The translations under genes were made by a program, and so were the position numbers. A stretch of DNA of 64,000 nt from Candidatus Poribacteria bacterium. GTDB lineage: Bacteria; Poribacteria; WGA-4E; WGA-3G. Below the pieces are notes generated by a model. The model worked only from the letters and a program-made list of their open reading frames with translations, was not told where the DNA came from and made no database searches. Numbering within the stretch: position 1 is the first letter of the stretch; the number at the start of each line of letters is the position of its first letter. The stretch lies in contig CBDBFU010000015.1 of assembly GCA_965205025.1 (NCBI GenBank), forward strand, positions 224,001 to 288,000, written 5' to 3'. Shown here piece by piece: positions 1 to 64,000 of this stretch.

Positions 1-1276
1 AAGCAGCTGCTATGAGGGATACACCACTATGTGCTGCACCTTCCATACTCTTCAGAATGCCAGTAATTCCGATACGAGTCTGCCTATCAAATAAACTTAA
101 TATCAAGACAACAAGTAGACTCCAACTAACAGCTCGAAACGGTGTTGAACCTAATAATAGAAATCCAATTAATGTCAGAAAGGCAGCAATGAAAACTATT
201 CCCTGCATCAACGGTAGTTTTTCAGTCTGTGTTTCAGATTGTATATTTCCGTCTGTTTCATTATCTGCATGTGTCAAATCATTTGGTTGCTTTCGGATCT
301 GTTTTGCATAGAAATGAACAATTAGTAATAGGGCAGTATAATACAGGATTGCTGGTAATAAGGCAGCCTGAATAATCTGAAGATACGTGACAGAGGGTTC
401 GACAATTTCTAACATCATATACGCGCCTGCTCCCATAATCGGAGGAACTAAGGCACCACCAGAACTTGCTGCAGCTTCAACCCCTCCAGCTATTGGAGGT
501 TTAAAACCTACACCCCGCATCAATGGAATTGTGAAAGTACCTGTTGTTGCAGTATTTGCAACTGCTGACCCTGAGAGTGAACCCATCAGACCACTTGCGA
601 TGACAGCAACTTTTGCCGGACTACCTACACTATCACCAAATATCCTTCTGACAAAGCTTAGGATGTAATTTGTAGCACCTGTGCGTTCCAGAAATGCACC
701 AAACAGAACAAATAGAAACACATAGGTAAACATCACTCGAAGTGCTATACCGAAAGTTCCAGCATGAAGGAAGGTATGACTGATAATTCGTTGCAGTGAG
801 AATCCTCGATGCGGAAATAACCAATGTGGCATATACTGTCCAAATCCCGCATAGATGAGGAATACAGAAGAGAGAAGTGCAAGTGTAATCCCAACTGAAC
901 GACGAGTGGCTTCAAGGATTAATAGAATACCTACGCCACCTACCACAAAGTCAATAGGGTGTTCGTTAGAAACCCTATCCCCAAGGTAAATCCCTTTCAA
1001 CCATAATGATTTGAAAAATGGTTCAGTTTGAATTACTACATACCCGAAACAAACAATTACACATCCTACGAATACATAATCAAGGATTAGAAGTAATGAT
1101 TTATCTTCCAATTTCTTATGTATCGGATATTTCAGAAATACGACGATTAGACCCAACATGGCAAACAGAGCTAAAGCAGATTGAGGTCTCAATATAGGAT
1201 AATTAACTTCGGATAATATGAACAGACTTAGGAGAACTGCTACCGGTAAAATTAAGAGTTTTTTTATCTGTTTCAA
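1..1276 (-). CDS. TRAP transporter fused permease (4TM/12TM, TAXI-type), 3' end runs off the window
   Basis: Manual minus-strand translation from TTG at 1276 (or 1300): ...LILEATRRSVG...YVFLFVLFGAFLE...PAKVAVIASGLMGSLSGSAVANTATTGTFTIPLM...AGGVEAAASSGGALVPPIMGAGAYMM. These are DctM-fusion signature motifs. Absent from the ORF track, presumably because its stop lies outside the window. Confidence 0.9.
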   Translation of the reverse strand, partial: MKQIKKLLILPVAVLLSLFILSEVNYPILRPQSALALFAMLGLIVVFLKYPIHKKLEDKSLLLILDYVFVGCVIVCFGYVVIQTEPFFKSLWLKGIYLGDRVSNEHPIDFVVGGVGILLILEATRRSVGITLALLSSVFLIYAGFGQYMPHWLFPHRGFSLQRIISHTFLHAGTFGIALRVMFTYVFLFVLFGAFLERTGATNYILSFVRRIFGDSVGSPAKVAVIASGLMGSLSGSAVANTATTGTFTIPLMRGVGFKPPIAGGVEAAASSGGALVPPIMGAGAYMMLEIVEPSVTYLQIIQAALLPAILYYTALLLIVHFYAKQIRKQPNDLTHADNETDGNIQSETQTEKLPLMQGIVFIAAFLTLIGFLLLGSTPFRAVSWSLLVVLILSLFDRQTRIGITGILKSMEGAAHSGVSLIAAA

Positions 1277-1569
1277 GTGTGGAACGAACCTGTGTTTCAA
1301 TGACGAGTTTCGTTGGATTAAGGTATGGATTGGGAATTTTTGAATTACTAAATCCCACTGAGGGTTCAAGTAAGTTTAATAGAAACAAGGTATCATGTCA
1401 AATTAAATGGGTTATCTGAAATATAAAATAACCTGAGTTCAATGCAAGATAAATGTAGTTTTAACTCCTTAAATCCTGCCTTGAAAACAGCGTGTGAGAT
1501 GAATTTGTTAATCAAAGTATTCTGCGTGGATGTTGGGGTTCGGAACCCATTCCTACCAAGAGTTTAATG

Positions 1570-2583
1570 TTATTCAGTCAACGATCTACCTTTGAATACA
1601 GAATATAGATACCAGAAAGCGGGGATTAACAAGATCCCACCAATTATGATTATTATTAATACTGGTCTTAATACTGATTCAGGTGCTGCAGTATTTGAAA
1701 AAGTCAGATCGGGTGTAACCAGATATGGATACTGCGACAATCCCCAACCGAGTATGATGAGTGCAACCTGAATAGGAACTACAATACGTGCGAGTTGAAA
1801 ATGACGGTTCCAAATAGACCATATTCCAAGAATAGCGACAAGACCTGTGACAATATGAAATGGTATCGACCATTTCATATTGCCTAATCCTGCTCGTATA
1901 GCCGGAGCACCTTTGGTAGAAAGTAGGAAACTGATACCTGCCATGACACCTACACTGATTGTTGCGATCAGTGCACGTAAACGGAAGTCATCTTGTATAG
2001 ATGAATCTTCAGTTTCAAGTGTAAGATATACTGCAGCAAGCATAGCACAGATAGTTAGTGTAAACAAACCGATTGCAAACGGAAATGGTGCAAACCACGA
2101 AGAAATGAAGTCTGTCTGAATTTCAGCAGTTTCAGGATTGGCATGTATAGTTCCTGAAGCAATTGCTCCTAAAGTGATACCTAACATGATAGGTGTGATG
2201 ATACTCCCAATCGCAAAGAGCCGACTCCATCGAAGATGAACTCTGTCTGATTGATCGTCGTATGTTCGGAAGACAAATGCAGTCCCCCGTAATACAATTC
2301 CGATTAACATGAGCGTGAGTGGGATATGTAATGCTGTCCCAATAGTAGCAAATGCAACTGGGAACGCTACAAAAAGCAACACGACGATAACAATTAACCA
2401 CACATGGTTTGCCTCCCAAATTGGAGCGAGAGCATGATGTATGATGTCACGTTGAGTTTTCCCACGCTCTCCAATTGCAAACAGATCCCATACGCCTCCA
2501 CCGAAGTCAGCACCTCCGGTTAGCATGTATAGGATGAGTGAAATCAACATGATGATTGCAAGATATAATTCAAGACCCATCAT
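1570..2583 (-). CDS. cydB: Cytochrome bd ubiquinol oxidase subunit II
   Basis: GGADFGGG and PIWEANHVWLI motifs, multi-TM, directly downstream of cydA. Confidence 0.95.
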   Translation of the reverse strand: MMGLELYLAIIMLISLILYMLTGGADFGGGVWDLFAIGERGKTQRDIIHHALAPIWEANHVWLIVIVVLLFVAFPVAFATIGTALHIPLTLMLIGIVLRGTAFVFRTYDDQSDRVHLRWSRLFAIGSIITPIMLGITLGAIASGTIHANPETAEIQTDFISSWFAPFPFAIGLFTLTICAMLAAVYLTLETEDSSIQDDFRLRALIATISVGVMAGISFLLSTKGAPAIRAGLGNMKWSIPFHIVTGLVAILGIWSIWNRHFQLARIVVPIQVALIILGWGLSQYPYLVTPDLTFSNTAAPESVLRPVLIIIIIGGILLIPAFWYLYSVFKGRSLTE

Positions 2584-2638
2584 AGAATCCTATTCACCAC
2601 TCAGGAAATTGATATTAGAACATTGGATACTTACTTAT

Positions 2639-3928
2639 TCACTCATGGAACATCTGTCGGCGTAAGAGTATGACAACTACGATTGATAGGAATATGTAGA
2701 GTATTGTGAAACCGATGAAAGGTATAATCAGGTTTGGCATGGATGTAACAGCATCTTTAGTTTTCATAATGTTATATATTATCCAGGGTTGTCTTCCTAC
2801 CTCAGTGACTGTCCACCCAGCTTCTATAGCGATAAAACCGAGTGGAGAGCAAATTGTGACAAATCTGAGATACCAAGTTTGTGTTGGTAGTCCTTTCTTT
2901 TTCCATGCTAACCAACCCCCAAGAATACCAGCAATAATCATGACTATTCCACATGCTACCATAATCTGAAATGCAAAATGGACAATTACGACAGGAGGAC
3001 GATTTTCTTTCGGAACATCTTTGAGACCCATTATTTCAGAATTGGGATCAAAGTTCGCAAGAAAACTTAAGGCTTTTGGAATTTCTAAAGCATATCTTGT
3101 TTCTTCAGCGTCTTCATCCGGTATACCACCTATGCGAAGTGGTGCACCCCGTTCTGTTTCCCACTGTCCTTCCATTGCAGCAAGTTTTATGGGTTGGTAT
3201 TTTGCAAGACGTTTTGCACTAATATCACCTGAAATCGGTTGAAGAATTGCTACTACCCCTCCTACACTCAAGGCGATTGCAAATGCTTTACGATGAAATT
3301 GATTGTCTGGGTCACGTCTTAGAAAATATGCATGTATCCCTGCTACTGCAAATGCGACAGCAAGGAATGCCGCCAGTGTCATATGCAATGCTTGGGAAAA
3401 TGAAGAAGGATTCAACATAGCAGCAATAGGATCAATATTAGTCACTTTACCGTCAATGATAGAGAAACCTGTAGGAGTATTCATCCATGCGTTAGCAGTA
3501 ACAACGAATATGCCTGAAAACATACCACCTAATAAAACCATTATACCAGACAACCAATGGATTTTCCGCGGCACACGTTCCCAACCATATAAGTATATAC
3601 CAAGGAAAATTGCTTCAATAAAGAATGCTAATCCTTCAAGCGAAAATGGCATCCCAATAATTGGACCAGCATAAGCCATAAAGGTTGGCCACAGTAGACC
3701 TAATTCAAAGGAAAGTACTGTCCCAGATACTGCCCCCACAGCAAACATAATTGCCGTACCTTTGGACCAGCGTTTCGCTAAGGTGAGATAGGTATTGTCA
3801 CCTGTTCTCAACCATAATCCTTCAGCAATCACCATCAGCAAAGGCATTGCAATGCCGACACAAGCAAAGATAATGTGAAATCCGAGGGACATTGCCATTT
3901 GAAAACGAGCTGCTAATAGATCTTCCAT
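2639..3928 (-). CDS. cydA: Cytochrome bd ubiquinol oxidase subunit I
   Basis: ARFQMAMSLGFHIIF, EGLAFFIEAIF, Q-loop QPIKLAAMEG, EAGWTVTEVGRQPW. Confidence 0.96.
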   Translation of the reverse strand: MEDLLAARFQMAMSLGFHIIFACVGIAMPLLMVIAEGLWLRTGDNTYLTLAKRWSKGTAIMFAVGAVSGTVLSFELGLLWPTFMAYAGPIIGMPFSLEGLAFFIEAIFLGIYLYGWERVPRKIHWLSGIMVLLGGMFSGIFVVTANAWMNTPTGFSIIDGKVTNIDPIAAMLNPSSFSQALHMTLAAFLAVAFAVAGIHAYFLRRDPDNQFHRKAFAIALSVGGVVAILQPISGDISAKRLAKYQPIKLAAMEGQWETERGAPLRIGGIPDEDAEETRYALEIPKALSFLANFDPNSEIMGLKDVPKENRPPVVIVHFAFQIMVACGIVMIIAGILGGWLAWKKKGLPTQTWYLRFVTICSPLGFIAIEAGWTVTEVGRQPWIIYNIMKTKDAVTSMPNLIIPFIGFTILYIFLSIVVVILLRRQMFHE

Positions 3929-3951
3929 AATATACCCATCGATTATCTAAA

Positions 3952-4015
3952 TATATTGTGAGTTCAATGTTAGAAAATGAAGTTTTAATATATCATAAGT
4001 CAAACTCACAATATA
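3952..4015. repeat. 13-bp perfect inverted repeat upstream of cydA (tiny MITE or operator)
   Basis: TATATTGTGAGTT (3952-3964) ... AACTCACAATATA (4003-4015). Confidence 0.6.
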
Positions 4016-4065
4016 GTAGAATACTTGTATATCAATTACACCATGTACTATAAACAAACTCCAAT

Positions 4066-4091
4066 AAAAAAGGCGGGTTATGAACCCGCCT
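4066..4091 (-). terminator. Rho-independent terminator after the PhyH gene
   Basis: Stem AGGCGGGTT/AACCCGCCT followed by a T-run on the minus strand. Confidence 0.8.
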
Positions 4092-4107
4092 GATAGTTTA
4101 GGATAGA

Positions 4108-4947
4108 TTACGCTACCCACGGTTCGAGACCGAGAAGTTTCTTACCTAAAGGAGTCAATACTGCAGTTGTACCTTCATGGTGTTCTTTCTCTTTCTGATT
4201 CTTTCCAAGTCCTGTCAACCGTTCACGCCAACCTTGGACTCTACCTTCATGAGTATCTCTACCTTCATTTGGTGCAGGTGACATTGTGATATATTGTGCC
4301 ATTCGTGGACGAACTGCTGAATTTGGACTGCTACCATGTGGTAAGGCACTATGCCATATAACAAGATCTCCTGCTTTTCCGGCTACTGGAACAGCTTTAT
4401 CTTGAAATTGTTCTCGGACGCTCTGTCCAGGGTTAGCATCTGAAGGCAGGTTGTTTAGCCAATCTTCCAATGTGAGATGAAATCCTGGAACACAGGTAAA
4501 TGCTCCTTGATTACCTGGTGTATCTGCCAAATATAAAACACCTTGCACTCTCAGTGTTACAGGCATGCTGTCTAAGGACATATCCCAATGTAAATAGGGT
4601 CCAGTAAACTTCCAATCATCTCGTTCAGGAGGGTTCATACTTGCTCTATCAAAGCTGACCAAGAGTTTTTCAGTTCCCCATATTTCTGAAAAAGCCTGAT
4701 GAACACGAGGATATTGGCGGTTATCCCATAAAGTTTGATGTTGATATATCTCGACCATGATGCTTCTTCTTGGAGGGTCTGGATACCAACTATCCGTATT
4801 ATCACGGTCCATTTCGAGGAAATCCCAAACTGCTTGTTCCGCAGCACGACAATTCTCGGGTGGTACTGCTTCTCGAACAACTACGTAACCATTTTCTTCC
4901 CAAAATTCAAGATCTTCTTTACTTAATACAGGCATACAAATCTCCAA
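4108..4947 (-). CDS. Phytanoyl-CoA dioxygenase (PhyH) family Fe(II)/2OG dioxygenase
   Basis: FWEENGYVVV N-terminus, HWD and WHSALPHGSSPN facial-triad motifs. Confidence 0.88.
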   Translation of the reverse strand: MEICMPVLSKEDLEFWEENGYVVVREAVPPENCRAAEQAVWDFLEMDRDNTDSWYPDPPRRSIMVEIYQHQTLWDNRQYPRVHQAFSEIWGTEKLLVSFDRASMNPPERDDWKFTGPYLHWDMSLDSMPVTLRVQGVLYLADTPGNQGAFTCVPGFHLTLEDWLNNLPSDANPGQSVREQFQDKAVPVAGKAGDLVIWHSALPHGSSPNSAVRPRMAQYITMSPAPNEGRDTHEGRVQGWRERLTGLGKNQKEKEHHEGTTAVLTPLGKKLLGLEPWVA

Positions 4948-5024
4948 TTATGAAAGATAGTTTGAATCTAATTACAGACAGATTATTATGTTATCTGAGT
5001 AATCTTTACATTTAGATGTGAATG

Positions 5025-5709
5025 CTATTCTATGAAATGCTTGCGTGCATATTTAAGTCGTTCAGGGACTCCTATATCTATCCACTCAGTATCCACTTTG
5101 TAGACGTAGAGGTTTTGCAAGTTTGGAAACACATCGCGTTCAATTGAGAACACTTCTTTATCGGGAAATGCATCAATAATACTGTGATTAAACAAGAAGA
5201 TAGCACCATTTGCACACCCGGGACGATTAACCTGCTGTTTTTCACGAAACTGAGTTATACGTCCTTTGTTATCGGCAACTATTTCTCCATAGGATGAAAG
5301 GTCAGAGACAGATATACCAAGTAATAATCCGTCCATCTCTGGAAGTAGGTAAGATACCATGTTTTTTAGGGAAAAACCTTTTAATAGAATATCACCGTGT
5401 AGAACAAAAACAGGAAAATCTTCGACGAATTGGAAGGCGTTCTGAATTGCCCCACCTGTCCCAAGTGGTTTATCCTCTTTTGCGTACCGAATTTTTATAC
5501 CATCCAGATTCTCCCCAACTCGTGAATATATTACATCATGTAAATGTCCAGAAGCAAGGATGACTTCACTAACACCAGCCTTTGATAATAGATCTATCTG
5601 CCAGTTTAATACAGTTCGGTTTCCTATTGTCAGTAAGATTTTAGGTGTTTTCTTAGTAGCTTTACCCAGTCTTGTTGGAGAGTCCTCCACAAAGGATAAT
5701 CGCTTGCAT
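5025..5709 (-). CDS. Sugar-phosphate nucleotidyltransferase (mannose-1-P guanylyltransferase-like); +1 frameshift near 5675
   Basis: ATG at 5709 reads MQAIILCGGLS; removing one A restores TRLG...TPK. Also EDKPLGTGGA and WIDIG motifs. Confidence 0.85.
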
Positions 5710-5873
5710 TACAGAATTCCTTGATAGAGAATAGTGTGGTTTCCTTCAATTGATATATGTAGATCTGTGTAGTTAGTACAACATGCTGACTAACACGATG
5801 TTCAGTTCTGCAGTAAACTGAACAGTCAACATTTTAAAATATCAATATTAAACCACACTATGTGAGGTTAACT

Positions 5874-6251
5874 TCAGGGATAATTAAATTCAAATGCGCT
5901 TTTAATCTGTTCAAGACGAAGTAGTTCGAGATCTCGGGTTAACTGTATCGCAATAACATCAAAACGACAAGACGTATCTATTAGGTTATGTTTTTGTAAA
6001 TAGGCTAATGCAATTTTTGAAATTTGTCTTTGTTTCTGTTCAGTCACAGCAGATTGTGGTAACCCATACTTCAGGCTGCGACGCGTCTTGACTTCAACAA
6101 AAACTATCCGTTCTTCATGCTTAGCGATAATATCAATTTCACCACGTTGAAATCGATAATTCTCTGCAAGTATCTGATATCCTTGTGTCTTTAGATGTTG
6201 TACAGCAAGTTTCTCACCAATTTTAGCAATGTTCTGTAATGAAGGATGCAT
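5874..6251 (-). CDS. yraN: YraN family (UPF0102) nuclease-like protein
   Basis: GEIDIIA...FVEVKTR, CRFDVIAI; conserved position after rnhB. Confidence 0.92.
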   Translation of the reverse strand: MHPSLQNIAKIGEKLAVQHLKTQGYQILAENYRFQRGEIDIIAKHEERIVFVEVKTRRSLKYGLPQSAVTEQKQRQISKIALAYLQKHNLIDTSCRFDVIAIQLTRDLELLRLEQIKSAFEFNYP

Positions 6252-6292
6252 CCATCTTCCTAAATCATAGATATTACATTCGGGAGGGTCTA

Positions 6293-6883
6293 CTATTCTA
6301 CATATAATTTGAATGATTTTCTGTGAATATCTGTTGGACCGAATTTGACAATTGCACGCCGGTGCAGGACAGTAGGATATCCTTTATGTTGTGGGAAACA
6401 GTATTCTGGATAAATACTATCAAATTCAATCATGAGTCTATCACGTGTTGTTTTTGCCACAATAGAAGCAGCTGCAATAGACACACTAAGATTATCACCT
6501 TTTGGAATAGCTTCTCCAGAAATATGGGAATCTGGCATTTTTGAACCATCAACAAGTAGATAGTCTGGTTGATGAGCAAGTTGTGCTACTGCCTTATTCA
6601 TTGCTTGAAGTGTTGCCTGTAGGATATTTATCTCGTCAATTGTATGATTATCTGTTATACCTACTCCCACTGAAATTGCTTTAGATTTTATTACATCTAC
6701 CAGAACGTTTCGCTGTTTAGCTGTCAATTGTTTAGAATCTTTTAAACCCTCAAATTGACATTCAGCAGGTAATATAACTGCTGCAGCAACTACAGGTCCC
6801 GCTAACGCTCCTCTACCTGCTTCATCAATTCCGGCTATGTTCTTATAACCTTTATTTAGACATGCACGTTCGTATGCATACAT
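6293..6883 (-). CDS. rnhB: Ribonuclease HII
   Basis: GIDEAGRGALAGPVVAAA, DSK, KGD..S.SIAAASIVAK, HKGYPT. Confidence 0.96.
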   Translation of the reverse strand: MYAYERACLNKGYKNIAGIDEAGRGALAGPVVAAAVILPAECQFEGLKDSKQLTAKQRNVLVDVIKSKAISVGVGITDNHTIDEINILQATLQAMNKAVAQLAHQPDYLLVDGSKMPDSHISGEAIPKGDNLSVSIAAASIVAKTTRDRLMIEFDSIYPEYCFPQHKGYPTVLHRRAIVKFGPTDIHRKSFKLYVE

Positions 6884-6898
6884 TCATATTCCATGTGA

Positions 6899-7243
6899 TT
6901 ATCTTCTTTCTTCTCTGACGCGAGCAGACCTACCTGTACGATCTCGTAAATAGTATAATTTCGCACGGCGAACAGAACCATATCTGACTACACTGATACT
7001 TTCAATATTCGGTGAATGTAAAGGAAATGTCCTTTCACTTCCGGTTCCGAAAGCTACTCTTCGTACAGTAAAAGACGCTCGAGTACCACTATGGGCACGA
7101 CGAATTACCGTTCCTTCATAAGCCTGAATTCGTTCTTTTTGTCCTTCTCGTATTCGGGTATTCACCCGTACAATGTCCCCTGGACCAAAGTTTGGAATAT
7201 TATCTTTTACATATTGGTTTTCAACAGACTGAATCAAGTTCAT
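6899..7243 (-). CDS. rplS: 50S ribosomal protein L19
   Basis: RIQAYEG, ERTFPLHSP, VRRAKLYYLR. Confidence 0.97.
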   Translation of the reverse strand: MNLIQSVENQYVKDNIPNFGPGDIVRVNTRIREGQKERIQAYEGTVIRRAHSGTRASFTVRRVAFGTGSERTFPLHSPNIESISVVRYGSVRRAKLYYLRDRTGRSARVREERR

Positions 7244-7321
7244 TGTTCTCTCCTCCTTTCAATTCTTATCATATATCAAGACTATGATAAGGTATTTGAT
7301 TCCTCTTCTAAATGAATGTTA

Positions 7322-8047
7322 TTAACAGTGCTCGTTTTCCTTAAGGATATCAAGCTCCTCATCAGTCAATTCAAGATTTTTTATTATATCTGGACGCCGC
7401 TCAGCAGTCCGTTTTACTGACTGGGAATAACGCCATTTTTTTATGTTCTCGTGATGACCACTTAATAGAACATTGGGAACTTTCATACCTTCAATTTCAA
7501 TTGGCCGTGTGTAATGGGGGTGATCAAGAAAATCCTTACTGAAAGAATCTTCGTGGGCAGATTCAAAGTCCCCTAATGCTCCAGGTAATACGCGACCGAT
7601 AGCATCAATAAGAACAAGAGCAGCTATTTCTCCACCACTCAAGACATAATCCCCAATTGATATTTCTTTAGTGACTATTTTCTCTCGTATTCGCTCATCT
7701 ATTCCTTTATAACGACCACAGATGAAAATCAAATGGGTTTTTATAGATAATCCTTCAACCACAGATTGAGTCAACGGAACACCCTGAGGCGTTAAATAGA
7801 TAATATCAGTATCCTCAGTAGGGTGCATCGCTGAAACAGCTGAAAAGATAGGTTCAGGTTTCAGTATCATTCCTGCCCCACCACCATAAGGATAATCATC
7901 AACAGTTCTGTGACGATCCGTTGCCCAATCTCTTATGTTGTATATGTTTACAACGAGTTCTCCAGACTCCAGTATACGTTTTAAAATACCGGCTTGAAGT
8001 GCAGGTGTGATTATCTCTGGAAATAGCGTAAGTACATCCATTTTCAT
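7322..8047 (-). CDS. trmD: tRNA (guanine-N1)-methyltransferase
   Basis: VDDYPYGGGAGM, CGRYKGIDER, SIGDYVLSGGE, PHYTRP. Confidence 0.97.
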   Translation of the reverse strand: MKMDVLTLFPEIITPALQAGILKRILESGELVVNIYNIRDWATDRHRTVDDYPYGGGAGMILKPEPIFSAVSAMHPTEDTDIIYLTPQGVPLTQSVVEGLSIKTHLIFICGRYKGIDERIREKIVTKEISIGDYVLSGGEIAALVLIDAIGRVLPGALGDFESAHEDSFSKDFLDHPHYTRPIEIEGMKVPNVLLSGHHENIKKWRYSQSVKRTAERRPDIIKNLELTDEELDILKENEHC

Positions 8048-8059
8048 TACGCTATCCTG

Positions 8060-8317
8060 TTATTCATTATCTATAGATCTTTGTTCTTCAATTAGTTCAA
8101 GAATTACCTTCTTGTTTGCTTTTAAACCCGCGGTGTATAGAATATTTCTAATTGCCTTTAGTGTCCTTCCATATCTTCCAATAATCTTACCTAATTCAGA
8201 ATCTGGAACACTCAATTCAACAACGACAACCTTTTCCCCAATCACTTCGCGTACTTCTACATTCTCAGGATTATCTACTAAAGCCTTTACGATGTATTCA
8301 ATAAGATCTTTGAACAT
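8060..8317 (-). CDS. khpA: KH domain RNA-binding protein
   Basis: IVKALVDNP, GKIIGRYGRT; canonical position after rpsP. Confidence 0.9.
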   Translation of the reverse strand: MFKDLIEYIVKALVDNPENVEVREVIGEKVVVVELSVPDSELGKIIGRYGRTLKAIRNILYTAGLKANKKVILELIEEQRSIDNE

Positions 8318-8453
8318 AACATACTTTCTGGAATGTAAAAGTGGATTGATGTGTGAAGATTAGATGCTTGACAGATACAGTAGATTACACTCATCAGACT
8401 GATCAACATACAGGAATTCAAAAATCTTATAGATGCTATATTTGGATTATAGA

Positions 8454-8825
8454 TTATTCTTCTTCAGAAACATCAGGAGAATCCTCATTTTCAGATTCAA
8501 CTATTTCATCATTAACGGCTTCTTCTACTGGTTCTGTTTCATCTTCAGGCAATGGACGTCCAAGTTTCTCATAGGTAAATTTCTTCCAAATACCACTCTG
8601 AGATAGTAGCCTTTTAGCTGTATCGGTCGGTTGAGCACCATTTCTCAACCATTTTAGTGCTTTTTCTTCATCTATAACTACATCAGCAGGTTCGGTTAAT
8701 GGGTTATAATGACCTAACCGTTCTAAAAAAACGCCATCTCTTGATGCTCTAACATCAGCAGCAACAAGTCGATAAAATGGACGTTTCTTCCTGCCATGTC
8801 GCTGTAATCTAATTTTAACTGCCAA
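8454..8825 (-). CDS. rpsP: 30S ribosomal protein S16 with acidic C-terminal tail
   Basis: [31 protein letters not shown]; TTG start. Confidence 0.97.
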
Positions 8826-8895
8826 AAAATACCTCCAGGTATATCAATTCAATTTTCACTCCAACTTAGAGTGATAGAGTAGTCATCCTTTAAAA

Positions 8896-10286
8896 TTATT
8901 TCCGTTTTCTTCGTTTTCGTGGTTTTCTTGATTTTTTCTGAATGCGGGAACTCATACCTATCTTCTGACCCATCTGTGGTATACCCATTGATGTTTGTTG
9001 ACTCAACATGTTATTCATCATTCTTAATTGAGAAACCAATTGATTGACTTGATTTACTGTTGTGCCACTCCCTCTTGATATGCGTGCTTTACGGCTTCGA
9101 TCCAAGAGTTGTGGGTTATTTCGTTCTGCAGGAGTCATGGATTGAATCATGGCTTTTGCATATTTCAGATGGTCTTCATCAGGTTTTAAATCTTTTACAG
9201 GTAATTGATTCTTAAAAGGCACAAGATCTAACAATTGGTCAAGGGGTCCCATATTTTTTATTTGTTCAAGTTGTGTAAGAAAATCGTTAAAATTTAACCC
9301 CTTTTTCTCTGTAAGTTTGCGTTCTAATTCCTTGGCTTGATCTTCATTGAAGACAGCTTCAGCCTTTTCCATCAGAGTTTGGACATCCCCTTGTCCTATT
9401 ATCCGAGAAGCCATTCGCTCAGGGTGAAATTCTTCAAGAGCTGATGCCTCAATTTTTTCTCCAACCCCAATGTATTTGATAGGCTTTTCAGTAACCGAAC
9501 GAATGGAAAGATGCTGCACCCCCTCGAGCATCCCCATCCATTTTTGTGAGGATTACACCGTCTATATCCAAATCAGAATTAAAATTCTCAGCCACATTCA
9601 CTGCATCTTGACCTGTCATAGCATCAACAACAAGCAAGATCTCTGTTGGATTAACTGCTTCCTTGATAGATCGGAGTTCTCCCATGAGAGTATCATCAAT
9701 ATGGAGACGTCCTGCTGTATCAATGATGACAAAGTCATTTCCTTGTGACATTGCATCTTTAACAGCATCCTTGGCAATTTCGACTGGTGAAACATCGGTA
9801 CCACGTGAGAAGATAGGTGTATCAATCTGCTCCCCAAGTAATTCAAGCTGCTTGATTGCTGCCGGTCTGTATACATCGGCTGCAACCAGTATAGGATTTC
9901 GACCATCTTTACGGAACTTTAGTGCTAATTTTGCAGCTACAGTTGTCTTACCGGCACCCTGTAAACCGGATAGCATGACTATCGTAGGACCATTAGATGC
10001 TATCTGAATCTTCTCAGATTCCACACCCATTAAAGCAGTCAATTCTTCCTTGATTATCTTAGCTATTTGAAGTTCTGGGGTTAGACTCCCCATCACCTCT
10101 TGACCGAGTGCTCTTTCTTTTATACTATCAATAAAGTCACGTGTGACTTTATAGTTGACATCAGCTTCTAAGAAAGCGCGGCGCACATCACGTAGAGAAT
10201 CCGAGATATTATTCTCAGTTAATTTTCCCTTGTCCCTTTATCTTTTTAAAGGTGTTCTGTAATCGGTCACTTAAGCTCTCAAACAT
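8896..10286 (-). CDS. ffh: Signal recognition particle protein Ffh (two +1 frameshifts near 10224 and 9511, probably assembly errors)
   Basis: ATG at 10286 [10 protein letters not shown]; [38 protein letters not shown]-domain [11 protein letters not shown]; split across three reading segments. Confidence 0.95.
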
Positions 10287-10324
10287 GTCTTTGCGTCCTT
10301 TAGCGGTGTGAAATTAATTAAAGT

Positions 10325-10353
10325 ATTATAGCAAGAATTATAGTCTCTGTCAA
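10325..10353 (-). promoter_or_regulatory. Consensus sigma70 promoter of the ffh operon
   Basis: Minus strand TTGACA-17 bp-TATAAT. Confidence 0.85.
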
Positions 10354-10365
10354 GTTTTTTTGGAC

Positions 10366-10394
10366 TTGACAGAGACCGTTTTCTGTGGTAAAAA
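10366..10394 (+). promoter_or_regulatory. Divergent sigma70-like promoter
   Basis: TTGACA-17 bp-(TGG)TAAAAA, 6 nt before ATG at 10401. Confidence 0.55.
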
Positions 10395-10400
10395 CATGGT

Positions 10401-11438
10401 ATGAGTAAAGCAATATTTTAAACACTTCTTACTTTTATTTACATCCTTAATTTATCTTGGTTGTCAAGGTGGAATCTTCAATGTAAATAATGGTGGAACA
10501 GGTAACGGAATTATTGAAAAATCTGGTGAATTGACTCAGGATGAAGTCTGGGATGGACGGATATATATTACCAGTACTGTAATTGTTCCAGCAGATATAA
10601 CTCTCACAATCCGTTCAGGAACAATAGTAGGATTTGAACCCAAAGATGAACCGAGTGGGATTATAGTCCACGGTGAGCTTTATGCTGAAGGTGCCCCAGA
10701 TCGTATGATTGTTTTCGGATCATTAGGTGAACCCCCAAACAATACCAGATGAAGAAACTGAAGAGATATCAGAAACCAATATTATTGTACAGAATTCCTT
10801 AACACCTGCAACCCAGAAATCCAGAGCATCTCCTCCACAAACAGGTGACTGGAAAGGGATTACAATAGAAACACAGAGTCCAAATAGTAGACTAACCTAT
10901 TTGTCGAATACAACACGCGACTAATGCAATTCTATGTAAAACCGACACTGTACAAATAGAAAGATGTCTATTAACTGAAAACAATATAGGAGTTCTCTGT
11001 GAAAACACCAATCCAACTATTTCATCAAACGAATTTTAATAGAAATGGGAGTGGTGCTCAATTTCGTGGATCATCTGCTCCTGAGGTAGAATACAATGAG
11101 TTCGGCTGCTAATCGATATGGATTAGTATGCGAAGATGATTCCAGACCACGAATACACCATAACAATATACGTTCAAACTACGAATATGCAATCATCTGT
11201 TATTCTACATCTTCACCTGAGATTGTATCAAACAATATTACTCTTAACAACGGTTGGGCAGTATATGATGGAGGAAGGACTAAGAGACAATTACATCAGT
11301 GGAAATAAACAGGTCGGACCAAATGTCACAGAACTGGGTATAGGTACACAAAGTGATCAATTCTATAGTGTTGAGGAAGTATTCGATCCAAGATCTACTC
11401 CTGTTTCAGATGCAGGTCTTCCTCGAGACAAATTTTAG
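10401..11438 (+). CDS. Lipoprotein with right-handed parallel beta-helix repeats; broken by about six +1 insertions
   Basis: Joined fragments give MSKAIFKHFLLLFTSLIYLGC (lipobox)...DEVWDGRIYIT...LTIRSGT...GDWKGITI...repeated 'G..C...S.P.I..N.I..N' coils. Each break is fixed by deleting one base from a short run. Confidence 0.7.
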
Positions 11439-11442
11439 ACTA

Positions 11443-12369
11443 ATGAATACCGTTAAAGCCTACCTTGAATTAATCCGCTATCCATTATTTGCAATTCCTA
11501 TTGTTGCGACACTACCAGGGGCATTAATTGCAAGTGAGGGAAAGATATCATGGCGTGTTGTCGCAGCAGTAGTAATTGCCATGTTTGGCTACTTTGCTGG
11601 AATGATAAAGAACGATTATTTCCACAAAGAAACGGATTCTATAACCAATCCTAATCGTCCGTTACCGTCCCAAAGATTGACACCTAAACAAGCTTTAATA
11701 CCTGCCAGTATTATTTATGCGATCTGCGTAATCTGTGGGTTTCTGTTAAATATTAAAGCGGGTCTTTTGGTTATAGCATTAGTAGCAATATCACATTTGT
11801 ATAACGCCATCTTTAAGTCGCGTGGAATCTTAGGAAGTCTAACATTGCCATTGGGAATAGGTTTATTAAGTATTTTTGGGTCATTGGTAGTTAGTGGATA
11901 TGTTCCCCGTTTAGTATGGTACGTTTTCGGCGCAATTACTCTCTACGATTTAGGAACACATATTACTACTACTTTCAAGGATATAACACGTGATTCAAAA
12001 GTAGGAATTGTTACTACACCTCAACAACTTGGGATACGGACAGCCTTATTATTATCTGCTGTTTCTACTTTTTTAGCTTTTTTTATCTTACTACTCCCAT
12101 TTTGGACGGAAAATTCTATTGATATTACATCTTATATTATCTGGGGCATTTTGGGGGTTCTTGCAGCAGTGGTTACACGTATTCCACTCTATCTTCAACC
12201 TAAAGAGAAAAACGGTTATTTTGCTTTACAAGGATCAATGTTTGGTTCGATACTTTTCTTCCCATGTTTCATTGGAACAATTGTCTCCGTAGAATCAACA
12301 ATATTGATTATTGTACCCTTATTACTTATAACCATAGTGTTAATAAAAACAACTCCTCAAGAAGTGTAA
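11443..12369 (+). CDS. UbiA-family prenyltransferase (DGGGP-synthase-like)
   Basis: Likely start MNTVKAYLELIR; NDYFHKETD..NPNRPLPS and FKDITRDSKVG motifs; multi-TM. Confidence 0.85.
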   Translation: MNTVKAYLELIRYPLFAIPIVATLPGALIASEGKISWRVVAAVVIAMFGYFAGMIKNDYFHKETDSITNPNRPLPSQRLTPKQALIPASIIYAICVICGFLLNIKAGLLVIALVAISHLYNAIFKSRGILGSLTLPLGIGLLSIFGSLVVSGYVPRLVWYVFGAITLYDLGTHITTTFKDITRDSKVGIVTTPQQLGIRTALLLSAVSTFLAFFILLLPFWTENSIDITSYIIWGILGVLAAVVTRIPLYLQPKEKNGYFALQGSMFGSILFFPCFIGTIVSVESTILIIVPLLLITIVLIKTTPQEV

Positions 12370-12418
12370 GCACAAGATAAATTTACGCATAAATTAATTT
12401 CTTAAGGACAAGTCAAAT

Positions 12419-13867
12419 ATGAAGAATATCATTCTCTTAATTACAGATACATTCCGTTATGATAACCTGGGTGAAAGGGCAACACGGTCTATTCGGACAC
12501 CTATGCTCGATAGTTTTGCTGCCAACCGTGCATCAGCCATTGAAAAATTCTATATGAATAGTTTCCCGACTATTCCTCATAGAACAGATGTAGCAACAAG
12601 TACAGTTGGATGGCCACATTATCCCTGGCAGCCAATTGATCAAAGCGGACCAAACCATGTTGCGAAATTATTGGCAGGTGAAGGCTATGCAACGCAGTTA
12701 ATCTGTGACTGTCCACATCTGTTTAATGCACGTTTTCAACAAGGATTTCAGGCAGCCTTTCAACATCGTGGACAAGAAGGTGACAAGCCACTGCTTCACC
12801 TTAATGATGACATTGAAATTGTCATGCCGGATGATAAAACCCGTCCGAATCCATCCTTCCGTGGACATACTTTAGCCAATACCCATCGTTGGACAAACCG
12901 CTACTACCAATATGAATCAGAGACATTCTCTGGAAGAACATCTCAAAGTGCGATACGATTCCTTGAAGAAAACTATCGTTCAGGACCGTTCTTTTTATGG
13001 GTTGATTTTTTTGATCCACATGAACCATGGGATCCACCGGAATATATCGTTAAGAGATATGATCCAACCTATTCAGGCCCCCCTATGATTCATCCAAATT
13101 ATGGACGATCATCAATCTATACGGATGCAGAATTGCATAATTTATGGGCACATTATGCGGGTGAATCCGAAATGGTAGATCGTCATATTGGACGGATACT
13201 TGAAAAAGTTGAGGATCTCGAATTATGGGATGATTCTATTGTAGTAGTAATGTCCGACCATGGAATGTCTATTGGGGAACATGGTAAAACAGGTAAATCA
13301 AATATAGATCCGGATGATCCACGCTTTTGGCCTACCTATCCTGAGATAAATCATGAGATGTTTCTAATCGGTGGTGGTGATATTCCACAGGGACAAAGTC
13401 TTGAACTTATCGCCCAACCTGTTGACATTCTTCCAACACTTTGTGATTTGGCAGGCGTCCGTCTTGAGCCACCTAAACCTTTTGAGGGAAGGTCTTTCGC
13501 GGAATCACTTCTGAGCGGTGATACACACCATAGAGAGTATGCAATCACTGCGACTCACATTAGTTCACAAAATAACATTGTCCCCCGTCGTGCAGTAACA
13601 CCTTTCCTTGTCACAGAACGTTGGGGATATGCTCCGGTCGGTTCACTTGGTCTCCCAGAGTTATTTGATCTCAGTGAAGATCCCCTTGCATCCAATAATC
13701 TGGCAGAGGATAATGGGGCATTGTTAACTGAATTACATCAACTATTTATGGCATATCTATTAGAACATAATGCTCCAGAGAAATGCATCTCATTGTGGCA
13801 AGATTCACTGACAGGAGATGGTGAAGGTAAATGGACAATAGACTATTCGGACAAAGCTGACGAGTAA
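12419..13867 (+). CDS. Sulfatase-like hydrolase (alkaline phosphatase superfamily) with Thr at the formylglycine position
   Basis: NIILLITDTFRYD, T-I-P-H-R, FDPHEPW, SDHG. Confidence 0.85.
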   Translation: MKNIILLITDTFRYDNLGERATRSIRTPMLDSFAANRASAIEKFYMNSFPTIPHRTDVATSTVGWPHYPWQPIDQSGPNHVAKLLAGEGYATQLICDCPHLFNARFQQGFQAAFQHRGQEGDKPLLHLNDDIEIVMPDDKTRPNPSFRGHTLANTHRWTNRYYQYESETFSGRTSQSAIRFLEENYRSGPFFLWVDFFDPHEPWDPPEYIVKRYDPTYSGPPMIHPNYGRSSIYTDAELHNLWAHYAGESEMVDRHIGRILEKVEDLELWDDSIVVVMSDHGMSIGEHGKTGKSNIDPDDPRFWPTYPEINHEMFLIGGGDIPQGQSLELIAQPVDILPTLCDLAGVRLEPPKPFEGRSFAESLLSGDTHHREYAITATHISSQNNIVPRRAVTPFLVTERWGYAPVGSLGLPELFDLSEDPLASNNLAEDNGALLTELHQLFMAYLLEHNAPEKCISLWQDSLTGDGEGKWTIDYSDKADE

Positions 13868-13928
13868 TCTATATGAGTTCACTGACTGTGATGTGAGCTT
13901 AGCTTGATTTATAACTGGTGAATAAGGT

Positions 13929-15239
13929 ATGACATCTAAAAGTTCAATAAGCGGTAAGCTGAGAAAAATCATTGGACATGATTCTCTTATTACAGAGGAA
14001 GATATTTCATTATATTCCTACGATGGTATTACACCTGATATGGGTGTTATTCCCTCCTCAATACAAGAATTGCAGAGTATTTTATGTTATGCCTCAGAAC
14101 ACAACCTATCTGTAATACCATCGGGTTCTGGTACGAAACTGGGAATCGGGAACTTGGCTAAAAAGACTGATTTAGTTCTTTCAACAAATCGACTTAACAA
14201 GGTATTAGAATATGAACCTGCAGACTTAACTGTTACAGTAGAGGCTGGTATCCGTTTAACAGACCTTCAGATAGTTTTAGCAGAACATAGGCAATTTCTC
14301 CCAATAGACCCACCATACGGAAGTAGATGTACAATAGGAGGTATAATATCCTCCAACTCGAGCGGTTCATTACGTTATCAATATGGTACAGTTAGGAATT
14401 TGGTTTTAGGTATGAAAGTGATGAATCCAAAAGGCATAGTTGTAAAAAGTGGCGGGAAAGTTGTTAAGAATGTTGCTGGGTACGATATCAATAAACTCTA
14501 TATTGGAGCCTTTGGAACTCTTGGTATAATTACGGAAGTTACTCTCAAATTAGCCCCTTTGCCACCAAAAACAGCAATTTTGGTTTCTCAATTTGAGCAC
14601 ATAGGTGATGCTGTAACTTCTGGTCTAAAGATTGCCAGTTCACAGATACTACCGAATTATGTTAACCTTAGATCTAAATTCTCATATCAAGATATATCAG
14701 ATAATAACCCAACATTACTCATTGGATTCGGAGGAGATCCTGAAGCTGTATCTTGGCAGCTGGAATCCACAAAGTCTCTGATGGAACAATATGGGTCATT
14801 AGGGGTGTATATAATTGATGGAGAAAACCAAACTGACATACAACAGTTGATTCAAGAATTTCCAGCAGTTAATCCAAATTCTGATACTGTATTGGTGAAG
14901 TTGAATCTAAAACGGACGGATCTGGCAGTATTTGCTGAGAAAGCACTGGATATAACAGATGATGTTATGGCAATTGTTGGTAATGGAGTGTTATACCTTA
15001 GAATCAACAATCTATCTGGTATGGATGTAAAATCACTATCTCACACACTTGATCAACTACGAGAGAATGCAGTGAAGGCACAGGGTAATCTAATTATTGA
15101 AGCTGCTCCACCAGAATTAAAACAACAGATTGATGTTTGGGGTTCAATTGATAGGACTTTAATATTGATGAAACAGATCAAGGAAAGATTTGATGAGGGT
15201 AATATATTGAATCCAGGACGTTATGTTTCGGCAATATAG
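13929..15239 (+). CDS. FAD-linked oxidase, GlcE-like subunit
   Basis: EYEPADLTVTVEAG, GGKVVKNVAGYD, GTLGIITE, FD...ILNPG. Confidence 0.85.
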   Translation: MTSKSSISGKLRKIIGHDSLITEEDISLYSYDGITPDMGVIPSSIQELQSILCYASEHNLSVIPSGSGTKLGIGNLAKKTDLVLSTNRLNKVLEYEPADLTVTVEAGIRLTDLQIVLAEHRQFLPIDPPYGSRCTIGGIISSNSSGSLRYQYGTVRNLVLGMKVMNPKGIVVKSGGKVVKNVAGYDINKLYIGAFGTLGIITEVTLKLAPLPPKTAILVSQFEHIGDAVTSGLKIASSQILPNYVNLRSKFSYQDISDNNPTLLIGFGGDPEAVSWQLESTKSLMEQYGSLGVYIIDGENQTDIQQLIQEFPAVNPNSDTVLVKLNLKRTDLAVFAEKALDITDDVMAIVGNGVLYLRINNLSGMDVKSLSHTLDQLRENAVKAQGNLIIEAAPPELKQQIDVWGSIDRTLILMKQIKERFDEGNILNPGRYVSAI

Positions 15240-15350
15240 ACAGAAAAACTTCTGTTTATTCCCTGTTAGCTATAGTTCTCTAATTTTCACAACCACCCGA
15301 TTGTATTCTATACATTCATCTGGGTACAACTTATATGGAGAAGGGAACAT

Positions 15351-16982
15351 ATGAAAGATATAAAAGGGAGGATTCTGTGGATTGATGGCACATTGAGAGC
15401 GTTAACTTCGAACACATTGTTAAAATCTGAATTAAAACCCTATATTCGATTCTTAGAGTATAATAATTATGATCTTTCTTTTGCAGAAAATCCTGAGGAG
15501 GGAATTGACTTACTTAGAGAATGGAATTTCCACGGTTTATTACTGAGTAATGATAATCCATCCGAAAGTCGAGATTTACTATATCAAATACGTAAATTAG
15601 ATGGGCATATTCCTATAATTATACTTACAGAATCTGCCAATCAAGAATTAATGGAGTATGTAAACCTTTTCAATGTAAGTGATGTTCTAATTATGCCGAC
15701 GAACCCAAGACAGTTGGTTACATCTCTTACCTTATTACTCGAAAGGCAGATAATTCTTAATAAGTATATTCCACAAGCATATGTGGAGGAATTTAACCAA
15801 AACTATTCAGATAGGAAGCAGCAACTAAAATCATCGTTAAATAACATCTCTGAGACAACACAAACATCTGAATGGCAGACATGGATAGACACCTACACTA
15901 ATCTGCTTGAATGGGATATTAGATTTGATGATTTAACACAGACAGATGAACTTCAGGAAATACATGCTATAGAAAAGCGAGAAGCTAATTTAGCATTTAC
16001 AAATTACATAAAGGAATCTTATAGTACATGGTTGGAAGGTGAAGAATCTCCAACACTTTCAGTAGATCTACTTGATAAATTCGTAATACCTGAAATCCAA
16101 ATTGGAAAGTCCATTTTATTTGTAATTATAGATTGTCTACGACTGGACCATTGGCTGAAAATTGAACCATTACTCTATAATGACTTCCAAGTAACAAGAC
16201 ATTATTATCTCTCTATTTTACCTACTACGACTGGATATGCACGGAATGCGATTTTTAGTGGTCTTTTTCCCAGAGATTTATCTGAACGTTACCCTGAATT
16301 GTATGCTGAACCAGACGAGGGACATACAAGCATCAATCGATATGAAAAAGATTTGATGCTTTTACAACTTGAACGGTATGGAATTGCTCTTAAACCAACC
16401 CCTCATTACTTTAAGATTTTTGATGAACGCGGGGAGATACAATATCTACAATGGTTTTCTGAGACGAAGCGGATAAGTTTTGCAGCAGTTGTTGTTGATT
16501 TTATTGACATGTTAACCCATATGTATTCAGATGAATCTATTCTTCAACAACTTATTCCAAATGAAACAGCCTTTCGAGGAGTTGCTCAAACGTGGTTTAA
16601 GAACTCAAGATTATATAATATCATACAACTTGCCGCAGACCGGGGTATTACCGTTATTCTCACTACTGACCATGGGTCGGTACAATGCAATAATGCTGCC
16701 AAGGTCTCAAGTCAACACGAACTTACCAGTGGACTACGATTAAAAGAAGGTAGGAATATAACGTATAACCCAGAGACAAGTTTTATCATAAATGATCCTG
16801 AAATATATCGTTTACCTTCAGATGACAATAACAAGAACTATATCCTTGCCATTGAAGATTATTATTTCGTATACGATAGGCAATTGACCAACCACAGCGA
16901 TTTATTTCAAGGCAGCTTCCAACATGGTGGAATCTCATTTGAAGAAATGATACTTCCATGTATTGTTCTCGATCCACGATGA
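15351..16982 (+). CDS. PorX-like protein: degenerate receiver domain plus PglZ phosphodiesterase domain
   Basis: LKPYIRFLE and PTNPRQL receiver remnants; IDCLRLDHW, SILPTTTGYARNAIFSG, DMLTH, TTDHG, FQHGGISFEEMILP. Confidence 0.85.
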   Translation: MKDIKGRILWIDGTLRALTSNTLLKSELKPYIRFLEYNNYDLSFAENPEEGIDLLREWNFHGLLLSNDNPSESRDLLYQIRKLDGHIPIIILTESANQELMEYVNLFNVSDVLIMPTNPRQLVTSLTLLLERQIILNKYIPQAYVEEFNQNYSDRKQQLKSSLNNISETTQTSEWQTWIDTYTNLLEWDIRFDDLTQTDELQEIHAIEKREANLAFTNYIKESYSTWLEGEESPTLSVDLLDKFVIPEIQIGKSILFVIIDCLRLDHWLKIEPLLYNDFQVTRHYYLSILPTTTGYARNAIFSGLFPRDLSERYPELYAEPDEGHTSINRYEKDLMLLQLERYGIALKPTPHYFKIFDERGEIQYLQWFSETKRISFAAVVVDFIDMLTHMYSDESILQQLIPNETAFRGVAQTWFKNSRLYNIIQLAADRGITVILTTDHGSVQCNNAAKVSSQHELTSGLRLKEGRNITYNPETSFIINDPEIYRLPSDDNNKNYILAIEDYYFVYDRQLTNHSDLFQGSFQHGGISFEEMILPCIVLDPR

Positions 16983-17004
16983 ATTGTTGTTATCCTTGTG
17001 ATTT

Positions 17005-17029
17005 GTCATGCCACGAAATATGGCATGAC
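17005..17029. terminator. Intergenic hairpin (terminator or REP-like)
   Basis: GTCATGCCA-N7-TGGCATGAC. Confidence 0.5.
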
Positions 17030-17065
17030 TGCATTACAATTATCTTCTCTTAGGAGAACTGACTG

Positions 17066-18943
17066 ATGCTAAATAAAACCGAAATTAAGAAAGCATATTT
17101 CACCATCCTTATATTTGTTATTACAGTAATTCTACCATTGAGTTCACTCACCCAGTTTCCAGACTTTGGTCTATCTGATAATGGAGTTGTTGATAAGATA
17201 ATTGCAGAAGGATTTATCTCATTGGACAAAGTCCAACCGGGAAGTCAATTTCAAATAGCAATTGTAGTAGATATTACCAATGGGTGGCATATCAACGCAA
17301 ATCCTACTCGAGAAGGACTTTTTCCTACCGAAATATCACTACCAGAAATACCAAATTTGACATTTGGTGAGATTGCATATCCAAAAGGAGATACACTTGA
17401 TATAGCCTCTATTGGTACAGCATCTGTCTATCACGACACAATCAAAATAGGAATTCCAGCAGCTTTATCCAATAGTGCACCAATTGCACCGATGACTTTA
17501 AACCTTGAGTTACGTTATCAAGCTTGCAGTGATGAACAATGTCTATTACCTGAAACACAAAACATCTCTATTCCAATAGATATTGTCAGTACAGAAAAGA
17601 TTATACAACGAGTGAATCAGGATATTTTTACTGGCATTGATTTTGGAACAGTTTCAGGGACCAATCCCACCAACAATGAGAATAAAGGTGGAATCGCTGG
17701 AGCATTATCAGGTGGTAAGTTGTGGTTAGCATTTCTGCTTGTTTTTGCCGGTGGAATTGTTACAAGTCTCACACCTTGTGTGTATCCCTTAATTCCAATT
17801 ACAGTATCAGTTTTTGGAGCTAACGAATCAACAGGTATCTTCAAATCATTTTTACTCTCTCTGGTATATGTTTTTGGTATAGTACTCACTTATTCGATAT
17901 TAGGAGTGGCTGTAGCATCAACTGGAGCAGTATTTGGTCAGATAATGGCAAACCCTTGGGTAATTGGATTCATTAGTGTAATTCTTTTCTCTTTAGGATT
18001 ATCAATGTTTGGTGTATTTGAAATTAGACTTCCAAGTTCAGTACAAAACAAACTCAATACTGTAGGTGGCACAGGATTTATCGGTGCATTTGCAATGGGA
18101 ACTGTTGCTGGTGTGATCGCAGCACCTTGTACAGGTCCAGCCCTGGCAGCAGTATTAGCCTATATTGCAACTACTCAAAGTGTCTTAATCGGTTTTTGGC
18201 TTATGTTTACCTATGCTCTTGGAATGGGTTTACTTTTTATCTGTATCGGTACATTTTCTGGATTAATTTCGTCATTACCTCGTTCTGGTGGATGGATGTA
18301 TGTATTAGAAAATATATTTGGTATTGCGATAATCACAATGGCTCTCTTTTTCCTGAAGGATGTAGAGGTGTTTTCTGGATTAAAAAGTTTTCTTCAGAAT
18401 TCATACCCGTTTTTTGCTTTTGCCGGTGCGCTTGTGTTGATTGGACTATGGTTAGGTAAATTGAAAGAACGTTATAGTGGTATTTCTTCAAAGTTGCGGG
18501 TCCAAAAAACTTTTGGTTTAGCACTCGCTATTTTGGGTGCATATATGATCCTTGGTGGAATTCAGCAACCTGCAGCTGGACCACATTTGGATTGGGAATA
18601 TGATGAACCGACTGCATTGGCAAACGCAAAACAGAATGACAAATTGGTTATGCTTGACTTCTACGCGACTTGGTGTGGTGCATGTAATGAATTAGATCAT
18701 AAAACATTTTCAAATCAAGAAGTTGTTGATAGATTGAAGAACTATATCACAGTAAAACTGGACTTTAGTGCTGAATCAGACAAGGTTTTAACAGAGAAGT
18801 ATAAAATCCGTGGTTTACCAGTTGTCTTATTTCTGAATTCTTCAGGAATAGTATTAGAACGGGTTGAAAAATTCGTAAATGCGGAGAATATGCTTAAAAT
18901 AATCGATGAAGTTGAAAAGAAAACAGATACATCAACACAATAA
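17066..18943 (+). CDS. dsbD: Thiol:disulfide interchange protein DsbD (Ig-like, TM and thioredoxin domains)
   Basis: GWHINAN, YQACSDEQC, SLTPCVYP, AAPCTGP, DFYATWCGAC. Confidence 0.92.
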   Translation: MLNKTEIKKAYFTILIFVITVILPLSSLTQFPDFGLSDNGVVDKIIAEGFISLDKVQPGSQFQIAIVVDITNGWHINANPTREGLFPTEISLPEIPNLTFGEIAYPKGDTLDIASIGTASVYHDTIKIGIPAALSNSAPIAPMTLNLELRYQACSDEQCLLPETQNISIPIDIVSTEKIIQRVNQDIFTGIDFGTVSGTNPTNNENKGGIAGALSGGKLWLAFLLVFAGGIVTSLTPCVYPLIPITVSVFGANESTGIFKSFLLSLVYVFGIVLTYSILGVAVASTGAVFGQIMANPWVIGFISVILFSLGLSMFGVFEIRLPSSVQNKLNTVGGTGFIGAFAMGTVAGVIAAPCTGPALAAVLAYIATTQSVLIGFWLMFTYALGMGLLFICIGTFSGLISSLPRSGGWMYVLENIFGIAIITMALFFLKDVEVFSGLKSFLQNSYPFFAFAGALVLIGLWLGKLKERYSGISSKLRVQKTFGLALAILGAYMILGGIQQPAAGPHLDWEYDEPTALANAKQNDKLVMLDFYATWCGACNELDHKTFSNQEVVDRLKNYITVKLDFSAESDKVLTEKYKIRGLPVVLFLNSSGIVLERVEKFVNAENMLKIIDEVEKKTDTSTQ

Positions 18944-18957
18944 AATAGGAGAACCTT

Positions 18958-20028
18958 ATGGAAAATAGATTACTCTTTTCATCTCGATATTGGTTAGTGT
19001 ATACAGAGATCTTCGCAATAATAGTTTTCATAGCAATCGCCACAATCCTTATACAGAAAAGTAGCAGTGAACAGGAGGCACACCCTCTATCCGAAGTAGA
19101 AGTACTAATTACGGAAGCAGATACACTATTTGAGAAGCAGGATTTTGGGGATGCCATTTTACTGTATTGGCAAGCATTAATTGCAATGAATAAATCAAAA
19201 TCTGATACTAATGCAGATACACGTTTACATGCTAACCTACGTATAGCTGAGATTTACTCACAAAGTAGTTGGGTTAAAGATGCGTGGTCTCGTCTGAAGA
19301 ATGCCTCAATCATAAATCCTGAAGATGAGCAAGTATTACTCCTAAGTGGTAAGCTACATAGAGATTTAGGTGATCAAGAAGAAGCCGTTAATCATTTTAT
19401 ATCCGTTATTGATAAGAACAATGGTAATGCTGAAGCCCACTACCTTCTGGGTGTGCTTTATCAAGGTAGAAAACAATACTCTGATGCATCAGAACATTAC
19501 TTAGAAGCAATAAACAATGATACGGAACTAAAGAATATATCATCTGAAAAGGCACCAATTGGAATACTATCAAGATTACAGTTATCCCGAACCTACAATA
19601 AGATGCTCCAAGGATATCGATTCGTAGATCGTGAACTCACAAATGCAGATTATGATGAAATGTCTCGACTTGAATCACAATCTATAATACTCTTGAAGGA
19701 AGCTAACCAGTTATATCCAGGAATGCAGGAAGTTGTAAACGATCTAATTGGTTTACTGTATTATCGAGCAAGTGCGCTTAAACGTGAAGCAGCCACTCGA
19801 CCCTATGCTGATGCTTTAGATGTATATGAAGAAATTGTAGAACTTGACCCTATGGAAGTACAAGCTTGGCAGGAGATGGCAGAAATATATGAGAGTTATC
19901 TTCGTGATAAAGAAAAAGCACTTGAGATGTATCAGAAGGTTCACAAACTTGAACCCCATCCAACCTTCTTAGCAATAATCAAATCTTTAGAAGAAGATAT
20001 AGCAGCCGAAAAAGAACAAAGTAAGTAA
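18958..20028 (+). CDS. Membrane-anchored tetratricopeptide repeat protein
   Basis: N-terminal TM; TPR patterns such as NAEAHYLLGVLY and EAWQ-like repeats. Confidence 0.8.
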   Translation: MENRLLFSSRYWLVYTEIFAIIVFIAIATILIQKSSSEQEAHPLSEVEVLITEADTLFEKQDFGDAILLYWQALIAMNKSKSDTNADTRLHANLRIAEIYSQSSWVKDAWSRLKNASIINPEDEQVLLLSGKLHRDLGDQEEAVNHFISVIDKNNGNAEAHYLLGVLYQGRKQYSDASEHYLEAINNDTELKNISSEKAPIGILSRLQLSRTYNKMLQGYRFVDRELTNADYDEMSRLESQSIILLKEANQLYPGMQEVVNDLIGLLYYRASALKREAATRPYADALDVYEEIVELDPMEVQAWQEMAEIYESYLRDKEKALEMYQKVHKLEPHPTFLAIIKSLEEDIAAEKEQSK

Positions 20029-20163
20029 ATCCATCTACCTAACTCTCTAAATTCCCACCCCATAGAGTCTACACAAACTGAAGTATATAAATAAGTCTGT
20101 CAGGTGTGCCTTATATATAGAAATAATGTTATTGATAAGTGTGAAGGGAAGGTTTTACTAAGA

Positions 20164-20235
20164 AGCCGATGAGAGGATTTGAACCTCCGACCTACTGATT
20201 ACGAATCAGTTGCTCTTCCACTGAGCTACACCGGC
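20164..20235 (-). tRNA. tRNA-Thr(CGT)
   Basis: GCCGGTGTAGCTCAGTGG...CTGATT CGT AATCAG...GGTTCAAATCC...ATCGGC; no encoded CCA. Confidence 0.95.
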
Positions 20236-20258
20236 TTGTAAATGCTTAAATAGCAAAA

Positions 20259-20331
20259 TGCCGAGAGGCAGAATCGAACTGCCGACACATAGATTTTCAG
20301 TCTACTGCTCTACCGACTGAGCTATCTCGGC
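20259..20331 (-). tRNA. tRNA-Phe(GAA)
   Basis: GCCGAGATAGCTCAGTCGGTAGAGC TAGACT GAA AATCTA...AGTTCGATTCT...CTCGGCA; no encoded CCA. Confidence 0.95.
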
Positions 20332-20343
20332 ATCAGGTAGATT

Positions 20344-20372
20344 ATAATACCATTAAATGTAATTTCTGTCAA
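20344..20372 (-). promoter_or_regulatory. sigma70 promoter of the tRNA pair
   Basis: TTGACA-17 bp-(TGG)TATTAT just upstream of tRNA-Phe. Confidence 0.7.
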
Positions 20373-20386
20373 TTCTTTTTAGATTG

Positions 20387-21367
20387 TTATTCCTTCCAAA
20401 TACCAATCTCTTTATAGAAACGTATCGCCCCAGGATGAAAGGGTGTACCCGTATCTTTTATGACATTCTTAGGGTTAATTGCATTACCTGCTTTGTGTGC
20501 TTTTACAACTTCAGCACGATTGTTATATAGTGTTTTTGTAAATTCATATACGGTGTTTTCATCAACCGACTCAGCAGTAATTAGATGCATGGATCCCACA
20601 TTCATAGTTTCAAATGGTTCGGTTAACACCTTCTCATAAGCAGTAGCAGGAATAGTGATCGACGAAAAGAAAGGATACTTTTTAACAAGAGCTTCCTTGG
20701 CCATTTTGTCAAAAGGAATAAACATAATATCTTGTGATGCGGAAGCTTGCTTCACGGCAGGTGTTGGCACTGCTCCACCAATAAAAGCAGCTGTAGCTGC
20801 CCCGTCTGCTAATAAATTCACGGCAGCGCTATAAGTATCATTGAGAGGAGTGAAATCATCATAGGTAACACCATGTTCCTCTAATACTGGTCTCAAGAAA
20901 TATTCAAATCCAGCACCGGCTGGACCAACAACGACTCGTTTTCCTTTTAGATCCGGGATTGAATTAATCTCTGAAGATTTCTTTGCTACAAACAGAGCCA
21001 CATTTGGAGCGAGTGTCATGACTGAACGGATTGGATGTTTCGTTCCCCATGCACCTTCACCACGTACAGCAAAATATGAGATTGCAGCATTTGCAAGTGC
21101 AAATTCTATTCTTCTATCATCCTCTACCAAAAGACGGATGTTCTCTTGAGTTCCTTTTGTTCCTTGGGCGGTAACTTCCCAGTTCATTTCTGTTGAATTA
21201 CGATTTACAACATCTGCAATCGCCCCACCAACAGCATTAAACGCTCCCCCTATAGGGGCAGTACCAATACTGATAAACTTCATCTTAGATGTATTATCAC
21301 ATCCAATATATATCAACAATGCAAGAATAACAGGTATTATGATTGTATATTTCCTGATAGTTTTCAT
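20387..21367 (-). CDS. TAXI-family TRAP solute receptor, lipoprotein
   Basis: Lipobox IYIGC, SIGTAPIGG, DLKGKRVVVG, PFHPGAIRFYKE. Confidence 0.92.
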   Translation of the reverse strand: MKTIRKYTIIIPVILALLIYIGCDNTSKMKFISIGTAPIGGAFNAVGGAIADVVNRNSTEMNWEVTAQGTKGTQENIRLLVEDDRRIEFALANAAISYFAVRGEGAWGTKHPIRSVMTLAPNVALFVAKKSSEINSIPDLKGKRVVVGPAGAGFEYFLRPVLEEHGVTYDDFTPLNDTYSAAVNLLADGAATAAFIGGAVPTPAVKQASASQDIMFIPFDKMAKEALVKKYPFFSSITIPATAYEKVLTEPFETMNVGSMHLITAESVDENTVYEFTKTLYNNRAEVVKAHKAGNAINPKNVIKDTGTPFHPGAIRFYKEIGIWKE

Positions 21368-21448
21368 GTTTTCTCCATTATTTTCATATCTTATTTTAAT
21401 AGAAATATTTGATAGATTTCTATTTATACATTTCTATTTACACCCATC

Positions 21449-22738
21449 TTATTTATCAAAGCTTAATGGAACTTCTGGTGGGAAATAACACATCTTGGAC
21501 ATATCTGGAAAGATATGAGTTACATCTCTTCTATAAACATCCCCACTTAGTATGTCAACGATTCCTCCAAGATGCTCTGGGTATTCTGACAGAAAACGAG
21601 CAAAGCTGAATTCCTTTGTATAGAAGGCGTATACTAATTTCCTAAATGCTTCCATACCATTTACAAAAGTCTGTCCGAAACTCCCCAACTGATTTCCAGA
21701 AAAATCATTCTCTCTAAATGCCTCAACAATTACATCTGCAGCCATTTCACCGGATTTAAGTGCTAAGAATAAACCTGTCGAATATACTGGATCCAAGAAA
21801 CCAAATGCATCTCCGATAAGCAACCAATTCTGTCCTGAAATTCGACTCGCTCTATACGAGAAGTCTTTGGTTGTTTGAACAGGAAACAGTTGTTTAGCAC
21901 CGTCCAATCGTTCCTTTAATGGTTGGCACTTCACCAATTCTTCCTCGAAGATCTTTTGTGTGTCCAGTTTTCCATCTGAATCTCTTCGGTTTTGTAGAAG
22001 ATAATCTAATTCTCCTACAACCCCTACACTTGTCCGGTTGTATGGTAGTGGAATAGACCAAAACCATGAATCCTTTTCCTCTGTATGCAGTATAAGGGTT
22101 GCCCCTTCGTCAATTCCTGGATCTCGGTATCCACCTTCAAAATGTGTGAAAAGAGATGCTTTTTTCAGGTTAGGATCCACAGTATTTAGATTTAATTGTC
22201 TACCAATAAGAGATCGCTGTCCTGTAGAATCAACAATTACTGTGCCATGAATCGTCTGTTGTTGTGTTTCCTGAATGTTACCATTGACTGTCGTCTGTGT
22301 ATTAACACCAATTGCTTTATCTCCATCAAAAAGCACTTTTCTTACACTTACACCCCTTCGTACCTGAACACCTTTTTCAACGGCGTTATTTAATAACATC
22401 TGGTCGAATTCACTCCGCAAGACCTGCCATGTCACGGAACTCTCATGTGGATTTGTTTCAAAGAAGTAAAATGGATTCGTAGCTTTACCAGTCCGTGTGA
22501 AAAACTGAACACTATATTTCTGGGGAAAATGGCTCGCTCTTAGTTTCTCAAGCATTCCAAGACGTTTGAATGTCCAGTATGTTGAAGGAATCAGGGATTC
22601 ACCAATTTTAAACGATGGTTCAGATTCACGTTCCAAGAGCAGCACACGATATCCTTGTTGTGCTATAAGGGTTGCGGCAGTACTACCTGCGGGACCTCCA
22701 CCGATAATTATTGTATCATATGTTGAGTGCTGATTCAT
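21449..22738 (-). CDS. Flavin-dependent halogenase-like FAD oxidoreductase
   Basis: GGGPAG, KIGESL, FPQK (halogenase Lys position), WFWSIP (WxWxIP), GDAFGFLDPVYSTG. Confidence 0.82.
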   Translation of the reverse strand: MNQHSTYDTIIIGGGPAGSTAATLIAQQGYRVLLLERESEPSFKIGESLIPSTYWTFKRLGMLEKLRASHFPQKYSVQFFTRTGKATNPFYFFETNPHESSVTWQVLRSEFDQMLLNNAVEKGVQVRRGVSVRKVLFDGDKAIGVNTQTTVNGNIQETQQQTIHGTVIVDSTGQRSLIGRQLNLNTVDPNLKKASLFTHFEGGYRDPGIDEGATLILHTEEKDSWFWSIPLPYNRTSVGVVGELDYLLQNRRDSDGKLDTQKIFEEELVKCQPLKERLDGAKQLFPVQTTKDFSYRASRISGQNWLLIGDAFGFLDPVYSTGLFLALKSGEMAADVIVEAFRENDFSGNQLGSFGQTFVNGMEAFRKLVYAFYTKEFSFARFLSEYPEHLGGIVDILSGDVYRRDVTHIFPDMSKMCYFPPEVPLSFDK

Positions 22739-22772
22739 GGTAATTGTTGTAGTTACTATTAAATGTTATATT

Positions 22773-24017
22773 TTATATTCGTTCATCAGTAAATCGTCTT
22801 GATTTCAATTCATATCGTGGTAAAGTACCATTTGGTACTGTTTTAACAATTGTTCTTAATCCTAATTCATCTCGGATGGCTGCAGTGACCTTGGATATTG
22901 TTTCATCTGAGTTTGGATTAATCGTCTCAATTTGGATTTCAAGCTCATCAAATGTATCTCCAGAATAAGCACGAACAGCAAACTCACGAACATCTTGTAC
23001 CTTTAAGATGATATTTTCAATTGTTGCTGGATATACATTTAATCCTCGTATAATTATTGCGTTATCTAACCTTCCCACAACACCACCATCAAGGATACGA
23101 TGTTCACTTCCACAAGAACACTGTACTGATTTTAGTCTGACAAAATCTCCTGTCCTGTACCGTATTACTGGCATCCCAACCCGTCCTAAATTAGTAATGA
23201 CTAACTCTCCCTCATCTGCATGCTTGCCAGAATCTGGATCTATTACCTCACAAATAAATTCGTCCTCATTGAGATGCACTCCGTTTTGTGTTCTACACAT
23301 TACACCCCAGGCACCAACTTCGGTTGCACCAACATGGTCGTAAGCCTTTGCTCCCCATCCGTCTTCAATTCGTTGTTTTGTAGATTGTAGACTTGCCCCC
23401 GGTTCACCTGCATGGATCGTAACCCTTACCTTAGATTTAGTACTTAAATCCACACCTTCTTGTTTTGCCACTTCTGCCAGTCGTAAAGCATAGGTAGGTG
23501 TACATATGACCACTGTCACATCATTCGTAAGGATAGCACGTATACGTTGATCAGATGTCATCCCTCCATTTGCTATGGTGAATGTTCCAAGTTGTTGAGC
23601 GCCATGATATGCGCTCCAAAAACCAATAAAGGGTCCAAATGAGAAAGCAATCATTAACCTGTCAGAGGAGGTCACCCCTGCAGCATTATAAATATCACGC
23701 CAACATTTACCCCACCAATCCCAAGATTCTCTTGTATCTAACCAACGGATTGGTGAACCTGTTGTACCAGAGGTCTGATGTATGCAGGTATACTGTTCTT
23801 GTGGATAGGTTAAATTCGTACCGTATGGTGGATGGGAAACCTGATCTGTACTAAGTTCATCCTTCGTCGTAAATGGAAGATTCTGATAATCTGAAAGCGT
23901 TTGAATTTCATCAGGATTGGAAAAGCCAGAATCACCTAACTTCTTTTTATAGAAGTCATTTGACTTACAAACCGGTATTAACATTTCTCTCAACCGGTTT
24001 AATTGTATATCTATCAT
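22773..24017 (-). CDS. PaaK-like (phenylacetate-CoA ligase family) adenylating enzyme
   Basis: LPFTTK, HQTSGTTG, AGEPG, GATE, RYRTGD, GRLD, GLNVYP. Confidence 0.9.
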   Translation of the reverse strand: MIDIQLNRLREMLIPVCKSNDFYKKKLGDSGFSNPDEIQTLSDYQNLPFTTKDELSTDQVSHPPYGTNLTYPQEQYTCIHQTSGTTGSPIRWLDTRESWDWWGKCWRDIYNAAGVTSSDRLMIAFSFGPFIGFWSAYHGAQQLGTFTIANGGMTSDQRIRAILTNDVTVVICTPTYALRLAEVAKQEGVDLSTKSKVRVTIHAGEPGASLQSTKQRIEDGWGAKAYDHVGATEVGAWGVMCRTQNGVHLNEDEFICEVIDPDSGKHADEGELVITNLGRVGMPVIRYRTGDFVRLKSVQCSCGSEHRILDGGVVGRLDNAIIIRGLNVYPATIENIILKVQDVREFAVRAYSGDTFDELEIQIETINPNSDETISKVTAAIRDELGLRTIVKTVPNGTLPRYELKSRRFTDERI

Positions 24018-24059
24018 ATATCTATCAGATCCTTGCTTAGGATTCCAACCTGGTAAACA

Positions 24060-25400
24060 TTATGTATACCGTGTATTCTGGTATTCTGGAGCATAGAACG
24101 CTGGAAGAAGACCATCAACCTGGAGTAAACCCCGTTGGGTTAGTTGGATTTCATCTTGATCTGATTGAATTCGTAACATACCTTCGTTCTGTAGTTTCTC
24201 AAATTCCTCACTATAGAGTGTCAAGATATCCTCATCGAACTTAGATTTGAAATAGGATGGATTAATCTTACCAAGTTTAAGTTGTAAAATCATTTCTCGT
24301 GTGAGTTTTTCATCCTCTGTAGGTTTAAAAGCGCGATAGATGGGTAGTTCACCTTCTTCAAGAGTATTGAGATAGTCCCCCCAAGATGGTGCATTTTGAA
24401 AATGAATTCCGCTCAGATGTGAAAAAGATGCTACCCCCGTACCGATCATATCACTTCCTTGCCATACTGCATCACGATATACAAACTTACAAGGTTTGTC
24501 TTTTTTCAAAACCGTATAGGCACTTGATTGTTCATATCCGGCTTGAGCGAATTGCTCAAAAGCATATTGGTGCCATTCCCTTTTTAGTTTCCAATCAGCA
24601 ACAGGTAATGCATCTCCCCCGAGGATATCTTTTGAATAAACAGTATTAAAAGGCAGCTCAAGTTGATAAACAGTAATACTATCAGGATCAAGTTCTATAG
24701 TCTTTTGAACAGTATCCCGCCAACTTTCCCACGTTTCACCAATCATACCAGATATAAGGTCAATGTTAACCTGATCAAAGTCTAATTCCTTTATCCATGG
24801 ATCAATTCTGTACACCTCTTTTGAGAGATGTGCACGACCGTTTTCTTCGAGGATGTCGTCATTCAAGTTCTCAACACCGAGACTTAAACGGGTAACACCT
24901 ATGCCTTTTATAGCTTCTAATTTTTTTTGTGTCAACGTACCCGGTTCACATTCGAATGCAACTTCTTCGGCATCATCCCAAGGAAACACTTTCTTGACTC
25001 TTTCAACGAGTGTGTTTAGATGTTTTACACTGATGTATGATGGAGTACCACCACCGAAGTATACAAATCTCAATGGACGGTTGACTAATGCAGGTTGTCT
25101 GCCATATAGTTCGATTTCTTCAGCAAGAGCATTGAGATATGTATCTATTTCAGAGCTGTTTTTATCCGTATAAACTCGAAAATAACAGAATTTACAACGT
25201 TTACGGCAGAAAGGAATGTGTAGATATAGACCTAACGTTGCATCGTCCGATGGTTCTTCGTTTAATGCATTATATACATCCGGAACTGCTGATTCATTCC
25301 ATACAGAATAGGGAGGATAATTAGAAACAAAAACGCTCCCTACGGATGTCTTTTCAGAATCTATTCCTGCTGTCGCTGGTTCCGGCTTTGTTTGGTTCAT
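24060..25400 (-). CDS. HemN-like (class C) radical SAM protein
   Basis: YLHIPFCRKRCKFCY, YFGGGTPS, RLSLGV, NIDLI.G; HemN C-terminal domain. Confidence 0.9.
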   Translation of the reverse strand: MNQTKPEPATAGIDSEKTSVGSVFVSNYPPYSVWNESAVPDVYNALNEEPSDDATLGLYLHIPFCRKRCKFCYFRVYTDKNSSEIDTYLNALAEEIELYGRQPALVNRPLRFVYFGGGTPSYISVKHLNTLVERVKKVFPWDDAEEVAFECEPGTLTQKKLEAIKGIGVTRLSLGVENLNDDILEENGRAHLSKEVYRIDPWIKELDFDQVNIDLISGMIGETWESWRDTVQKTIELDPDSITVYQLELPFNTVYSKDILGGDALPVADWKLKREWHQYAFEQFAQAGYEQSSAYTVLKKDKPCKFVYRDAVWQGSDMIGTGVASFSHLSGIHFQNAPSWGDYLNTLEEGELPIYRAFKPTEDEKLTREMILQLKLGKINPSYFKSKFDEDILTLYSEEFEKLQNEGMLRIQSDQDEIQLTQRGLLQVDGLLPAFYAPEYQNTRYT

Positions 25401-25475
25401 TTCTATATTCCTTATAGTAAAATCAATTATACATACTATATATATGTATAGACTTAAATTATAAATCTATTTTAA

Positions 25476-26684
25476 TTATTTCTTTCCAAAACAGAAAAGT
25501 ATTCCATCCTCATTCCCAATGTAAATTCTACCATCAGACACACTCGGTGATGCGATAATAGATGAACCGGTTTCATATTCCCAAACAGACTCTCCTGAAG
25601 ATAAATCTAATGCAATAAATAATCCGCGAGTTGTACCGACAAATACGCGTTTTCCTACAACAATAGGAGAAGATTCAATACGCGATTTTGCTGTATAGGT
25701 CCAGATAGGATCACCCGTATTATGTGATAGTGCATGTACCATCTTATCACGTCCACCGATAATAACTTCATCTCCTGTGAGGGCAGCAGAAGCGATAAAA
25801 GGATATTTAAGATCTGGGTGTTGATATCGCCAGGTAATATCTCCTGCATCCAAAGACACACTTAGGATTTCACTGCCATAAGTACCACAGAAGACATGAT
25901 TATCTAATATTGCTGGACTTGCCCCCACATAAGTTCCAAGATTTACCATGTGTACTTGTGTTCCATCCGTGACATTAATTACACGAAGATAACCATCACA
26001 TCCTGTTGCAATTGCATAATTTTCTATAGTGGATGCATCATCAGTTTTATGGAGCCAAACACTGGGTGTTGCATGAACATATCCTTCAGTTTCAAATTTC
26101 CATATTAGATTACCATTATTGATGTCTAAACAGTATAAAAACCCATCATACGAACCGAATAACACCCGGTTATCTATGAAATTTGCTGAAGATACAATCT
26201 CACCCTCGGTGGTATACATCCATTTCTTTTCATGCGTGTTAATATCCACTGCATGAAATATACCTGTGTCATCTCCAAAGTAAATGACACCATCAGAAAT
26301 TGATGGGGATGACTTTATTGGTGCCTTGGCATTATAGTTCCATTTACTCTCTCCTGTCTGAGCATTTAGTGCATATAAATACCCATCTAATGCCCCAACA
26401 TATACAGTACCTTCATAGATAGTTGCAGTAGACTCTATCATGTCATCTACTTTAAATGTCCATAATAAATCAAGCTTATCGGGGAGTTGTGCCTTAACCA
26501 CTCCTGTAAGCTGCTGATTACCTCTGAAACTAACCCAATTACCAAAAGAAATCTGTATGTTTATAAAAAATAAGACCAAAATATAAGATAAGATCACTAT
26601 GATATATCGTATGATTTCTTTTAAATTGGTGAGTTTGATAGGTAAAAACTCAAAATACTTTTTCATATAATCTCTCAAAATCAT
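25476..26684 (-). CDS. PQQ-like (BamB/AfsK-type) beta-propeller protein
   Basis: WVSFRGN N-terminal motif; repeated SSP..../G..DG.LY.L...TG...W blades. Confidence 0.88.
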   Translation of the reverse strand: MILRDYMKKYFEFLPIKLTNLKEIIRYIIVILSYILVLFFINIQISFGNWVSFRGNQQLTGVVKAQLPDKLDLLWTFKVDDMIESTATIYEGTVYVGALDGYLYALNAQTGESKWNYNAKAPIKSSPSISDGVIYFGDDTGIFHAVDINTHEKKWMYTTEGEIVSSANFIDNRVLFGSYDGFLYCLDINNGNLIWKFETEGYVHATPSVWLHKTDDASTIENYAIATGCDGYLRVINVTDGTQVHMVNLGTYVGASPAILDNHVFCGTYGSEILSVSLDAGDITWRYQHPDLKYPFIASAALTGDEVIIGGRDKMVHALSHNTGDPIWTYTAKSRIESSPIVVGKRVFVGTTRGLFIALDLSSGESVWEYETGSSIIASPSVSDGRIYIGNEDGILFCFGKK

Positions 26685-27771
26685 CTATTCCCACAGGCCG
26701 TGGGTTAAACTGCGCTGTCCATTGAACCGATGCCTCCTTTGCTAAGTTAGCAAGGTCTGTTGACCTGATGGGATATTGGACAGAACACTCTTGTAGTGTG
26801 TTCGGTAAATCACTACATTCAATTAAAGACTCAATTCTATCAGCTAAATTCCCTTTAGAATAAAGTTCTTGATAGAAACCTCCAACGATTTGTTCATTAT
26901 ATCGTATAACATGCGGTAGCATTAGACTGACCGCGATACCATGTGTAATTCCATATCTTGCTGTTAATGGATTTGCACATGCATGTGCGGCACCAAGCAT
27001 AGAATTCTCTATTGCCAATCCAGCAAGATATGCACCAAATAACATCTTTCCACGCGCGTCAAGATGTTCTTCATCAATAGCTATTTGGAAATTAGATTCT
27101 AACATTTTCCACGCCTGTATTGAAAACATCTGGGAAAGCGGGTTACGTCTTGTTGAAACAAAACTTTCAACTGCGTGTGCTATGGCATCTATACCTGTGA
27201 TCGCTGCAACCAATTTAGGTAAGGTATCAGTCACAGTTGGATCTAAAATGACAGTGTCAAATTTTGCTTTTTTGTCTCCACAAGCCATTTTAATATGTGT
27301 ATCATCTTGTGCAATCAATGCATAAGATTGCGCCTCACTTCCAGTACCAATTGTTGTCGGTATACCTATTGAGGGAAGCATAGGTCTTGTAGCTTTGTTA
27401 GTTCCCCAATAGTCCTCCATTTCACCTCCATTTGTTAGAATGAAATTCGTTCCTTTTGCACAATCCATTGCACTTCCACCCCCGAGTCCAATAATTAGAT
27501 CAATTGGGTTGTTTTTTTGTGCAAATTGGACTGCCTTATAAACATGTTTTGTTGTTGGGTTCGGATCAACATCCGTGAAAACGGAACAGTGTATATTCTC
27601 GTTATTTAGTGCCGAATATGCTCTCTTCAGAATACCCGCTTCCTTGATCCCAGTATCAGTAATGATGAGCACACGACTACCACCCAATGTTATAGTGGCT
27701 TTTGCGAGTTTCTCAATACTGTTATCTCCAAATAAAACACGTTGTGCTAAATTAGAATCGAAGGATACCAT
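26650..27771 (-). CDS. Iron-containing alcohol dehydrogenase
   Basis: GGGSAMD, IPTT.GTGSE, GIDAIAHAVES, GAAHACA, HG. Confidence 0.92.
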   Translation of the reverse strand: MVSFDSNLAQRVLFGDNSIEKLAKATITLGGSRVLIITDTGIKEAGILKRAYSALNNENIHCSVFTDVDPNPTTKHVYKAVQFAQKNNPIDLIIGLGGGSAMDCAKGTNFILTNGGEMEDYWGTNKATRPMLPSIGIPTTIGTGSEAQSYALIAQDDTHIKMACGDKKAKFDTVILDPTVTDTLPKLVAAITGIDAIAHAVESFVSTRRNPLSQMFSIQAWKMLESNFQIAIDEEHLDARGKMLFGAYLAGLAIENSMLGAAHACANPLTARYGITHGIAVSLMLPHVIRYNEQIVGGFYQELYSKGNLADRIESLIECSDLPNTLQECSVQYPIRSTDLANLAKEASVQWTAQFNPRPVGIDDFERLYEKVF

Positions 27772-27810
27772 GTAAACTCTTTGAATAATTCCAAGATTTC
27801 AGTATTTTGT

Positions 27811-29307
27811 TCAGTTTGTTGTAGGATATTCAGTAAGATGTGCCTGTGGTGTCCCATGCAGATAATCTCCATCACATGCATTGAATAACCAACCACTCAA
27901 CCGTTCTACAAGATCAGGATAGTCTGATGACAGATCATGTTCCTCCCGATAATCTTCCTTGAGATTATATAACTGGAAGTTTTTGTTCTTGTTAATATAT
28001 CGACATTTCCATCCATCAGATGTTACCAAGGCAGGACCGAGTCGAGAAGCATAGACAACCCATTCCCTACTTTGTTGGTCTGTCCGTTCATACAGCGTCG
28101 GTAAGAATGAGACACCATCCTTTCCATTTGGTGAATTCACATTAATTAGGTCAGCAAGGGTTGGCATGACATCGTAGTTTGTTATCATCTGATTAGATTC
28201 TGTATCTTCTGGAACGTATCCCGGATATCGTACAATGTATGGAATACGTGTCCCACCTTCCCAACTTGAGAATTTCAGACCACCCATACCATCATTTCCG
28301 TTGAACACATCACCACCTGTCTCTGAGTAGAATTTAGTTGTAATTTCATCGAATTGTTCGTTATCCAAGTTCTTATTTCGTCCAGTAGTTCGTCCTTCCT
28401 GTTTAGCATATACTTCATGTCCATTATCTGAACAGAAGATAATCATAGTGCGTTCATCAATCCCAAGTCGTTCAAGTTCATCCAAGATAATACCTACGGT
28501 TTCATCCAGTTTCAATATCATAGATGCGTATTCTTTTTCATAGGTTGTCAATTCTGATGATTGTTTAACTGCAGGATGTATTTCAGGTATTGCAATTGGT
28601 CCGTGTGGTAGTTGGGAAGGATGATAGAGAAAGAAGGGTTTATCCTTGTTTTTTCGCAGGAATTGAATAATCTTTTCGTTGAAAATATCCTGAGAGTATA
28701 CTGCTTTGCCTTCTTGATTTCTTCGTTGTTCTAAATTTTCTTCGGATTCTATATTTTGGTGTTTTCCACAGTCTGGATGTGTGTTTCCTTTAATCTCTGT
28801 AATATCCCCATTATCAAACAAGAAGGGAGGATAAAATCCGTGACACCGTTGATGGTCATAGTATCCGTAGTGATACTGCCACCCATGTCTTCGTATACGA
28901 TCTCCTGTAGTTGCAAACCCCCATTCCAGTTTTCCAATCTGTCCTGTCGTATATCCTGCTTCCTCAGGTATTTGTGCTAAGAAGACATCATCAGAAGTGG
29001 CTTGAAGTCCAGTTGTATGGATGAGTTCGGTAATCTCACTATATTCCATTTCACCTGAACTGATATTATTATATATTCCACCTTTTGTATATGTCCATGT
29101 ACCTTGATGGCAATCGTGTAGGCCTGTTAGCATACTTGCCCGGGATGGAGCACAAAAAGCACATCCGTATGCATGGTTAAATCGCATACCTTCATTGGCA
29201 AGACGGTCAATACTTGGTGTCTCAAAGTGCCGTTGTCCATAGCAACTTAGCATACCACGACCAAGATCGTCTGCATAAATGAAAATGATATTTGGATTAT
29301 TGGTCAT
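27811..29307 (-). CDS. Arylsulfatase (Cys-type)
   Basis: PNIIFIYADDLG, CAPSRASMLTG, SDNG, WEGGTRIP. Confidence 0.92.
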   Translation of the reverse strand: MTNNPNIIFIYADDLGRGMLSCYGQRHFETPSIDRLANEGMRFNHAYGCAFCAPSRASMLTGLHDCHQGTWTYTKGGIYNNISSGEMEYSEITELIHTTGLQATSDDVFLAQIPEEAGYTTGQIGKLEWGFATTGDRIRRHGWQYHYGYYDHQRCHGFYPPFLFDNGDITEIKGNTHPDCGKHQNIESEENLEQRRNQEGKAVYSQDIFNEKIIQFLRKNKDKPFFLYHPSQLPHGPIAIPEIHPAVKQSSELTTYEKEYASMILKLDETVGIILDELERLGIDERTMIIFCSDNGHEVYAKQEGRTTGRNKNLDNEQFDEITTKFYSETGGDVFNGNDGMGGLKFSSWEGGTRIPYIVRYPGYVPEDTESNQMITNYDVMPTLADLINVNSPNGKDGVSFLPTLYERTDQQSREWVVYASRLGPALVTSDGWKCRYINKNKNFQLYNLKEDYREEHDLSSDYPDLVERLSGWLFNACDGDYLHGTPQAHLTEYPTTN

Positions 29308-29391
29308 AACAAAGAAACCTTATGAATAAGAATTGTCCAAACTATAGTTATTTATGAAAAGCGCGATTAAATTGTTGTTTAATTAAAATCC

Positions 29392-30846
29392 CTATAATTT
29401 ATAGATACATTTAGGTGATTTGTCTTGTTGAAAAGCACGTTGTCGATATAAATGTTCAAACAAATTCCCTTCGTGAGGACTATCCCATGAAATCTGATTT
29501 GTTGGAATTGGACCTATATTCAATCTGTCAATTAATGGTGTCTCTAACAGTTCTTGTGTTAGTTTTGAATCATCAGTAATTACTGTTGCTACCAACGTTT
29601 CAGCAATTGAATCCACAAGTTGTGATGGTGAAACTTCAGTTACACTAACAAATGGGAATGGAAATTCAATATTTGCTAATGGATGTTCAGAATCTTCACA
29701 CCATATAACAGTTGGTCTGAGGAAAGTACATCCATCTAATTCAACAACCCGATCACCGGAAGTTAACTCTATCGCGCCGGGTTGTTTTAGATGTCGGTCA
29801 ATAAGTGATGAAATACCGTGTGCAGCTTTTGGGTTTGCCCATGCAGCAATACCCGCTTCAGGATGATCGAGTGGTTTCGGTTGCATTTGAGATAGCCGTT
29901 CTGTAATGGCTTCAGCGGTATTTCTACCCTGTGCTGTTACCCATACACCAGATGCATTAATGCAGGATCTGCCACCGTTTTTAGATACCGATTCAACAAT
30001 GAGATCAAGATAGTCTTCCATTTCTGACTTTATATCTTGATGAATGACAATTTTACTTCTTCCAGGTCCATGTATTTCGACACGAGGATCATTTACCCAA
30101 GGTGCAACAGTAGACCCACCGCCAAATAACATTGCCCTACCACATCTAACAAGGATTTCATTTGCCCCAGAATAATCTGTTGGATAAAAGCTAAATGCTT
30201 CCATAGGTGCACCAGCTTCTATAAAGGCTTGTGCAATACGATACGGTGTCCATGGTTCTTCACGGCCAGGTTTCAATACAAGTGGAACTTTCAACACAAA
30301 AGCAGGAATCCAGAGTGAATGGACACCTGGTGAATTGCTGGGTAAAATTGCTCCAAGGGAGTTTGTCTCACACACATAACTAAGGATTCGTCCATTTTGT
30401 TCTCCCCAACCATCATCAAGTATTTCCTGATTTAATCCGCGAGTTAATCCATCAAATACTTCATCTATGTTTTCTAAGACACCGCGAATTTTCTCCATAT
30501 TCTGTTGACAAAGTGCCTCTGGCATACCCGTTGTTCCCGATACCTGTTTGATATAACCATCAGGGGATTGAGTATTATCATCAAGTGGTAAATTGGAGGA
30601 TGTGAAATGACGTGCAGCGTCTTTGCAGATAGACACCAATTCCTTCACAGAATATTGTTTTAGGGTTTGCTGATGAATGGGTATATCGATTAAATCCTTC
30701 GCGATTAGACCGCGATTCGCTTGACTAACATCAACTAACGGTTCGCCAGTTTTGATATGAGAAACCGTTACCATATTTAGACTTCTGTATGTCCGTCCTG
30801 CGCGTAATATTGGGATATGTTGCATCGATTTGGACTCCAGGTTCAA
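29392..30846 (-). CDS. Divergent aldehyde dehydrogenase-fold protein, EhpG/EsmB2-like acyl reductase (probable start ATG 30825)
   Basis: SNSPGVHSLW...KPGREEPWTPYR, HGPGRSKI, NGGRSCINAS (catalytic Cys), EFPFP; resembles my recollection of the EhpG/EsmB2 group. Confidence 0.75.
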   Translation of the reverse strand: MNLESKSMQHIPILRAGRTYRSLNMVTVSHIKTGEPLVDVSQANRGLIAKDLIDIPIHQQTLKQYSVKELVSICKDAARHFTSSNLPLDDNTQSPDGYIKQVSGTTGMPEALCQQNMEKIRGVLENIDEVFDGLTRGLNQEILDDGWGEQNGRILSYVCETNSLGAILPSNSPGVHSLWIPAFVLKVPLVLKPGREEPWTPYRIAQAFIEAGAPMEAFSFYPTDYSGANEILVRCGRAMLFGGGSTVAPWVNDPRVEIHGPGRSKIVIHQDIKSEMEDYLDLIVESVSKNGGRSCINASGVWVTAQGRNTAEAITERLSQMQPKPLDHPEAGIAAWANPKAAHGISSLIDRHLKQPGAIELTSGDRVVELDGCTFLRPTVIWCEDSEHPLANIEFPFPFVSVTEVSPSQLVDSIAETLVATVITDDSKLTQELLETPLIDRLNIGPIPTNQISWDSPHEGNLFEHLYRQRAFQQDKSPKCIYKL

Positions 30847-30855
30847 AAAGAGTAT

Positions 30856-31560
30856 TTATGATTGACTTATCTGTGCAACCCATCCAGAGGATGCATCACA
30901 ATAGAGGAAATCTTCACCGTAAATAGATAGTCCGTGTGGTTCAGGATATTCTTCTGCCACCTCAATCTTATTAAGGATTTTCCCATCATTCAGATCAAGT
31001 TTGACGATTACCCGTTCAGAAGTATGGACAACCCAGAGTCCATCTTCTACGCGAACTGTTCCATGTGCTCTACCGTAAGGTAATGGTAAGGTGTGTTGAA
31101 TTGACCAGTCAGAAATTTTCACCTTATGGATTTCTTGGTTTTTTAGTGTTTGTACCCAGAGGTGTCCTTCATCGAAATTGTCATATTCGACTCCGTGTGT
31201 GCCACCCCCTTCTGGTACAGGAAAACGCTCCAATGTTTCACCCGTATTTGGATCTACTTGGAAAATCTCACCGTCCCCTGGTTTTGCATCAGTTTCTCGG
31301 ATTTCTCGCCACCGATCTCCTGAACCGTTGGCAGCTAACCAGAGTGTCCCATCACCATAAGCCATGCCGCTTGTATTTGAGGATTCGCTTGGAATATCTC
31401 TTATATGTTTTGGGACATGGTATTCGTGATCACATGTGATTTCTACTAACATGACTCTATCTGTGATTTGGTCGACTAACCATAAACCTTCAGTAGTGAC
31501 CTGTAACCCATTTGGTACAGCATAAGGTGAGCGAAAAACTTTCTCTATTTTTATTTCCAT
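30856..31560 (-). CDS. Hypothetical beta-propeller protein (NHL/glutaminyl-cyclase-like)
   Basis: Start MEIKIEK at 31560; repeats PNGL, TSGMAYGDGTLW, THGVEYD, AHG...LW, PHGL. Confidence 0.6.
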   Translation of the reverse strand: MEIKIEKVFRSPYAVPNGLQVTTEGLWLVDQITDRVMLVEITCDHEYHVPKHIRDIPSESSNTSGMAYGDGTLWLAANGSGDRWREIRETDAKPGDGEIFQVDPNTGETLERFPVPEGGGTHGVEYDNFDEGHLWVQTLKNQEIHKVKISDWSIQHTLPLPYGRAHGTVRVEDGLWVVHTSERVIVKLDLNDGKILNKIEVAEEYPEPHGLSIYGEDFLYCDASSGWVAQISQS

Positions 31561-31775
31561 GTTAAAATAATTCCTTTTCGTATAACTTCGGTATTCCTTC
31601 AAGGATAACGTCTCATCTAATAATGAGTAAATGAGAAATGGGTATGCCCGTATTATACTCCTTCCGACGCGAATCACCACCGAATCGTGTGTGGCATTTA
31701 TCAGGCTTGAGTTCTGTCTGAATCAGGGATTAGACAGATTACACATAGATTAAGGGCATATTTTAACAACTATCC

Positions 31776-31851
31776 ATAGACATTCCGTCCCTACGGGACT
31801 CGGTTAGTTAGATAATCCATTTTCTATAGACATTTCGTCCCTATGGGACTC
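31776..31851. repeat. Two tandem REP-like palindromic units, 50-bp period
   Basis: ATAGACATTYCGTCCCTAYGGGACTC at 31776-31801 and 31826-31851; core hairpin GTCCC-TAY-GGGAC. Confidence 0.8.
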
Positions 31852-31996
31852 AAACCAAAGAGTGATATTCAAAATTGATGTCCCTCCAAGCAATACCATT
31901 CTTTTCGATATGTGCAGTATATGTCTCATCATATACTGTATCTTCTATTTCAATAGTATGAATATTGTCCATAGTAATCTCCTGGGAACATGGATT

Positions 31997-33070
31997 TTAG
32001 TATACACCTACAACCACACTTTCCTGTAGTTCTGTGAGTAAACGTAGGTTTTCAACACCATCCCATGGATATTCAGGTATAGGTTTTGCGCGTTCTGCCT
32101 CATCCCTTTCAAGGAAACGCGGCACAAAGAATTCTTTTGTCAAAGTAGTCAGCATTACACGACCTGTTTCTCCATATTCAACTTTCTGATCTGGATTTTC
32201 AGGATTCACCAGTTCTATGACAGCACGTGGTTGTGGTGGATAGTAAACAATGGCATAGTTATCTGCAGGATCAAATGGTTTACATGTTGCCAATCCCATA
32301 AGTGTATTACCATAGGTCGGAATGAAGTCTATTCCAGGAACAAGTTCCTCACGTGCGAAACGATGAAACTGTGCGTCCATCTCAGTTCCACCACAAAAAA
32401 TCCCCTTTATACCAACTTTTTGTAAAGATATTTTTTCACACAATGCCTCAAGAAGTTTAGGAGTTGTAAAAAGACATTGGACATTATCATGTGCTTTGAG
32501 TACATTTAATGCTTGGGATATAACGTGGTTTTTATATGCATCTAATTCTTCATTCTTTCCATAACGAACAAGTTGGTTTACCCAACGCGGATCAAGATCA
32601 ACGAGAAAGCAGATTCCACCGCGATGTTGAGCAAGATGTTCGACCGCTAAACGTAGACGTCTTGGACCTGTGGGGCCTAACATCAACCAATCACTTCCCT
32701 TTGGAAAACTCTCATCAGAAAGTGTTTGACTAAAGATTTCATAGTCAATTTGAAAATCATTGACACTAATCCGTGATTTTGGAATTCCTGTAGATCCCCC
32801 AGTTTCAAAGACGTATACTGGATCGTTTTCATAGGCTTTCGGTACCCATCTTCGGATTGGACCACCACGAAGCCATTCGTCCTCAAAATGTCCAAGACAT
32901 TTTAGGTCATCATACCCACCAATCTCTTTACGTGGGTCAAAATCTAAGTTGTCTGCATATTCTAACCAGAATGGACATCCTGTTTCTGGACTAAAATGCC
33001 AGTCAACAATTTCGCGAACATGTTCGTCCAGTGTGGTACGTGCCTTTTTTATTTTTTCTGTAATCTTCAT
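31997..33070 (-). CDS. EhpF/EsmB1-like atypical ANL-superfamily adenylating enzyme
   Basis: WHFSPETGCPFWL, ETGGSTGIPK, PTGP, DLDPRWV, TTP, GGTE, VEYGETGRV, ERD and C-terminal VVGVY match, in order, the motifs I recall for EhpF. Confidence 0.8.
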   Translation of the reverse strand: MKITEKIKKARTTLDEHVREIVDWHFSPETGCPFWLEYADNLDFDPRKEIGGYDDLKCLGHFEDEWLRGGPIRRWVPKAYENDPVYVFETGGSTGIPKSRISVNDFQIDYEIFSQTLSDESFPKGSDWLMLGPTGPRRLRLAVEHLAQHRGGICFLVDLDPRWVNQLVRYGKNEELDAYKNHVISQALNVLKAHDNVQCLFTTPKLLEALCEKISLQKVGIKGIFCGGTEMDAQFHRFAREELVPGIDFIPTYGNTLMGLATCKPFDPADNYAIVYYPPQPRAVIELVNPENPDQKVEYGETGRVMLTTLTKEFFVPRFLERDEAERAKPIPEYPWDGVENLRLLTELQESVVVGVY

Positions 33071-33164
33071 CTATAAACTTATATAAATTAAATCCTTATC
33101 TCAAGCATAACCAATTAGGTTTTCATTTCTAATAGAGTCAATATTTAGTTAACTCTAAATCAAC

Positions 33165-33189
33165 GCCGAATGCATGTAATGCATTCGGC
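33165..33189. repeat. Intergenic palindrome (REP-like or terminator)
   Basis: GCCGAATGCAT-GTA-ATGCATTCGGC. Confidence 0.6.
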
Positions 33190-33262
33190 AGATTTCAGGG
33201 ATAATTCTATCAATAGGATTCAGTTAAAATTACCAATAATTTGTACTTAGAAATTAGTTAAT

Positions 33263-34786
33263 CTATTCAGCAATAGCGAACAATCGATTACGTGTTACGA
33301 TGTATAACACACCATCTTTGGCTACGGGTGTTGTATACACTGCACTCCCCATATTGATCTGATTTATTACTTCCTTTGTCTTACCTGTCTTTAAGATGAC
33401 TACATCCCCATCCTCAGTACCCAGGTAAACTTTCCCATCAACAACATAAGGTGATCCCCAGATAGCTGCGAAGGTATCATGTGTCCAGTATAGGTCTCCA
33501 GTTTTTACATCTAAACAGTAGAGAAATCCGCTCAGATCAGAAATGTAAAGTAGTCCTTCATGGATTGCAACTGTTGACATAGTGCGATTAAATTGCTCAT
33601 TTCCGAAGTGCCATACTGCTGCAGTTGAGGTAACATCACCTTTTTGAGAAGCATCAATACACCAAAGATGTCCGACGCCTTCACCATGCTCAGGATCTTG
33701 TCCGACTGCTAAGAAAACTTTATCATCAAATACAACAGGTGTAGAGATGATATTATTGCGTGTTCCACGACCGCCCAGTTCCCATTCAGAATCTTTCGGA
33801 TTGCAATCAAACTTCCAGATAATGTTACCAGTTTCAGGTTCAAAGGAATATACCCATCCATCACCACCAGGGATAATAACTTGTGGTACACCTTTTATTA
33901 CACCGTATGCAGGATTTGACCATTGACCGTGTAATATATTTTCCCCGGGGGAAGCATCTTCCCACACAAGTTCCCCTGTATTTTTATTCAAGGCAATAAA
34001 ACTGGGAGCATCAGGTACAGGAATATGGATATGTGTTTCATCTACGCCATTACTTGTCTCTAAAAACAAGAGATCGCCAACAGCAAGTGGTGAACAGGTT
34101 GCCAGGTTATGCGGAAAGACATCTAACTCATCCATCATATCATAAATCCAGATGATATCTCCATCAATATTAGTATTTTCTGATTCCTCAGTATAAGGAC
34201 CGTCATTTTCTCCATCAAGGAAACCTTCAGTATCAATACAAACCACTTCACATCGATTAGAGATATAGTAGAGTCTGTCCCCTTCAATATATGGCGTTGA
34301 ACAGATGCCTTGCAGTGGCCAATCATTAACCCTTCCTGCAGGTAGTTTAGTGTGAGTGATCTGCCATAAAAATTCACCATCGGTTTCATTAAACGCTACG
34401 ATATTCCCACGATCACCAGTGAGTTTTGGATTTAGCAGTGCCTCATTATTAGTTCCAACAAATACCTTTCCACCTATAATAAGTGGACCTGCATAACTCT
34501 GTGACCCGAGTTCTGCTGTCCATTTGATATTCTCGCCTGTTTCATAATTCCAAGTTGAGAGGATGTTTTTCTCGTCAGAAACCATATTACGACTTAGTGT
34601 GCCACCCCATAATGCTATCTCTTTCTCTTCTGCTGAATGAGCATCGGCCTGACTATTTTGTGGAGAAAAACTTATAATGAGACCAAATAAAAATACTATC
34701 ATGTATTTAACTGAATGAACTATATTCTTTATGTTAGTTGTAAATTGTGCGGTATTTCTTTTACCGCTTCTGAATTCTAAAATCAT
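33263..34786 (-). CDS. Secreted PQQ-like beta-propeller protein
   Basis: Signal peptide; WGGTLSRNMVS, NIKW.A.LGSQSY, GICSTP, DGENDGP loop, HGQWSNP, propeller blades. Confidence 0.85.
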   Translation of the reverse strand: MILEFRSGKRNTAQFTTNIKNIVHSVKYMIVFLFGLIISFSPQNSQADAHSAEEKEIALWGGTLSRNMVSDEKNILSTWNYETGENIKWTAELGSQSYAGPLIIGGKVFVGTNNEALLNPKLTGDRGNIVAFNETDGEFLWQITHTKLPAGRVNDWPLQGICSTPYIEGDRLYYISNRCEVVCIDTEGFLDGENDGPYTEESENTNIDGDIIWIYDMMDELDVFPHNLATCSPLAVGDLLFLETSNGVDETHIHIPVPDAPSFIALNKNTGELVWEDASPGENILHGQWSNPAYGVIKGVPQVIIPGGDGWVYSFEPETGNIIWKFDCNPKDSEWELGGRGTRNNIISTPVVFDDKVFLAVGQDPEHGEGVGHLWCIDASQKGDVTSTAAVWHFGNEQFNRTMSTVAIHEGLLYISDLSGFLYCLDVKTGDLYWTHDTFAAIWGSPYVVDGKVYLGTEDGDVVILKTGKTKEVINQINMGSAVYTTPVAKDGVLYIVTRNRLFAIAE

Positions 34787-34789
34787 TTA

Positions 34790-35743
34790 TCACCATACCT
34801 TTAGATTATCATAATAGATTTCGGAAACGGAATAAGCGTATATACCGGGACTTCCCTCTCTATTCGGCAAGGGGTCTTCGGTTTTAATCGTCCATTCATT
34901 GGGTTCATCGTCCCCTGTCCGCCAAACTTTTCCATAAATCAAAGCTTTATCGTCGTTTATTTCAACCTTCATTTTCATTGTATACCAGACATCGGTCTCC
35001 CATGAGAAGGGGATTGTTTTTGCCATCCGCAGATCAGACGCCCAAGACCGAATCTGCAGCCGTTGTTGTCTACCCTGCATATCTAATGTATATCGATTGG
35101 CTATTAACCCCATATCTGGCACTCTACGTTTATCTCTTGTTCCCATCACATCGACTTGTATCTGGTAGTCACTCATTTTAGGTGGACCGATATATACATT
35201 TGACTTATCTAATCCGCGTTGTACAGGTATTTTGACCAATACTTTGTTACCATCTTTCTCTTTTACAAAATACTTTCCAGTAGCACTGATCCAATGTGTG
35301 GGAACTTTATTGAGTTCGATATTTTCAAAATCTTCACTCCATGGTAAAGGTGGAATGACACGAATTCGTGCTTCTGCCTTCATTTCACCTGATTGGATGG
35401 AGACAGTTCCTGCTTGTGCTCCATGACTAATATTCGGAGTGAATATATTGTCTGTGAGACTACCCATTAACCCATTTAAACCCCACTCTACAGAGCCAAT
35501 TGCACTTGTCTGATTCCCGTTTTCATCATAACCGATAACTGTAAGTTCAACCGGTTCACCAGATGTTGTCGTTTCAGCAGGAGTAAGAAGTAGATCAACG
35601 ACTGGTTCTGTACTCAATTTTGTTACTACTATCTCTTTGCTTGCACATCCAATCACAAGAAAACTGATAGCTAAGGTAATGCACAGCAGAAAGGGTAATC
35701 TCACAAGATTCTTCTTACTGATTCCAAAGTTTATACTTTTCAT
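34790..35743 (-). CDS. Lipoprotein with Ig-like and jelly-roll (lectin/DUF1080-like) domains
   Basis: Lipobox LVIGC; beta-rich; PLPWSEDFE, WYTMKM.V, GKVW, GSPGIY, YYDNLKV; start overlaps the upstream stop (TAATG). Confidence 0.65.
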   Translation of the reverse strand: MKSINFGISKKNLVRLPFLLCITLAISFLVIGCASKEIVVTKLSTEPVVDLLLTPAETTTSGEPVELTVIGYDENGNQTSAIGSVEWGLNGLMGSLTDNIFTPNISHGAQAGTVSIQSGEMKAEARIRVIPPLPWSEDFENIELNKVPTHWISATGKYFVKEKDGNKVLVKIPVQRGLDKSNVYIGPPKMSDYQIQVDVMGTRDKRRVPDMGLIANRYTLDMQGRQQRLQIRSWASDLRMAKTIPFSWETDVWYTMKMKVEINDDKALIYGKVWRTGDDEPNEWTIKTEDPLPNREGSPGIYAYSVSEIYYDNLKVW

Positions 35744-37059
35744 TATTCTCTCCCTATGCAGTAGATATGCTCTTCCGTGGTGAAATAGATGCGTCCATCT
35801 GATATTGCTGGTGATCCGAAGATTTCAACATAGTGCTCATCTTCTTCTCGAGTGATTTCCTGTATATTGAGAGATTCACACTCGTCTGCACCGGGTTGTA
35901 GAATATGAAACTTCCCATTAACCTCTGTAACGAATAACTTTCCATCCGCCCAAACAGGTGAACCTTTACCAACTGTACCGATACTATGTTCCCATATAAC
36001 CTTGCCGGTATCAGCATTCAAACAATACATATTAGCAGAATTATCTACAACATATAGTTTTCCATCTTTAACGGTTGGGGATGCATATCCTACATTAACA
36101 GCATCATAACGCCATACCTCATGGGTTTTCGTAATATCTCCAGTTCCAGTTGCATCGATACAGACAACGCGTCCCATTTCAGTGCTATCAAAGTTTTCTT
36201 CACTATGTGTAGCATACACCTTTGTACCAGAAACTATAACAGAGGTATTGATTCCGCGTTTACTCAGTTTAAAACCCCATACCATTTCACCGGTAGTCTG
36301 TTTCATTGCATAGATACTACCATCAGCATTCCCACCGATGATAAGCATTTGACCGTTGATATCAACAACTACTGGTGTTGAGTAAGTTGTATCAAGGGGT
36401 CTGCCACCCGGTGTTGATACCCAGATGAGATCTCCTGATTTTTTATCAAATGCAAAATAGCGATGCCTTGGTATAGATTGATTCCCCCATCCTACATTTA
36501 GGTAACTAACAACCACAAGATTTCCAGCAATTATCGGTGTATGAATACGACCACCATAACCAGAAATGCGTCCATACTCTTCTGTGAGTGAACGGGACCA
36601 GACAATGTTACCATCTTTATCAAAACAGAAAAAGAGTCCTTGCACACCATGTATGTATATATTTCCTGTTTCGGGATCTCCTACAGGACTTGTCCATCCA
36701 ACCCTATTGAAAGTGATAGTGGTATGAAAGACATTAAACTGGTAATTCCAAATTTCATCGCCTGTTTTAGCATCAAAGCATGTAATACGTTCTTGTTGTG
36801 TTATGTCTTTACCAATACGTCCAATTACATAGACTCTGTCATTCAATATAACTGGTGTTGAACGACCAATAAAATCAGCTTTCCAGAGAAGGTTTTCCCC
36901 ATCTATAGACCAATTTGAAACAAGTCCAGTTTCTGATGATGTTCCATCTTGATTTGGACCTCTCCAACTTGGCCAATCGCTTGCATTGGCATATATTTGG
37001 GTAAATAGTATTAGAGAAAAAATAGATATCCGATATATAATCGGTTTTAGATTATGCAA
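35743..37059 (-). CDS. Secreted PQQ-like beta-propeller protein
   Basis: Signal peptide then DWPSWRGP; YSTP, YASP, GSP blade motifs. Confidence 0.88.
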   Translation of the reverse strand: MHNLKPIIYRISIFSLILFTQIYANASDWPSWRGPNQDGTSSETGLVSNWSIDGENLLWKADFIGRSTPVILNDRVYVIGRIGKDITQQERITCFDAKTGDEIWNYQFNVFHTTITFNRVGWTSPVGDPETGNIYIHGVQGLFFCFDKDGNIVWSRSLTEEYGRISGYGGRIHTPIIAGNLVVVSYLNVGWGNQSIPRHRYFAFDKKSGDLIWVSTPGGRPLDTTYSTPVVVDINGQMLIIGGNADGSIYAMKQTTGEMVWGFKLSKRGINTSVIVSGTKVYATHSEENFDSTEMGRVVCIDATGTGDITKTHEVWRYDAVNVGYASPTVKDGKLYVVDNSANMYCLNADTGKVIWEHSIGTVGKGSPVWADGKLFVTEVNGKFHILQPGADECESLNIQEITREEDEHYVEIFGSPAISDGRIYFTTEEHIYCIGRE

Positions 37060-37326
37060 ATTTATAGCCTCCTACCGTTTGTATATACTATAAGTATAAG
37101 ACGTGAAAGGGTATGATTTGTTTATTGGAAGTCTTTCCATTCTATTGTGAATATCTGATAGTCTACATTATAACATTAAAAGTGCTTAACCTGAATGAAA
37201 TTGTGATAGAGGAATGGGTAATTCGGAGAATGGATAGGCAGCGAATTATTAGAGGATACCAGATTTGTCGTATTGGAATCTGTAAATTCTAATGATAAGA
37301 ATAGGTGTAGAAATACGGTCTGCTTA

Positions 37327-38169
37327 TTAATTATTCATCTTCAGGGATCCCCATACTGTTGATAATTTTTGAATTGGATCAACAGCAAGACCTACTTTAG
37401 ACTTAAAGTTCTGTGTTACTTCACCTGCTGTTAGGGGTCGATCGTAAATACGTACTTCATCGATTAACCCTGGGAAATGCCGTTCAACTTTACCACGATT
37501 ATTTGCTGCACCGATATAAACAGGTCTTACAAACGGGATAAATTCTTCTAAATTCTTCTCTTTACCAACAATTATTTCTCGAGATTCACCGTCTATATAT
37601 GCGCTGATTTTTGCTTCCGCTGCATCCTCAACTGCAAAGACAATGTGATGCCATTTTCCATCCGATAAAGCATATTCAATTTCAACAGCAATATCATTAC
37701 ACCCAGCAGCAGCATTCTGACGAATATAGAAATGAACAATGTCTTTTGCAAGTGGAAATCCTGCTTTAGCACTTCGGTTCACATCAATAGCCCAGGCCAT
37801 ATTGCATCCATCATCAAGGACTTTGAAAAGAGATGTCCAATCATTCCTAAAACTTGTTTTGACCCATGCTTCAAAAGTAGATTTTCCAAGTTTTTCACCG
37901 AAATCTCCAAGATTCGTTAGATTGACATAGTCATCTGAGCCATCGAATTCCAAGGCATCCCCAACTTTTCCCGCTACTACATTAGGATTTCCAACTATTG
38001 TACCGTTGTTTTTACCCCACACATCTTTAACAGACTTATCTTCAATATCCTTTTGATCGAATGTCCAATAACTCACAAGACCTTCAGTCACGACATTTGC
38101 AGAATGTACGATATTACACAATATCAAACTCACGATAGAGATTAACAGGATACTCATAAACCTTTTCAT
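37327..38169 (-). CDS. Secreted LamG-like jelly-roll protein with C-terminal 'KLSTVWGSLK' motif
   Basis: GLVSYWTFD, GKVGDALEFDG, DGKWHHIV, GLIDEVRIYDR. Confidence 0.9.
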   Translation of the reverse strand: MKRFMSILLISIVSLILCNIVHSANVVTEGLVSYWTFDQKDIEDKSVKDVWGKNNGTIVGNPNVVAGKVGDALEFDGSDDYVNLTNLGDFGEKLGKSTFEAWVKTSFRNDWTSLFKVLDDGCNMAWAIDVNRSAKAGFPLAKDIVHFYIRQNAAAGCNDIAVEIEYALSDGKWHHIVFAVEDAAEAKISAYIDGESREIIVGKEKNLEEFIPFVRPVYIGAANNRGKVERHFPGLIDEVRIYDRPLTAGEVTQNFKSKVGLAVDPIQKLSTVWGSLKMNN

Positions 38170-38344
38170 ACTAATTTCTCCTTACATAATATCACGGAGT
38201 GAATAAATAAATGGGTATGTATTGGTGATTTCACTGATTTATAGTGGTTGATATATATAGTATGAATTGTAGCATAAACAAAAAGATTGTGCATATAGAA
38301 AATGGCTATGGGGTGTGTAAAGTTCAAACTCACGTTAGATGTAT

Positions 38345-38499
38345 TATGGATACGGTATATTGTAGAAACTGTTAATTTTTGTCGTCTTGAAAAGTCTACA
38401 CTTTCACGGAAACCTTCACGGAGCAATTCTACGACCCCTTATTCTATAAGGGTTTATAATTTTACTTAGACCGATTCTCCGTGAATCACATATGTTAAT
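38345..38499 (+). repeat. ~150-bp dispersed repeat (IS end/MITE relic), copy A
   Basis: Homologous to the reverse complement of 62841-62995, including an identical 28-mer CTTTCACGGAAACCTTCACGGAGCAATT. Confidence 0.85.
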
Positions 38500-38548
38500 T
38501 TTACTATAACTATTGCATGAGCGAAAGGCATCTTTGGTTTTCATCTGA

Positions 38549-38674
38549 TACCATTTCTATAAATGTTTATCCCATAAATAATTGTTATACGTGGCTTGAA
38601 AAACTGCACAAACTGAAAGTTTATGCTACATTAAAGAGATTCTATTAATGTGACTTTTATTAACAGAAATGGTA
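38549..38674. mobile_element. IS630-derived MITE, copy 1
   Basis: TIRs TACCATTTC...GAAATGGTA match the IS630 right end; internal sequence is homologous to 43221-43331. Confidence 0.8.
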
Positions 38675-38677
38675 TAA

Positions 38678-39619
38678 CTATCTTTTCTTAAGTGTACCCC
38701 AGACAGTTGGTAACTTATGTGTTGGTTCTACACCTAACCCTATTCTGGATTGATAATTTTGAAGTACTTCTTCATAGGAGAGAACACGATCATAGACACG
38801 CACTTCATCAATTATTCCTCTAAAAAACTTAGTTGCTTTCCCATTCGTATTGACAGCACCAAGATAGATAGGTTCCGTATAGGGGAGAATGTTATCACGG
38901 TTTGGAACATTACGTCTACCCCTACTTTTTTGTTCTCCATCTACATAGAAGGCTCTCTCTCTCCACCCATTATCTGGTTCATCATTCAATGGTCCTCCAT
39001 CCACGTAGACAATATGGTGCCACTTTCCATCAGAAATTTGTGATGGAAATCCTGAAGTACGAGAACGACACCCATTCTGTTGTCTGTCACTCTGTTGTAA
39101 ATGAATTGAATCCTCTTTGGTAACTATATTATTTAGTGGGAAGAAAGGTCTATTTTGAAAATCTAATGAAGCATTAATTGATATTCCATATCCACGCTTC
39201 CTCTCGTCACAGTGAGGTGCTTCTATCACCCTATAAATTGGCATCCAACTGATTTTATAACTGGTTTTGACTATAATTTCGAATGTGAATGGGCCTAATT
39301 GACTCCCAAAATTACCGAAGTTTGGTATGACAACATAATTTCTTAGACCCTTTAATTCCAATCCTTGTCTTATGTATCCATCAGAGATATTCTTGTGACC
39401 GACAATTTCTGCGTGGTTTTCACCCCACACATCTTCAACTATATTTCCATCAATATTATTCAGGTCGAATGTCCAATAACTTACCAACCCATCTGTTACG
39501 ATTGGTGCAGCAACTATTGGTATGGTTAATGAAAAGTTAATTGCAATTGATAAATAAAGTAGACAACATTTCTTCATATCAAATAACCTGCATACTAAGA
39601 TACGTATTTTCTGACTCAT
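38678..39619 (-). CDS. Secreted LamG-like protein (tandem paralog)
   Basis: GLVSYWTFD, DGKWHHIV, IDEVRVYDR; ends KLPTVWGTLKKR. Confidence 0.9.
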   Translation of the reverse strand: MSQKIRILVCRLFDMKKCCLLYLSIAINFSLTIPIVAAPIVTDGLVSYWTFDLNNIDGNIVEDVWGENHAEIVGHKNISDGYIRQGLELKGLRNYVVIPNFGNFGSQLGPFTFEIIVKTSYKISWMPIYRVIEAPHCDERKRGYGISINASLDFQNRPFFPLNNIVTKEDSIHLQQSDRQQNGCRSRTSGFPSQISDGKWHHIVYVDGGPLNDEPDNGWRERAFYVDGEQKSRGRRNVPNRDNILPYTEPIYLGAVNTNGKATKFFRGIIDEVRVYDRVLSYEEVLQNYQSRIGLGVEPTHKLPTVWGTLKKR

Positions 39620-39629
39620 AGAATTATGG

Positions 39630-40535
39630 TTATCTTTTCTTGAGTGTACCCCAAACAGTTGGTAACTTTTGGGTTGGTTCTACACTTAACCCTATTCTGG
39701 ATTGATAATTCTGAAGTACTTCTTCATAGGAGAGACCACGATCATAGACACGCACTTCATCAATTATACCTCTAAAGAACTTACTTGCTTTACCATTCTT
39801 ATTAACAGCACCAAGATAGATAGATTCCGTATAGGGAAGAATGTTATCACGGCTTGAAGTATTGTATCTCCCCCTACTTCTCTGTTCGCCGTCTACATAG
39901 AGAGACCTCTGTTTCCACTCCTTGCCTGATTCATCAGTATATGGTTCTCCGTACGCATAGACAATATGATGCCACTTTCCATCAGAAATTTGTGATGGAA
40001 ATCCTGAAGTACCAGAACTACACCCATTCTGATATCTGTAACTCCGTTGTAAATGAATTGAATCTTCTTTGGTAACTATATTATTTTCTCGTAGTCGTAT
40101 GAAAGGTCTAATTTGAAAATCCATAGAAGCATTTATTGAAATCCCATGTCCGCTGTCCCTCTCGTCACAGTTCGGTTCTTCTATCACTCTATAAATTGGC
40201 GTCCAACTTTTTTTATAACTGGTTTTGACTATAATTTCGAATGTGAATGGGCCTAATTGACTCCCAAAATTACCGAAATTTGGGATGACAAGGTAATTTT
40301 TAAAACCGTTTAATTCAAGACCTTGCCTGATGTATCCATCAGAGATATTCGTCTGTCCAACAATTTCTGCGTGGTTTTCACCCCACACATCTTCAACTAA
40401 ATTTCCATCAATATTATTCAGGTCGAATGTCCAATAACTTACCAACCCATCTGTTACGATTGTATTAGCGAATAAATAACCAGACATACTTAAAATACAC
40501 AATATAGTGATAAGGACAAAAATGGTAGTCTTCAT
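39630..40535 (-). CDS. Secreted LamG-like protein (tandem paralog)
   Basis: ATG 40535 with AAGGAG RBS; near-identical framework to 38678-39619; ends KLPTVWGTLKKR. Confidence 0.9.
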   Translation of the reverse strand: MKTTIFVLITILCILSMSGYLFANTIVTDGLVSYWTFDLNNIDGNLVEDVWGENHAEIVGQTNISDGYIRQGLELNGFKNYLVIPNFGNFGSQLGPFTFEIIVKTSYKKSWTPIYRVIEEPNCDERDSGHGISINASMDFQIRPFIRLRENNIVTKEDSIHLQRSYRYQNGCSSGTSGFPSQISDGKWHHIVYAYGEPYTDESGKEWKQRSLYVDGEQRSRGRYNTSSRDNILPYTESIYLGAVNKNGKASKFFRGIIDEVRVYDRGLSYEEVLQNYQSRIGLSVEPTQKLPTVWGTLKKR

Positions 40536-40628
40536 ATTTATCTCCTTGAAATCGAACAATTAGTAATGCCTATATTCAGTTTCTTAGCTCCTGTTGAGTG
40601 TCTCTTGTTTCATCTACTTACTGATTTA

Positions 40629-40658
40629 ATTATACCCGTGATACTGATCCGAAGTCAA
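40629..40658 (-). promoter_or_regulatory. sigma70-like promoter for the LamG pair
   Basis: TTGACT-18 bp-TATAAT. Confidence 0.55.
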
Positions 40659-41689
40659 CTCTGAATCATCGGTCGGGTTTGTAAAGTTTTTGGCATGAAT
40701 ATTACGGAATCATAAGCTTCTTTTTTCCATGTATTATATTGAACCGAGGGTAATTTTACTGTAGTTTTGCTGTTTTTTATATTCACAATAGTAATATATT
40801 AGTTATTTATATGTTGAATAAAGTTACACTTTTTGTCACATGGTGTGACATTGGTAAAACCCCTCTCCCGTCAGTACTACAGTGGGTTTAGAACCACTTT
40901 TTTAAGGTTACAAAAATTTCGAAAAAGATGAATTTTGTGTCTTTTACTTTTCTTTTAATCCATTGATTTAGGATTGTTTGAATGTGAAGTTTTTTATCCA
41001 TCCAATTTGACATGGTATTAGAATATATTCGATAAATCATAGATTTGGAGGATTCATTAGTCTTACCATTTGCTATATTTTGAACCAACGGACGGGGAAA
41101 CACCAATTCTATGAAGAGAATTATATCTGTATGGACAATTCGTAGTAATGAGATACACTGTAATTTACTGTTGTGCATGATAGTCTGTTTTGTTTGAAGT
41201 CGGTCTAATTTTTAGTTTTTTTAGTTGTTTTAGTTTTTCAAGTTTTTTGAGTTGCTTTTTAAGAAATGATTTTTTAATGAGCCGAAAACCCTGTTGGGGG
41301 TTGGGATAACAAAGGATTTGATTAATAGATGTAAAATTTTAAAATTAGAAAAACTAAAAAAATATTCGGTTGAATTCGCATTGATTTTCCTCTGTATCTG
41401 TTTATATGGTGATAATTCTGAATGTTTTCGTTGTAATTCTAACATGGATATTCCTATTTCCCAGATAGTGGATTTGGTTGAATTTGGCATAAAGTTTAGA
41501 AGCCTAAATAATTAGCCAAAATAATTAGAAGAGAGTTACACTTTCACGGCATAAATAATATTTCGTATCTTCCAAGTAATGTGTTAGTTTTAGTTTACAA
41601 TTAGTGAACGATATGGTATTATAACATTTTGTTTATATTTTGACAAATATATTTAATTTATTTTATATTATTGTGATATATGTGTGTTA

Positions 41690-42846
41690 TACCATTTTCA
41701 GTTAATATTTTCGCTTTTAATATTTTTTGTTTTCTGTTATATTTTATTACAAATTTATAGTTGATAGGATGAATATTAATTATGTTAAAACCCTCACAGA
41801 TTACAGAAAGTGTTTCTGACTTGAAAAAAATGATGAAAAAAACATCAATCAGTTACCAAAAGAAAAGACTGAAAGCCCTATACCTATTTTGTAGTGAGAA
41901 AAGGCTAAATCGTAAGGAAATCGCTGCGAAAATAGGGGTTGATAGGAAAACCGTTGGGCATTGGTTCCAAACATACGCATCGGGTGGACTTGAAGCACTT
42001 TTAGCACGGGATTATTCCCCCGGGCGTCCAGCTCAACTTACCGAAGAACAACAAGAAATCTTGCTTGCTGAACTCAAAAAACCTGATGCTTTTTCCAGTT
42101 ATCAGCAGATAGTAGACTATATTGAAAAAACATTTGATGTCAAAATGAAATATACTGCTGTTCATTCGATGGTTCGGTATAAGTGGAAAGCAAAACCCAA
42201 AGTGCCCCGCAAGAGTCATATAAAAAAAACGAAACAGCCGGTGAAACCTTCAAGTTAGACTTACCAAAAAAAGTCAAGGAAACGATTTCGGAGAACGATC
42301 CTGAGTCTGAAAAAGTTCGTCTGTTTTTTCAAGATGAGTCAAGATTTGGTCTTCATCCTGTTTCATACCGTCGTATTACAGTCCCCGGTGTCAAACCGAT
42401 TGCTAATATCAGGTATACCTATGAAAACCTTTATCTATATGGTGCTGTGGAACCGATAACAGGAGAAAGTTTTTTCCTTGAAATGCCTTATCTGAATAGT
42501 ACCTGTTTCCAAATATTTCTTGATGAGTTTGCTAAGGTTTATCCGGGGACTCTGAATATCCTTGTCCTTGATAATGGGCGTTTTCATCAAGCGAAATCAC
42601 TACAAGTTCCTGAGAATATAGTATTCCTCTTTCTACCGCCTTATAGTCCAGAGTTGAACCCTATTGAAAGATTATGGCAAGACATCAAAGCAAAGTTATT
42701 TCAAAATGTGCTGACTTCATTACAAGAGATGCAGGATAAACTTACTGAGATCATACGAAGTTACACTAAAATCGCTATTGAGAGCATAACAAAGTATGAT
42801 TATATAAATAAGATCGAAAATGTGATATAATTTATTAGAAATGGTA
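41690..42846 (+). mobile_element. IS630-family insertion sequence
   Basis: Ends TACCATTTTC / GAAATGGTA with terminal TA; encloses a two-ORF transposase. Confidence 0.88.
41782..42830 (+). CDS. IS630 transposase (OrfA HTH 41782-42258 plus OrfB DDE, joined by a -1 shift at the A8 run 42222-42229)
   Basis: HTH region with GRP; FQDESRFG, LDNGRFH, LPPYSPELNPIERLW. Confidence 0.92.
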
Positions 42847-42881
42847 TTAGTTGTTAGATGTTTATGTTTTCTTCATTTATT

Positions 42882-43036
42882 CAGGACTTACGCAACTTAA
42901 TCAAAAAAAGGTAAAATTTGACTTAAAAAGCCGTCATTTCAGTGTTTTAACCCCCTAAAGAATCAACGGTATGAATGCCTTAGGGCATTCCCCGCCCCTT
43001 ATCAGGGGGACTTTAAGATGAAATGCGTAAGTCCTG
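42882..43036. mobile_element. 155-bp MITE with 13-bp TIRs (probably IS4-family derived)
   Basis: CAGGACTTACGCA...TGCGTAAGTCCTG flanked by TTATT direct repeats (42877-42881, 43037-43041). Confidence 0.8.
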
Positions 43037-43220
43037 TTATTTTAATTTCTTCAATGTATATTTTATGGGAAAGTCAGCAAGGGATATTTAAGTGCAGTGA
43101 TGTAGTTAAAAATTTCTTTTAATCGGTAAATTCTGATTGGATGTCACGCCATTTATCTCTTGATATTTAGCGCGTTGTTTTTCTTCTAATTTCTCTTTTT
43201 ACGTTTTGTCTTTCCACTAA

Positions 43221-43331
43221 TACCATTTCTACAGATGTTTATTCCATGAATAGTTGTTAAGCATTTTTGAAATAACGCACAAACTGGAAGTTTATGCAAT
43301 ATTAAAGAGACTTTAATTATCAGAAATGGTA
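43221..43331. mobile_element. IS630-derived MITE, copy 2
   Basis: TACCATTTC...GAAATGGTA; shares ATGTTTAT, GCACAAACTG-AAGTTTATGC and ATTAAAGAGA blocks with copy 1. Confidence 0.8.
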
Positions 43332-43344
43332 TTCGTTATAATGA

Positions 43345-44298
43345 TTAGGAAGTTGGATCTGATTTTGGTTTTAAGACAAATAGGTAGATGAAGAGTAATA
43401 CACCTGTGATTGCACCAAAAGCAATTTTGAATCCGTTAGGTAAATTAGACGGGGATATAAAACCTTCAATTATACCTGAAAGAACAAGTAAAATCACACA
43501 TCCTCCAAGCATTTGAATTGCTGTTTTTGCTGCATTGATTAGTGTGCGTTTTCGTGTGAGAACAGTTGGGGAAATGAGAGCATATCCCAATCTCATACCA
43601 GCACCACCCGCTATAAAGATCATAGTCAGTTCAATATATCCGTGGGGAGATGCAAAAGACCATAATGCTAATGATACCCCATGCACATGACATAAACCCC
43701 CAATTGTTCCGAGGAATATGCCATTATAGATGAGAATATATACAGAGCCTACCATGAATATTATTCCCCAAGCGAACGCCAGAAAAGCCACTTTAATATT
43801 ATTGGTCATGACTTGAGATGCCAATAGATTTCTATCTTCTGCTTCAGTGTTATTCCAATCTTTTGCCCCTAATTCTTTTATGTGTGACACGATTTGTTCA
43901 GGAATCAAATCCTCAGTTAATTCTGGCATTTTCAATGCACTCCAATATGCCCCAGCAAAAGCTAATCCAAACAGAAGAAAAGCAATAGCAACAAATACAA
44001 TGTTATCTCTTATAACCTTAGGGAAACCTTCTCGGAGAAAATGCCAAAGTGATCCGCGCTTGAATGGTGAGGATTGATATACTTTGGAATGAGCGCGGGA
44101 TGCTAATTCATTGAGATAGGTTACACACCTGTCTTGTGGAAAGTCCCGTCGTGCTACGGCTAAATCTGATGTGATACGTCGGTATAAATATCCGAGTCTA
44201 TTCAGATCTTTTGCAGCAACTTTCTGATTGTTTTGGAGTAGACTCTCTAATTCGTTCCAAATCGGTTGTTTCTTTTCGACAAAATCTGTTACAGTCAT
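43345..44298 (-). CDS. SpoIIM (DUF95) family membrane protein
   Basis: LYR...SDLA.AR, YLNEL, TNNIKVAFLAFA.G, PHGYIEL, IEGFISP. Confidence 0.9.
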   Translation of the reverse strand: MTVTDFVEKKQPIWNELESLLQNNQKVAAKDLNRLGYLYRRITSDLAVARRDFPQDRCVTYLNELASRAHSKVYQSSPFKRGSLWHFLREGFPKVIRDNIVFVAIAFLLFGLAFAGAYWSALKMPELTEDLIPEQIVSHIKELGAKDWNNTEAEDRNLLASQVMTNNIKVAFLAFAWGIIFMVGSVYILIYNGIFLGTIGGLCHVHGVSLALWSFASPHGYIELTMIFIAGGAGMRLGYALISPTVLTRKRTLINAAKTAIQMLGGCVILLVLSGIIEGFISPSNLPNGFKIAFGAITGVLLFIYLFVLKPKSDPTS

Positions 44299-44569
44299 CT
44301 GTGTTTCCTATTTTAGACTGACTAAGTGTAAGTTCTATTGTTGGTATATTATACCATTTCTTTATCTTTGGTGTTATTAGTAAATGGTAGTTTAATCATG
44401 AGTTTGTTTGAATCACGGATTACACGGATATGAAGGTATCGTATGAAGAATTTGGCAAATCCTCGTATGGAATTTCGTGGATCTAAAAGATAATATGTAT
44501 GAATCAAGTATAGGATATGGTATTATATTCAGTAGGTCAGTGTATATGAAAGGAGTAGTCACATTTTAG

Positions 44570-45388
44570 ATGAAAAAACCTAATAATTGGGCAGAATCCT
44601 ATATTAATGATGGATATCTATTGATTCCAGATTTGATTACATCTGATGAATGTGAAGAGTTAAAAGCAGAAATGTTGAAGATATTCCGTGGTGATTATGG
44701 ATGTGAAGCGATTCCATCAATGCCTGCAGACGCTACAGAAACTGAGATATTGAATCGTATCATGTGTGTGGGTGAACCGCATACATACAGTCCGATCATA
44801 AGTCGGTATGTCGAACATCCCAAAATTTGTGATGTCCTTAAGGAAATAGTTGGTGCACATATCCCTTTCTGGGATGGTGGTGTAAAATGTATGCAGTCTA
44901 TGATGTTGGGGAAAGTTCCCGGTCATACTGGTAATCCTTGGCATCAGGATGAACATCCAATACCAACTCGTGACCGATCATTGGTAGGTGCTTGGATTAC
45001 ACTGGATGAGGCGACTGTTGATAATGGGTGTTTGTGGGTTTTACCGAATAGTCATCGTTCAGGTATAATTTATGATAGACATCCTCACAATAAGCGTGAT
45101 GAATTTGACAGTTGTCATGAAGCGATGGGATTCGATGATTCTTCCGAAATACCGATTGAAATGACTGCAGGAAGTGTACTCTTCTTTAATGGTTACCTCT
45201 TACACCGTTCTAAGAAGAATCGGAGTGAATCTTATCGTCGTGTTCTTGTGAGTCATTATTGTTCTACTGCTTCGTGGCTTGGTTGGAAGGGACAGCGGAA
45301 TTATCGTGGTGTTATAGTGGTTTCTGGGGATGATCCATATTCTGATGAGGGATATACGACGCCAAATGCATGGGCGCGGTGGGAGTGA
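44570..45388 (+). CDS. PhyH family dioxygenase
   Basis: WHQDE, AWITLD..T.DNGCL, GSVLFFNGYLLHRS. Confidence 0.9.
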   Translation: MKKPNNWAESYINDGYLLIPDLITSDECEELKAEMLKIFRGDYGCEAIPSMPADATETEILNRIMCVGEPHTYSPIISRYVEHPKICDVLKEIVGAHIPFWDGGVKCMQSMMLGKVPGHTGNPWHQDEHPIPTRDRSLVGAWITLDEATVDNGCLWVLPNSHRSGIIYDRHPHNKRDEFDSCHEAMGFDDSSEIPIEMTAGSVLFFNGYLLHRSKKNRSESYRRVLVSHYCSTASWLGWKGQRNYRGVIVVSGDDPYSDEGYTTPNAWARWE

Positions 45389-45435
45389 ATATGATCATAG
45401 GTTTAATTAGGTCCTTGAATTTTCATTAGATTGCG

Positions 45436-46233
45436 TTGGTTATGTTTGAACAATTATCAGTTGAAACCCCTGAACAGATCTCTATAAATTATCAGAAAGC
45501 CGGTATAGGTTCCCGTTTTTATGCTGCTTTACTTGATACAATAATCTTGGTTCTGATACTCTTTTTTGGGTTTTATGTGAATCAAGGAATGATTGAATAC
45601 CTCTCCCAAATATTTGGCAATTGGTTGGGGGCAATTGGAGGTATTATTGTATTTGCTATGTTCTGGGGATATTACATGATCTTTGAGATGGTTACAAATG
45701 GTCAATCCCCTGGGAAGTATGCATTGGGTTTACGTGTCATCAAAGATGGGGGTTATCCAATTAATTTTTCAGATTCAGCTATTCGTAACTTAGTGCGACT
45801 TGCGGATTTCTTACCCTCATTTTACGGTGTAGGGTTGATAGTCATGTTGTTTAGTCCGAATTGGCAAAGGTTAGGGGATTTGGCAGCAGGCACTCTGGTA
45901 GTGAAAACACCGCGTAATCAACCATTATCATCTGATAATTCTCTGACTCCTAATGTTCCAACGTATGATGTCCCAATAAAGGAATTTCAATATAAAGATT
46001 GGATACAATTAGATATTGTCACTGATTCTGATTTTAGAAGAATTGGGGAATATCTATCACGTCGTTCCTCGTTATTAATTCCCCGTCGTAATGAACTTGC
46101 GCGTGCGATTGGAGCACCGCTTGTAAATAAGATGGGAGGGTATGAGAATGTTCGTTATGATATTTTCTTGAGGGAGTTATATAAACTGAAAACTATAGAA
46201 GCAATCCAGAAAGAAGTAGAAGATAGTTCATAG
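45436..46233 (+). CDS. RDD family membrane protein
   Basis: ETPE, AGIGSRFYAALLD, GQSPGK, QRLGDLAAGTLVV. Confidence 0.9.
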   Translation: MVMFEQLSVETPEQISINYQKAGIGSRFYAALLDTIILVLILFFGFYVNQGMIEYLSQIFGNWLGAIGGIIVFAMFWGYYMIFEMVTNGQSPGKYALGLRVIKDGGYPINFSDSAIRNLVRLADFLPSFYGVGLIVMLFSPNWQRLGDLAAGTLVVKTPRNQPLSSDNSLTPNVPTYDVPIKEFQYKDWIQLDIVTDSDFRRIGEYLSRRSSLLIPRRNELARAIGAPLVNKMGGYENVRYDIFLRELYKLKTIEAIQKEVEDSS

Positions 46234-46327
46234 ATAGATGGATTAAAGGGAATTTGTAAATAGTTAGATCAATAAAGAATGAGAATGTGCTGATCCAGTA
46301 GGATTTTCTATGGGTAAGAAATCTTAC

Positions 46328-47464
46328 TCAGTTGGCTATGAATTGTAGTGCATCCCTAATTTCAGAGATAACCTCAGGATCATTTTCGTACTTTAATTGA
46401 TTCTCTAATGCTATTGTAGCGTTTTTCCCTCCAATTTGTCCTAATGCCCATGCAGCATGTCCGCGTATCATCGGTTCATCATTCATTAATGCTTTTTTCA
46501 ATGCGGGGACAGCAGTGGGTGAACCCCAGTTGCCAACAGCTACGATTACATTTCGTAGGAACCCCTTCCACTTTGTGCGTTTGATTGGACTTCCTTTGTA
46601 TTTATTATTAAAATCAGATTGTGTTATCTCCATTAGTGGTAGTAATTCTGGTGTAAGATTATCTTTTCGGGGATGGAATGCTGGTTCTGATGTTGGGACA
46701 GCCTTACTATTCCATGGACAGACTTCCTGACAGATATCACATCCAAATATTAGGTTTCCTATTTGTGGACGTAGTTCCATTGGTATACTGTCTTTCAATT
46801 CTATAGTTAGATAGGAGATACACAATCGAGAGTCAAGTATATTCGGTTCAAGAATAGCATCTGTAGGACATTCCTCAATACATTTTGTACAGGTACCACA
46901 ACTACCCCGAATAGGTTGGTTATCGTATTCTAATTCGAGACTGATTAGTATTTCAGCAAGAAAATACCAAGAACCCGTTTGCCAATTTATCAGGTTTGTA
47001 TTCTTACCAATCCATCCGAGTCCCGATTTCTCTGCATATTCTCTTTCAAGTATAGGTCCTGAATCTACAAAAACGCGACTTTTCAATTCTGATTCAGTCA
47101 TAGTTTTAATGTAATCAACAAGTTGTTGAAGTCTATCCCGTATGACGTCATGGTAATCCTCACCCCATGCATAACGTGAGATCTGTCCGCGGCTGGGATC
47201 CTCAGATAAATCTTTGGGAGGGTCAACTGTGTAATAGTTCATGCCGAGACTTATCACCGACTTTGTCTCTTTAAGAAGTGTTCTGGGATCTTCTTTGAGT
47301 GGTAAGTGTCTTTCAAGATATCCCATTTTACCTGCATACCCGTTTTCAATCCATTTTCTATACAGTTCTATTGTTTCACTCTCTTTGACAGGTGAAATGC
47401 CAACGAGTTCAAATCCGAGTTCTTTTGAACGGGTATGTATTTTCTGCGTTAATGTGCTCTTCAT
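46328..47464 (-). CDS. queG: Epoxyqueuosine reductase with C-terminal HEAT repeats
   Basis: ISRYAWGEDYH, GWIGKN, CGTCTKCIEECP, CISYLTIE, GCDICQEVCPWN. Confidence 0.95.
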   Translation of the reverse strand: MKSTLTQKIHTRSKELGFELVGISPVKESETIELYRKWIENGYAGKMGYLERHLPLKEDPRTLLKETKSVISLGMNYYTVDPPKDLSEDPSRGQISRYAWGEDYHDVIRDRLQQLVDYIKTMTESELKSRVFVDSGPILEREYAEKSGLGWIGKNTNLINWQTGSWYFLAEILISLELEYDNQPIRGSCGTCTKCIEECPTDAILEPNILDSRLCISYLTIELKDSIPMELRPQIGNLIFGCDICQEVCPWNSKAVPTSEPAFHPRKDNLTPELLPLMEITQSDFNNKYKGSPIKRTKWKGFLRNVIVAVGNWGSPTAVPALKKALMNDEPMIRGHAAWALGQIGGKNATIALENQLKYENDPEVISEIRDALQFIAN

Positions 47465-47614
47465 ACTTCAATATAGACAATGGGGTGTACAATGTGTATA
47501 AGCGAAATTTAAGAATTTTGTAGAAATATACGCTTTGATTCCATATAGATAATTAGAAGTCTATTTGAATGGTGTAAAATTGTTAGGAATGAGGAGTGTT
47601 ATGATTGGAGAAAA

Positions 47615-48679
47615 TTATTTAGTGCCACGTGGATAAGAACCGAGTATTTTTACATCATGGCATAGTTCCCAAAGTTGATCAAGGGCATCGCGTACATGCT
47701 TATCGTCAGTATGTCCATCTATATCAGCGAAAAATATGTAATCCCAAGGCTTTGAACGTGATGGTAGTGATTCAATATAACTAAGATTTAGTTGATGTGT
47801 TTCTAATACACCTAATATCTGATATAGTGCCCCGACTTTGTCTTTAATAGCAAAGAAAATAGAAGTGCAGTCATGACCACTCTTACCAACTATTTGAGAA
47901 CCAATGATAAGGAACCGTGTTGTATTATTTGAGTCATCCATGATTGAATCTGCTATTATAGGCACATCATACATCTCACTTGCCAGTTGACTTGCGATAG
48001 CAGCAGTGTTTGGTTCATCGGCAGCACGTTTTGCTGCATCTGATGTGCTAACGACTTCAATTTGTTCTACTGACTTCAGATTTCTGTTTAACCACATTCT
48101 ACATTGTGAGAATGGATGTCTGTGCGAGTATATTCGTTGTATCTCATTTAGTGGTACCTTAGAGATGAGATGATGTCTAATAGATAGGTATATTTCAGCA
48201 CAGATATTTAATTGTGTATGTAAGAAACGTTCTAATACATCACGAACAGTTCCATAAACAGAGTTTTCGATTGCCACGACACCAAAGTCTGCGCGTCCTG
48301 TTTCAACTTCGGTAAAGATATCAATTTGTGGCGTGATAGGAATCATTTCAACATTTGGACCAAAAAAAGCTAAACATGCAGTGTGTCCAAAACTTCCTTC
48401 TGGACCAAGGAATGCCACTCGATTTTTAGTTTGTGTTGTCCGTGAAGTATAGAAAATCTCGTTCCATATCTTGTCAATGGCAGTGTGAGGATATATACCC
48501 TGATTCCTTTTTTTCAGACGATTCAGAATTTCATTTTCCCGATGTGGCACATAGATTTCTTCCCCCGAATCAGCCTTTAGATTGCCCACCCTTTTTGATA
48601 TATCCAGACGTTGATGTAGCAGATCTAAGATCTCGTTATCTATGTTATTGATTTGGTCGCGTAAGTCTTTTAATGCCAA
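47615..48679 (-). CDS. pheA: Chorismate mutase/prephenate dehydratase (P-protein)
   Basis: LRDQINNID CM domain, FLGPEGSF, IENS, NTTRF, ACT domain IESLPS. Confidence 0.95.
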   Translation of the reverse strand: MALKDLRDQINNIDNEILDLLHQRLDISKRVGNLKADSGEEIYVPHRENEILNRLKKRNQGIYPHTAIDKIWNEIFYTSRTTQTKNRVAFLGPEGSFGHTACLAFFGPNVEMIPITPQIDIFTEVETGRADFGVVAIENSVYGTVRDVLERFLHTQLNICAEIYLSIRHHLISKVPLNEIQRIYSHRHPFSQCRMWLNRNLKSVEQIEVVSTSDAAKRAADEPNTAAIASQLASEMYDVPIIADSIMDDSNNTTRFLIIGSQIVGKSGHDCTSIFFAIKDKVGALYQILGVLETHQLNLSYIESLPSRSKPWDYIFFADIDGHTDDKHVRDALDQLWELCHDVKILGSYPRGTK

Positions 48680-48729
48680 GGAAATGGTCTCCTAACCAAC
48701 CCTTATTAATAAAATATAGTTGATTATGA

Positions 48730-48763
48730 GTAATCTCTGTTAGGTAAAACCAACAGAGATTAC
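48730..48763 (-). terminator. Hairpin after the DUF5069-like gene
   Basis: GTAATCTCTGTT-N10-AACAGAGATTAC. Confidence 0.65.
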
Positions 48764-48782
48764 ACTATTAATAGTTGAATGA

Positions 48783-49028
48783 TTACTCACTCAATTTCTT
48801 CATGGCAGCAATCATTTCATCGTCTGAGGGATTGTTTTTCACCATATCAACAAATTCCTCAGCAGTAATGTTGTGTTCCTCCAGGAACATTTTGTCCTGC
48901 GGTCAGGGGTATATATATTCCCCAATAATACCTTGTAATTTAGCATTGGCTTTATCTGATATTCTTGCTAACCAAGGAATACCTCCGATGATCATATCTC
49001 TATGGCGTGGTTTCCAATCAAGAGACAT
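48783..49028 (-). CDS. DUF5069-like small protein with in-frame TGA, probable selenoprotein (81 aa)
   Basis: RBS AAAGGAGGTGA; MSLDWKPRHRDMIIGGIPWLARISDKANAKLQGIIGEYIYP-TGA(48903-48905)-PQDKMFLEEHNITAEEF...KKLSE-TAA; downstream SECIS-like hairpin. Confidence 0.8.
48862..48902 (-). promoter_or_regulatory. Candidate bacterial SECIS element
   Basis: 13 nt after UGA: UGUUCC-UGGA-GGAACA apical stem-loop with G in the loop; lower GCAG/CUGC pairing. Confidence 0.6.
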
Positions 49029-49062
49029 ATTCTTCACCTCCTTTATTGATTTATCGTAATAT

Positions 49063-52000
49063 TCAATTATTATTGGCTTTTTCTTGAAGTTGTTTTAAGA
49101 TAATTTCTAACTTCCCGAGTAATCGACCATACTCAGTCCAGTTTCCATTTCGTAATGCATTTTGCGCGCTATTGTAGTTGTCATTCGCTTGTTGAATGAG
49201 CGTACTTATAGAGACGTCTTCATTTGAAAGGTTAGAGCTTTCAACGGTTTCGTCAGTTGAACTAACCAACGTAGTCTCTTGTATTTCTGTTCCATCTGCG
49301 AACATCTTAATGAGAGCTTCGTTTAGAGTTTCTCCCCAGACGACCTTGTTCTCATATCCAATAACAACCCGTCGTAACTCAGGTATGGCAGTTTCTTCAT
49401 CTTCAGACTGGATATAAATAGGTTCAACATAGAGTAGTGAATTGTTCATCGGAAGTATCAGTAGATTACCGCGTAAAACTCGTGATCCTTCTGTATTCCA
49501 CAGACTTATCTGTTGTGAAATCTCAGGTTCTTGACTAATGAAGTTTTCAACCTGCATTGGACCGGCAACTTGTTTGCCTTTTGGGAAACGGTATACTAAT
49601 AATTGTCCATATTGTGGTAAATCACAACGTGCAGCCAGCCATGCTGTAAGATTGGGTTTATTTAACGGAGTATAGGGTAACATCAGCATAAACTCAGCTC
49701 TATCCTGACCGGGTAACTTTATTACCACATAATACGGTTCAACTGGTTGTCCATTTGATGGTGCTTTTCTAACAGGTTGTTGCTGTTGAGCAAAGGGTGA
49801 TCTCTGTTGTTGAGGTGCAACTTGTTGTACTTGTGCATCTGTATTATCATAGAGTTCCCATCCAATTTCCCATCTATCTTCACCTGCATAAAAGGTATCA
49901 GGATTCTTCATGTGATAATCTTGATATACCCTGGATTGGATAAGAAACATAGATGTGGGATAACGAATATGATTCTTAAGTTCTTCTGGCATTTCGGCAA
50001 AGGGTTTGAATAGATCTGGAAATATCTTTCTGTAACACTCAGCAATAGGGTCTTTCTCTCTTTCCATTATATAGAAATTTACAGTACCATCATAAGCATC
50101 AACAAGAACTTTAACAGAATTCCTTATGTAATTCCCCCATGGTTCACCATCCTGTTGTGTGCCTGTAACTTGTCGTCTTCTATCTCTAAGAAATTCATTC
50201 ATAGAGACAGAATATGGGTATCTATGTGTGATAGTATAAGCATCTATCATCCATACGATTCTTCCATTGTGTAGGACTATATAAGGGTCTCCATCGTATC
50301 TTAAGAAAGGAGCGATTTTCTGAATCCGTCTTTTTATATTTCGGTCATATAGGATACGACTTGTAGATGAAATTTCCCCTGGCAATACAAACTTTATCTC
50401 TTTATCAAACTTCAACATATACACCAGTTTTCGCCAGAATGAGTTCAGTTCAACACCGCCATCACCTTGATATGCATATTCAGCATATTGTTGACCTTCA
50501 ATAGGATAATCAAATTCTAATGGTTGAGTTCTGTCAGGATGAATAATCACATAACGGTCGGTTCTTTCACCATAGTAGATACGCGGTCCTGGAGAATCAT
50601 TGAATCTATACGGCCATTGTTCATTGTATTGAATAGGTGGCAATTCTTGAATGTACATGTTTGGTTTGCCTTCTATGATTTCATTTACAGGACTTACAAC
50701 AGCCCCATACCCGTGAGTGTAAGTATAGGTTTGTTTGTACCAGTCATTTCTGATTTCTACTGGTAAATCGTTAATGTTTAACTCACGTGCTGATAGCATT
50801 ACCTGTCTGACTTCATTGTTAATTATATACCTATCAATATCAACATCAAAGAAATCGTATTGTGAACGCAATTCCTGTAACTGCCTAAATGTCCTACGTA
50901 AAGGACGCCAATCCCATAATCGTATGCTATTGAATACTGGAGCGTTTTCTTCACTTGTAATATCTTCGTAGTTAAGGACTTCTGTCAGAGGATATTCTTC
51001 TTCTACAACCTTATTCTCTGATAGGCCGTATGCCTCTAAGGTTGATTTTATGTTGTAATTAATGTAATCTGCTTCTAATACTTGCTTGAGTGGATCGACC
51101 CTTAAAACTTGTACCATCTGCGGATAGAATTGCCCTAATATACCGGCAATAATAAACACAATTAGACTTCCAAAAGCAAATTTATTGCTTCGTAAGAAGA
51201 TACTAACGATAAAAATCACAGCACATATTGCTGTGAGAGCAATCATGATATAGAGAATTGGAAGTCGCGCCTTGATTGCAGCATAGCCACCACCACCACG
51301 GACGATTTCGTTTGATGTATATAATAAATCATACATTACAAAACGGTAGTTCCAAGCACGGAATAGAAGTGTTAACCCAACGAGTGTAAAAATGTGTGCT
51401 TTGACTTTGAAAGGGGGTCGAAAGCGGAGTTGATTCGTATCTCCCGTAATTAATCCGTGGAAAAAGTAGATGATTATTGAGAAAACAGTAACAAGGAAGA
51501 AGATACCAAACAGAGTACCACAGATATAACGCCACATAGGCATTTCAAACACATAATAGGAGACATCTTTTTTGAAGATCGGGTCGCGTGCAAGAGAGGT
51601 AAAATATGCTCTCTGACCGTCATTAACTTGGATGGATGTGTTTAACTTTAAACCGATTGGCAGGTTAATTGTCTTATTATTTTGCGTTATAGGTTCAGTG
51701 ATTACCTGATTAACTGTCGCACTAACCGGTTCATTTTGGTCAACATACACCTTTATTTCATCACCAATTTGGATTTTTTTGGCTTGTAATTCTAATGTTG
51801 AAACCGAAATTGTATCTGAATCAATTCCATCATTTACAGTAATAGGTGTTGCTGACTGAAAATCCAATTCTCCTGCATGTGTATACCGTAGATATATTTC
51901 CCACCGATCCGTTGCTGAATACCCCATTAAGATACTGAATAGGACAGCCATAATGGTGAGTCCGCCATAAATCATTTTCCGTGTGTTTGTTTCTCCACCT

Positions 52001-52275
52001 GTAAATTCTGTACCTCCTAAGAATGCGGGACTGAGTTGTGCAGGAGTGTATTTATAGACAATAAACAGATTAATTAGGAGTATGACCAGGTAGGTTAAAC
52101 CAACAATAATCCCAACGAGTATTTTATTGTATAGAATTTCGGTATAAACAGAGAGATAATTTAGCATTTTGAACCATAGTATATCGGGATATATATTAAT
52201 CCAAGCTGTGATTATACCCCCCAAAACCGCTATGATTCCAACTGTGAGAATAAGACGTTTTACTCGTGGTTCCAT
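49063..52275 (-). CDS. UPF0182 (COG1615) family membrane protein with insertions
   Basis: DPIF..DVSYYVF, IRLWD, YTHGYG, PRIYYGE, DGDPY, NYIRNSVK.. VDAYDG, GNLL..P, LYVEPIY. Confidence 0.93.
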   Translation of the reverse strand: MEPRVKRLILTVGIIAVLGGIITAWINIYPDILWFKMLNYLSVYTEILYNKILVGIIVGLTYLVILLINLFIVYKYTPAQLSPAFLGGTEFTGGETNTRKMIYGGLTIMAVLFSILMGYSATDRWEIYLRYTHAGELDFQSATPITVNDGIDSDTISVSTLELQAKKIQIGDEIKVYVDQNEPVSATVNQVITEPITQNNKTINLPIGLKLNTSIQVNDGQRAYFTSLARDPIFKKDVSYYVFEMPMWRYICGTLFGIFFLVTVFSIIIYFFHGLITGDTNQLRFRPPFKVKAHIFTLVGLTLLFRAWNYRFVMYDLLYTSNEIVRGGGGYAAIKARLPILYIMIALTAICAVIFIVSIFLRSNKFAFGSLIVFIIAGILGQFYPQMVQVLRVDPLKQVLEADYINYNIKSTLEAYGLSENKVVEEEYPLTEVLNYEDITSEENAPVFNSIRLWDWRPLRRTFRQLQELRSQYDFFDVDIDRYIINNEVRQVMLSARELNINDLPVEIRNDWYKQTYTYTHGYGAVVSPVNEIIEGKPNMYIQELPPIQYNEQWPYRFNDSPGPRIYYGERTDRYVIIHPDRTQPLEFDYPIEGQQYAEYAYQGDGGVELNSFWRKLVYMLKFDKEIKFVLPGEISSTSRILYDRNIKRRIQKIAPFLRYDGDPYIVLHNGRIVWMIDAYTITHRYPYSVSMNEFLRDRRRQVTGTQQDGEPWGNYIRNSVKVLVDAYDGTVNFYIMEREKDPIAECYRKIFPDLFKPFAEMPEELKNHIRYPTSMFLIQSRVYQDYHMKNPDTFYAGEDRWEIGWELYDNTDAQVQQVAPQQQRSPFAQQQQPVRKAPSNGQPVEPYYVVIKLPGQDRAEFMLMLPYTPLNKPNLTAWLAARCDLPQYGQLLVYRFPKGKQVAGPMQVENFISQEPEISQQISLWNTEGSRVLRGNLLILPMNNSLLYVEPIYIQSEDEETAIPELRRVVIGYENKVVWGETLNEALIKMFADGTEIQETTLVSSTDETVESSNLSNEDVSISTLIQQANDNYNSAQNALRNGNWTEYGRLLGKLEIILKQLQEKANNN

Positions 52276-52339
52276 TATTGCTCCTTATAGATAATATTCC
52301 TAAACAGTAGTTCCTAAAATTAATATATGAATAGATGGG

Positions 52340-55252
52340 TTAAAATGCTTGCCCTAAACCGAAATGGTATTTAACTCCAGGTTCAATACTTCTTAAATCC
52401 GTGTGTCGTGCAGCGGCGAAATCTAATGAGAAAACACCCAGTCTTAGTCTAAGACCAACCCCCAATGATCCTTTTAAGTCTATGAGACGAATCTTAAAAC
52501 CGTTCCGTTGAACTAATTTAAGAGGGTTATCTGGACCGTATTTCCAATCTGCCCATGTTGTACCAAAATCTGCAAAGACAATTCCTCTGATGCCACCAAT
52601 AGACCAACGAATGGGCCATGCGAAATATAATGCATCAATAAAGGGTATGCGTAGTTCGACATTGAATAGACCGAGACGCGAACCTACCAAGTCCTGATAA
52701 TTGTATCCGCGGAGCGTATCAATCCCACCGAGATAATAGAGAGATTTATCCTTTCCAAAACTTGCTCCTAACAATAATCTTGATGCAATAGTGGTCCGTC
52801 TACCTATACCGATATAATTCCTAAAATCAAACACAGTGTTTGTAAGTGATAACTCGCTACCAATACTTGGAAATGAACGTTCGATTTCTAACCTATACCG
52901 TGTACCTTTGAATGGAGCCCATTCCCGCCACATTGTGTTGTCTCCTACAAGTGCCATAGAACCGATGGATAATAATCCGCGATCATAATAGTTAAATGGA
53001 TCCCTCGTTTGGAAGTTATGAGCGAAAGGTGTAGTATACATTGCAAATTGAGTGTCTAATCTTAAATATCTATTGAATGGATAGCTTATGTATCCACCAG
53101 CACCTGTAATCCGTTGTAATACCCCTCGTTGACTTCTGTATGAACCGAGAAGATGGTATTGATGATAGTTATAGATTACAGCTCCGACATCAGCACGATG
53201 TGTTAAGAAACCGTACTGAGCGATAAAGTCTGGTAGTAGATAGCCTCTTGATTGATTAATTACACTTACCTCAACACGATGATTTCCTAACATATCACTT
53301 GCACTCATCCGAATTTGACTTCGTAGTAATCCGTCTGCCCCATAACTGAACTCAGGAATAATAGCATCAAACCGAAAAGATGATCTTGTGCTGTATTTTC
53401 TTTTCGCGATTCTATAGTTTTTTATACCGGGTTCAGAATCTATCAGCGCAGGAATTGTTTGTGATGCCATTTTAGACTCTTCAATTTTCTCAGCAAGTAA
53501 TTTATCCGAATCCATTATACAAACATCATATTTTCCTTTTTGATAGGCACTAAATAGTATTTTCTTTTGATCTGGTGAAAAACTGGGATTAAAAGAACCG
53601 GTAATTAAGTTTGTTAGACGAGTTCTTTCCAAAGATGCTATATTTAGTTTGTAAGCATCATATACACCTGTTCGATCAGAACAATATAACACCGATTCAC
53701 CATCAGGCATCCATATTGGACTTATGGCATTTGATAGGTTATCAGTTAGGATCTGTTGTGTGCGTTTTTCAAAATCAATGATAACAAGTTTATTTCTTCT
53801 ATCTCTCTCAGAAACATAAATGATTTTATTCTCTGTTGGGTGCCAAGAAGGATGGGAATCGTGAAATGTATCCCGTGTTATACGATATATCTTTTCAACA
53901 TCCAAATCAACAGTATATAGATCTGTTTGTCCTTCTTTTAGCGCGGTAAAGGCTATTCTCTTACCAGTGTTATCATAATTGGGTGAATACGCTGCATCAA
54001 ATTCCAACTTAATGTATTGGGTTAATTTATGCGTAAGTATATTAACTTCATAAAGATAATTTGCAGCATGATGTTTACCTATAAATGCGATATGATCACC
54101 ATCTGGTGACCAAGTTATACTTCTATCGACTCCAGTTGAATCTGAGCGTATTTCTTCATATTTCTCTCTAAAGAGATTTTTTGTAATTCGATCAATCAGT
54201 TCCCCTGTTTTTGCGGACATTAGGACAATTTCCATGAATCCTTCATTGCCTGTTATATATGCGATAATATCACCGCTGGGGGACCATACAGGTTTGATAT
54301 TATGAGAGTATTTTGCTTTCTTTGTAAGTTGTTTTGTTGCGGAATCGGGTAGTTCCTTATCTTGGATGAGGGGCCAGTAACGTTTCTTCATCATCTGTTG
54401 CCACTCTTTATCGAAGTCTTCTAAGGAAATACCGAGTACGTCTTTAAAGACGTTGTCAATATTTTTTGTTCTGCTTTGTCTGAGACCCTGCATGATTTCA
54501 GCTATTTTTTCTTGTCCATAGGTTTGTACAAGGTATCCGACAGCTAATTGTCCCATTTTATATCCAATATAAGGAGATGTCAGTCGGTTGAAGTTCTGTA
54601 ATTCTGTTAGCGGCGGTATATTATTGTTGATACTTGCATCTCTAAGGACCATTTCACCGATAGCATCGTTATCTTCAGCGAAGTAATCCGCCATACCTTC
54701 CATGAACCATATTGGGGGAGAATATAGAAACTCTCCACTATAAATACTTGCATGGGGTTTCTGATAGAGAATATCGTACTGAAATATGTGTATTAGTTCA
54801 TGATAAATAACTTCCCGAAAAGCCTCTGCTGAACCCGTGAATGGTATAACCATACGGTGTTTAAATAGTTCAGCAAAACCACCGATGCCTTCATGTAATT
54901 CTTGTAAGATAATATTGGTTTCTTGAAAATCTTTATGAGATTTGTATAGAATCAAAGGAGTTCTGTTCTCAAGTTCGTGTTCAAGAATTTCACTATGTTT
55001 TTCATAGGCGTCCTCGGCGATTGATGCCATTACGGGGACCAGTTTAGCTTCACTTGGGTAGTAGTGGATGTCAAAGTGTTCGGTACGATGAATGTGCCAA
55101 TTAAATCTTTGTCCAGTAATCTTGTTTTTACCAAATCCTTGTGCGTAAACAGAAGGTATAACTACCATCAATAGACACAAAAATATTGTCATGGATAACA
55201 TTTTATGGAGGTAATTTGTTATCTTTGGTGATATTCTAAGTAGTTTTTTCAT
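52340..55252 (-). CDS. Omp85-family protein: peptidase MA-like domain, TolB/PD40 propeller and BamA-type barrel
   Basis: FGKNK, TEHFDIHYY, HELIH...WFMEGMADY, PVWSPSG/WSPDG/PSFSPD repeats, LGG..TLRGY, C-terminal GQAF. Confidence 0.88.
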   Translation of the reverse strand: MKKLLRISPKITNYLHKMLSMTIFLCLLMVVIPSVYAQGFGKNKITGQRFNWHIHRTEHFDIHYYPSEAKLVPVMASIAEDAYEKHSEILEHELENRTPLILYKSHKDFQETNIILQELHEGIGGFAELFKHRMVIPFTGSAEAFREVIYHELIHIFQYDILYQKPHASIYSGEFLYSPPIWFMEGMADYFAEDNDAIGEMVLRDASINNNIPPLTELQNFNRLTSPYIGYKMGQLAVGYLVQTYGQEKIAEIMQGLRQSRTKNIDNVFKDVLGISLEDFDKEWQQMMKKRYWPLIQDKELPDSATKQLTKKAKYSHNIKPVWSPSGDIIAYITGNEGFMEIVLMSAKTGELIDRITKNLFREKYEEIRSDSTGVDRSITWSPDGDHIAFIGKHHAANYLYEVNILTHKLTQYIKLEFDAAYSPNYDNTGKRIAFTALKEGQTDLYTVDLDVEKIYRITRDTFHDSHPSWHPTENKIIYVSERDRRNKLVIIDFEKRTQQILTDNLSNAISPIWMPDGESVLYCSDRTGVYDAYKLNIASLERTRLTNLITGSFNPSFSPDQKKILFSAYQKGKYDVCIMDSDKLLAEKIEESKMASQTIPALIDSEPGIKNYRIAKRKYSTRSSFRFDAIIPEFSYGADGLLRSQIRMSASDMLGNHRVEVSVINQSRGYLLPDFIAQYGFLTHRADVGAVIYNYHQYHLLGSYRSQRGVLQRITGAGGYISYPFNRYLRLDTQFAMYTTPFAHNFQTRDPFNYYDRGLLSIGSMALVGDNTMWREWAPFKGTRYRLEIERSFPSIGSELSLTNTVFDFRNYIGIGRRTTIASRLLLGASFGKDKSLYYLGGIDTLRGYNYQDLVGSRLGLFNVELRIPFIDALYFAWPIRWSIGGIRGIVFADFGTTWADWKYGPDNPLKLVQRNGFKIRLIDLKGSLGVGLRLRLGVFSLDFAAARHTDLRSIEPGVKYHFGLGQAF

Positions 55253-55324
55253 GTATCCATGCCTTATGTTTCTTGTTTGTTTAATTGAGATCGTAAGATA
55301 TATTGTTAGTGTAATTCACTATTC

Positions 55325-56089
55325 TTATTTAATTAAGAATCTATCTTCTTGCTCATAGTGTGGTGTAATTTCCCTTACAAAATCAGCGATAGCACGTTTA
55401 CTAAGTTCTTTTAATGTTCTTTCTTGTGGTGCCATCTGTGAGAAGACGAAAGATCCAAGTGTATGTGCTTCTGCCGTCCTTTGGTGGTATGCCTCATCCC
55501 AGATTATATCTTTTGTATCAATATCTATGATCATAACCCTAAGGGATAGAATGTATGACTTTTGTAAATAATCGTGGTAATCCATGATATACCGTTGATG
55601 TCTTGCTGAATATCGTTCTCCATAATATCGTCTGGGTTGAGTATCTGAAATAAAGCGGTAACTCCCAACAATGATACCTTTGACTTCAAAATACTTACCT
55701 AATTCACTTAGATGTTCAGTGTCTTCGAGCCATTCTTCATTAACTTCTTCGCCTGTCATGAGTCGTTTTGTTTCTTGTTTATTGACAATTTCAAATTTCT
55801 CTTGTCGTGCTAATCTACTCCTTAATATCTCACCAATATCATCTCCTATTTCAACCGGTAATTCTCCAAGTTTTGAGGAGTGTTCTTCACTAACAAATGG
55901 TAGAACTGCGAATTTACTATAGGTGTCTATATCTATTTCTGATTGTACTTTTATGGGAATAGAGACTCGGGAGACATGAGTACTACATGCACTTAGAGAT
56001 AGAGAGATTAGGAGTAAAGAATATAGTGTAAATACTCTCTTGTTTAGTCGTGGAAATAGCAAGATGATCGGTGTGATATATTTTTGCAT
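55325..56089 (-). CDS. Lipoprotein of CsgG/DUF799-like fold
   Basis: Lipobox LSAC; KFAVLPF, LG....V.GIIVGS, RVMIIDIDT..IIW. Confidence 0.6.
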   Translation of the reverse strand: MQKYITPIILLFPRLNKRVFTLYSLLLISLSLSACSTHVSRVSIPIKVQSEIDIDTYSKFAVLPFVSEEHSSKLGELPVEIGDDIGEILRSRLARQEKFEIVNKQETKRLMTGEEVNEEWLEDTEHLSELGKYFEVKGIIVGSYRFISDTQPRRYYGERYSARHQRYIMDYHDYLQKSYILSLRVMIIDIDTKDIIWDEAYHQRTAEAHTLGSFVFSQMAPQERTLKELSKRAIADFVREITPHYEQEDRFLIK

Positions 56090-56109
56090 GAGCGTTTATA
56101 AGTAATGCC

Positions 56110-56496
56110 TTATTCACTATTTGGCTCATCTACAGATTCTGTTGTTTCTGAACCGCTGCGACGAATATGTAAACGACATCTACGGTAATTTATACGGTAG
56201 TATTTGCTGTCTGGGTCAAGTTCTGTTGCACGTTCATAAGAAGCTACAGCATCGGTAATTTTTCCTTGTGCTTCGTAACCTACACCGAGGTTATTATGAG
56301 CAGCGGCATTATTAGGATCAATAGTAATCACTTGATTCCAACGGTAGATTGCTTCATTCCAAAGTCCTGCTTCTGCGGCTTTGATGGCAAACTGATTATA
56401 GGCATTTATCCCAGTTGAATCACGTGACGCACATCCTGCCACAATAAGTACTAATATAACAACAGTAAAATGCAAGAATCTGTAATAATTGGACAT
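56110..56496 (-). CDS. TPR lipoprotein
   Basis: Lipobox VAGC; DPNNAAAHNNLGVGYE...A..SYERATELDP. Confidence 0.85.
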   Translation of the reverse strand: MSNYYRFLHFTVVILVLIVAGCASRDSTGINAYNQFAIKAAEAGLWNEAIYRWNQVITIDPNNAAAHNNLGVGYEAQGKITDAVASYERATELDPDSKYYRINYRRCRLHIRRSGSETTESVDEPNSE

Positions 56497-56520
56497 AATA
56501 ACCGCCTCATTATGTACTCA

Positions 56521-56550
56521 ATTTTATCTTGTAAACAGTGGAAATGTCAA
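56521..56550 (-). promoter_or_regulatory. sigma70 promoter of the TPR-Omp85 operon
   Basis: TTGACA-18 bp-TAAAAT. Confidence 0.65.
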
Positions 56551-56789
56551 GGAAATTCTATTATATCAAGGGTTAAAGATATGATTAAACGATGATAATT
56601 GAAACTCCCAATATGTGAACGTGGATTTTAGAAATGTTGATTACTTAATATCCTCTTTCCATGGAACACATATATAATACTTATAGTAGTTTATTTCTAA
56701 GATTCTACACACTCAAAGTATAGTTTTCCATTGGTTTTTGATAGTGAATTTGATAAGATAAAGAAAACGGAATGTAATGGGAGAACGTA

Positions 56790-57896
56790 ATGTCAAATAT
56801 GACACCAGTTAGAACTGTAATTGTGGGATGTGGGATGATTGCTGCAGGTGGATATCAACCTCGATGTCAGGCATATCCAAAACATATTGAGTTAGTTGGT
56901 TTTTATGATCAGGATGAAGCTCGTGCTTCTGCCCTTGCTGAAAGGGATGGTGGGAAGGTCTATACATCGCTTGAAGCGGTATTAGATGATCCTAATGTAG
57001 AGGCTATTGTAAATCTGACACTCCATATATCACATTATCCTGTATCGTTAGCTGCTCTTAAGGCTGGTAAGCATGTTTATTCTGAAAAGCCAATTTCAAT
57101 CAAAACTGATGAGGCGAACGAGTTGGTAGAAACAGCGGAATCCAATGGATTAAAAATGGCATGTGCTCCATCTGCTATACTTGGTTACGTGCAACAGAAT
57201 GTATGGCAACGGATACGTGAGGGTGAGATTGGAGATGTAATTTCAGCGTTAGGTAATTTTGGTGGTCCTTTGGAACATTGGCACCCGAGTGCAGAGGCAT
57301 TCCTCCAACATGCAGGACCTTTCAGAGATGTTGCCCCGTATCCATTAACTGCTATGACAACAATGATTGGACCAGTTAAAACTGTCCACGGGTTTGCCCG
57401 GGTTGCGGTACCAAAACGTGTGATGCAGACCGGACCTCGAAAAGGTCAAGAGTTTACAGTTACAGAGAAGGATCATGGGTTCGGTGCCCTTGAATTTGAT
57501 GTGCCTCAGAAAGGTGGAGCACACGGTTTTATTTATCACAGTTTTACTGTGACATCGCAATTGCCTCCCTATGAAATACATGGGACAAAAGGTGGTTTTT
57601 CACTTCAGGCACATGATGATGGTCGAGGTATAAAGAAATTTACACCGCAAGGTGGCTGGCAAGATGAACCGTCTCCTGAGAAATCCTTCACAGGTTTAGA
57701 TTGGGGTAAAGGTGTAGCAGATTTTGCTGAGGCAATCAGAATGGACAGAAATCCCCGTTGCAATGGTGCTCAAGCGAGACATGTGTTAGAAGTCTGTGAA
57801 CGTATCCTTGAATCATCTGATTTGGGTAGACCCGTTGATGTGGTGAGTCGTTTTCCGGATCCACCACCTGTCGGTAATGTAGCACCTTGGGAATAA
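56790..57896 (+). CDS. Gfo/Idh/MocA family oxidoreductase
   Basis: IVGCGMIA, AGKHVYSEKP. Confidence 0.92.
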   Translation: MSNMTPVRTVIVGCGMIAAGGYQPRCQAYPKHIELVGFYDQDEARASALAERDGGKVYTSLEAVLDDPNVEAIVNLTLHISHYPVSLAALKAGKHVYSEKPISIKTDEANELVETAESNGLKMACAPSAILGYVQQNVWQRIREGEIGDVISALGNFGGPLEHWHPSAEAFLQHAGPFRDVAPYPLTAMTTMIGPVKTVHGFARVAVPKRVMQTGPRKGQEFTVTEKDHGFGALEFDVPQKGGAHGFIYHSFTVTSQLPPYEIHGTKGGFSLQAHDDGRGIKKFTPQGGWQDEPSPEKSFTGLDWGKGVADFAEAIRMDRNPRCNGAQARHVLEVCERILESSDLGRPVDVVSRFPDPPPVGNVAPWE

Positions 57897-57931
57897 CTTT
57901 AATAAAACCTAAAACTATTATTATATTACGA

Positions 57932-57957
57932 TAGGTTCGGTTTTATAACCGAACCTA
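57932..57957. terminator. Hairpin between convergent genes (terminator or REP-like)
   Basis: TAGGTTCGGTT-TTAT-AACCGAACCTA. Confidence 0.7.
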
Positions 57958-58080
57958 AAAATAATGGGATTAATATATGATGACTACAGAGGTGGGTAAA
58001 AATCCAGAATGCGACAAATATAGAATTACCGGATTATTTCTTAAAATTAATACAGTTTGCTATCCATAAATACTCAGGAA

Positions 58081-58905
58081 TTAAAGGTTGATTGCCTTTC
58101 GGAGCATCTCCACACTTTGTGGTACACCGGTGTGTGCATCCTCTTTCCCTTCAAATTCAATTGAGATATATCCCTTAAAATCTACTTTTCTTAGTATCTC
58201 ACCTATCCTTGCATAGTCAAGATCAAGTGTGTACCATTCTCCTTCCCCGTAATATGTCTTGGCATGGACAAGAACAGTTTCTGGTGCGATCTGTTCCAGT
58301 TTCTCATACGGATCAGTGAGAAAATTTCCACAATCCATTGTCACTTTTAACCATTCTGAATCAATAGCATTGACAATACGATTAACACCTTCCGGAGTGC
58401 ATGTTAACCCCCAATGATTCTCAAGTCCCAGAATAACACCATATTTTTCTGCATCAGGGAGACATTTCTCAATAGAACTGATGACCCAATCAAATGCTTC
58501 ATCTTCAGTGTGATTTGGGAGTGGTGGTTCTTGTCCTTCTACCTTCATCAACTCATCAAATGAACCTACTGTACCCCAACGTCCAGAATTTAGTCTGATT
58601 GAAGGGATGCCGAGTTCATGTGCTATACGTAGACAATGAATCGTATGGTTTATGTTCTTTTGTCGTGTATTCTCTTCTGGTGAAACAAATCCTTGATGGA
58701 TAGAAAGTGCATAGAGATCAAGTCCGTGAATAAACGCATGTCTTTTTAGTTTCTGTAGGTATGGTGTGTCTTCAGATGTCATTTGTTGATGTAATATCTC
58801 AATACCATCCAGTTCAAGTTTCGCTGCATCCTCAATAACGTGCTCAATCGGAACGCGTTCAGGTTTGAAATGCCAGTAGGAATATGTTGATACACCCAGT
58901 TTCAA
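58081..58905 (-). CDS. Sugar phosphate isomerase/epimerase (xylose isomerase-like TIM barrel)
   Basis: Probable TTG start MKLGVSTYS; LENHWG, MDCGNF, HAK, ISIEFEG. Confidence 0.9.
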   Translation of the reverse strand: MKLGVSTYSYWHFKPERVPIEHVIEDAAKLELDGIEILHQQMTSEDTPYLQKLKRHAFIHGLDLYALSIHQGFVSPEENTRQKNINHTIHCLRIAHELGIPSIRLNSGRWGTVGSFDELMKVEGQEPPLPNHTEDEAFDWVISSIEKCLPDAEKYGVILGLENHWGLTCTPEGVNRIVNAIDSEWLKVTMDCGNFLTDPYEKLEQIAPETVLVHAKTYYGEGEWYTLDLDYARIGEILRKVDFKGYISIEFEGKEDAHTGVPQSVEMLRKAINL

Positions 58906-59059
58906 TTTTTCACCTCTAATAACAAATTTGACTGTCACTACTATAATATCATAACTCTTTATTTTAATGCGTGCAAAAAGCAATCTCCCGAATAATGTCA
59001 GAATGACAGAAATCGGGAGATTACATATTCAATCTGTTAACTAAATGGTTAATAGATAA

Positions 59060-60541
59060 CTATTCAGTTGCGTCAATTGTTGCTGCTTGTGGTGCACGTG
59101 TTGGAAAATCTTTCTTCGCTAATGTGTCTTCAGGTACATAACCGGAGTAATCGGAAATCTTACCGTGTGTAAGAGCATAAACGACTACGTTAGTCATGAA
59201 ACGGTAGACACCAGGCGAATAGTGTACACTCCGAGTTGGGAGGCTTACAGCTTCCATTGCGCACATATAATCACGTCTGACAACAATAACGGATAATTTA
59301 TCACCGACCGAGAATCCTTCAAGGTAATTCCGTTTTGGAGGACGTGTACCCCACCAGAAGATGTCGAAACCAACTGGAGGACCACCCATTTCATAGAAAT
59401 TATCATAGATCTCGTGTGAGTTATCAATCCGCTCAATTTGATATTCAGGCATGACATAACGCATTTGTGCGATAAACAAACGTACCATTGCTTGTGCAGG
59501 AGCATTCACACCGCAGTCATCAAACACGAGGAATCCACCTTTTTCAACAAGGTATTTCCGGAGTCCGGCAGCTTCAGCTTCATTGAAACGGCTATCCATT
59601 TTACCGCCACCAAACTGTTTTCCGAGTAGATTCCGTGATCTGGTGAGTGACGGATCGTGACCTGTCATGAACGCGAGAGGCGTTTTAAATAGGTTTGTAT
59701 CAGTCAACTTTAGTGCTCCACCTTCAACGTTAATATCGGCTTTGATCTTAGTTTTCTCATTTAGCCATTTTGTAAGAGCGTTGAGTGAGGAGGAATCTGC
59801 CCACCAATCAGATAGTGTATGTCGAATCCGTGCGAAACGGAGTACACCACGGATGTCTTTACCTTTTCCAATAACCTTTCCACCGGGTTCACCTTTGGGT
59901 AGAGGTGGTACTTCAACATTACCCAGTGTGATACTTTCTGCAACATCACCAAGGGCATCACGGGCAACACCAACATTCTCAACCATTGTGAGTCCAGGTG
60001 GACGTTGGAATGTCACTTTAACTTGTACGGGACTTCCAGCAATACCGCGTGCAATGTTAGCAGGACCAGCGGATGGTGCTGATGCAGCAGGACCGGCGAA
60101 TGCTAAAGCACTTGGGGCATCTGATACAGGCAAATCTGTATGTGTAACTACCTCAGGTACAGGAGCGTTCGGGTTAACAACTTTCGGCACATTTGGATTA
60201 ATCGGTGCATCTACCTTAACGGCTTGGTTAGAAAATTCCAATACCGTCTGTGGAGTTACATTAGGAGTCTTTGGTGCAAAAGCAGTTGTAAGACGTGGTT
60301 GAACTTGAACTTGCTCAACGACAACCGTATTTTCCTGTGGAACAATAGGTTTGATTTCGCGTCGGGGTGTAGGTTTACGAACTTTTGGCTTCGGTGGATC
60401 CGGTGGATCAAACGTCTCCACTCCAACGAGGTCTTTAAAGGTTTGCGTCTTTGTGACTAAATATAGTCCGGCGATCGCAATTAAGATACCGTGGAGTAGG
60501 AGCGAAGTCATCAGTGCGCCTGACGTTCTCTTTGCGCTCAT
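59060..60541 (-). CDS. Membrane-anchored protein with Pro/Ala-rich linker and C-terminal DUF4159-like domain
   Basis: SLLLH TM anchor (TonB-like), PPDPPKPK linker, FMTGH...LRKYLVEKGGFLVFDDC, N.VVYALT. Confidence 0.75.
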   Translation of the reverse strand: MSAKRTSGALMTSLLLHGILIAIAGLYLVTKTQTFKDLVGVETFDPPDPPKPKVRKPTPRREIKPIVPQENTVVVEQVQVQPRLTTAFAPKTPNVTPQTVLEFSNQAVKVDAPINPNVPKVVNPNAPVPEVVTHTDLPVSDAPSALAFAGPAASAPSAGPANIARGIAGSPVQVKVTFQRPPGLTMVENVGVARDALGDVAESITLGNVEVPPLPKGEPGGKVIGKGKDIRGVLRFARIRHTLSDWWADSSSLNALTKWLNEKTKIKADINVEGGALKLTDTNLFKTPLAFMTGHDPSLTRSRNLLGKQFGGGKMDSRFNEAEAAGLRKYLVEKGGFLVFDDCGVNAPAQAMVRLFIAQMRYVMPEYQIERIDNSHEIYDNFYEMGGPPVGFDIFWWGTRPPKRNYLEGFSVGDKLSVIVVRRDYMCAMEAVSLPTRSVHYSPGVYRFMTNVVVYALTHGKISDYSGYVPEDTLAKKDFPTRAPQAATIDATE

Positions 60542-60758
60542 TATTTCACCTCATTAATTTGTAGGTTTTTGAACTTCATAACTAACAATATCATAACTAA
60601 CAATTTGAATAAAAAAGATTTTTGACTTAACCTTACGCTGTTATGTGCAATTTGTATGCCATTAAATAGCGGTGATAATCGTTGATTCTCTCACTTACTG
60701 TTGTAGTAATGCACGTAATTGTACATTATAAAATTTAAGCTGCCCCATTTTGTGCAGC

Positions 60759-61424
60759 TTAATCAACTTTTGCATCTGGATCAGTAAAATAACTACTAAT
60801 AAGCGGTTCTCCCCCACGTTTAGCAATGGCGGGTTGTGTCATACTGTCGACTTCTTGGATCTTCCATTCATCTTTTTTCTTTATAAGATATACTAACGTT
60901 AGTCCAGGATTTTGTCCTTTATAGCACATTGCTCCTTTTGCGCTCGCCTCTAATTCTCTTGCATTGGTCTTTCTTTTTCTTATCCAGAATTCAGAGAATC
61001 GGTCAGTGGGTCCCCATTTAGCACCAGCTGTACCAATTCCTTGCCACAATCCTTCGATGTTTGATTTAATCTTTGGCCAACTTATCACTGGTGGCACCTG
61101 TTCATTTTCACCGCCGGCTACCCATACAACAGCAAATTCAGCATTCGTGGATGTTTCCCATGTTTTTTCTACTGCCTTTATATCGTTGGCATTAAAGGCT
61201 TTATAGAACTCACTGAAGACTTCTTGAATAGCCTTTTTTTCTGCATCAAAATCGATAGGTTTACTTGATGCAACTATCGGTTCTTCGGTTGGGTCTGTTG
61301 AAGTAGTCTCAACCGGTTTCTCAGTTTCTTCTGGATCATCATCACTTCCACATCCAATACAAATAAGACTTGTAATGCTTATAGTGAAGAGGATCACTAA
61401 AAACCATGTAAATTTCTTCTGCAA
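60759..61424 (-). CDS. Lipoprotein with NTF2/SnoaL-like domain
   Basis: Lipobox CIGC, acidic linker, AIQEVFSEFYKAFNANDI, EWKI. Confidence 0.65.
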   Translation of the reverse strand: MQKKFTWFLVILFTISITSLICIGCGSDDDPEETEKPVETTSTDPTEEPIVASSKPIDFDAEKKAIQEVFSEFYKAFNANDIKAVEKTWETSTNAEFAVVWVAGGENEQVPPVISWPKIKSNIEGLWQGIGTAGAKWGPTDRFSEFWIRKRKTNARELEASAKGAMCYKGQNPGLTLVYLIKKKDEWKIQEVDSMTQPAIAKRGGEPLISSYFTDPDAKVD

Positions 61425-61489
61425 TTCTTTGTCTCTCCTTAGTAATATTGTCTAAATACGAATTTAAAATATAACATATTTAACTTGTA

Positions 61490-61518
61490 ATTTTACTATC
61501 TGTGATTAATTATGTCAA
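61490..61518 (-). promoter_or_regulatory. sigma70 promoter
   Basis: TTGACA-17 bp-TAAAAT. Confidence 0.65.
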
Positions 61519-61598
61519 GAAAAATAGTTAATACGGTTTAGGAAAGTTATAGGTAGTTGGTTAGGAACGATATCCGAACCGAGACCAGCATACCTACA

Positions 61599-62717
61599 TT
61601 AGGATTTAGTCCCATCTACAATGTCAACTGTATCGATCACATCTTGTACAGTTATTCTTGCCATACATCCTTCCGAACCCAATTGGCAGACATCCCCACG
61701 ACACGGTGGACAATCCTGTTTCTTCCAAATATAATGGCACTTATCACCGACAGGTCCAAACCGATTTGGATTTCCTGGCCCGAAAAGACCGATAGTTTGA
61801 ACACCAACTGCTGCAGCAAGATGCATTGGTCCACTATCATTTCCGATAAACAGTTTGGATAGTTGTAAAACCGATGCTAACTGAGGTATAGTAGTTAACC
61901 CCGCAATATTGTGTGATTCCCTATTCATAAGTTCTTGTATATTCTGGATAATTTCGATTTCCTCCTTTACACCGACAAATAGAATCAGCGCCCCTGTATT
62001 GTAGATTAACCAATCCCCCAATTCTGCGAAATTCTCAGGTTTCCATCTTTTAATAGCAATAGGTGATCCGGGGTGGATAGCAATAATTGGTAGTTTCGTA
62101 TTAATCTCATGTTCAGATAGAAAAGCAATTGACCAATCACTATTCTCTTTGGCGATAGTAAACGATGTATTCGTTAGGGGTGTTTGGATACCTGCTTTGG
62201 TAAGAACATCAAGATTTCGTGTTGTTTCATGTGTTCCACTAAATTTGTTAAATCCAATCTTGTTGGTAATTTGATAGTAAGCACGACAGAGTCGTTTCGG
62301 TGTGAGTCGAAATAGTGCGAACAAAATTGTACGCCAATCTCCTCGTAGGTCTATGAGCAGATCATATTTCTGTTGATGGAGAAATTTGTAGAGACGAATT
62401 GCATCTGATAATGAAGTAGGTTGTCCGGTTCTGGTAAATGCGGGTGAATTATACTCTAATACCTGTGTAACATTAGGATTGTTTTCAAGAATTACCTGAC
62501 TCCATTTTCCTGTGAGTGCATGTATATCGGAATCGGGATAGGTCTTCTTCAAATTTGAAAATACAGGAGTAGAGAGCAGTACATCGCCAATGTGATCAAG
62601 TTTTATGACGAGTATACGGTTGGGAATGAAGTCTTTCGGGATACGATTACGATAAAACAGGAATTGGACAGTTGCTGAAGCAATAAGGGTGAGTATTTCT
62701 AATATCTGCCTAAACAT
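61599..62717 (-). CDS. Glycosyltransferase family 9 (LPS heptosyltransferase-like)
   Basis: IKLDHIGDVLLSTP, IHPGS..KRW, GNDSGPMHLAAA, LFGP. Confidence 0.92.
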   Translation of the reverse strand: MFRQILEILTLIASATVQFLFYRNRIPKDFIPNRILVIKLDHIGDVLLSTPVFSNLKKTYPDSDIHALTGKWSQVILENNPNVTQVLEYNSPAFTRTGQPTSLSDAIRLYKFLHQQKYDLLIDLRGDWRTILFALFRLTPKRLCRAYYQITNKIGFNKFSGTHETTRNLDVLTKAGIQTPLTNTSFTIAKENSDWSIAFLSEHEINTKLPIIAIHPGSPIAIKRWKPENFAELGDWLIYNTGALILFVGVKEEIEIIQNIQELMNRESHNIAGLTTIPQLASVLQLSKLFIGNDSGPMHLAAAVGVQTIGLFGPGNPNRFGPVGDKCHYIWKKQDCPPCRGDVCQLGSEGCMARITVQDVIDTVDIVDGTKS

Positions 62718-62724
62718 TTCTGGC

Positions 62725-62753
62725 AGTTTAACAGATTATGTGTGAACTGTCAA
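62725..62753 (-). promoter_or_regulatory. sigma70 promoter, probably leaderless transcript
   Basis: TTGACA-17 bp-TAAACT, 7 nt before ATG 62717, no RBS. Confidence 0.6.
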
Positions 62754-62840
62754 AATAATTTACTGTCCACTTTCTAAGGATCAGACTCATTTCCTCTAAC
62801 TCCTTTGAAAAATCGCTTATAGACATAAAGTTAAATAATA

Positions 62841-62995
62841 ATTAACGCATGTGATTCACGGAAAATTGATACACTTAAATTATAAACCTTTATAGAATAA
62901 GGGTTTGTAAAATTGCTCCGTGAAGGTTTCCGTGAAAGTACAATCATCTCAAGCCACCAAATATTAACACATTTTTCCGATTACATTATCCATAC
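62841..62995 (-). repeat. ~150-bp dispersed repeat, copy B
   Basis: Inverted homolog of 38345-38499. Confidence 0.85.
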
Positions 62996-63272
62996 ATGTA
63001 AAATAATTAGGCATTTTATTTCAATTTGAAAGTATAAGTAGCGTTTGTGGAATCCAGAGTTTAGAGAAAAGGATTATCAGATAGAAAACGGGGGATTGAA
63101 GTGAATGTAAACATTGTAACCCAAAGATGTAATCAAACATCTTTGAGATAGTAGGAACAGGTATCACTACAGTACTGAAGTAGCATTGTTTGTCAATATA
63201 TTTCTTGAGATTAATATTGATATACAGATACAATAGCAGCGTAATGATTAGTGTCAAAACTTTACACACCCC

Positions 63273-63347
63273 AAGGCAAAAGTCGTCAATTTCACAGAAA
63301 AGTGTTAAGATATCCATATCCATTCTACATCCGTTGACATACGTCAA
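63273..63347 (-). pseudogene. 5' fragment of an IS982-family transposase
   Basis: MDILTLFCEIDDFC is a typical IS982 N-terminus; interrupted at GGGGTGTGTAAAGTT. Confidence 0.65.
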
Positions 63348-63461
63348 TTAAATATGCTATCATTCTCATAAAGGTAGTTAGATGAATCCGAATTGCATCT
63401 AACCATGTTATATCGTCCAACATTGAGAGAATACATTTGAAACGTTTCAAGGATATAACCA

Positions 63462-63863
63462 GTGAGTCCGATAGCACAAAAGACTCTTTTTGATCTAACC
63501 CAAGATGGATTGGTCATAGGGAATAAACTTAAACCTTTATATCCTGATTTTGATGTTTCTGCTTTTGTCTCCGATGTACGTAAAGAGATGCAGAATCAGA
63601 CAATCTACAACGTAACAAATGCCATTGGCAAGGTCTTACGTCAACACCTACCTCAGAATTATCCAGAAGCACTCTCCATTCTTATGGAGTATATAAATAT
63701 AGAATCCCCCTCAACTCCCTGTAAAAACCTATCACCCGAAGTAGAACTAAGTTTACGACCTATTTCTCATTTCCTAAGTTTATACGGTCTTGAAGATTTT
63801 AAAGCATCTTTGCATGCATTCGGTTTGATGTTGTTGCTCCAAATAAATAGATCAATAGTGTAG
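63462..63863 (+). pseudogene. Truncated DNA alkylation repair (AlkC/COG4335-like) protein
   Basis: YPDFD...F, LRQHLP.NYPEAL.IL, YGLEDF.ASL then an abrupt unrelated tail; full-length family members are much longer. Confidence 0.6.
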
Positions 63864-63907
63864 AATCAATCTAATCCTCAAATAACACTTTATAGGAAAT
63901 AACAGAT

Positions 63908-64000
63908 ATGACAGGTGAAGAAAAGTTTCAAGTGGATCTTGAAGGTTATCTCATTATAAAGAACGTTCTAAATGATGATGAAATTCAAGAGATGAATGCA
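63908..64000 (+). CDS. PhyH family dioxygenase, N-terminus only (runs off the window)
   Basis: MTGEEKFQVDLEGYLIIKNVLNDDEI. Confidence 0.7.
   Translation, partial: MTGEEKFQVDLEGYLIIKNVLNDDEIQEMNA

What the first reader, a model, noticed from the sequence alone, without database searches (positions are those of the whole stretch)
21449..37059. Orphan biosynthetic cluster: EhpF/EhpG-like acid-reduction pair, Fe-ADH, HemN-like radical SAM, PaaK-like ligase, halogenase-like enzyme and three PQQ-type propellers
Seen: twelve co-oriented genes with tight or overlapping junctions. Order: propeller, lipoprotein, propeller, EhpF-like, [NHL propeller], EhpG-like, [sulfatase], Fe-ADH, propeller, radical SAM, PaaK-like, halogenase-like, followed by a TAXI receptor. 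Known: EhpF/EhpG (and EsmB1/B2) are proposed to adenylate and reduce a heteroaromatic carboxylate in griseoluteate/esmeraldin phenazine pathways. HemN-like class C enzymes methylate, cyclopropanate or decarboxylate. WxWxIP marks flavin halogenases. Inference: no phz core, PKS, NRPS or pqq genes are in the window, so this looks like a tailoring line (acid to aldehyde to alcohol, radical step, halogenation or oxidation, CoA/AMP activation) for an unknown aromatic molecule. One attractive hypothesis is a non-PQQ redox cofactor or ligand for the co-encoded 'WPxWRGP' beta-propellers. I know of no described function for this gene set.
Basis: partly seen in the sequence, partly recalled or inferred. 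Interest (0 to 1): 0.88.

Follow-up and report, generated by a model that had tools for sequence, protein, structure and literature searches.

The report
Conserved orphan acid-reducing, halogenase and propeller genes
A sponge-symbiont (Poribacteria) genome carries a real, strongly conserved set of enzymes that probably reduces and decorates an unknown, probably aromatic, acid and is repeatedly linked to exported propeller proteins; its product and purpose are still unknown.

Summary
Twelve co-oriented minus-strand genes lie at 21449-37059 in exactly the stated order, followed by a TAXI receptor.

- The window comes from a Candidatus Poribacteria genome.
- The set is two separately syntenic modules. 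M1 runs propeller, lipoprotein, propeller, EhpF-like, ALDH-like. M2 runs Fe-ADH, propeller, rSAM, PaaK-like, halogenase, TAXI. They are adjacent here but lay 43 kb to 2.2 Mb apart in 5 of 5 other chromosomes checked.
- Contigs outside the phylum mix members of both modules, so the modules are functionally linked.
- The NHL-like gene and the sulfatase are Poribacteria-only insertions.
- The EhpF-like enzyme is exceptionally conserved: 82-97% within the phylum and 66-78% in Acidobacteriota, KSB1 and Calditrichota. It is predicted to bind its ALDH-like partner.
- In Acidobacteriota the pair sits with a GT4 glycosyltransferase, a LolD/MacB-type ABC exporter and PQQ-fold propellers.
- No PhzA/B, PqqC, PKS or NRPS was found.

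Best reading: a lineage-wide pathway that takes an acid through aldehyde to alcohol, tailors it, and feeds exported propeller proteins. The chemistry is inferred. A 2026 preprint catalogues similar "Halo_AMP" clusters without assigning a function.

The parts
35743..37059 (-). g01: exported 8-bladed PQQ_2-type propeller (438 aa) with a signal peptide followed by WPSWRGP
   Evidence: Pfam PQQ_2 E 2.5e-35. Below the BamB and PQQ-dehydrogenase cut-offs. N-terminus read. Present in 51 of 51 full-flank Poribacteria loci. 48-53% identical orthologues in 6 metagenome loci outside the phylum.
34790..35743 (-). g02: lipoprotein (317 aa), probably Ig-like fold
   Evidence: No Pfam or NCBIfam family. Lipobox VIGC read by eye. 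Nearest ESM Atlas clusters are hypothetical proteins of Planctomycetota and Verrucomicrobiota, with Big_2-like features. Single copy. Present in 51 of 51 full-flank loci.
33263..34786 (-). g03: exported 8-bladed PQQ-fold propeller (507 aa) with many invariant polar loop residues
   Evidence: Pfam PQQ_2. Alignment A2 has invariant H, D, E and W motifs such as GQDPEHGEG, FPHNLATxSP and HGxWSxP. AF2 model pLDDT 81. Foldseek best hits are BamB, then PQQ-ADHs and tetrathionate hydrolase. 58-62% identical in loci outside the phylum. Absent from 4 genomes that lack g04.
33164..33190 (-). terminator-like hairpin between g03 and g04 (12-bp stem)
   Evidence: Terminator-like sites in the region are not enriched over shuffles (11 found against a mean of 10.6), so this is only a hint that g01-g03 and g04 onward are separate transcripts.
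31997..33070 (-). g04: EhpF-type truncated adenylating enzyme (357 aa, no ANL C-terminal domain)
   Evidence: E 9e-44 to PDB EhpF (3l2k, 3hgu), aligned end to end; ETGGSTGIPK aligns with ESGGTTGAPK. Single copy. 82-97% identity in 80 Poribacteria loci. 66-78% identity in other phyla. Predicted to bind g06.
30856..31680 (-). g05: small cytoplasmic propeller-like protein, inserted only in Poribacteria (probable start near 31560)
   Evidence: Sub-threshold Vgb_lyase and PQQ_2 hits. Present in 50 of 51 full-flank Poribacteria loci. Absent between g04 and g06 in metagenome loci, for example L093 and L095.
29392..30846 (-). g06: EhpG-type ALDH-fold reductase partner (484 aa)
   Evidence: Aldedh E 5e-16. 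26% identity and E 2e-34 to Pantoea EhpG. Cys295 and Asn171 are invariant in 16 sequences. Lies within 3.5 kb downstream of g04 in 30 of 53 evaluable metagenome loci. Complex score 0.79 against a best control of 0.00.
27811..29307 (-). g07: sulfatase without a signal peptide, a Poribacteria-only and facultative insertion
   Evidence: Sulfatase E 3e-45. CAPSR motif. Present in 38 of 51 full-flank loci. 15 tblastn hits (E<=1e-10, >=50% coverage) in the genome, counting itself. Absent between g06 and g08 outside the phylum.
26650..27771 (-). g08: iron-type alcohol dehydrogenase (373 aa), first gene of module 2
   Evidence: Fe-ADH plus ADH_Fe_C. Below every NCBIfam equivalog cut-off. Follows g06 directly in L093, L094, L095 and L118.
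25476..26684 (-). g09: exported, regular BamB-like PQQ_2 propeller (402 aa)
   Evidence: Beta-prop_ACSF4 at 227.8 bits, over its cut-off of 133; PQQ_2 E 7e-38. N-terminal TM or signal segment. Stays with module 2 in 4 of 5 separated chromosomes.
24060..25400 (-). g10: HemN-like (class C type) radical SAM enzyme (446 aa)
   Evidence: Radical_SAM plus HemN_C. hemN 200.8 bits against a cut-off of 325. CRKRCKFC and GGGTP. The genome has ChdC/HemQ and no HemF, so g10 is not needed for haem. Clustered with g04, g06, g08 and g12 in L118.
22773..24017 (-). g11: PaaK/F390-synthetase-type ligase (414 aa)
   Evidence: AMP-binding_C_2 E 1.6e-15. PaaK equivalogs 217-234 bits against cut-offs of 646-700; FlxY and BagE/FevW also below cut-off. 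45-49% identical orthologues (tblastn 45-48%; 49% for L086 by blastp) head the g01-g04 block in 6 of 28 evaluable metagenome loci.
21449..22738 (-). g12: flavin-dependent halogenase (429 aa) with all sequence motifs
   Evidence: Trp_halogenase E 4e-28. PDB halogenases 8zop 1e-58, Mpy16-type 5buk 9e-52, PltA 1e-49, CndH-type 3e1t 5e-47. GGGPAG, Lys in FPQKYS aligned with the halogenase Lys, WFWSIP and GDAFGFLDP. Found in 159 of 176 Poribacteria genomes, one match in nearly all of them (two or three matches in 5 genomes).
20387..21367 (-). g13: TAXI-type TRAP solute-binding lipoprotein, which travels with module 2
   Evidence: TIGR02122 at 246 bits, over its cut-off of 84. Adjacent to g12 in 5 of 5 chromosomes where module 2 is separated from module 1.
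37327..38169 (-). u1: secreted LamG/ConA-like protein, often upstream of g01 (loosely associated)
   Evidence: Laminin_G_3 E 2.7e-22. Present upstream in 30 of 51 full-flank Poribacteria loci. Not seen outside the phylum.

Best explanation
This is a real gene set conserved across the lineage. It consists of two modules.

Shown:
- Module 1 encodes three exported proteins: two PQQ-fold propellers and an Ig-like lipoprotein. It also encodes a cytoplasmic pair: an EhpF-type adenylating enzyme that lacks the usual C-terminal domain, and an EhpG-type ALDH-fold protein that keeps its catalytic Cys.
- Module 2 encodes an Fe-ADH, a third exported propeller, a HemN-like radical SAM enzyme, a PaaK-type ligase, a flavin halogenase with intact motifs, and a TAXI binding protein.

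Inferred mechanism:
1. g04 adenylates a carboxylic acid, probably a planar or aromatic one.
2. g04 hands it within a g04-g06 complex to the Cys of g06, which reduces it to the aldehyde.
3. g08 reduces the aldehyde to the alcohol.
4. g12 (halogenation), g10 (radical methylation or a related step) and g11 (a second carboxylate activation) decorate the same scaffold.
5. In relatives a GT4 glycosylates the product and a LolD/MacB-type ABC system moves it across the inner membrane.
6. The product is bound or processed by the exported propeller and lipoprotein set.

The set behaves as a core function of these bacteria. It does not behave as a strain-specific antibiotic cluster. The identity of the acid and of the product is unknown.
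For: Domain and motif evidence:
-.

The g04-g06 pair:
- Adjacent in 30 of 53 evaluable loci outside the phylum.
- Predicted to bind: score 0.79, best of 3 controls 0.00. That mark was reached by 58 of 80 solved complexes and 2 of 110 mismatched pairs. The runs share at least 71% of contacts and the partner pLDDT is at least 88.
- The predicted interface uses g06 residues 22-24 and 42-53. These overlap invariant columns S22, S41-N44, G46 and D51.

Aldehyde as intermediate:
- Natural fusions exist of EhpF-like domains with a Zn-ADH (P0227) and with a class III aminotransferase (P0214, Streptomyces).

Link between the modules:
- Six metagenome loci read PaaK, propeller, lipoprotein, propeller, EhpF, ALDH, Fe-ADH.
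- L118 reads EhpF, ALDH, Fe-ADH, rSAM, halogenase.
- g04, g03 and g12 are present together or absent together in the genomes tested. G062 and G063 lack all three, G064 of the same genus has all three. G005 and G016 lack all three. G001, G003 and G017 lack g04 and g12.

Link to export and propellers:
- In 53 metagenome loci of at least 5 kb, the neighbours of the EhpF-like gene are GT4 in 31, ALDH in 25, a LolD-like ATPase in 19, a PQQ_2 propeller in 17 and an FtsX/MacB permease in 14. They recur in a fixed order.
- g03 has many invariant polar loop residues.

Core character:
- g12 is in 159 of 176 Poribacteria genomes.
- g04 is the best-conserved gene of the set (median 88%) and is 81-90% identical across Acidobacteriota families.
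Against: - No substrate, product or activity has been measured. 'Aromatic' rests only on the EhpF, PaaK and halogenase family precedents.
- In 23 of 53 evaluable metagenome loci no ALDH follows g04 within 3.5 kb. Some loci run EhpF to GT4 without it.
- g10 and g12 were seen outside Poribacteria in only 1 of 80 loci. The link of rSAM and halogenase to the acid-reducing pair outside the phylum is therefore thin.
- In 5 of 5 complete Poribacteria chromosomes checked, the modules are 43 kb to 2.2 Mb apart.
- The propellers next to the Acidobacteriota clusters are distant paralogues (22-28% to g01), not orthologues of g01 or g03. PQQ_2 propellers are common in such genomes.
- The GT4 orthologue of this genome is about 24 kb from the cluster, and the ABC/FtsX orthologues are on another contig.
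- The closest solved halogenases act on carrier-protein-bound substrates (recalled). No carrier protein was seen in the cluster or among small ORFs around g04.
- Related genomes are not independent samples.
Confidence: 0.42

Rival explanations
1. An ordinary secondary-metabolite cluster of the 'Halo_AMP' kind. It would make a small brominated or chlorinated aromatic or peptidic natural product that the symbiont releases, for example for sponge chemical defence. The propellers would be accessory or resistance proteins.
For: - The halogenase motifs are intact, and the best hits are biosynthetic halogenases.
- g11 is a PaaK/BagE/YtkN-type ligase, and the HemN-like rSAM is of a type known from natural-product pathways (the pathway roles are recalled).
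- The preprint 10.64898/2026.08.03.742642 reports 840 halogenase plus AMP-binding clusters in sponge and seawater samples. It assigns 8% of gene-cluster families to Poribacteria and notes PQQ-like domains 'at high frequency', along with rSAM, GT, ABC and TonB genes. It found no MIBiG match (section 14 read in full).
Against: - No scaffold-forming enzyme (PKS, NRPS, phz) was found.
- g12 is present in 159 of 176 genomes at 58-94% identity.
- g04 is 66-90% identical across Poribacteria, Acidobacteriota, KSB1 and Calditrichota, including soil and sediment contigs. Such conservation and non-sponge range are unusual for a defence metabolite.
- Halogenase and rSAM are missing from 79 of 80 loci outside the phylum, while the reducing pair persists.
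Confidence: 0.22
2. The enzymes make a non-PQQ prosthetic group or tightly bound ligand for the co-encoded PQQ-fold propellers. The compound would be made in the cytoplasm, exported, and loaded onto g03-type propellers, which would then act as periplasmic enzymes.
For: - PQQ-fold propellers lie next to the EhpF clade in three separate contexts: Poribacteria, the six-locus lineage, and Acidobacteriota.
- g03 is 58-62% identical across phyla, with invariant His, Asp, Glu and Trp in the loops that precede blade strands.
- No PqqC and no PqqE above cut-off in the genome.
- An ABC exporter sits between the enzymes and the propellers in Acidobacteriota.
- g03 and g04 are lost together.
Against: - There is no direct evidence of a ligand.
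- The fold search ranks cofactor-less BamB first. It also finds tetrathionate hydrolase, an enzyme of this fold that I recall as cofactor-free.
- g09 is a plain BamB-like repeat propeller.
- g01, g03 and g09 score far below the quinoprotein family cut-offs: 39-98 bits against 480.
- The Acidobacteriota propellers are only distant paralogues.
Confidence: 0.14
3. A catabolic or salvage route. An organic acid from the host or the environment is taken up through the TAXI-TRAP system and converted by the enzymes. The exported propellers, LamG proteins and sulfatase would be degradative.
For: - A TAXI binding protein travels with module 2 in 5 of 5 separated chromosomes.
- A sulfatase, LamG proteins and a second sulfatase lie nearby.
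- Poribacteria are known as degraders of sulfated polysaccharides (recalled).
Against: - Reducing an acid at the cost of ATP and NAD(P)H is a biosynthetic step, not a typical catabolic one.
- The halogenase has all the biosynthetic motifs.
- The sulfatase, LamG and TAXI genes are absent from the clusters outside the phylum. Those clusters instead carry a glycosyltransferase and an exporter.
Confidence: 0.1
4. Unrelated operons that merely lie side by side in this genome.
For: - Modules 1 and 2 are far apart in 5 of 5 other chromosomes checked.
- Two larger gaps and a terminator-like hairpin flank g04.
Against: - Members of both modules are clustered in different orders outside the phylum.
- g03, g04 and g12 share presence and absence within one genus.
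- The order is colinear in 80 of 80 loci.
Confidence: 0.05

Closest known systems
EhpF/EhpG of the Pantoea agglomerans D-alanylgriseoluteic acid (phenazine) cluster
   Same: - g04 aligns end to end with the EhpF crystal structures (E 9e-44). It shares the P-loop and the missing ANL C-terminal domain.
- g06 matches EhpG at E 2e-34 with the Cys aligned.
- EhpF and EhpG are adjacent in Pantoea and Proteus phenazine clusters (table passages of PMC11278526).
   Different: - Identity is only about 30-36% for g04 and 26% for g06.
- No PhzA/B was found in the genome.
- g04 belongs to a separate, far more conserved clade. Its next full-length relatives are at most 43% identical.
- The proposed role of EhpF/EhpG in reducing phenazine-1,6-dicarboxylate is recalled from Giddens 2002 and Bera 2010, which I did not read here.
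'Halo_AMP' pseudoclass of sponge-microbiome gene clusters (bioRxiv 10.64898/2026.08.03.742642)
   Same: - Defined by a flavin halogenase plus an AMP-binding enzyme.
- Reported as rich in PQQ-like domains, rSAM, GT, ABC and TonB genes.
- 8% of families are assigned to Poribacteria and 16% to Acidobacteriota.
- No MIBiG match and no known product (abstract, outline and section 14 read).
   Different: - Whether this very cluster is among their families cannot be seen.
- The preprint treats the clusters as host-specific natural-product BGCs.
- The data here show a phylum-wide core set. Its most conserved part, the EhpF/ALDH pair with propellers, also occurs without a halogenase in soil Acidobacteriota.
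LuxC/LuxE fatty-acid reductase, and heterocyst-glycolipid logic (reduction to an alcohol, glycosylation, DevBCA MacB-type export)
   Same: - A two-protein reduction of an acid to an aldehyde by an ANL-type activator and an ALDH-fold reductase.
- In Acidobacteriota, the pair is followed by a glycosyltransferase and a LolD/DevA-like ATPase with an FtsX/DevC-like permease.
   Different: - These analogies are recalled, not tested.
- The Pfam scans of g04 and g06 listed only AMP-binding and Aldedh, with no LuxE or LuxC family.
- The DevC and ADOP hits are far below cut-off.
Flavin halogenases acting on carrier-protein-bound substrates (PltA, Mpy16, Bmp2, CndH, ChlB4)
   Same: - E 1e-43 to 1e-52 to these structures (the best PDB match, 8zop at E 1e-58, is titled only 'Halogenase').
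- GxGxxG, catalytic Lys, WxWxIP and GDAxxFxDP are all present.
   Different: - No carrier protein is in the cluster.
- It is nearly universal in its phylum, one match in nearly all genomes.
- The substrate is unknown.
BamB, PQQ-dependent alcohol dehydrogenases and tetrathionate hydrolase (8-bladed PQQ-fold propellers)
   Same: The g03 model matches BamB (E 4e-21, TM 0.55-0.60 over the query), PQQ-ADHs and tetrathionate hydrolase. All three cluster propellers hit PQQ_2.
   Different: - They fall below the BamB equivalog cut-offs (59-156 bits against 285) and the quinoprotein cut-offs (39-98 against 480).
- No PQQ synthesis genes were found.
- g03 carries its own invariant polar motifs.

Membership tests
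EhpF-type truncated ANL adenylating enzymes | Full-length similarity to EhpF | tested here: met
   E 9e-44; query 15-357 aligns to chain 21-366, which is the chain's end.
EhpF-type truncated ANL adenylating enzymes | About 360 aa, without the ANL C-terminal domain | tested here: met
   357 aa. Pfam AMP-binding matches only the N-domain profile positions 255-373, and there is no AMP-binding_C hit. Both proteins end together in the alignment.
EhpF-type truncated ANL adenylating enzymes | Adjacent ALDH-fold (EhpG-type) partner | tested here: met
   g06 is one gene away here. It is directly adjacent in 30 of 53 evaluable metagenome loci. EhpG match E 2e-34. Complex score 0.79 against a best control of 0.00.
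Phenazine (ehp/esm) tailoring pathway | A phenazine core operon (PhzA/B and others) in the genome | tested here: not met
   No PF03284 match in the 95.5%-complete genome. The control genomes did not ring either, so sensitivity is unproven. g04 is single copy and sits in a non-phz context.
Flavin-dependent halogenases | GxGxxG, conserved Lys, WxWxIP and the GD...DP flavin motif | tested here: met
   GGGPAG at 13, K in FPQKYS aligned with the Lys of 8zop, 5buk, PltA and 3e1t, WFWSIP at 225, GDAFGFLDP at 309.
Flavin-dependent halogenases | Halogenating activity and its substrate | not testable with these tools
   Needs an enzyme assay. The CmlS, QhpG and LodB models all score below their cut-offs.
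HemN-like (class C type) radical SAM enzymes | CxxxCxxC cluster motif, GGGTP, HemN_C domain | tested here: met
   CRKRCKFC at 65, GGGTP at 116. Radical_SAM plus HemN_C.
Coproporphyrinogen III oxidase HemN proper | Score over the equivalog cut-off | tested here: not met
   200.8 bits against a cut-off of 324.95. The genome has ChdC/HemQ and no HemF, so a HemN is probably not required (inference).
Phenylacetate-CoA ligase PaaK | Score over the equivalog cut-off | tested here: not met
   216.7 and 234.5 bits against cut-offs of 646 and 700. PaaK-like fold only.
PQQ-dependent dehydrogenases | Score over the family cut-off, and PQQ synthesis genes present | tested here: not met
   TIGR03075 at 39-98 bits against 480. 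No PqqC; PqqE-like hits are below cut-off.
BamB (outer-membrane assembly factor) | Score over the equivalog cut-off | tested here: not met
   TIGR03300 at 59-156 bits against 285. The fold is BamB-like.
Halo_AMP pseudoclass (preprint) | A flavin halogenase and an AMP-binding enzyme in one cluster | tested here: met
   g12 together with g11 and g04. Definition taken from the abstract and section 14.

The most novel reading that the evidence does not exclude
The enzymes build a so-far unknown small organic prosthetic group or ligand. It would be a reduced (hydroxymethyl or formyl), possibly halogenated, methylated and glycosylated aromatic acid. It would be exported and loaded onto a dedicated family of PQQ-fold propellers (g03 type). 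Poribacteria, Acidobacteriota and other PQQ-less phyla would then have their own 'quinoprotein-like' periplasmic enzymes.
Probability: 0.14. Interest if true: 0.9.

Novelty: new variant of a known kind. Interest (0 to 1): 0.62.

Why it matters
PQQ-fold propellers are abundant in Poribacteria, Planctomycetota, Verrucomicrobiota and Acidobacteriota, many of which lack PQQ synthesis. Their roles are largely unknown.

This work links a very strongly conserved acid-reducing enzyme pair to such propellers in three lineages. In Poribacteria it also links the pair to a nearly universal halogenase. Two consequences follow:
- It redefines a catalogued orphan 'natural-product' cluster as a probable core function.
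- Because close orthologues occur in Acidobacteriota families that have cultured members (recalled), it offers a route to test by genetics what the pathway and the propellers do.

If the product turns out to be a cofactor or an envelope component, it would be new biochemistry. If it is a halogenated metabolite, it would identify a major, phylum-wide source of organohalogens in sponges.

Tried and rejected
- **RNA evidence:** The look-up of sequencing runs listed no RNA holder for 27100-37059. Read laying was therefore not run, and nothing can be said about expression.
- **Small ORFs (at least 20 aa) around g04** were listed to look for a carrier protein or precursor peptide. None looked convincing, and their conservation was not tested.
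- **Promoter and terminator scan:** counts were no higher than in shuffles. Only one strong hairpin was noted.
- **g10 as the housekeeping haem enzyme:** made unlikely by ChdC/HemQ being present, no HemF, and g10 scoring below the hemN cut-off.
- **g12 as a QhpG/LodB-type protein-tryptophan hydroxylase:** rejected. Real halogenases match far better (1e-58 against 7e-4 for the peptidyl tryptophan dihydroxylase structure), and the halogenase motifs are intact.
- **Extra genes beside the clusters outside the phylum:** Pfam gave only unrelated or family-less proteins, namely HtrA-like protease, glycerate kinase, DAO and a phosphodiesterase.
- **Literature:**
  - Searches for EhpF/EhpG, arylcarboxylate reductase/EsmB1/griseoluteic acid, Poribacteria + halogenase, and Poribacteria + PQQ found no functional study of this gene set.
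  - PMC6644159 (one passage) and PMC7042410 (two passages) added nothing specific.
  - PMC3909097 (one passage) says only that many poribacterial PQQ-repeat proteins carry signal peptides or TM helices.
  - Bayer et al. 2013 was seen only as a citation.
- **Not testable here:**
  - A MIBiG comparison could not be run.
  - The preprint's supplementary tables are closed.
  - A genome-wide synteny survey outside Poribacteria was impossible, because the single genome-contig scan returned only Poribacteria.

Full report
**What is there.** The window is a piece of a Candidatus Poribacteria genome. It corresponds to G000:C15:224001-288000, in an assembly of 5.66 Mb and 95.5% completeness.

Pfam and NCBIfam give the following:
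- g01 is a PQQ_2 propeller.
- g02 has no family. It has a lipobox read by eye, and ESM Atlas features resemble Ig-like proteins.
- g03 is a PQQ_2 propeller.
- g04 is a weak AMP-binding hit.
- g05 has only sub-threshold Vgb_lyase and PQQ_2 hits.
- g06 is an Aldedh-fold protein.
- g07 is a sulfatase.
- g08 is an Fe-ADH.
- g09 is a PQQ_2 / Beta-prop_ACSF4 propeller.
- g10 has Radical_SAM plus HemN_C.
- g11 is PaaK-like.
- g12 is Trp_halogenase-like.
- g13 is a TAXI protein.

g04 matches the EhpF crystal structures end to end (E 9e-44). g06 matches the EhpG of a Pantoea plasmid ehp cluster (26% identity, E 2e-34; locus). This is much better than its match to ordinary aldehyde dehydrogenases (E 2e-10 at best).

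g12 has GGGPAG, the conserved Lys, WFWSIP and GDAFGFLDP. g10 has CRKRCKFC and GGGTP.

Junctions are mostly tight, but gaps of 192 and 316 bp flank g04. g01, g03 and g09 start with signal or TM segments, and g02 is a lipoprotein. The enzymes have no such segments.

Only g01 has WPxWRGP; the motif occurs 4 times in the genome. 'NHL' is not confirmed for g05.

**More than chance.** The genome gave 31 PQQ_2 matches, which I estimate fall in roughly 18 genes when matches sharing an open frame are counted once. Three of those genes in 15.6 kb is already unlikely.

Of 157 relatives found, the best 80 were kept, and all 80 are Poribacteria loci. Among them the order is colinear in 80 of 80. I counted a gene as present at 50% identity or more over 60% of its length or more. 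In the 51 loci with full 10-kb flanks:

| Gene | Present (of 51) |
|---|---|
| g01-g04 | 51 |
| g05 | 50 |
| g06 | 50 |
| g07 | 38 |
| g08 | 14 |
| g09 | 10 |
| g10 | 8 |
| g11 | 6 |
| g12 | 2 |
| g13 | 1 |

The fall-off beyond g07 is partly because the flank ends and partly real, as the next section shows.

**Two modules.** In five complete chromosomes, g12 lies 43 kb, 296 kb, 309 kb, 1.9 Mb and 2.2 Mb from g04. Around g12 the block g08-g09-g10-g11-g12-g13 is intact in 4 of 5. In the fifth, g10 to g13 are seen.

The set is therefore M1 (g01-g06, with g07 facultative) and M2 (g08-g13), which happen to abut in this genome and in some relatives.

**Phyletic pattern.** g12 is found in 159 of 176 Poribacteria genomes, and in 125 of 133 high-quality ones, at 58-94% identity, with one match in nearly all of them (two or three in 5 genomes).
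- Five good genomes without g12 (G001, G003, G005, G016, G017) also lack g04.
- In one genus, G064 has g03, g04 and g12, while G062 and G063 lack all three.
- G005 and G016 also lack g03.
- G134 and G043 have g04, but g12 was not found. Both are fragmented assemblies.

Related genomes are not independent, so these are consistent patterns, not statistics.

**Outside the phylum.** g04 belongs to a very tight clade.
- 8000 of 8000 scored candidates passed E 1e-5. The listed 120 are 76-97% identical and include proteins named from Calditrichaeota and KSB1.
- In the 50%-identity library the best full-length representative is 66% identical. The next full-length relatives are at most 43%.
- A second search from a soil contig shows 81-90% identity among proteins named from Bryobacteraceae, Pyrinomonadaceae, Blastocatellia and other Acidobacteriota.
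- Within Poribacteria, g04 is the best-conserved gene of the set (median 88%).

Eighty metagenome loci were kept of the 559 found. They were examined by tblastn and by clustering of ORFs.
- g06 lies within 3.5 kb downstream of g04 in 30 of 53 evaluable loci. g05 is never between them.
- Six loci (L086, L092, L093, L095, L096, L098) begin PaaK-like, propeller, lipoprotein, propeller, EhpF-like, with 45-62% identity to the window's proteins. The ALDH-like gene follows in L086, L093 and L095, and the Fe-ADH follows it in L093 and L095.
- L118 reads EhpF, ALDH, Fe-ADH, rSAM, halogenase.
- g08 follows g06 directly, with no sulfatase between them, in L093, L094, L095 and L118.

In the 53 loci of at least 5 kb, the commonest neighbour families and their Pfam or NCBIfam identities are:

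| Neighbour | Loci (of 53) |
|---|---|
| GT4 glycosyltransferase | 31 |
| ALDH-like protein | 25 |
| LolD-like ABC ATPase | 19 |
| PQQ_2 propeller | 17 |
| duplicated FtsX/MacB-type permease | 14 |
| TonB-type outer-membrane barrel | 8 |

They often stand in the order EhpF, ALDH, GT4, ATPase, x, permease, propeller, propeller.

Facts against a simple picture:
- 23 of 53 loci lack an ALDH right after g04. Some of these have a second EhpF paralogue with an ALDH a few kb on, and some run EhpF to GT4.
- g10 and g12 were seen in only 1 of 80 loci.
- The Acidobacteriota propellers are only 22-28% identical to g01.

In the window's own genome, the GT4 orthologue (46% identity) lies at C15:220344-221627, about 24 kb from the cluster. 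The ABC/FtsX orthologues are on contig C20.

**Mechanistic clues.**
- *Predicted complex.* g04 and g06 are predicted to bind. The score is 0.79 and the best of 3 controls is 0.00. That mark was reached by 58 of 80 solved complexes and 2 of 110 mismatched pairs. The runs agree in at least 71% of contacts and the partner pLDDT is at least 88. This supports binding but does not show it. I know of no solved EhpF-EhpG complex (recalled), so a pass from memory seems unlikely.
- *Interface.* It uses the N-terminal stretch of g06 (residues 22-24, 42-53). This overlaps invariant columns of the family alignment. Cys295 and Asn171 of g06 are invariant as well.
- *Fusions.* Natural fusions join EhpF-like domains to a Zn-ADH and to a class III aminotransferase. 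These fit an aldehyde product that is then reduced or transaminated. Here g08 would do the reduction.
- *The g03 propeller.* It is 58-62% identical across phyla. It has many invariant His, Asp, Glu, Trp and Cys residues in the loops that precede blade strands. Its model (pLDDT 81) is an 8-bladed PQQ fold. The nearest structures are BamB, then PQQ alcohol dehydrogenases and tetrathionate hydrolase. The fold search cannot tell a scaffold from an enzyme. The conserved polar loops suggest a specific binding or catalytic face (inference).
- *Haem.* g10 is not needed for haem synthesis. The genome has a ChdC/HemQ homologue and no HemF, and g10 is below the hemN cut-off.

**What it is not.**
- No PhzA/B, no PqqC and no PqqE above cut-off were found in the genome. 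The control genomes did not ring for PhzA/B or PqqC, so sensitivity is unproven.
- The largest other ORFs of the window are UPF0182, an Omp85/PD40/peptidase protein, QueG, PheA, DsbD, a sulfatase, a PglZ protein and cytochrome bd. None is a PKS or NRPS.
- All NCBIfam equivalog models (PaaK, hemN, BamB, quinoproteins, CmlS, QhpG, ErcA and others) score below their cut-offs.

**Literature.** The preprint 10.64898/2026.08.03.742642 was read in abstract, outline and section 14. It defines a 'Halo_AMP' pseudoclass of halogenase plus AMP-binding clusters in sponge microbiomes.
- It assigns 8% of families to Poribacteria and 16% to Acidobacteriota.
- It found no MIBiG match and proposes small brominated natural products.

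My four literature searches found no paper that gives a function for this gene set.

**Reading.**
- *Best supported (about 0.4).* A lineage-wide pathway reduces a probably aromatic carboxylic acid through the aldehyde to the alcohol (g04/g06, then g08). It decorates the molecule (g12, g10, g11). In relatives it glycosylates and exports it. The exported propeller and lipoprotein proteins bind or process the product.
- *Rival, about 0.2.* An ordinary halogenated natural-product cluster.
- *Rival, about 0.14.* A true prosthetic group for the propellers.
- *Rival, about 0.1.* A catabolic or salvage route fed by the TAXI system.
- *Rival, about 0.05.* Mere juxtaposition of unrelated operons.

The steps that are shown are gene content, motifs, synteny and phyletic pattern. 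The predicted complex is model support only. All chemistry is inferred.

**Verdict.**
- The set is two modules, not one cluster.
- It has core rather than accessory character.
- It extends to Acidobacteriota.
- It is linked to a GT4 and an ABC exporter.

It is a new variant of a known kind: an EhpF/EhpG-type acid reductase within a catalogued but unexplained class of halogenase plus AMP-binding clusters. Interest is moderate to high, because the function is open and now testable in cultured relatives.

Noticed in passing
window 37327-40559 (minus strand): Three tandem secreted LamG/ConA-like (Laminin_G_3) genes lie upstream of g01. The last two are 77% identical paralogues. The first (u1) is conserved upstream of g01 in 30 of 51 full-flank Poribacteria loci.
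   Followed up: partly
G000:C15:325026-330213 (about 40 kb beyond the window end): A PqqE-like (SPASM-type) radical SAM gene (123 bits, below the cut-off of 381) lies about 3 kb from another PQQ_2 propeller that is 26% identical to g01. This is a second propeller and radical-SAM neighbourhood in the same contig.
   Followed up: no
L112, L115, L136, L144 (Acidobacteriota-type metagenome loci): Two EhpF-clade paralogues lie 2.4-5 kb apart (2.4 kb in L136, 3.1 kb in L115, 4-5 kb in L112 and L144). The first is about 68-70% identical to g04 and is followed by the GT4 and a 192-aa protein with no family. The second is about 60-61% identical and, in L112 and L144, is followed by a more divergent ALDH-like gene at 45%.
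   Followed up: partly
P0214 and its cluster (Streptomyces); P0227: Natural fusion proteins exist: a class III aminotransferase plus an EhpF-like domain (824 aa, several Streptomyces), and a Zn-ADH plus an EhpF-like domain (725 aa). NCBI names some Streptomyces stand-alone homologues 'arylcarboxylate reductase'. One of these sits next to a type I PKS.
   Followed up: partly
G000:C15:220344-221627 (L163 8329-9618, minus strand): This is the 46%-identical orthologue of the GT4 that accompanies the EhpF clade in 31 of 53 metagenome loci. It lies 2.4 kb before the window start, next to a sodium:solute symporter and the end of a TRAP DctM permease that runs into the window's first bases.
   Followed up: partly
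window 52340-55252 (minus strand): A 970-aa protein combines Peptidase_MA_2, PD40/WD40-like propeller repeats and a C-terminal Omp85 barrel domain. This is an unusual architecture.
   Followed up: no
window 12419-18943 (plus strand): A second sulfatase, an FAD_binding_4 oxidase, a PglZ-domain protein and a DsbD-type thiol:disulfide interchange protein stand in a row on the strand opposite the cluster. A TPR protein follows at 18958-20028.
   Followed up: no
window 47615-48679 and 46328-47464 (minus strand): A bifunctional chorismate mutase/prephenate dehydratase (PheA type) and QueG lie about 10 kb from the cluster. PheA supplies aromatic keto-acids, but a link to the cluster was not examined.
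   Followed up: no

Follow-up and report, generated by a model that had tools for sequence, protein, structure and literature searches.

A short DUF5069 protein of Poribacteria with an in-frame UGA opposite the family cysteine is a predicted selenoprotein

An unannotated gene in a sponge-symbiont genome of Candidatus Poribacteria encodes a short DUF5069 protein whose in-frame UGA at codon 42 is very probably recoded as selenocysteine (Sec); on comparative sequence grounds, we put the probability of this reading at about 0.9. The gene lies in a stretch of 64,000 nt (Candidatus Poribacteria bacterium, assembly GCA_965205025.1, contig CBDBFU010000015.1, positions 224,001-288,000 of the forward strand), which is referred to here as the window and whose own numbering is used for all coordinates below. 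Sec recoding at this codon had been proposed in an earlier note on the same DNA, and the proposal is now supported by a Sec/Cys column in the protein family, by conservation downstream of the UGA, by the Sec machinery of the genome, and by the evolution of a hairpin that follows the UGA.

The predicted selenoprotein gene occupies 48783..49028 on the minus strand and consists of 81 codons and a TAA stop. Its ATG (49028-49026) is located 34 nt downstream of the stop codon of a UPF0182 membrane-protein gene (49063..52275, minus strand; 1070 aa; Pfam PF03699, E 1.2e-237), and the frame runs through 41 sense codons to the TGA (codon 42, 48903..48905) and then through 39 sense codons to the TAA (48785-48783). 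The ribosome-binding site read from the sequence, AAAGGAGGTGA (49034..49044, minus strand), leaves 8 nt from GGAGG to the ATG, and the upstream in-frame translation EVK.M (GGAGGT) was seen again in most orthologs. When the TGA is translated as U, the read-through product contains the motif GEYIYP-U-PQDKMFLEEH, and a SECIS-like stem-loop, UGUUCC-UGGA-GGAACA (48874..48889, minus strand), begins 13 nt after the UGA, inside codons 47-52 (M-F-L-E-E-H). The earlier note had described this arrangement, from the ribosome-binding site and the distance to UPF0182 through the two runs of codons to the stem-loop, and each element is present, on the minus strand. It had also remarked that the ORF track misses the gene and calls only an antisense shadow ORF, which we found to be correct: table 11 splits the frame into pieces of 44 and 35 aa, and the longest ORF at the locus is an antisense frame of 94 aa (48775-49059, plus strand). 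Because table 11 yields only these fragments and the longer antisense ORF, the gene was missed by ORF calling. The terminator hairpin that had been placed after the stop codon stood only as a hairpin. A 14-bp stem is present between the selenoprotein stop and the downstream gene pheA (48730..48763, minus strand; -20.3 kcal/mol, z -4.9), but it lacks a U-tract, was not called by a terminator scan, and is replaced by other sequence at that position in contigs of relatives; its role may be that of a terminator or of a different kind of element. The only call of the terminator scan was the SECIS-like hairpin, read on the opposite strand, and we took this as a coincidence.

The read-through product belongs to DUF5069 (Pfam PF16798; 53.6 bits against a cut-off of 27, E 3.4e-14), and the match covers model positions 4-75 of 133, which corresponds to a short form made of the N-terminal half of the domain. 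An NCBIfam search with the read-through protein returned no family at E <= 1, and standard annotation thus has no selenoprotein model for the DUF5069 protein of Poribacteria. The sole solved relative found was PDB 3omd, deposited as 'unknown function protein from Leptospirillum rubarum'; chain 3omd_A matched at the sequence level with E 1.7e-11, and its Cys (GEYTYN-C-PLDQ) lies opposite the UGA. An AlphaFold2 model based on an 8-sequence alignment (mean pLDDT 85.4) folds into four helices, with residue 42 directly before helix 2 (residues 43-51). Foldseek superposed this model on 3omd_A with TMq 0.82 and an rmsd of 1.7 Å over 73 columns (E 1.7e-3); in the search against the PDB nothing beyond 3omd was found, every other row having E > 4.

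We then read the residue at the UGA column across the family. When 1.84 billion cluster representatives were searched exhaustively with a profile, 581 proteins were obtained at E <= 0.001, and the census of the column covered 166 proteins with 187 domains. Cys is present in 110 of the 187 domains, Ser in 31 (mostly multi-repeat paralogs), Trp in 13, and other residues in 19, while 13 gene calls end exactly at the column and one fragment ends short of it. A UGA opposite a conserved family Cys is the classic Sec/Cys pair. The claim that the TGA falls on the conserved Cys of DUF5069 is therefore upheld both by the predominance of Cys in the census and by 3omd. The family motif given in the earlier note, L.R..DKA.A...G..GEY.Y.CP.D, was recovered as well: its P, R, K, A, C, and D are among the columns that are invariant in 25 diverse Cys-type members, and P7, R8, R22, D25, K26, A29, G36, Y38, Y40, U42, and D45 of the Poribacteria protein all occupy columns that are invariant or nearly so in these members. 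The 81-residue Poribacteria protein contains no second Cys. Ser stands at the column in about one-sixth of the family domains, which indicates that the Cys/Sec residue is not indispensable to the DUF5069 fold.

Public gene calls of the Poribacteria protein are distorted at the UGA in two ways. The Trp cases are calls of 81-101 aa on short ENA metagenome contigs, and because they are otherwise near-identical to the protein of the window, their Trp is best explained by translation of the TGA under code 4. Truncated calls, some of them from NCBI and P0016-P0019 among them, end at GEYIYP and often carry spurious N-terminal extensions. The genome of the window also encodes one triple-repeat and one double-repeat DUF5069 protein. 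When a protein atlas was queried with a natural Cys homolog (P0014), only other DUF5069 clusters were matched, from Verrucomicrobiota, Melainabacteria, and Vulcanimicrobiota, all with scores of <0.9 and with no functional lead among them.

In Poribacteria, orthologs were collected at a threshold of E <= 1e-15 and were found in 168 of 176 species genomes, with identities of 51-99%. Of these, 160 have exactly one in-frame TGA (148 in the main search, 7 of family f4, 3 of families f6, f7, and f9, and 2 more). The other eight, all of f8, a sister family within Poribacteria, have no stop and carry TGC (seven genomes) or TGT (one genome). With Cys in the homologs and TGA in the 160 genomes, the Cys/TGA pairs that the earlier note had proposed to look for at this column do exist. 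The ortholog is missing in eight genomes, namely two genus g13 genomes that are 81% complete and six of families f5, f10, and f11. Of the best 80 loci from named genomes, almost all bear the title of a Candidatus or an uncultured Poribacteria MAG, the exceptions being a few that are called simply 'uncultured bacterium'. More divergent TGA-type sequences were also obtained: P0021, with W at the column, shares 52% identity with its nearest ortholog in Poribacteria, and seven calls that end at the column (P0043, P0046, P0051, P0063, P0079, P0086, and P0095) have identities of 63-77% over 38-39 aligned residues. These sequences were not found in the Poribacteria genomes that lack the ortholog, and Sec forms of DUF5069 may exist in lineages outside Poribacteria.

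The genome of the window (5.66 Mb, 95.5% complete) encodes the complete machinery for Sec. We found matches to SelA (E 1.1e-155) and SelD (E 8.2e-109), the latter with its own in-frame TGA (KCAG-U-ASK), as well as SelB with its wing domain in an intact frame of 651 aa and a tRNA-Sec (anticodon tca) located about 60 nt from the selB match. All four genes to which the earlier note had pointed as a test of its proposal, selA, selB, selC, and selD, are thus present.

In the window, the hairpin has a 4-nt loop (UGGA) and a 6-bp stem; across relatives the stem measures 5-7 bp, with an invariant 5-bp core, GUUCC/GGAAC. Its conservation was analyzed with 55 distinct coding sequences (60 orthologs were parsed, of which four with an extra codon and one with N were dropped). 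Codons 48-51 are nearly frozen, with TTC in 55 of 55 sequences, CTG in 54 of 55, GAG in 55 of 55, and GAA in 55 of 55, and the lone CTG>TTG change preserves a G-U pair. Elsewhere in the gene, the entropy of Leu codons is 1.6-2.0 bits and that of Phe and Glu codons 0.5-1.0 bits. Consistent with this, third-position diversity is 0.052 in codons 47-52 versus about 0.46 in the rest of the gene. In 52 distinct 54-nt segments, the 7-bp stem was paired at 94.2%, compared with at most 67.6% for slid controls, and compensatory double changes occurred in three stem pairs (A-U/G-C, U-A/A-U, and G-C/A-U), the covariation being a feature of the outer part of the stem. The observed covariation score was reached by none of 500 shuffles, a control that overstates the significance because the sequences are related. 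The stretch GUUCCUGGAGGAAC is kept in all TGA forms that were read, including those of the deep families f6, f7, and f9. Part of this conservation could stem from the F-L-E-E peptide, but the frozen synonymous sites are not accounted for in that way. Furthermore, in all eight Cys forms the complementarity of the stem is lost, and F-L-E-E is changed to FLEK, FLER, FLQR, WLQK, WLRK, or FLKQ. A high-scoring SelA was found in seven of these eight f8 genomes and a weak match only in the eighth, which is 61% complete; the Cys state is therefore not a by-product of the loss of the Sec pathway.

We compared the hairpin with the consensus model of the bacterial SECIS (bSECIS), which, according to the Fig. 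2 legend of PMC13188914, comprises an apical loop of 3-9 nt on an upper stem of 4-16 bp, a G in the first two loop positions, a spacing of 16-37 nt between UGA and loop, and an MFE of <= -7.5 kcal/mol. The hairpin agrees with the model in three of these four constraints: the 4-nt loop is carried by a stem of 5-7 bp, loop position 2 is G, and the 13-nt gap after the UGA together with the 6-nt arm places the loop at a distance of 19 nt. On its own, the hairpin folds at -5.8 kcal/mol in the window, whereas the 7-bp form reaches -6.9 and the invariant core -4.2, against the model limit of -7.5. Its 46-nt context folds at -12.1 kcal/mol (z -3.0), a value that depends on an outer helix. This outer helix was considered as a conserved lower stem and rejected, because it is only 60.6% paired across relatives. 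An Rfam search of 48500-49200 gave only chance-level matches to miRNA and snoRNA families and no SECIS family. We accordingly regard the hairpin as a putative minimal bSECIS for which the evolutionary support is good but which is not biophysically strong.

Three other explanations of the UGA have to be weighed against Sec recoding. If the UGA simply terminated translation, the product would be a 41-residue peptide, as the NCBI- and ENA-source gene calls that stop at GEYIYP have it, and the 39 downstream codons would be untranslated or a decaying remnant of a pseudogene or split gene. The substitution pattern of the 55 coding sequences is at odds with this: diversity at codon positions 1/2/3 is 0.141/0.074/0.453 upstream of the UGA and 0.122/0.090/0.461 downstream, so that the purifying coding pattern, with its third-position bias, is the same on both sides. 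Conservation after the TGA, which the earlier note had named as a test, is hence of the coding type. Amino acids encoded after the UGA remain conserved even in orthologs with as little as 51% identity, the Cys-form orthologs and homologs are continuous through the UGA position, and only 40 of the 55 sequences have Met at codon 47, which leaves no conserved restart after the UGA. A null allele would, moreover, not persist in 160 species genomes. Termination is highly implausible. In favor of an error of sequencing or assembly, with TGA written for TGY, one could cite apparent assembly errors elsewhere in the window, of which only the earlier note speaks; it describes them as insertions far from the gene and takes a miscalled TGY to be less likely. 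The 160 TGA genomes are, however, independently assembled. In addition, contigs of four sequencing runs, a type of sequence that drops rare variants, were aligned to 48600-49200 at >= 85% likeness. One run carries this stretch identically and may be the source sample. The other three, two of them from two other metagenome studies and the third a metatranscriptome, yielded contigs of relatives that extend across the TGA; those from RNA cover 48808-49161 and 48882-49043, and an RNA library can contain DNA. Among the best-supported differences, beyond which there are 45 weaker ones, none falls at 48903-48905 or in 48874-48889, and flanking synonymous sites vary. The inspection of the TGA in sequencing data that the earlier note had advised, made here on contigs instead of reads, thus revealed no change among these differences, and the chance of a miscalled codon is practically negligible.

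The third explanation accepts full-length translation and dispenses with SelB and Sec: near-cognate read-through would insert Trp or Cys at UGA-42, with no role for the hairpin beyond that of a pause or stimulator. The small size of the hairpin and its energy, short of the bSECIS cut-off, fit this idea, and gene calls under code 4 do give a full-length product containing W. Code 4 itself, with TGA as Trp, was rejected for this genome (38.5% GC), because TGA ends 240 of its 1385 frames of >= 400 codons; several orthologs themselves end with a TGA stop. Against near-cognate decoding, TGA is a common stop in this genome, the UGA coincides exactly with the conserved Cys of the family, and the lineage that lost the TGA took Cys and not Trp. 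In its loop G and its spacing the hairpin looks as a bSECIS should, and the Sec pathway of the genome is complete, with a SelD that is itself of the Sec type. We therefore consider decoding by a near-cognate tRNA very unlikely.

Under the preferred reading, Sec recoding of UGA-42, SelB carrying Sec-tRNA(Sec) would bind the small hairpin 13 nt downstream of the UGA, selenocysteine would be inserted, and the ribosome would complete the 81-residue product. In this small cytosolic protein, the selenol would then be placed at the N-terminus of helix 2, within the family motif G-E-Y-x-Y-P-(C/U)-P-x-D and amid invariant R, D, K, and D residues, as a redox or nucleophilic center, and the same site would be used with sulfur by DUF5069 proteins of the Cys type. 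Because the protein has no second Cys, a partner or a small molecule would have to supply any resolving thiol. Selenoproteins nearly always carry Sec as a catalytic residue with a redox or nucleophilic role. It is by analogy with such proteins that we infer a reactive selenol here, and most uncharacterized selenoproteins are considered likely redox proteins in the available part of PMC13188914.

The genomic neighborhood was examined for partners. Directly downstream on the same strand lies pheA (47615..48679, minus strand; chorismate mutase/prephenate dehydratase/ACT, Pfam CM_2, PDT, and ACT), and the same adjacency is found in 35 of 42 Poribacteria loci, including all eight Cys-form (f8) loci. 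The fetched flank contains no pheA in two loci of genus g1 and four of genus g6, and one further locus ends 95 nt past the gene. For full-length Cys-type DUF5069, we analyzed 58 of 80 metagenome loci (the 22 shortest were left out), with 107 flanking ORFs. PDT and CM families are not among the 25 most frequent neighbor families of these 58 loci; the pheA linkage was thus rejected as a family-wide feature and is read as lineage synteny. UPF0182 lies upstream in 24 of the 42 Poribacteria loci, all in families f1-f3, and was rejected as a functional partner for this limited adjacency. In the metagenome set, DUF3386 directly precedes the full-length Cys-type gene in 30 of 58 loci, typically ending 0-10 nt upstream of its start, and the other flanking ORFs include 8 NAD(P)H-binding proteins (NAD_binding_10), 4 cupins, and 3 HbpS-like proteins among the 107. 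DUF3386 was not found in the genome of the window, and a full-text literature search for DUF3386 returned no paper.

These results provide a first functional handle on DUF5069, as the conserved Cys becomes an obvious target for mutagenesis and activity screens. They also correct a systematic annotation error: public databases show the protein either with Trp at the UGA or cut off there and falsely extended at its N-terminus. The phylum offers a natural experiment, with UGA and hairpin in 160 species against UGC or UGU without the hairpin in eight, and this Sec/Cys contrast points to a minimal SECIS that is embedded in, and constrains, the coding sequence for F-L-E-E. SelA and SelB are enriched in sponge-symbiont bins according to the accessible portion of PMC5649159; a DUF5069 selenoprotein fits this enrichment and may help to explain it. 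Poribacteria are also among the phyla with Sec-type group 4 hydrogenases, as stated in the accessible portion of PMC13582414. One can tentatively picture DUF5069 as a family of enzymes or carriers with a catalytic redox or nucleophilic Cys, which would have been upgraded to Sec almost universally in sponge-associated Poribacteria; the 81-residue protein would be one of the core reasons for keeping the Sec machinery there. In this speculative picture, which we hold to be possible and rather doubtful as a whole, the class-wide pheA linkage might tie the protein to aromatic amino-acid metabolism, and the hairpin, with its 5-bp core and UGGA tetraloop, would be one of the smallest functional bacterial SECIS elements.

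Neither DUF5069 nor PF16798 was found in a literature search confined to the main full text of papers. A 2026 review lists prokaryotic selenoprotein families, both known and predicted, under their domain IDs (Table 1, PMC13188914), and in the part of its main text that was available, DUF5069, PF16798, and a UPxD-type motif were not found. The novelty lies in the family, in a Sec state that is near-universal across a symbiont phylum, and in the clean correlation between the Sec/Cys state and the hairpin. Judged from sequence comparison, this appears to be a selenoprotein family of its own, new to the list, that would use the standard bacterial mechanism.

The closest known proteins are the Cys-type DUF5069 members (PF16798, for example 3omd), which have the same domain and the same invariant motif residues, and with whose Cys the predicted Sec is aligned. 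In contrast to them, the Poribacteria protein has Sec, is only 81 aa long, and lacks the C-terminal half, and whereas full-length Cys-type members are often encoded behind DUF3386, the Poribacteria genome is without it. In the available part of Table 1 of PMC13188914, DUF1858, DUF523, DUF3179, and DUF166 are listed as predicted single-Sec bacterial selenoproteins. The present case resembles these predictions in its TGA/Cys pair, conserved flanks, bSECIS-like hairpin, Sec-decoding host, and single Sec. Its motif, YP-U-P-x-D with no second Cys, is unlike a CxxU or UxxC redox pair. As in the canonical bSECIS (E. coli fdhF type; consensus model), the stem-loop lies in the coding region just downstream of the UGA, and, within the ranges of the consensus model, its apical loop is small, has a G at position 2 with another G behind it, and is separated from the UGA by 19 nt. 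Compared with the canonical element, however, the Poribacteria hairpin is very small (5-bp core, up to 7 bp, tetraloop) and has no conserved lower stem, and on its own it reaches -4.2 to -6.9 kcal/mol, whereas the limit of the model is -7.5 kcal/mol.

The genes selD, selC and selB of the window's own Candidatus Poribacteria genome lie outside the window, on contigs C4 and C20. The selenophosphate synthetase gene selD occupies positions 104148-105074 (-) of contig C4 (locus L004) and carries an in-frame TGA in the context KCAG-U-ASK, by which SelD is predicted to be a selenoprotein as well. On contig C20 (locus L003), selC, encoding a tRNA-Sec with anticodon tca (46317-46410), and a match to the SelB wing domain (46468-46605) are about 60 nt apart on the same strand, and selC and selB thus form a compact unit. 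Several deep-branching Poribacteria genomes (G061-G063, G067, and G074, of families f10, f11, f6, and f8) each gave two strong SelA matches, for example with E values of 4e-153 and 2e-87 in G061, which suggests the presence of a SelA paralog or a related enzyme.

The public gene calls for the DUF5069 selenoprotein gene are systematically wrong. Calls from short metagenome contigs (P0002-P0013 and P0021) place Trp at the TGA, apparently through translation with code 4, while those from genome annotations (P0016-P0019, P0028, P0043, P0046, P0051, P0063, P0079, P0086, and P0095) end at the TGA and run upstream to a false start.

Between the selenoprotein stop codon and the downstream gene pheA, we located a perfect 14-bp hairpin at window positions 48730-48763 (-), with a folding energy of -20.3 kcal/mol (z -4.9) and without a U-tract; the contigs of relatives have 83-90 other nucleotides in place of this stretch. 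A terminator scan of the region reported a single site, at 48873-48890 (+), which consists of the opposite strand of the SECIS-like hairpin followed by TTTTG, and this terminator-like appearance is probably a coincidence.

Flanking genes of full-length Cys-type DUF5069 were examined at 58 metagenome loci (from L176-L255), where DUF3386 accounted for 30 of the 107 flanking ORFs. The DUF3386 gene often lies directly 5' of the DUF5069 gene on the same strand with a gap of 0-10 nt, and genes for NAD(P)H-binding, cupin, and HbpS-like proteins also recur. Taken together, DUF3386 and DUF5069 appear to constitute a probable two-gene module of two uncharacterised families.

Poribacteria likewise encode proteins with three or two tandem full-length DUF5069 repeats (loci L170-L174), in frames of about 430-460 aa for the triple-repeat and 290 aa for the double-repeat forms. 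The window's own genome has multi-repeat genes at 179918-181168 (-) of contig C15, about 43 kb ahead of the window start, and at 4214-4999 (+) of contig C5. In comparable multi-repeat proteins from the protein library, the Cys column is mostly occupied by Ser (YGSGLD).
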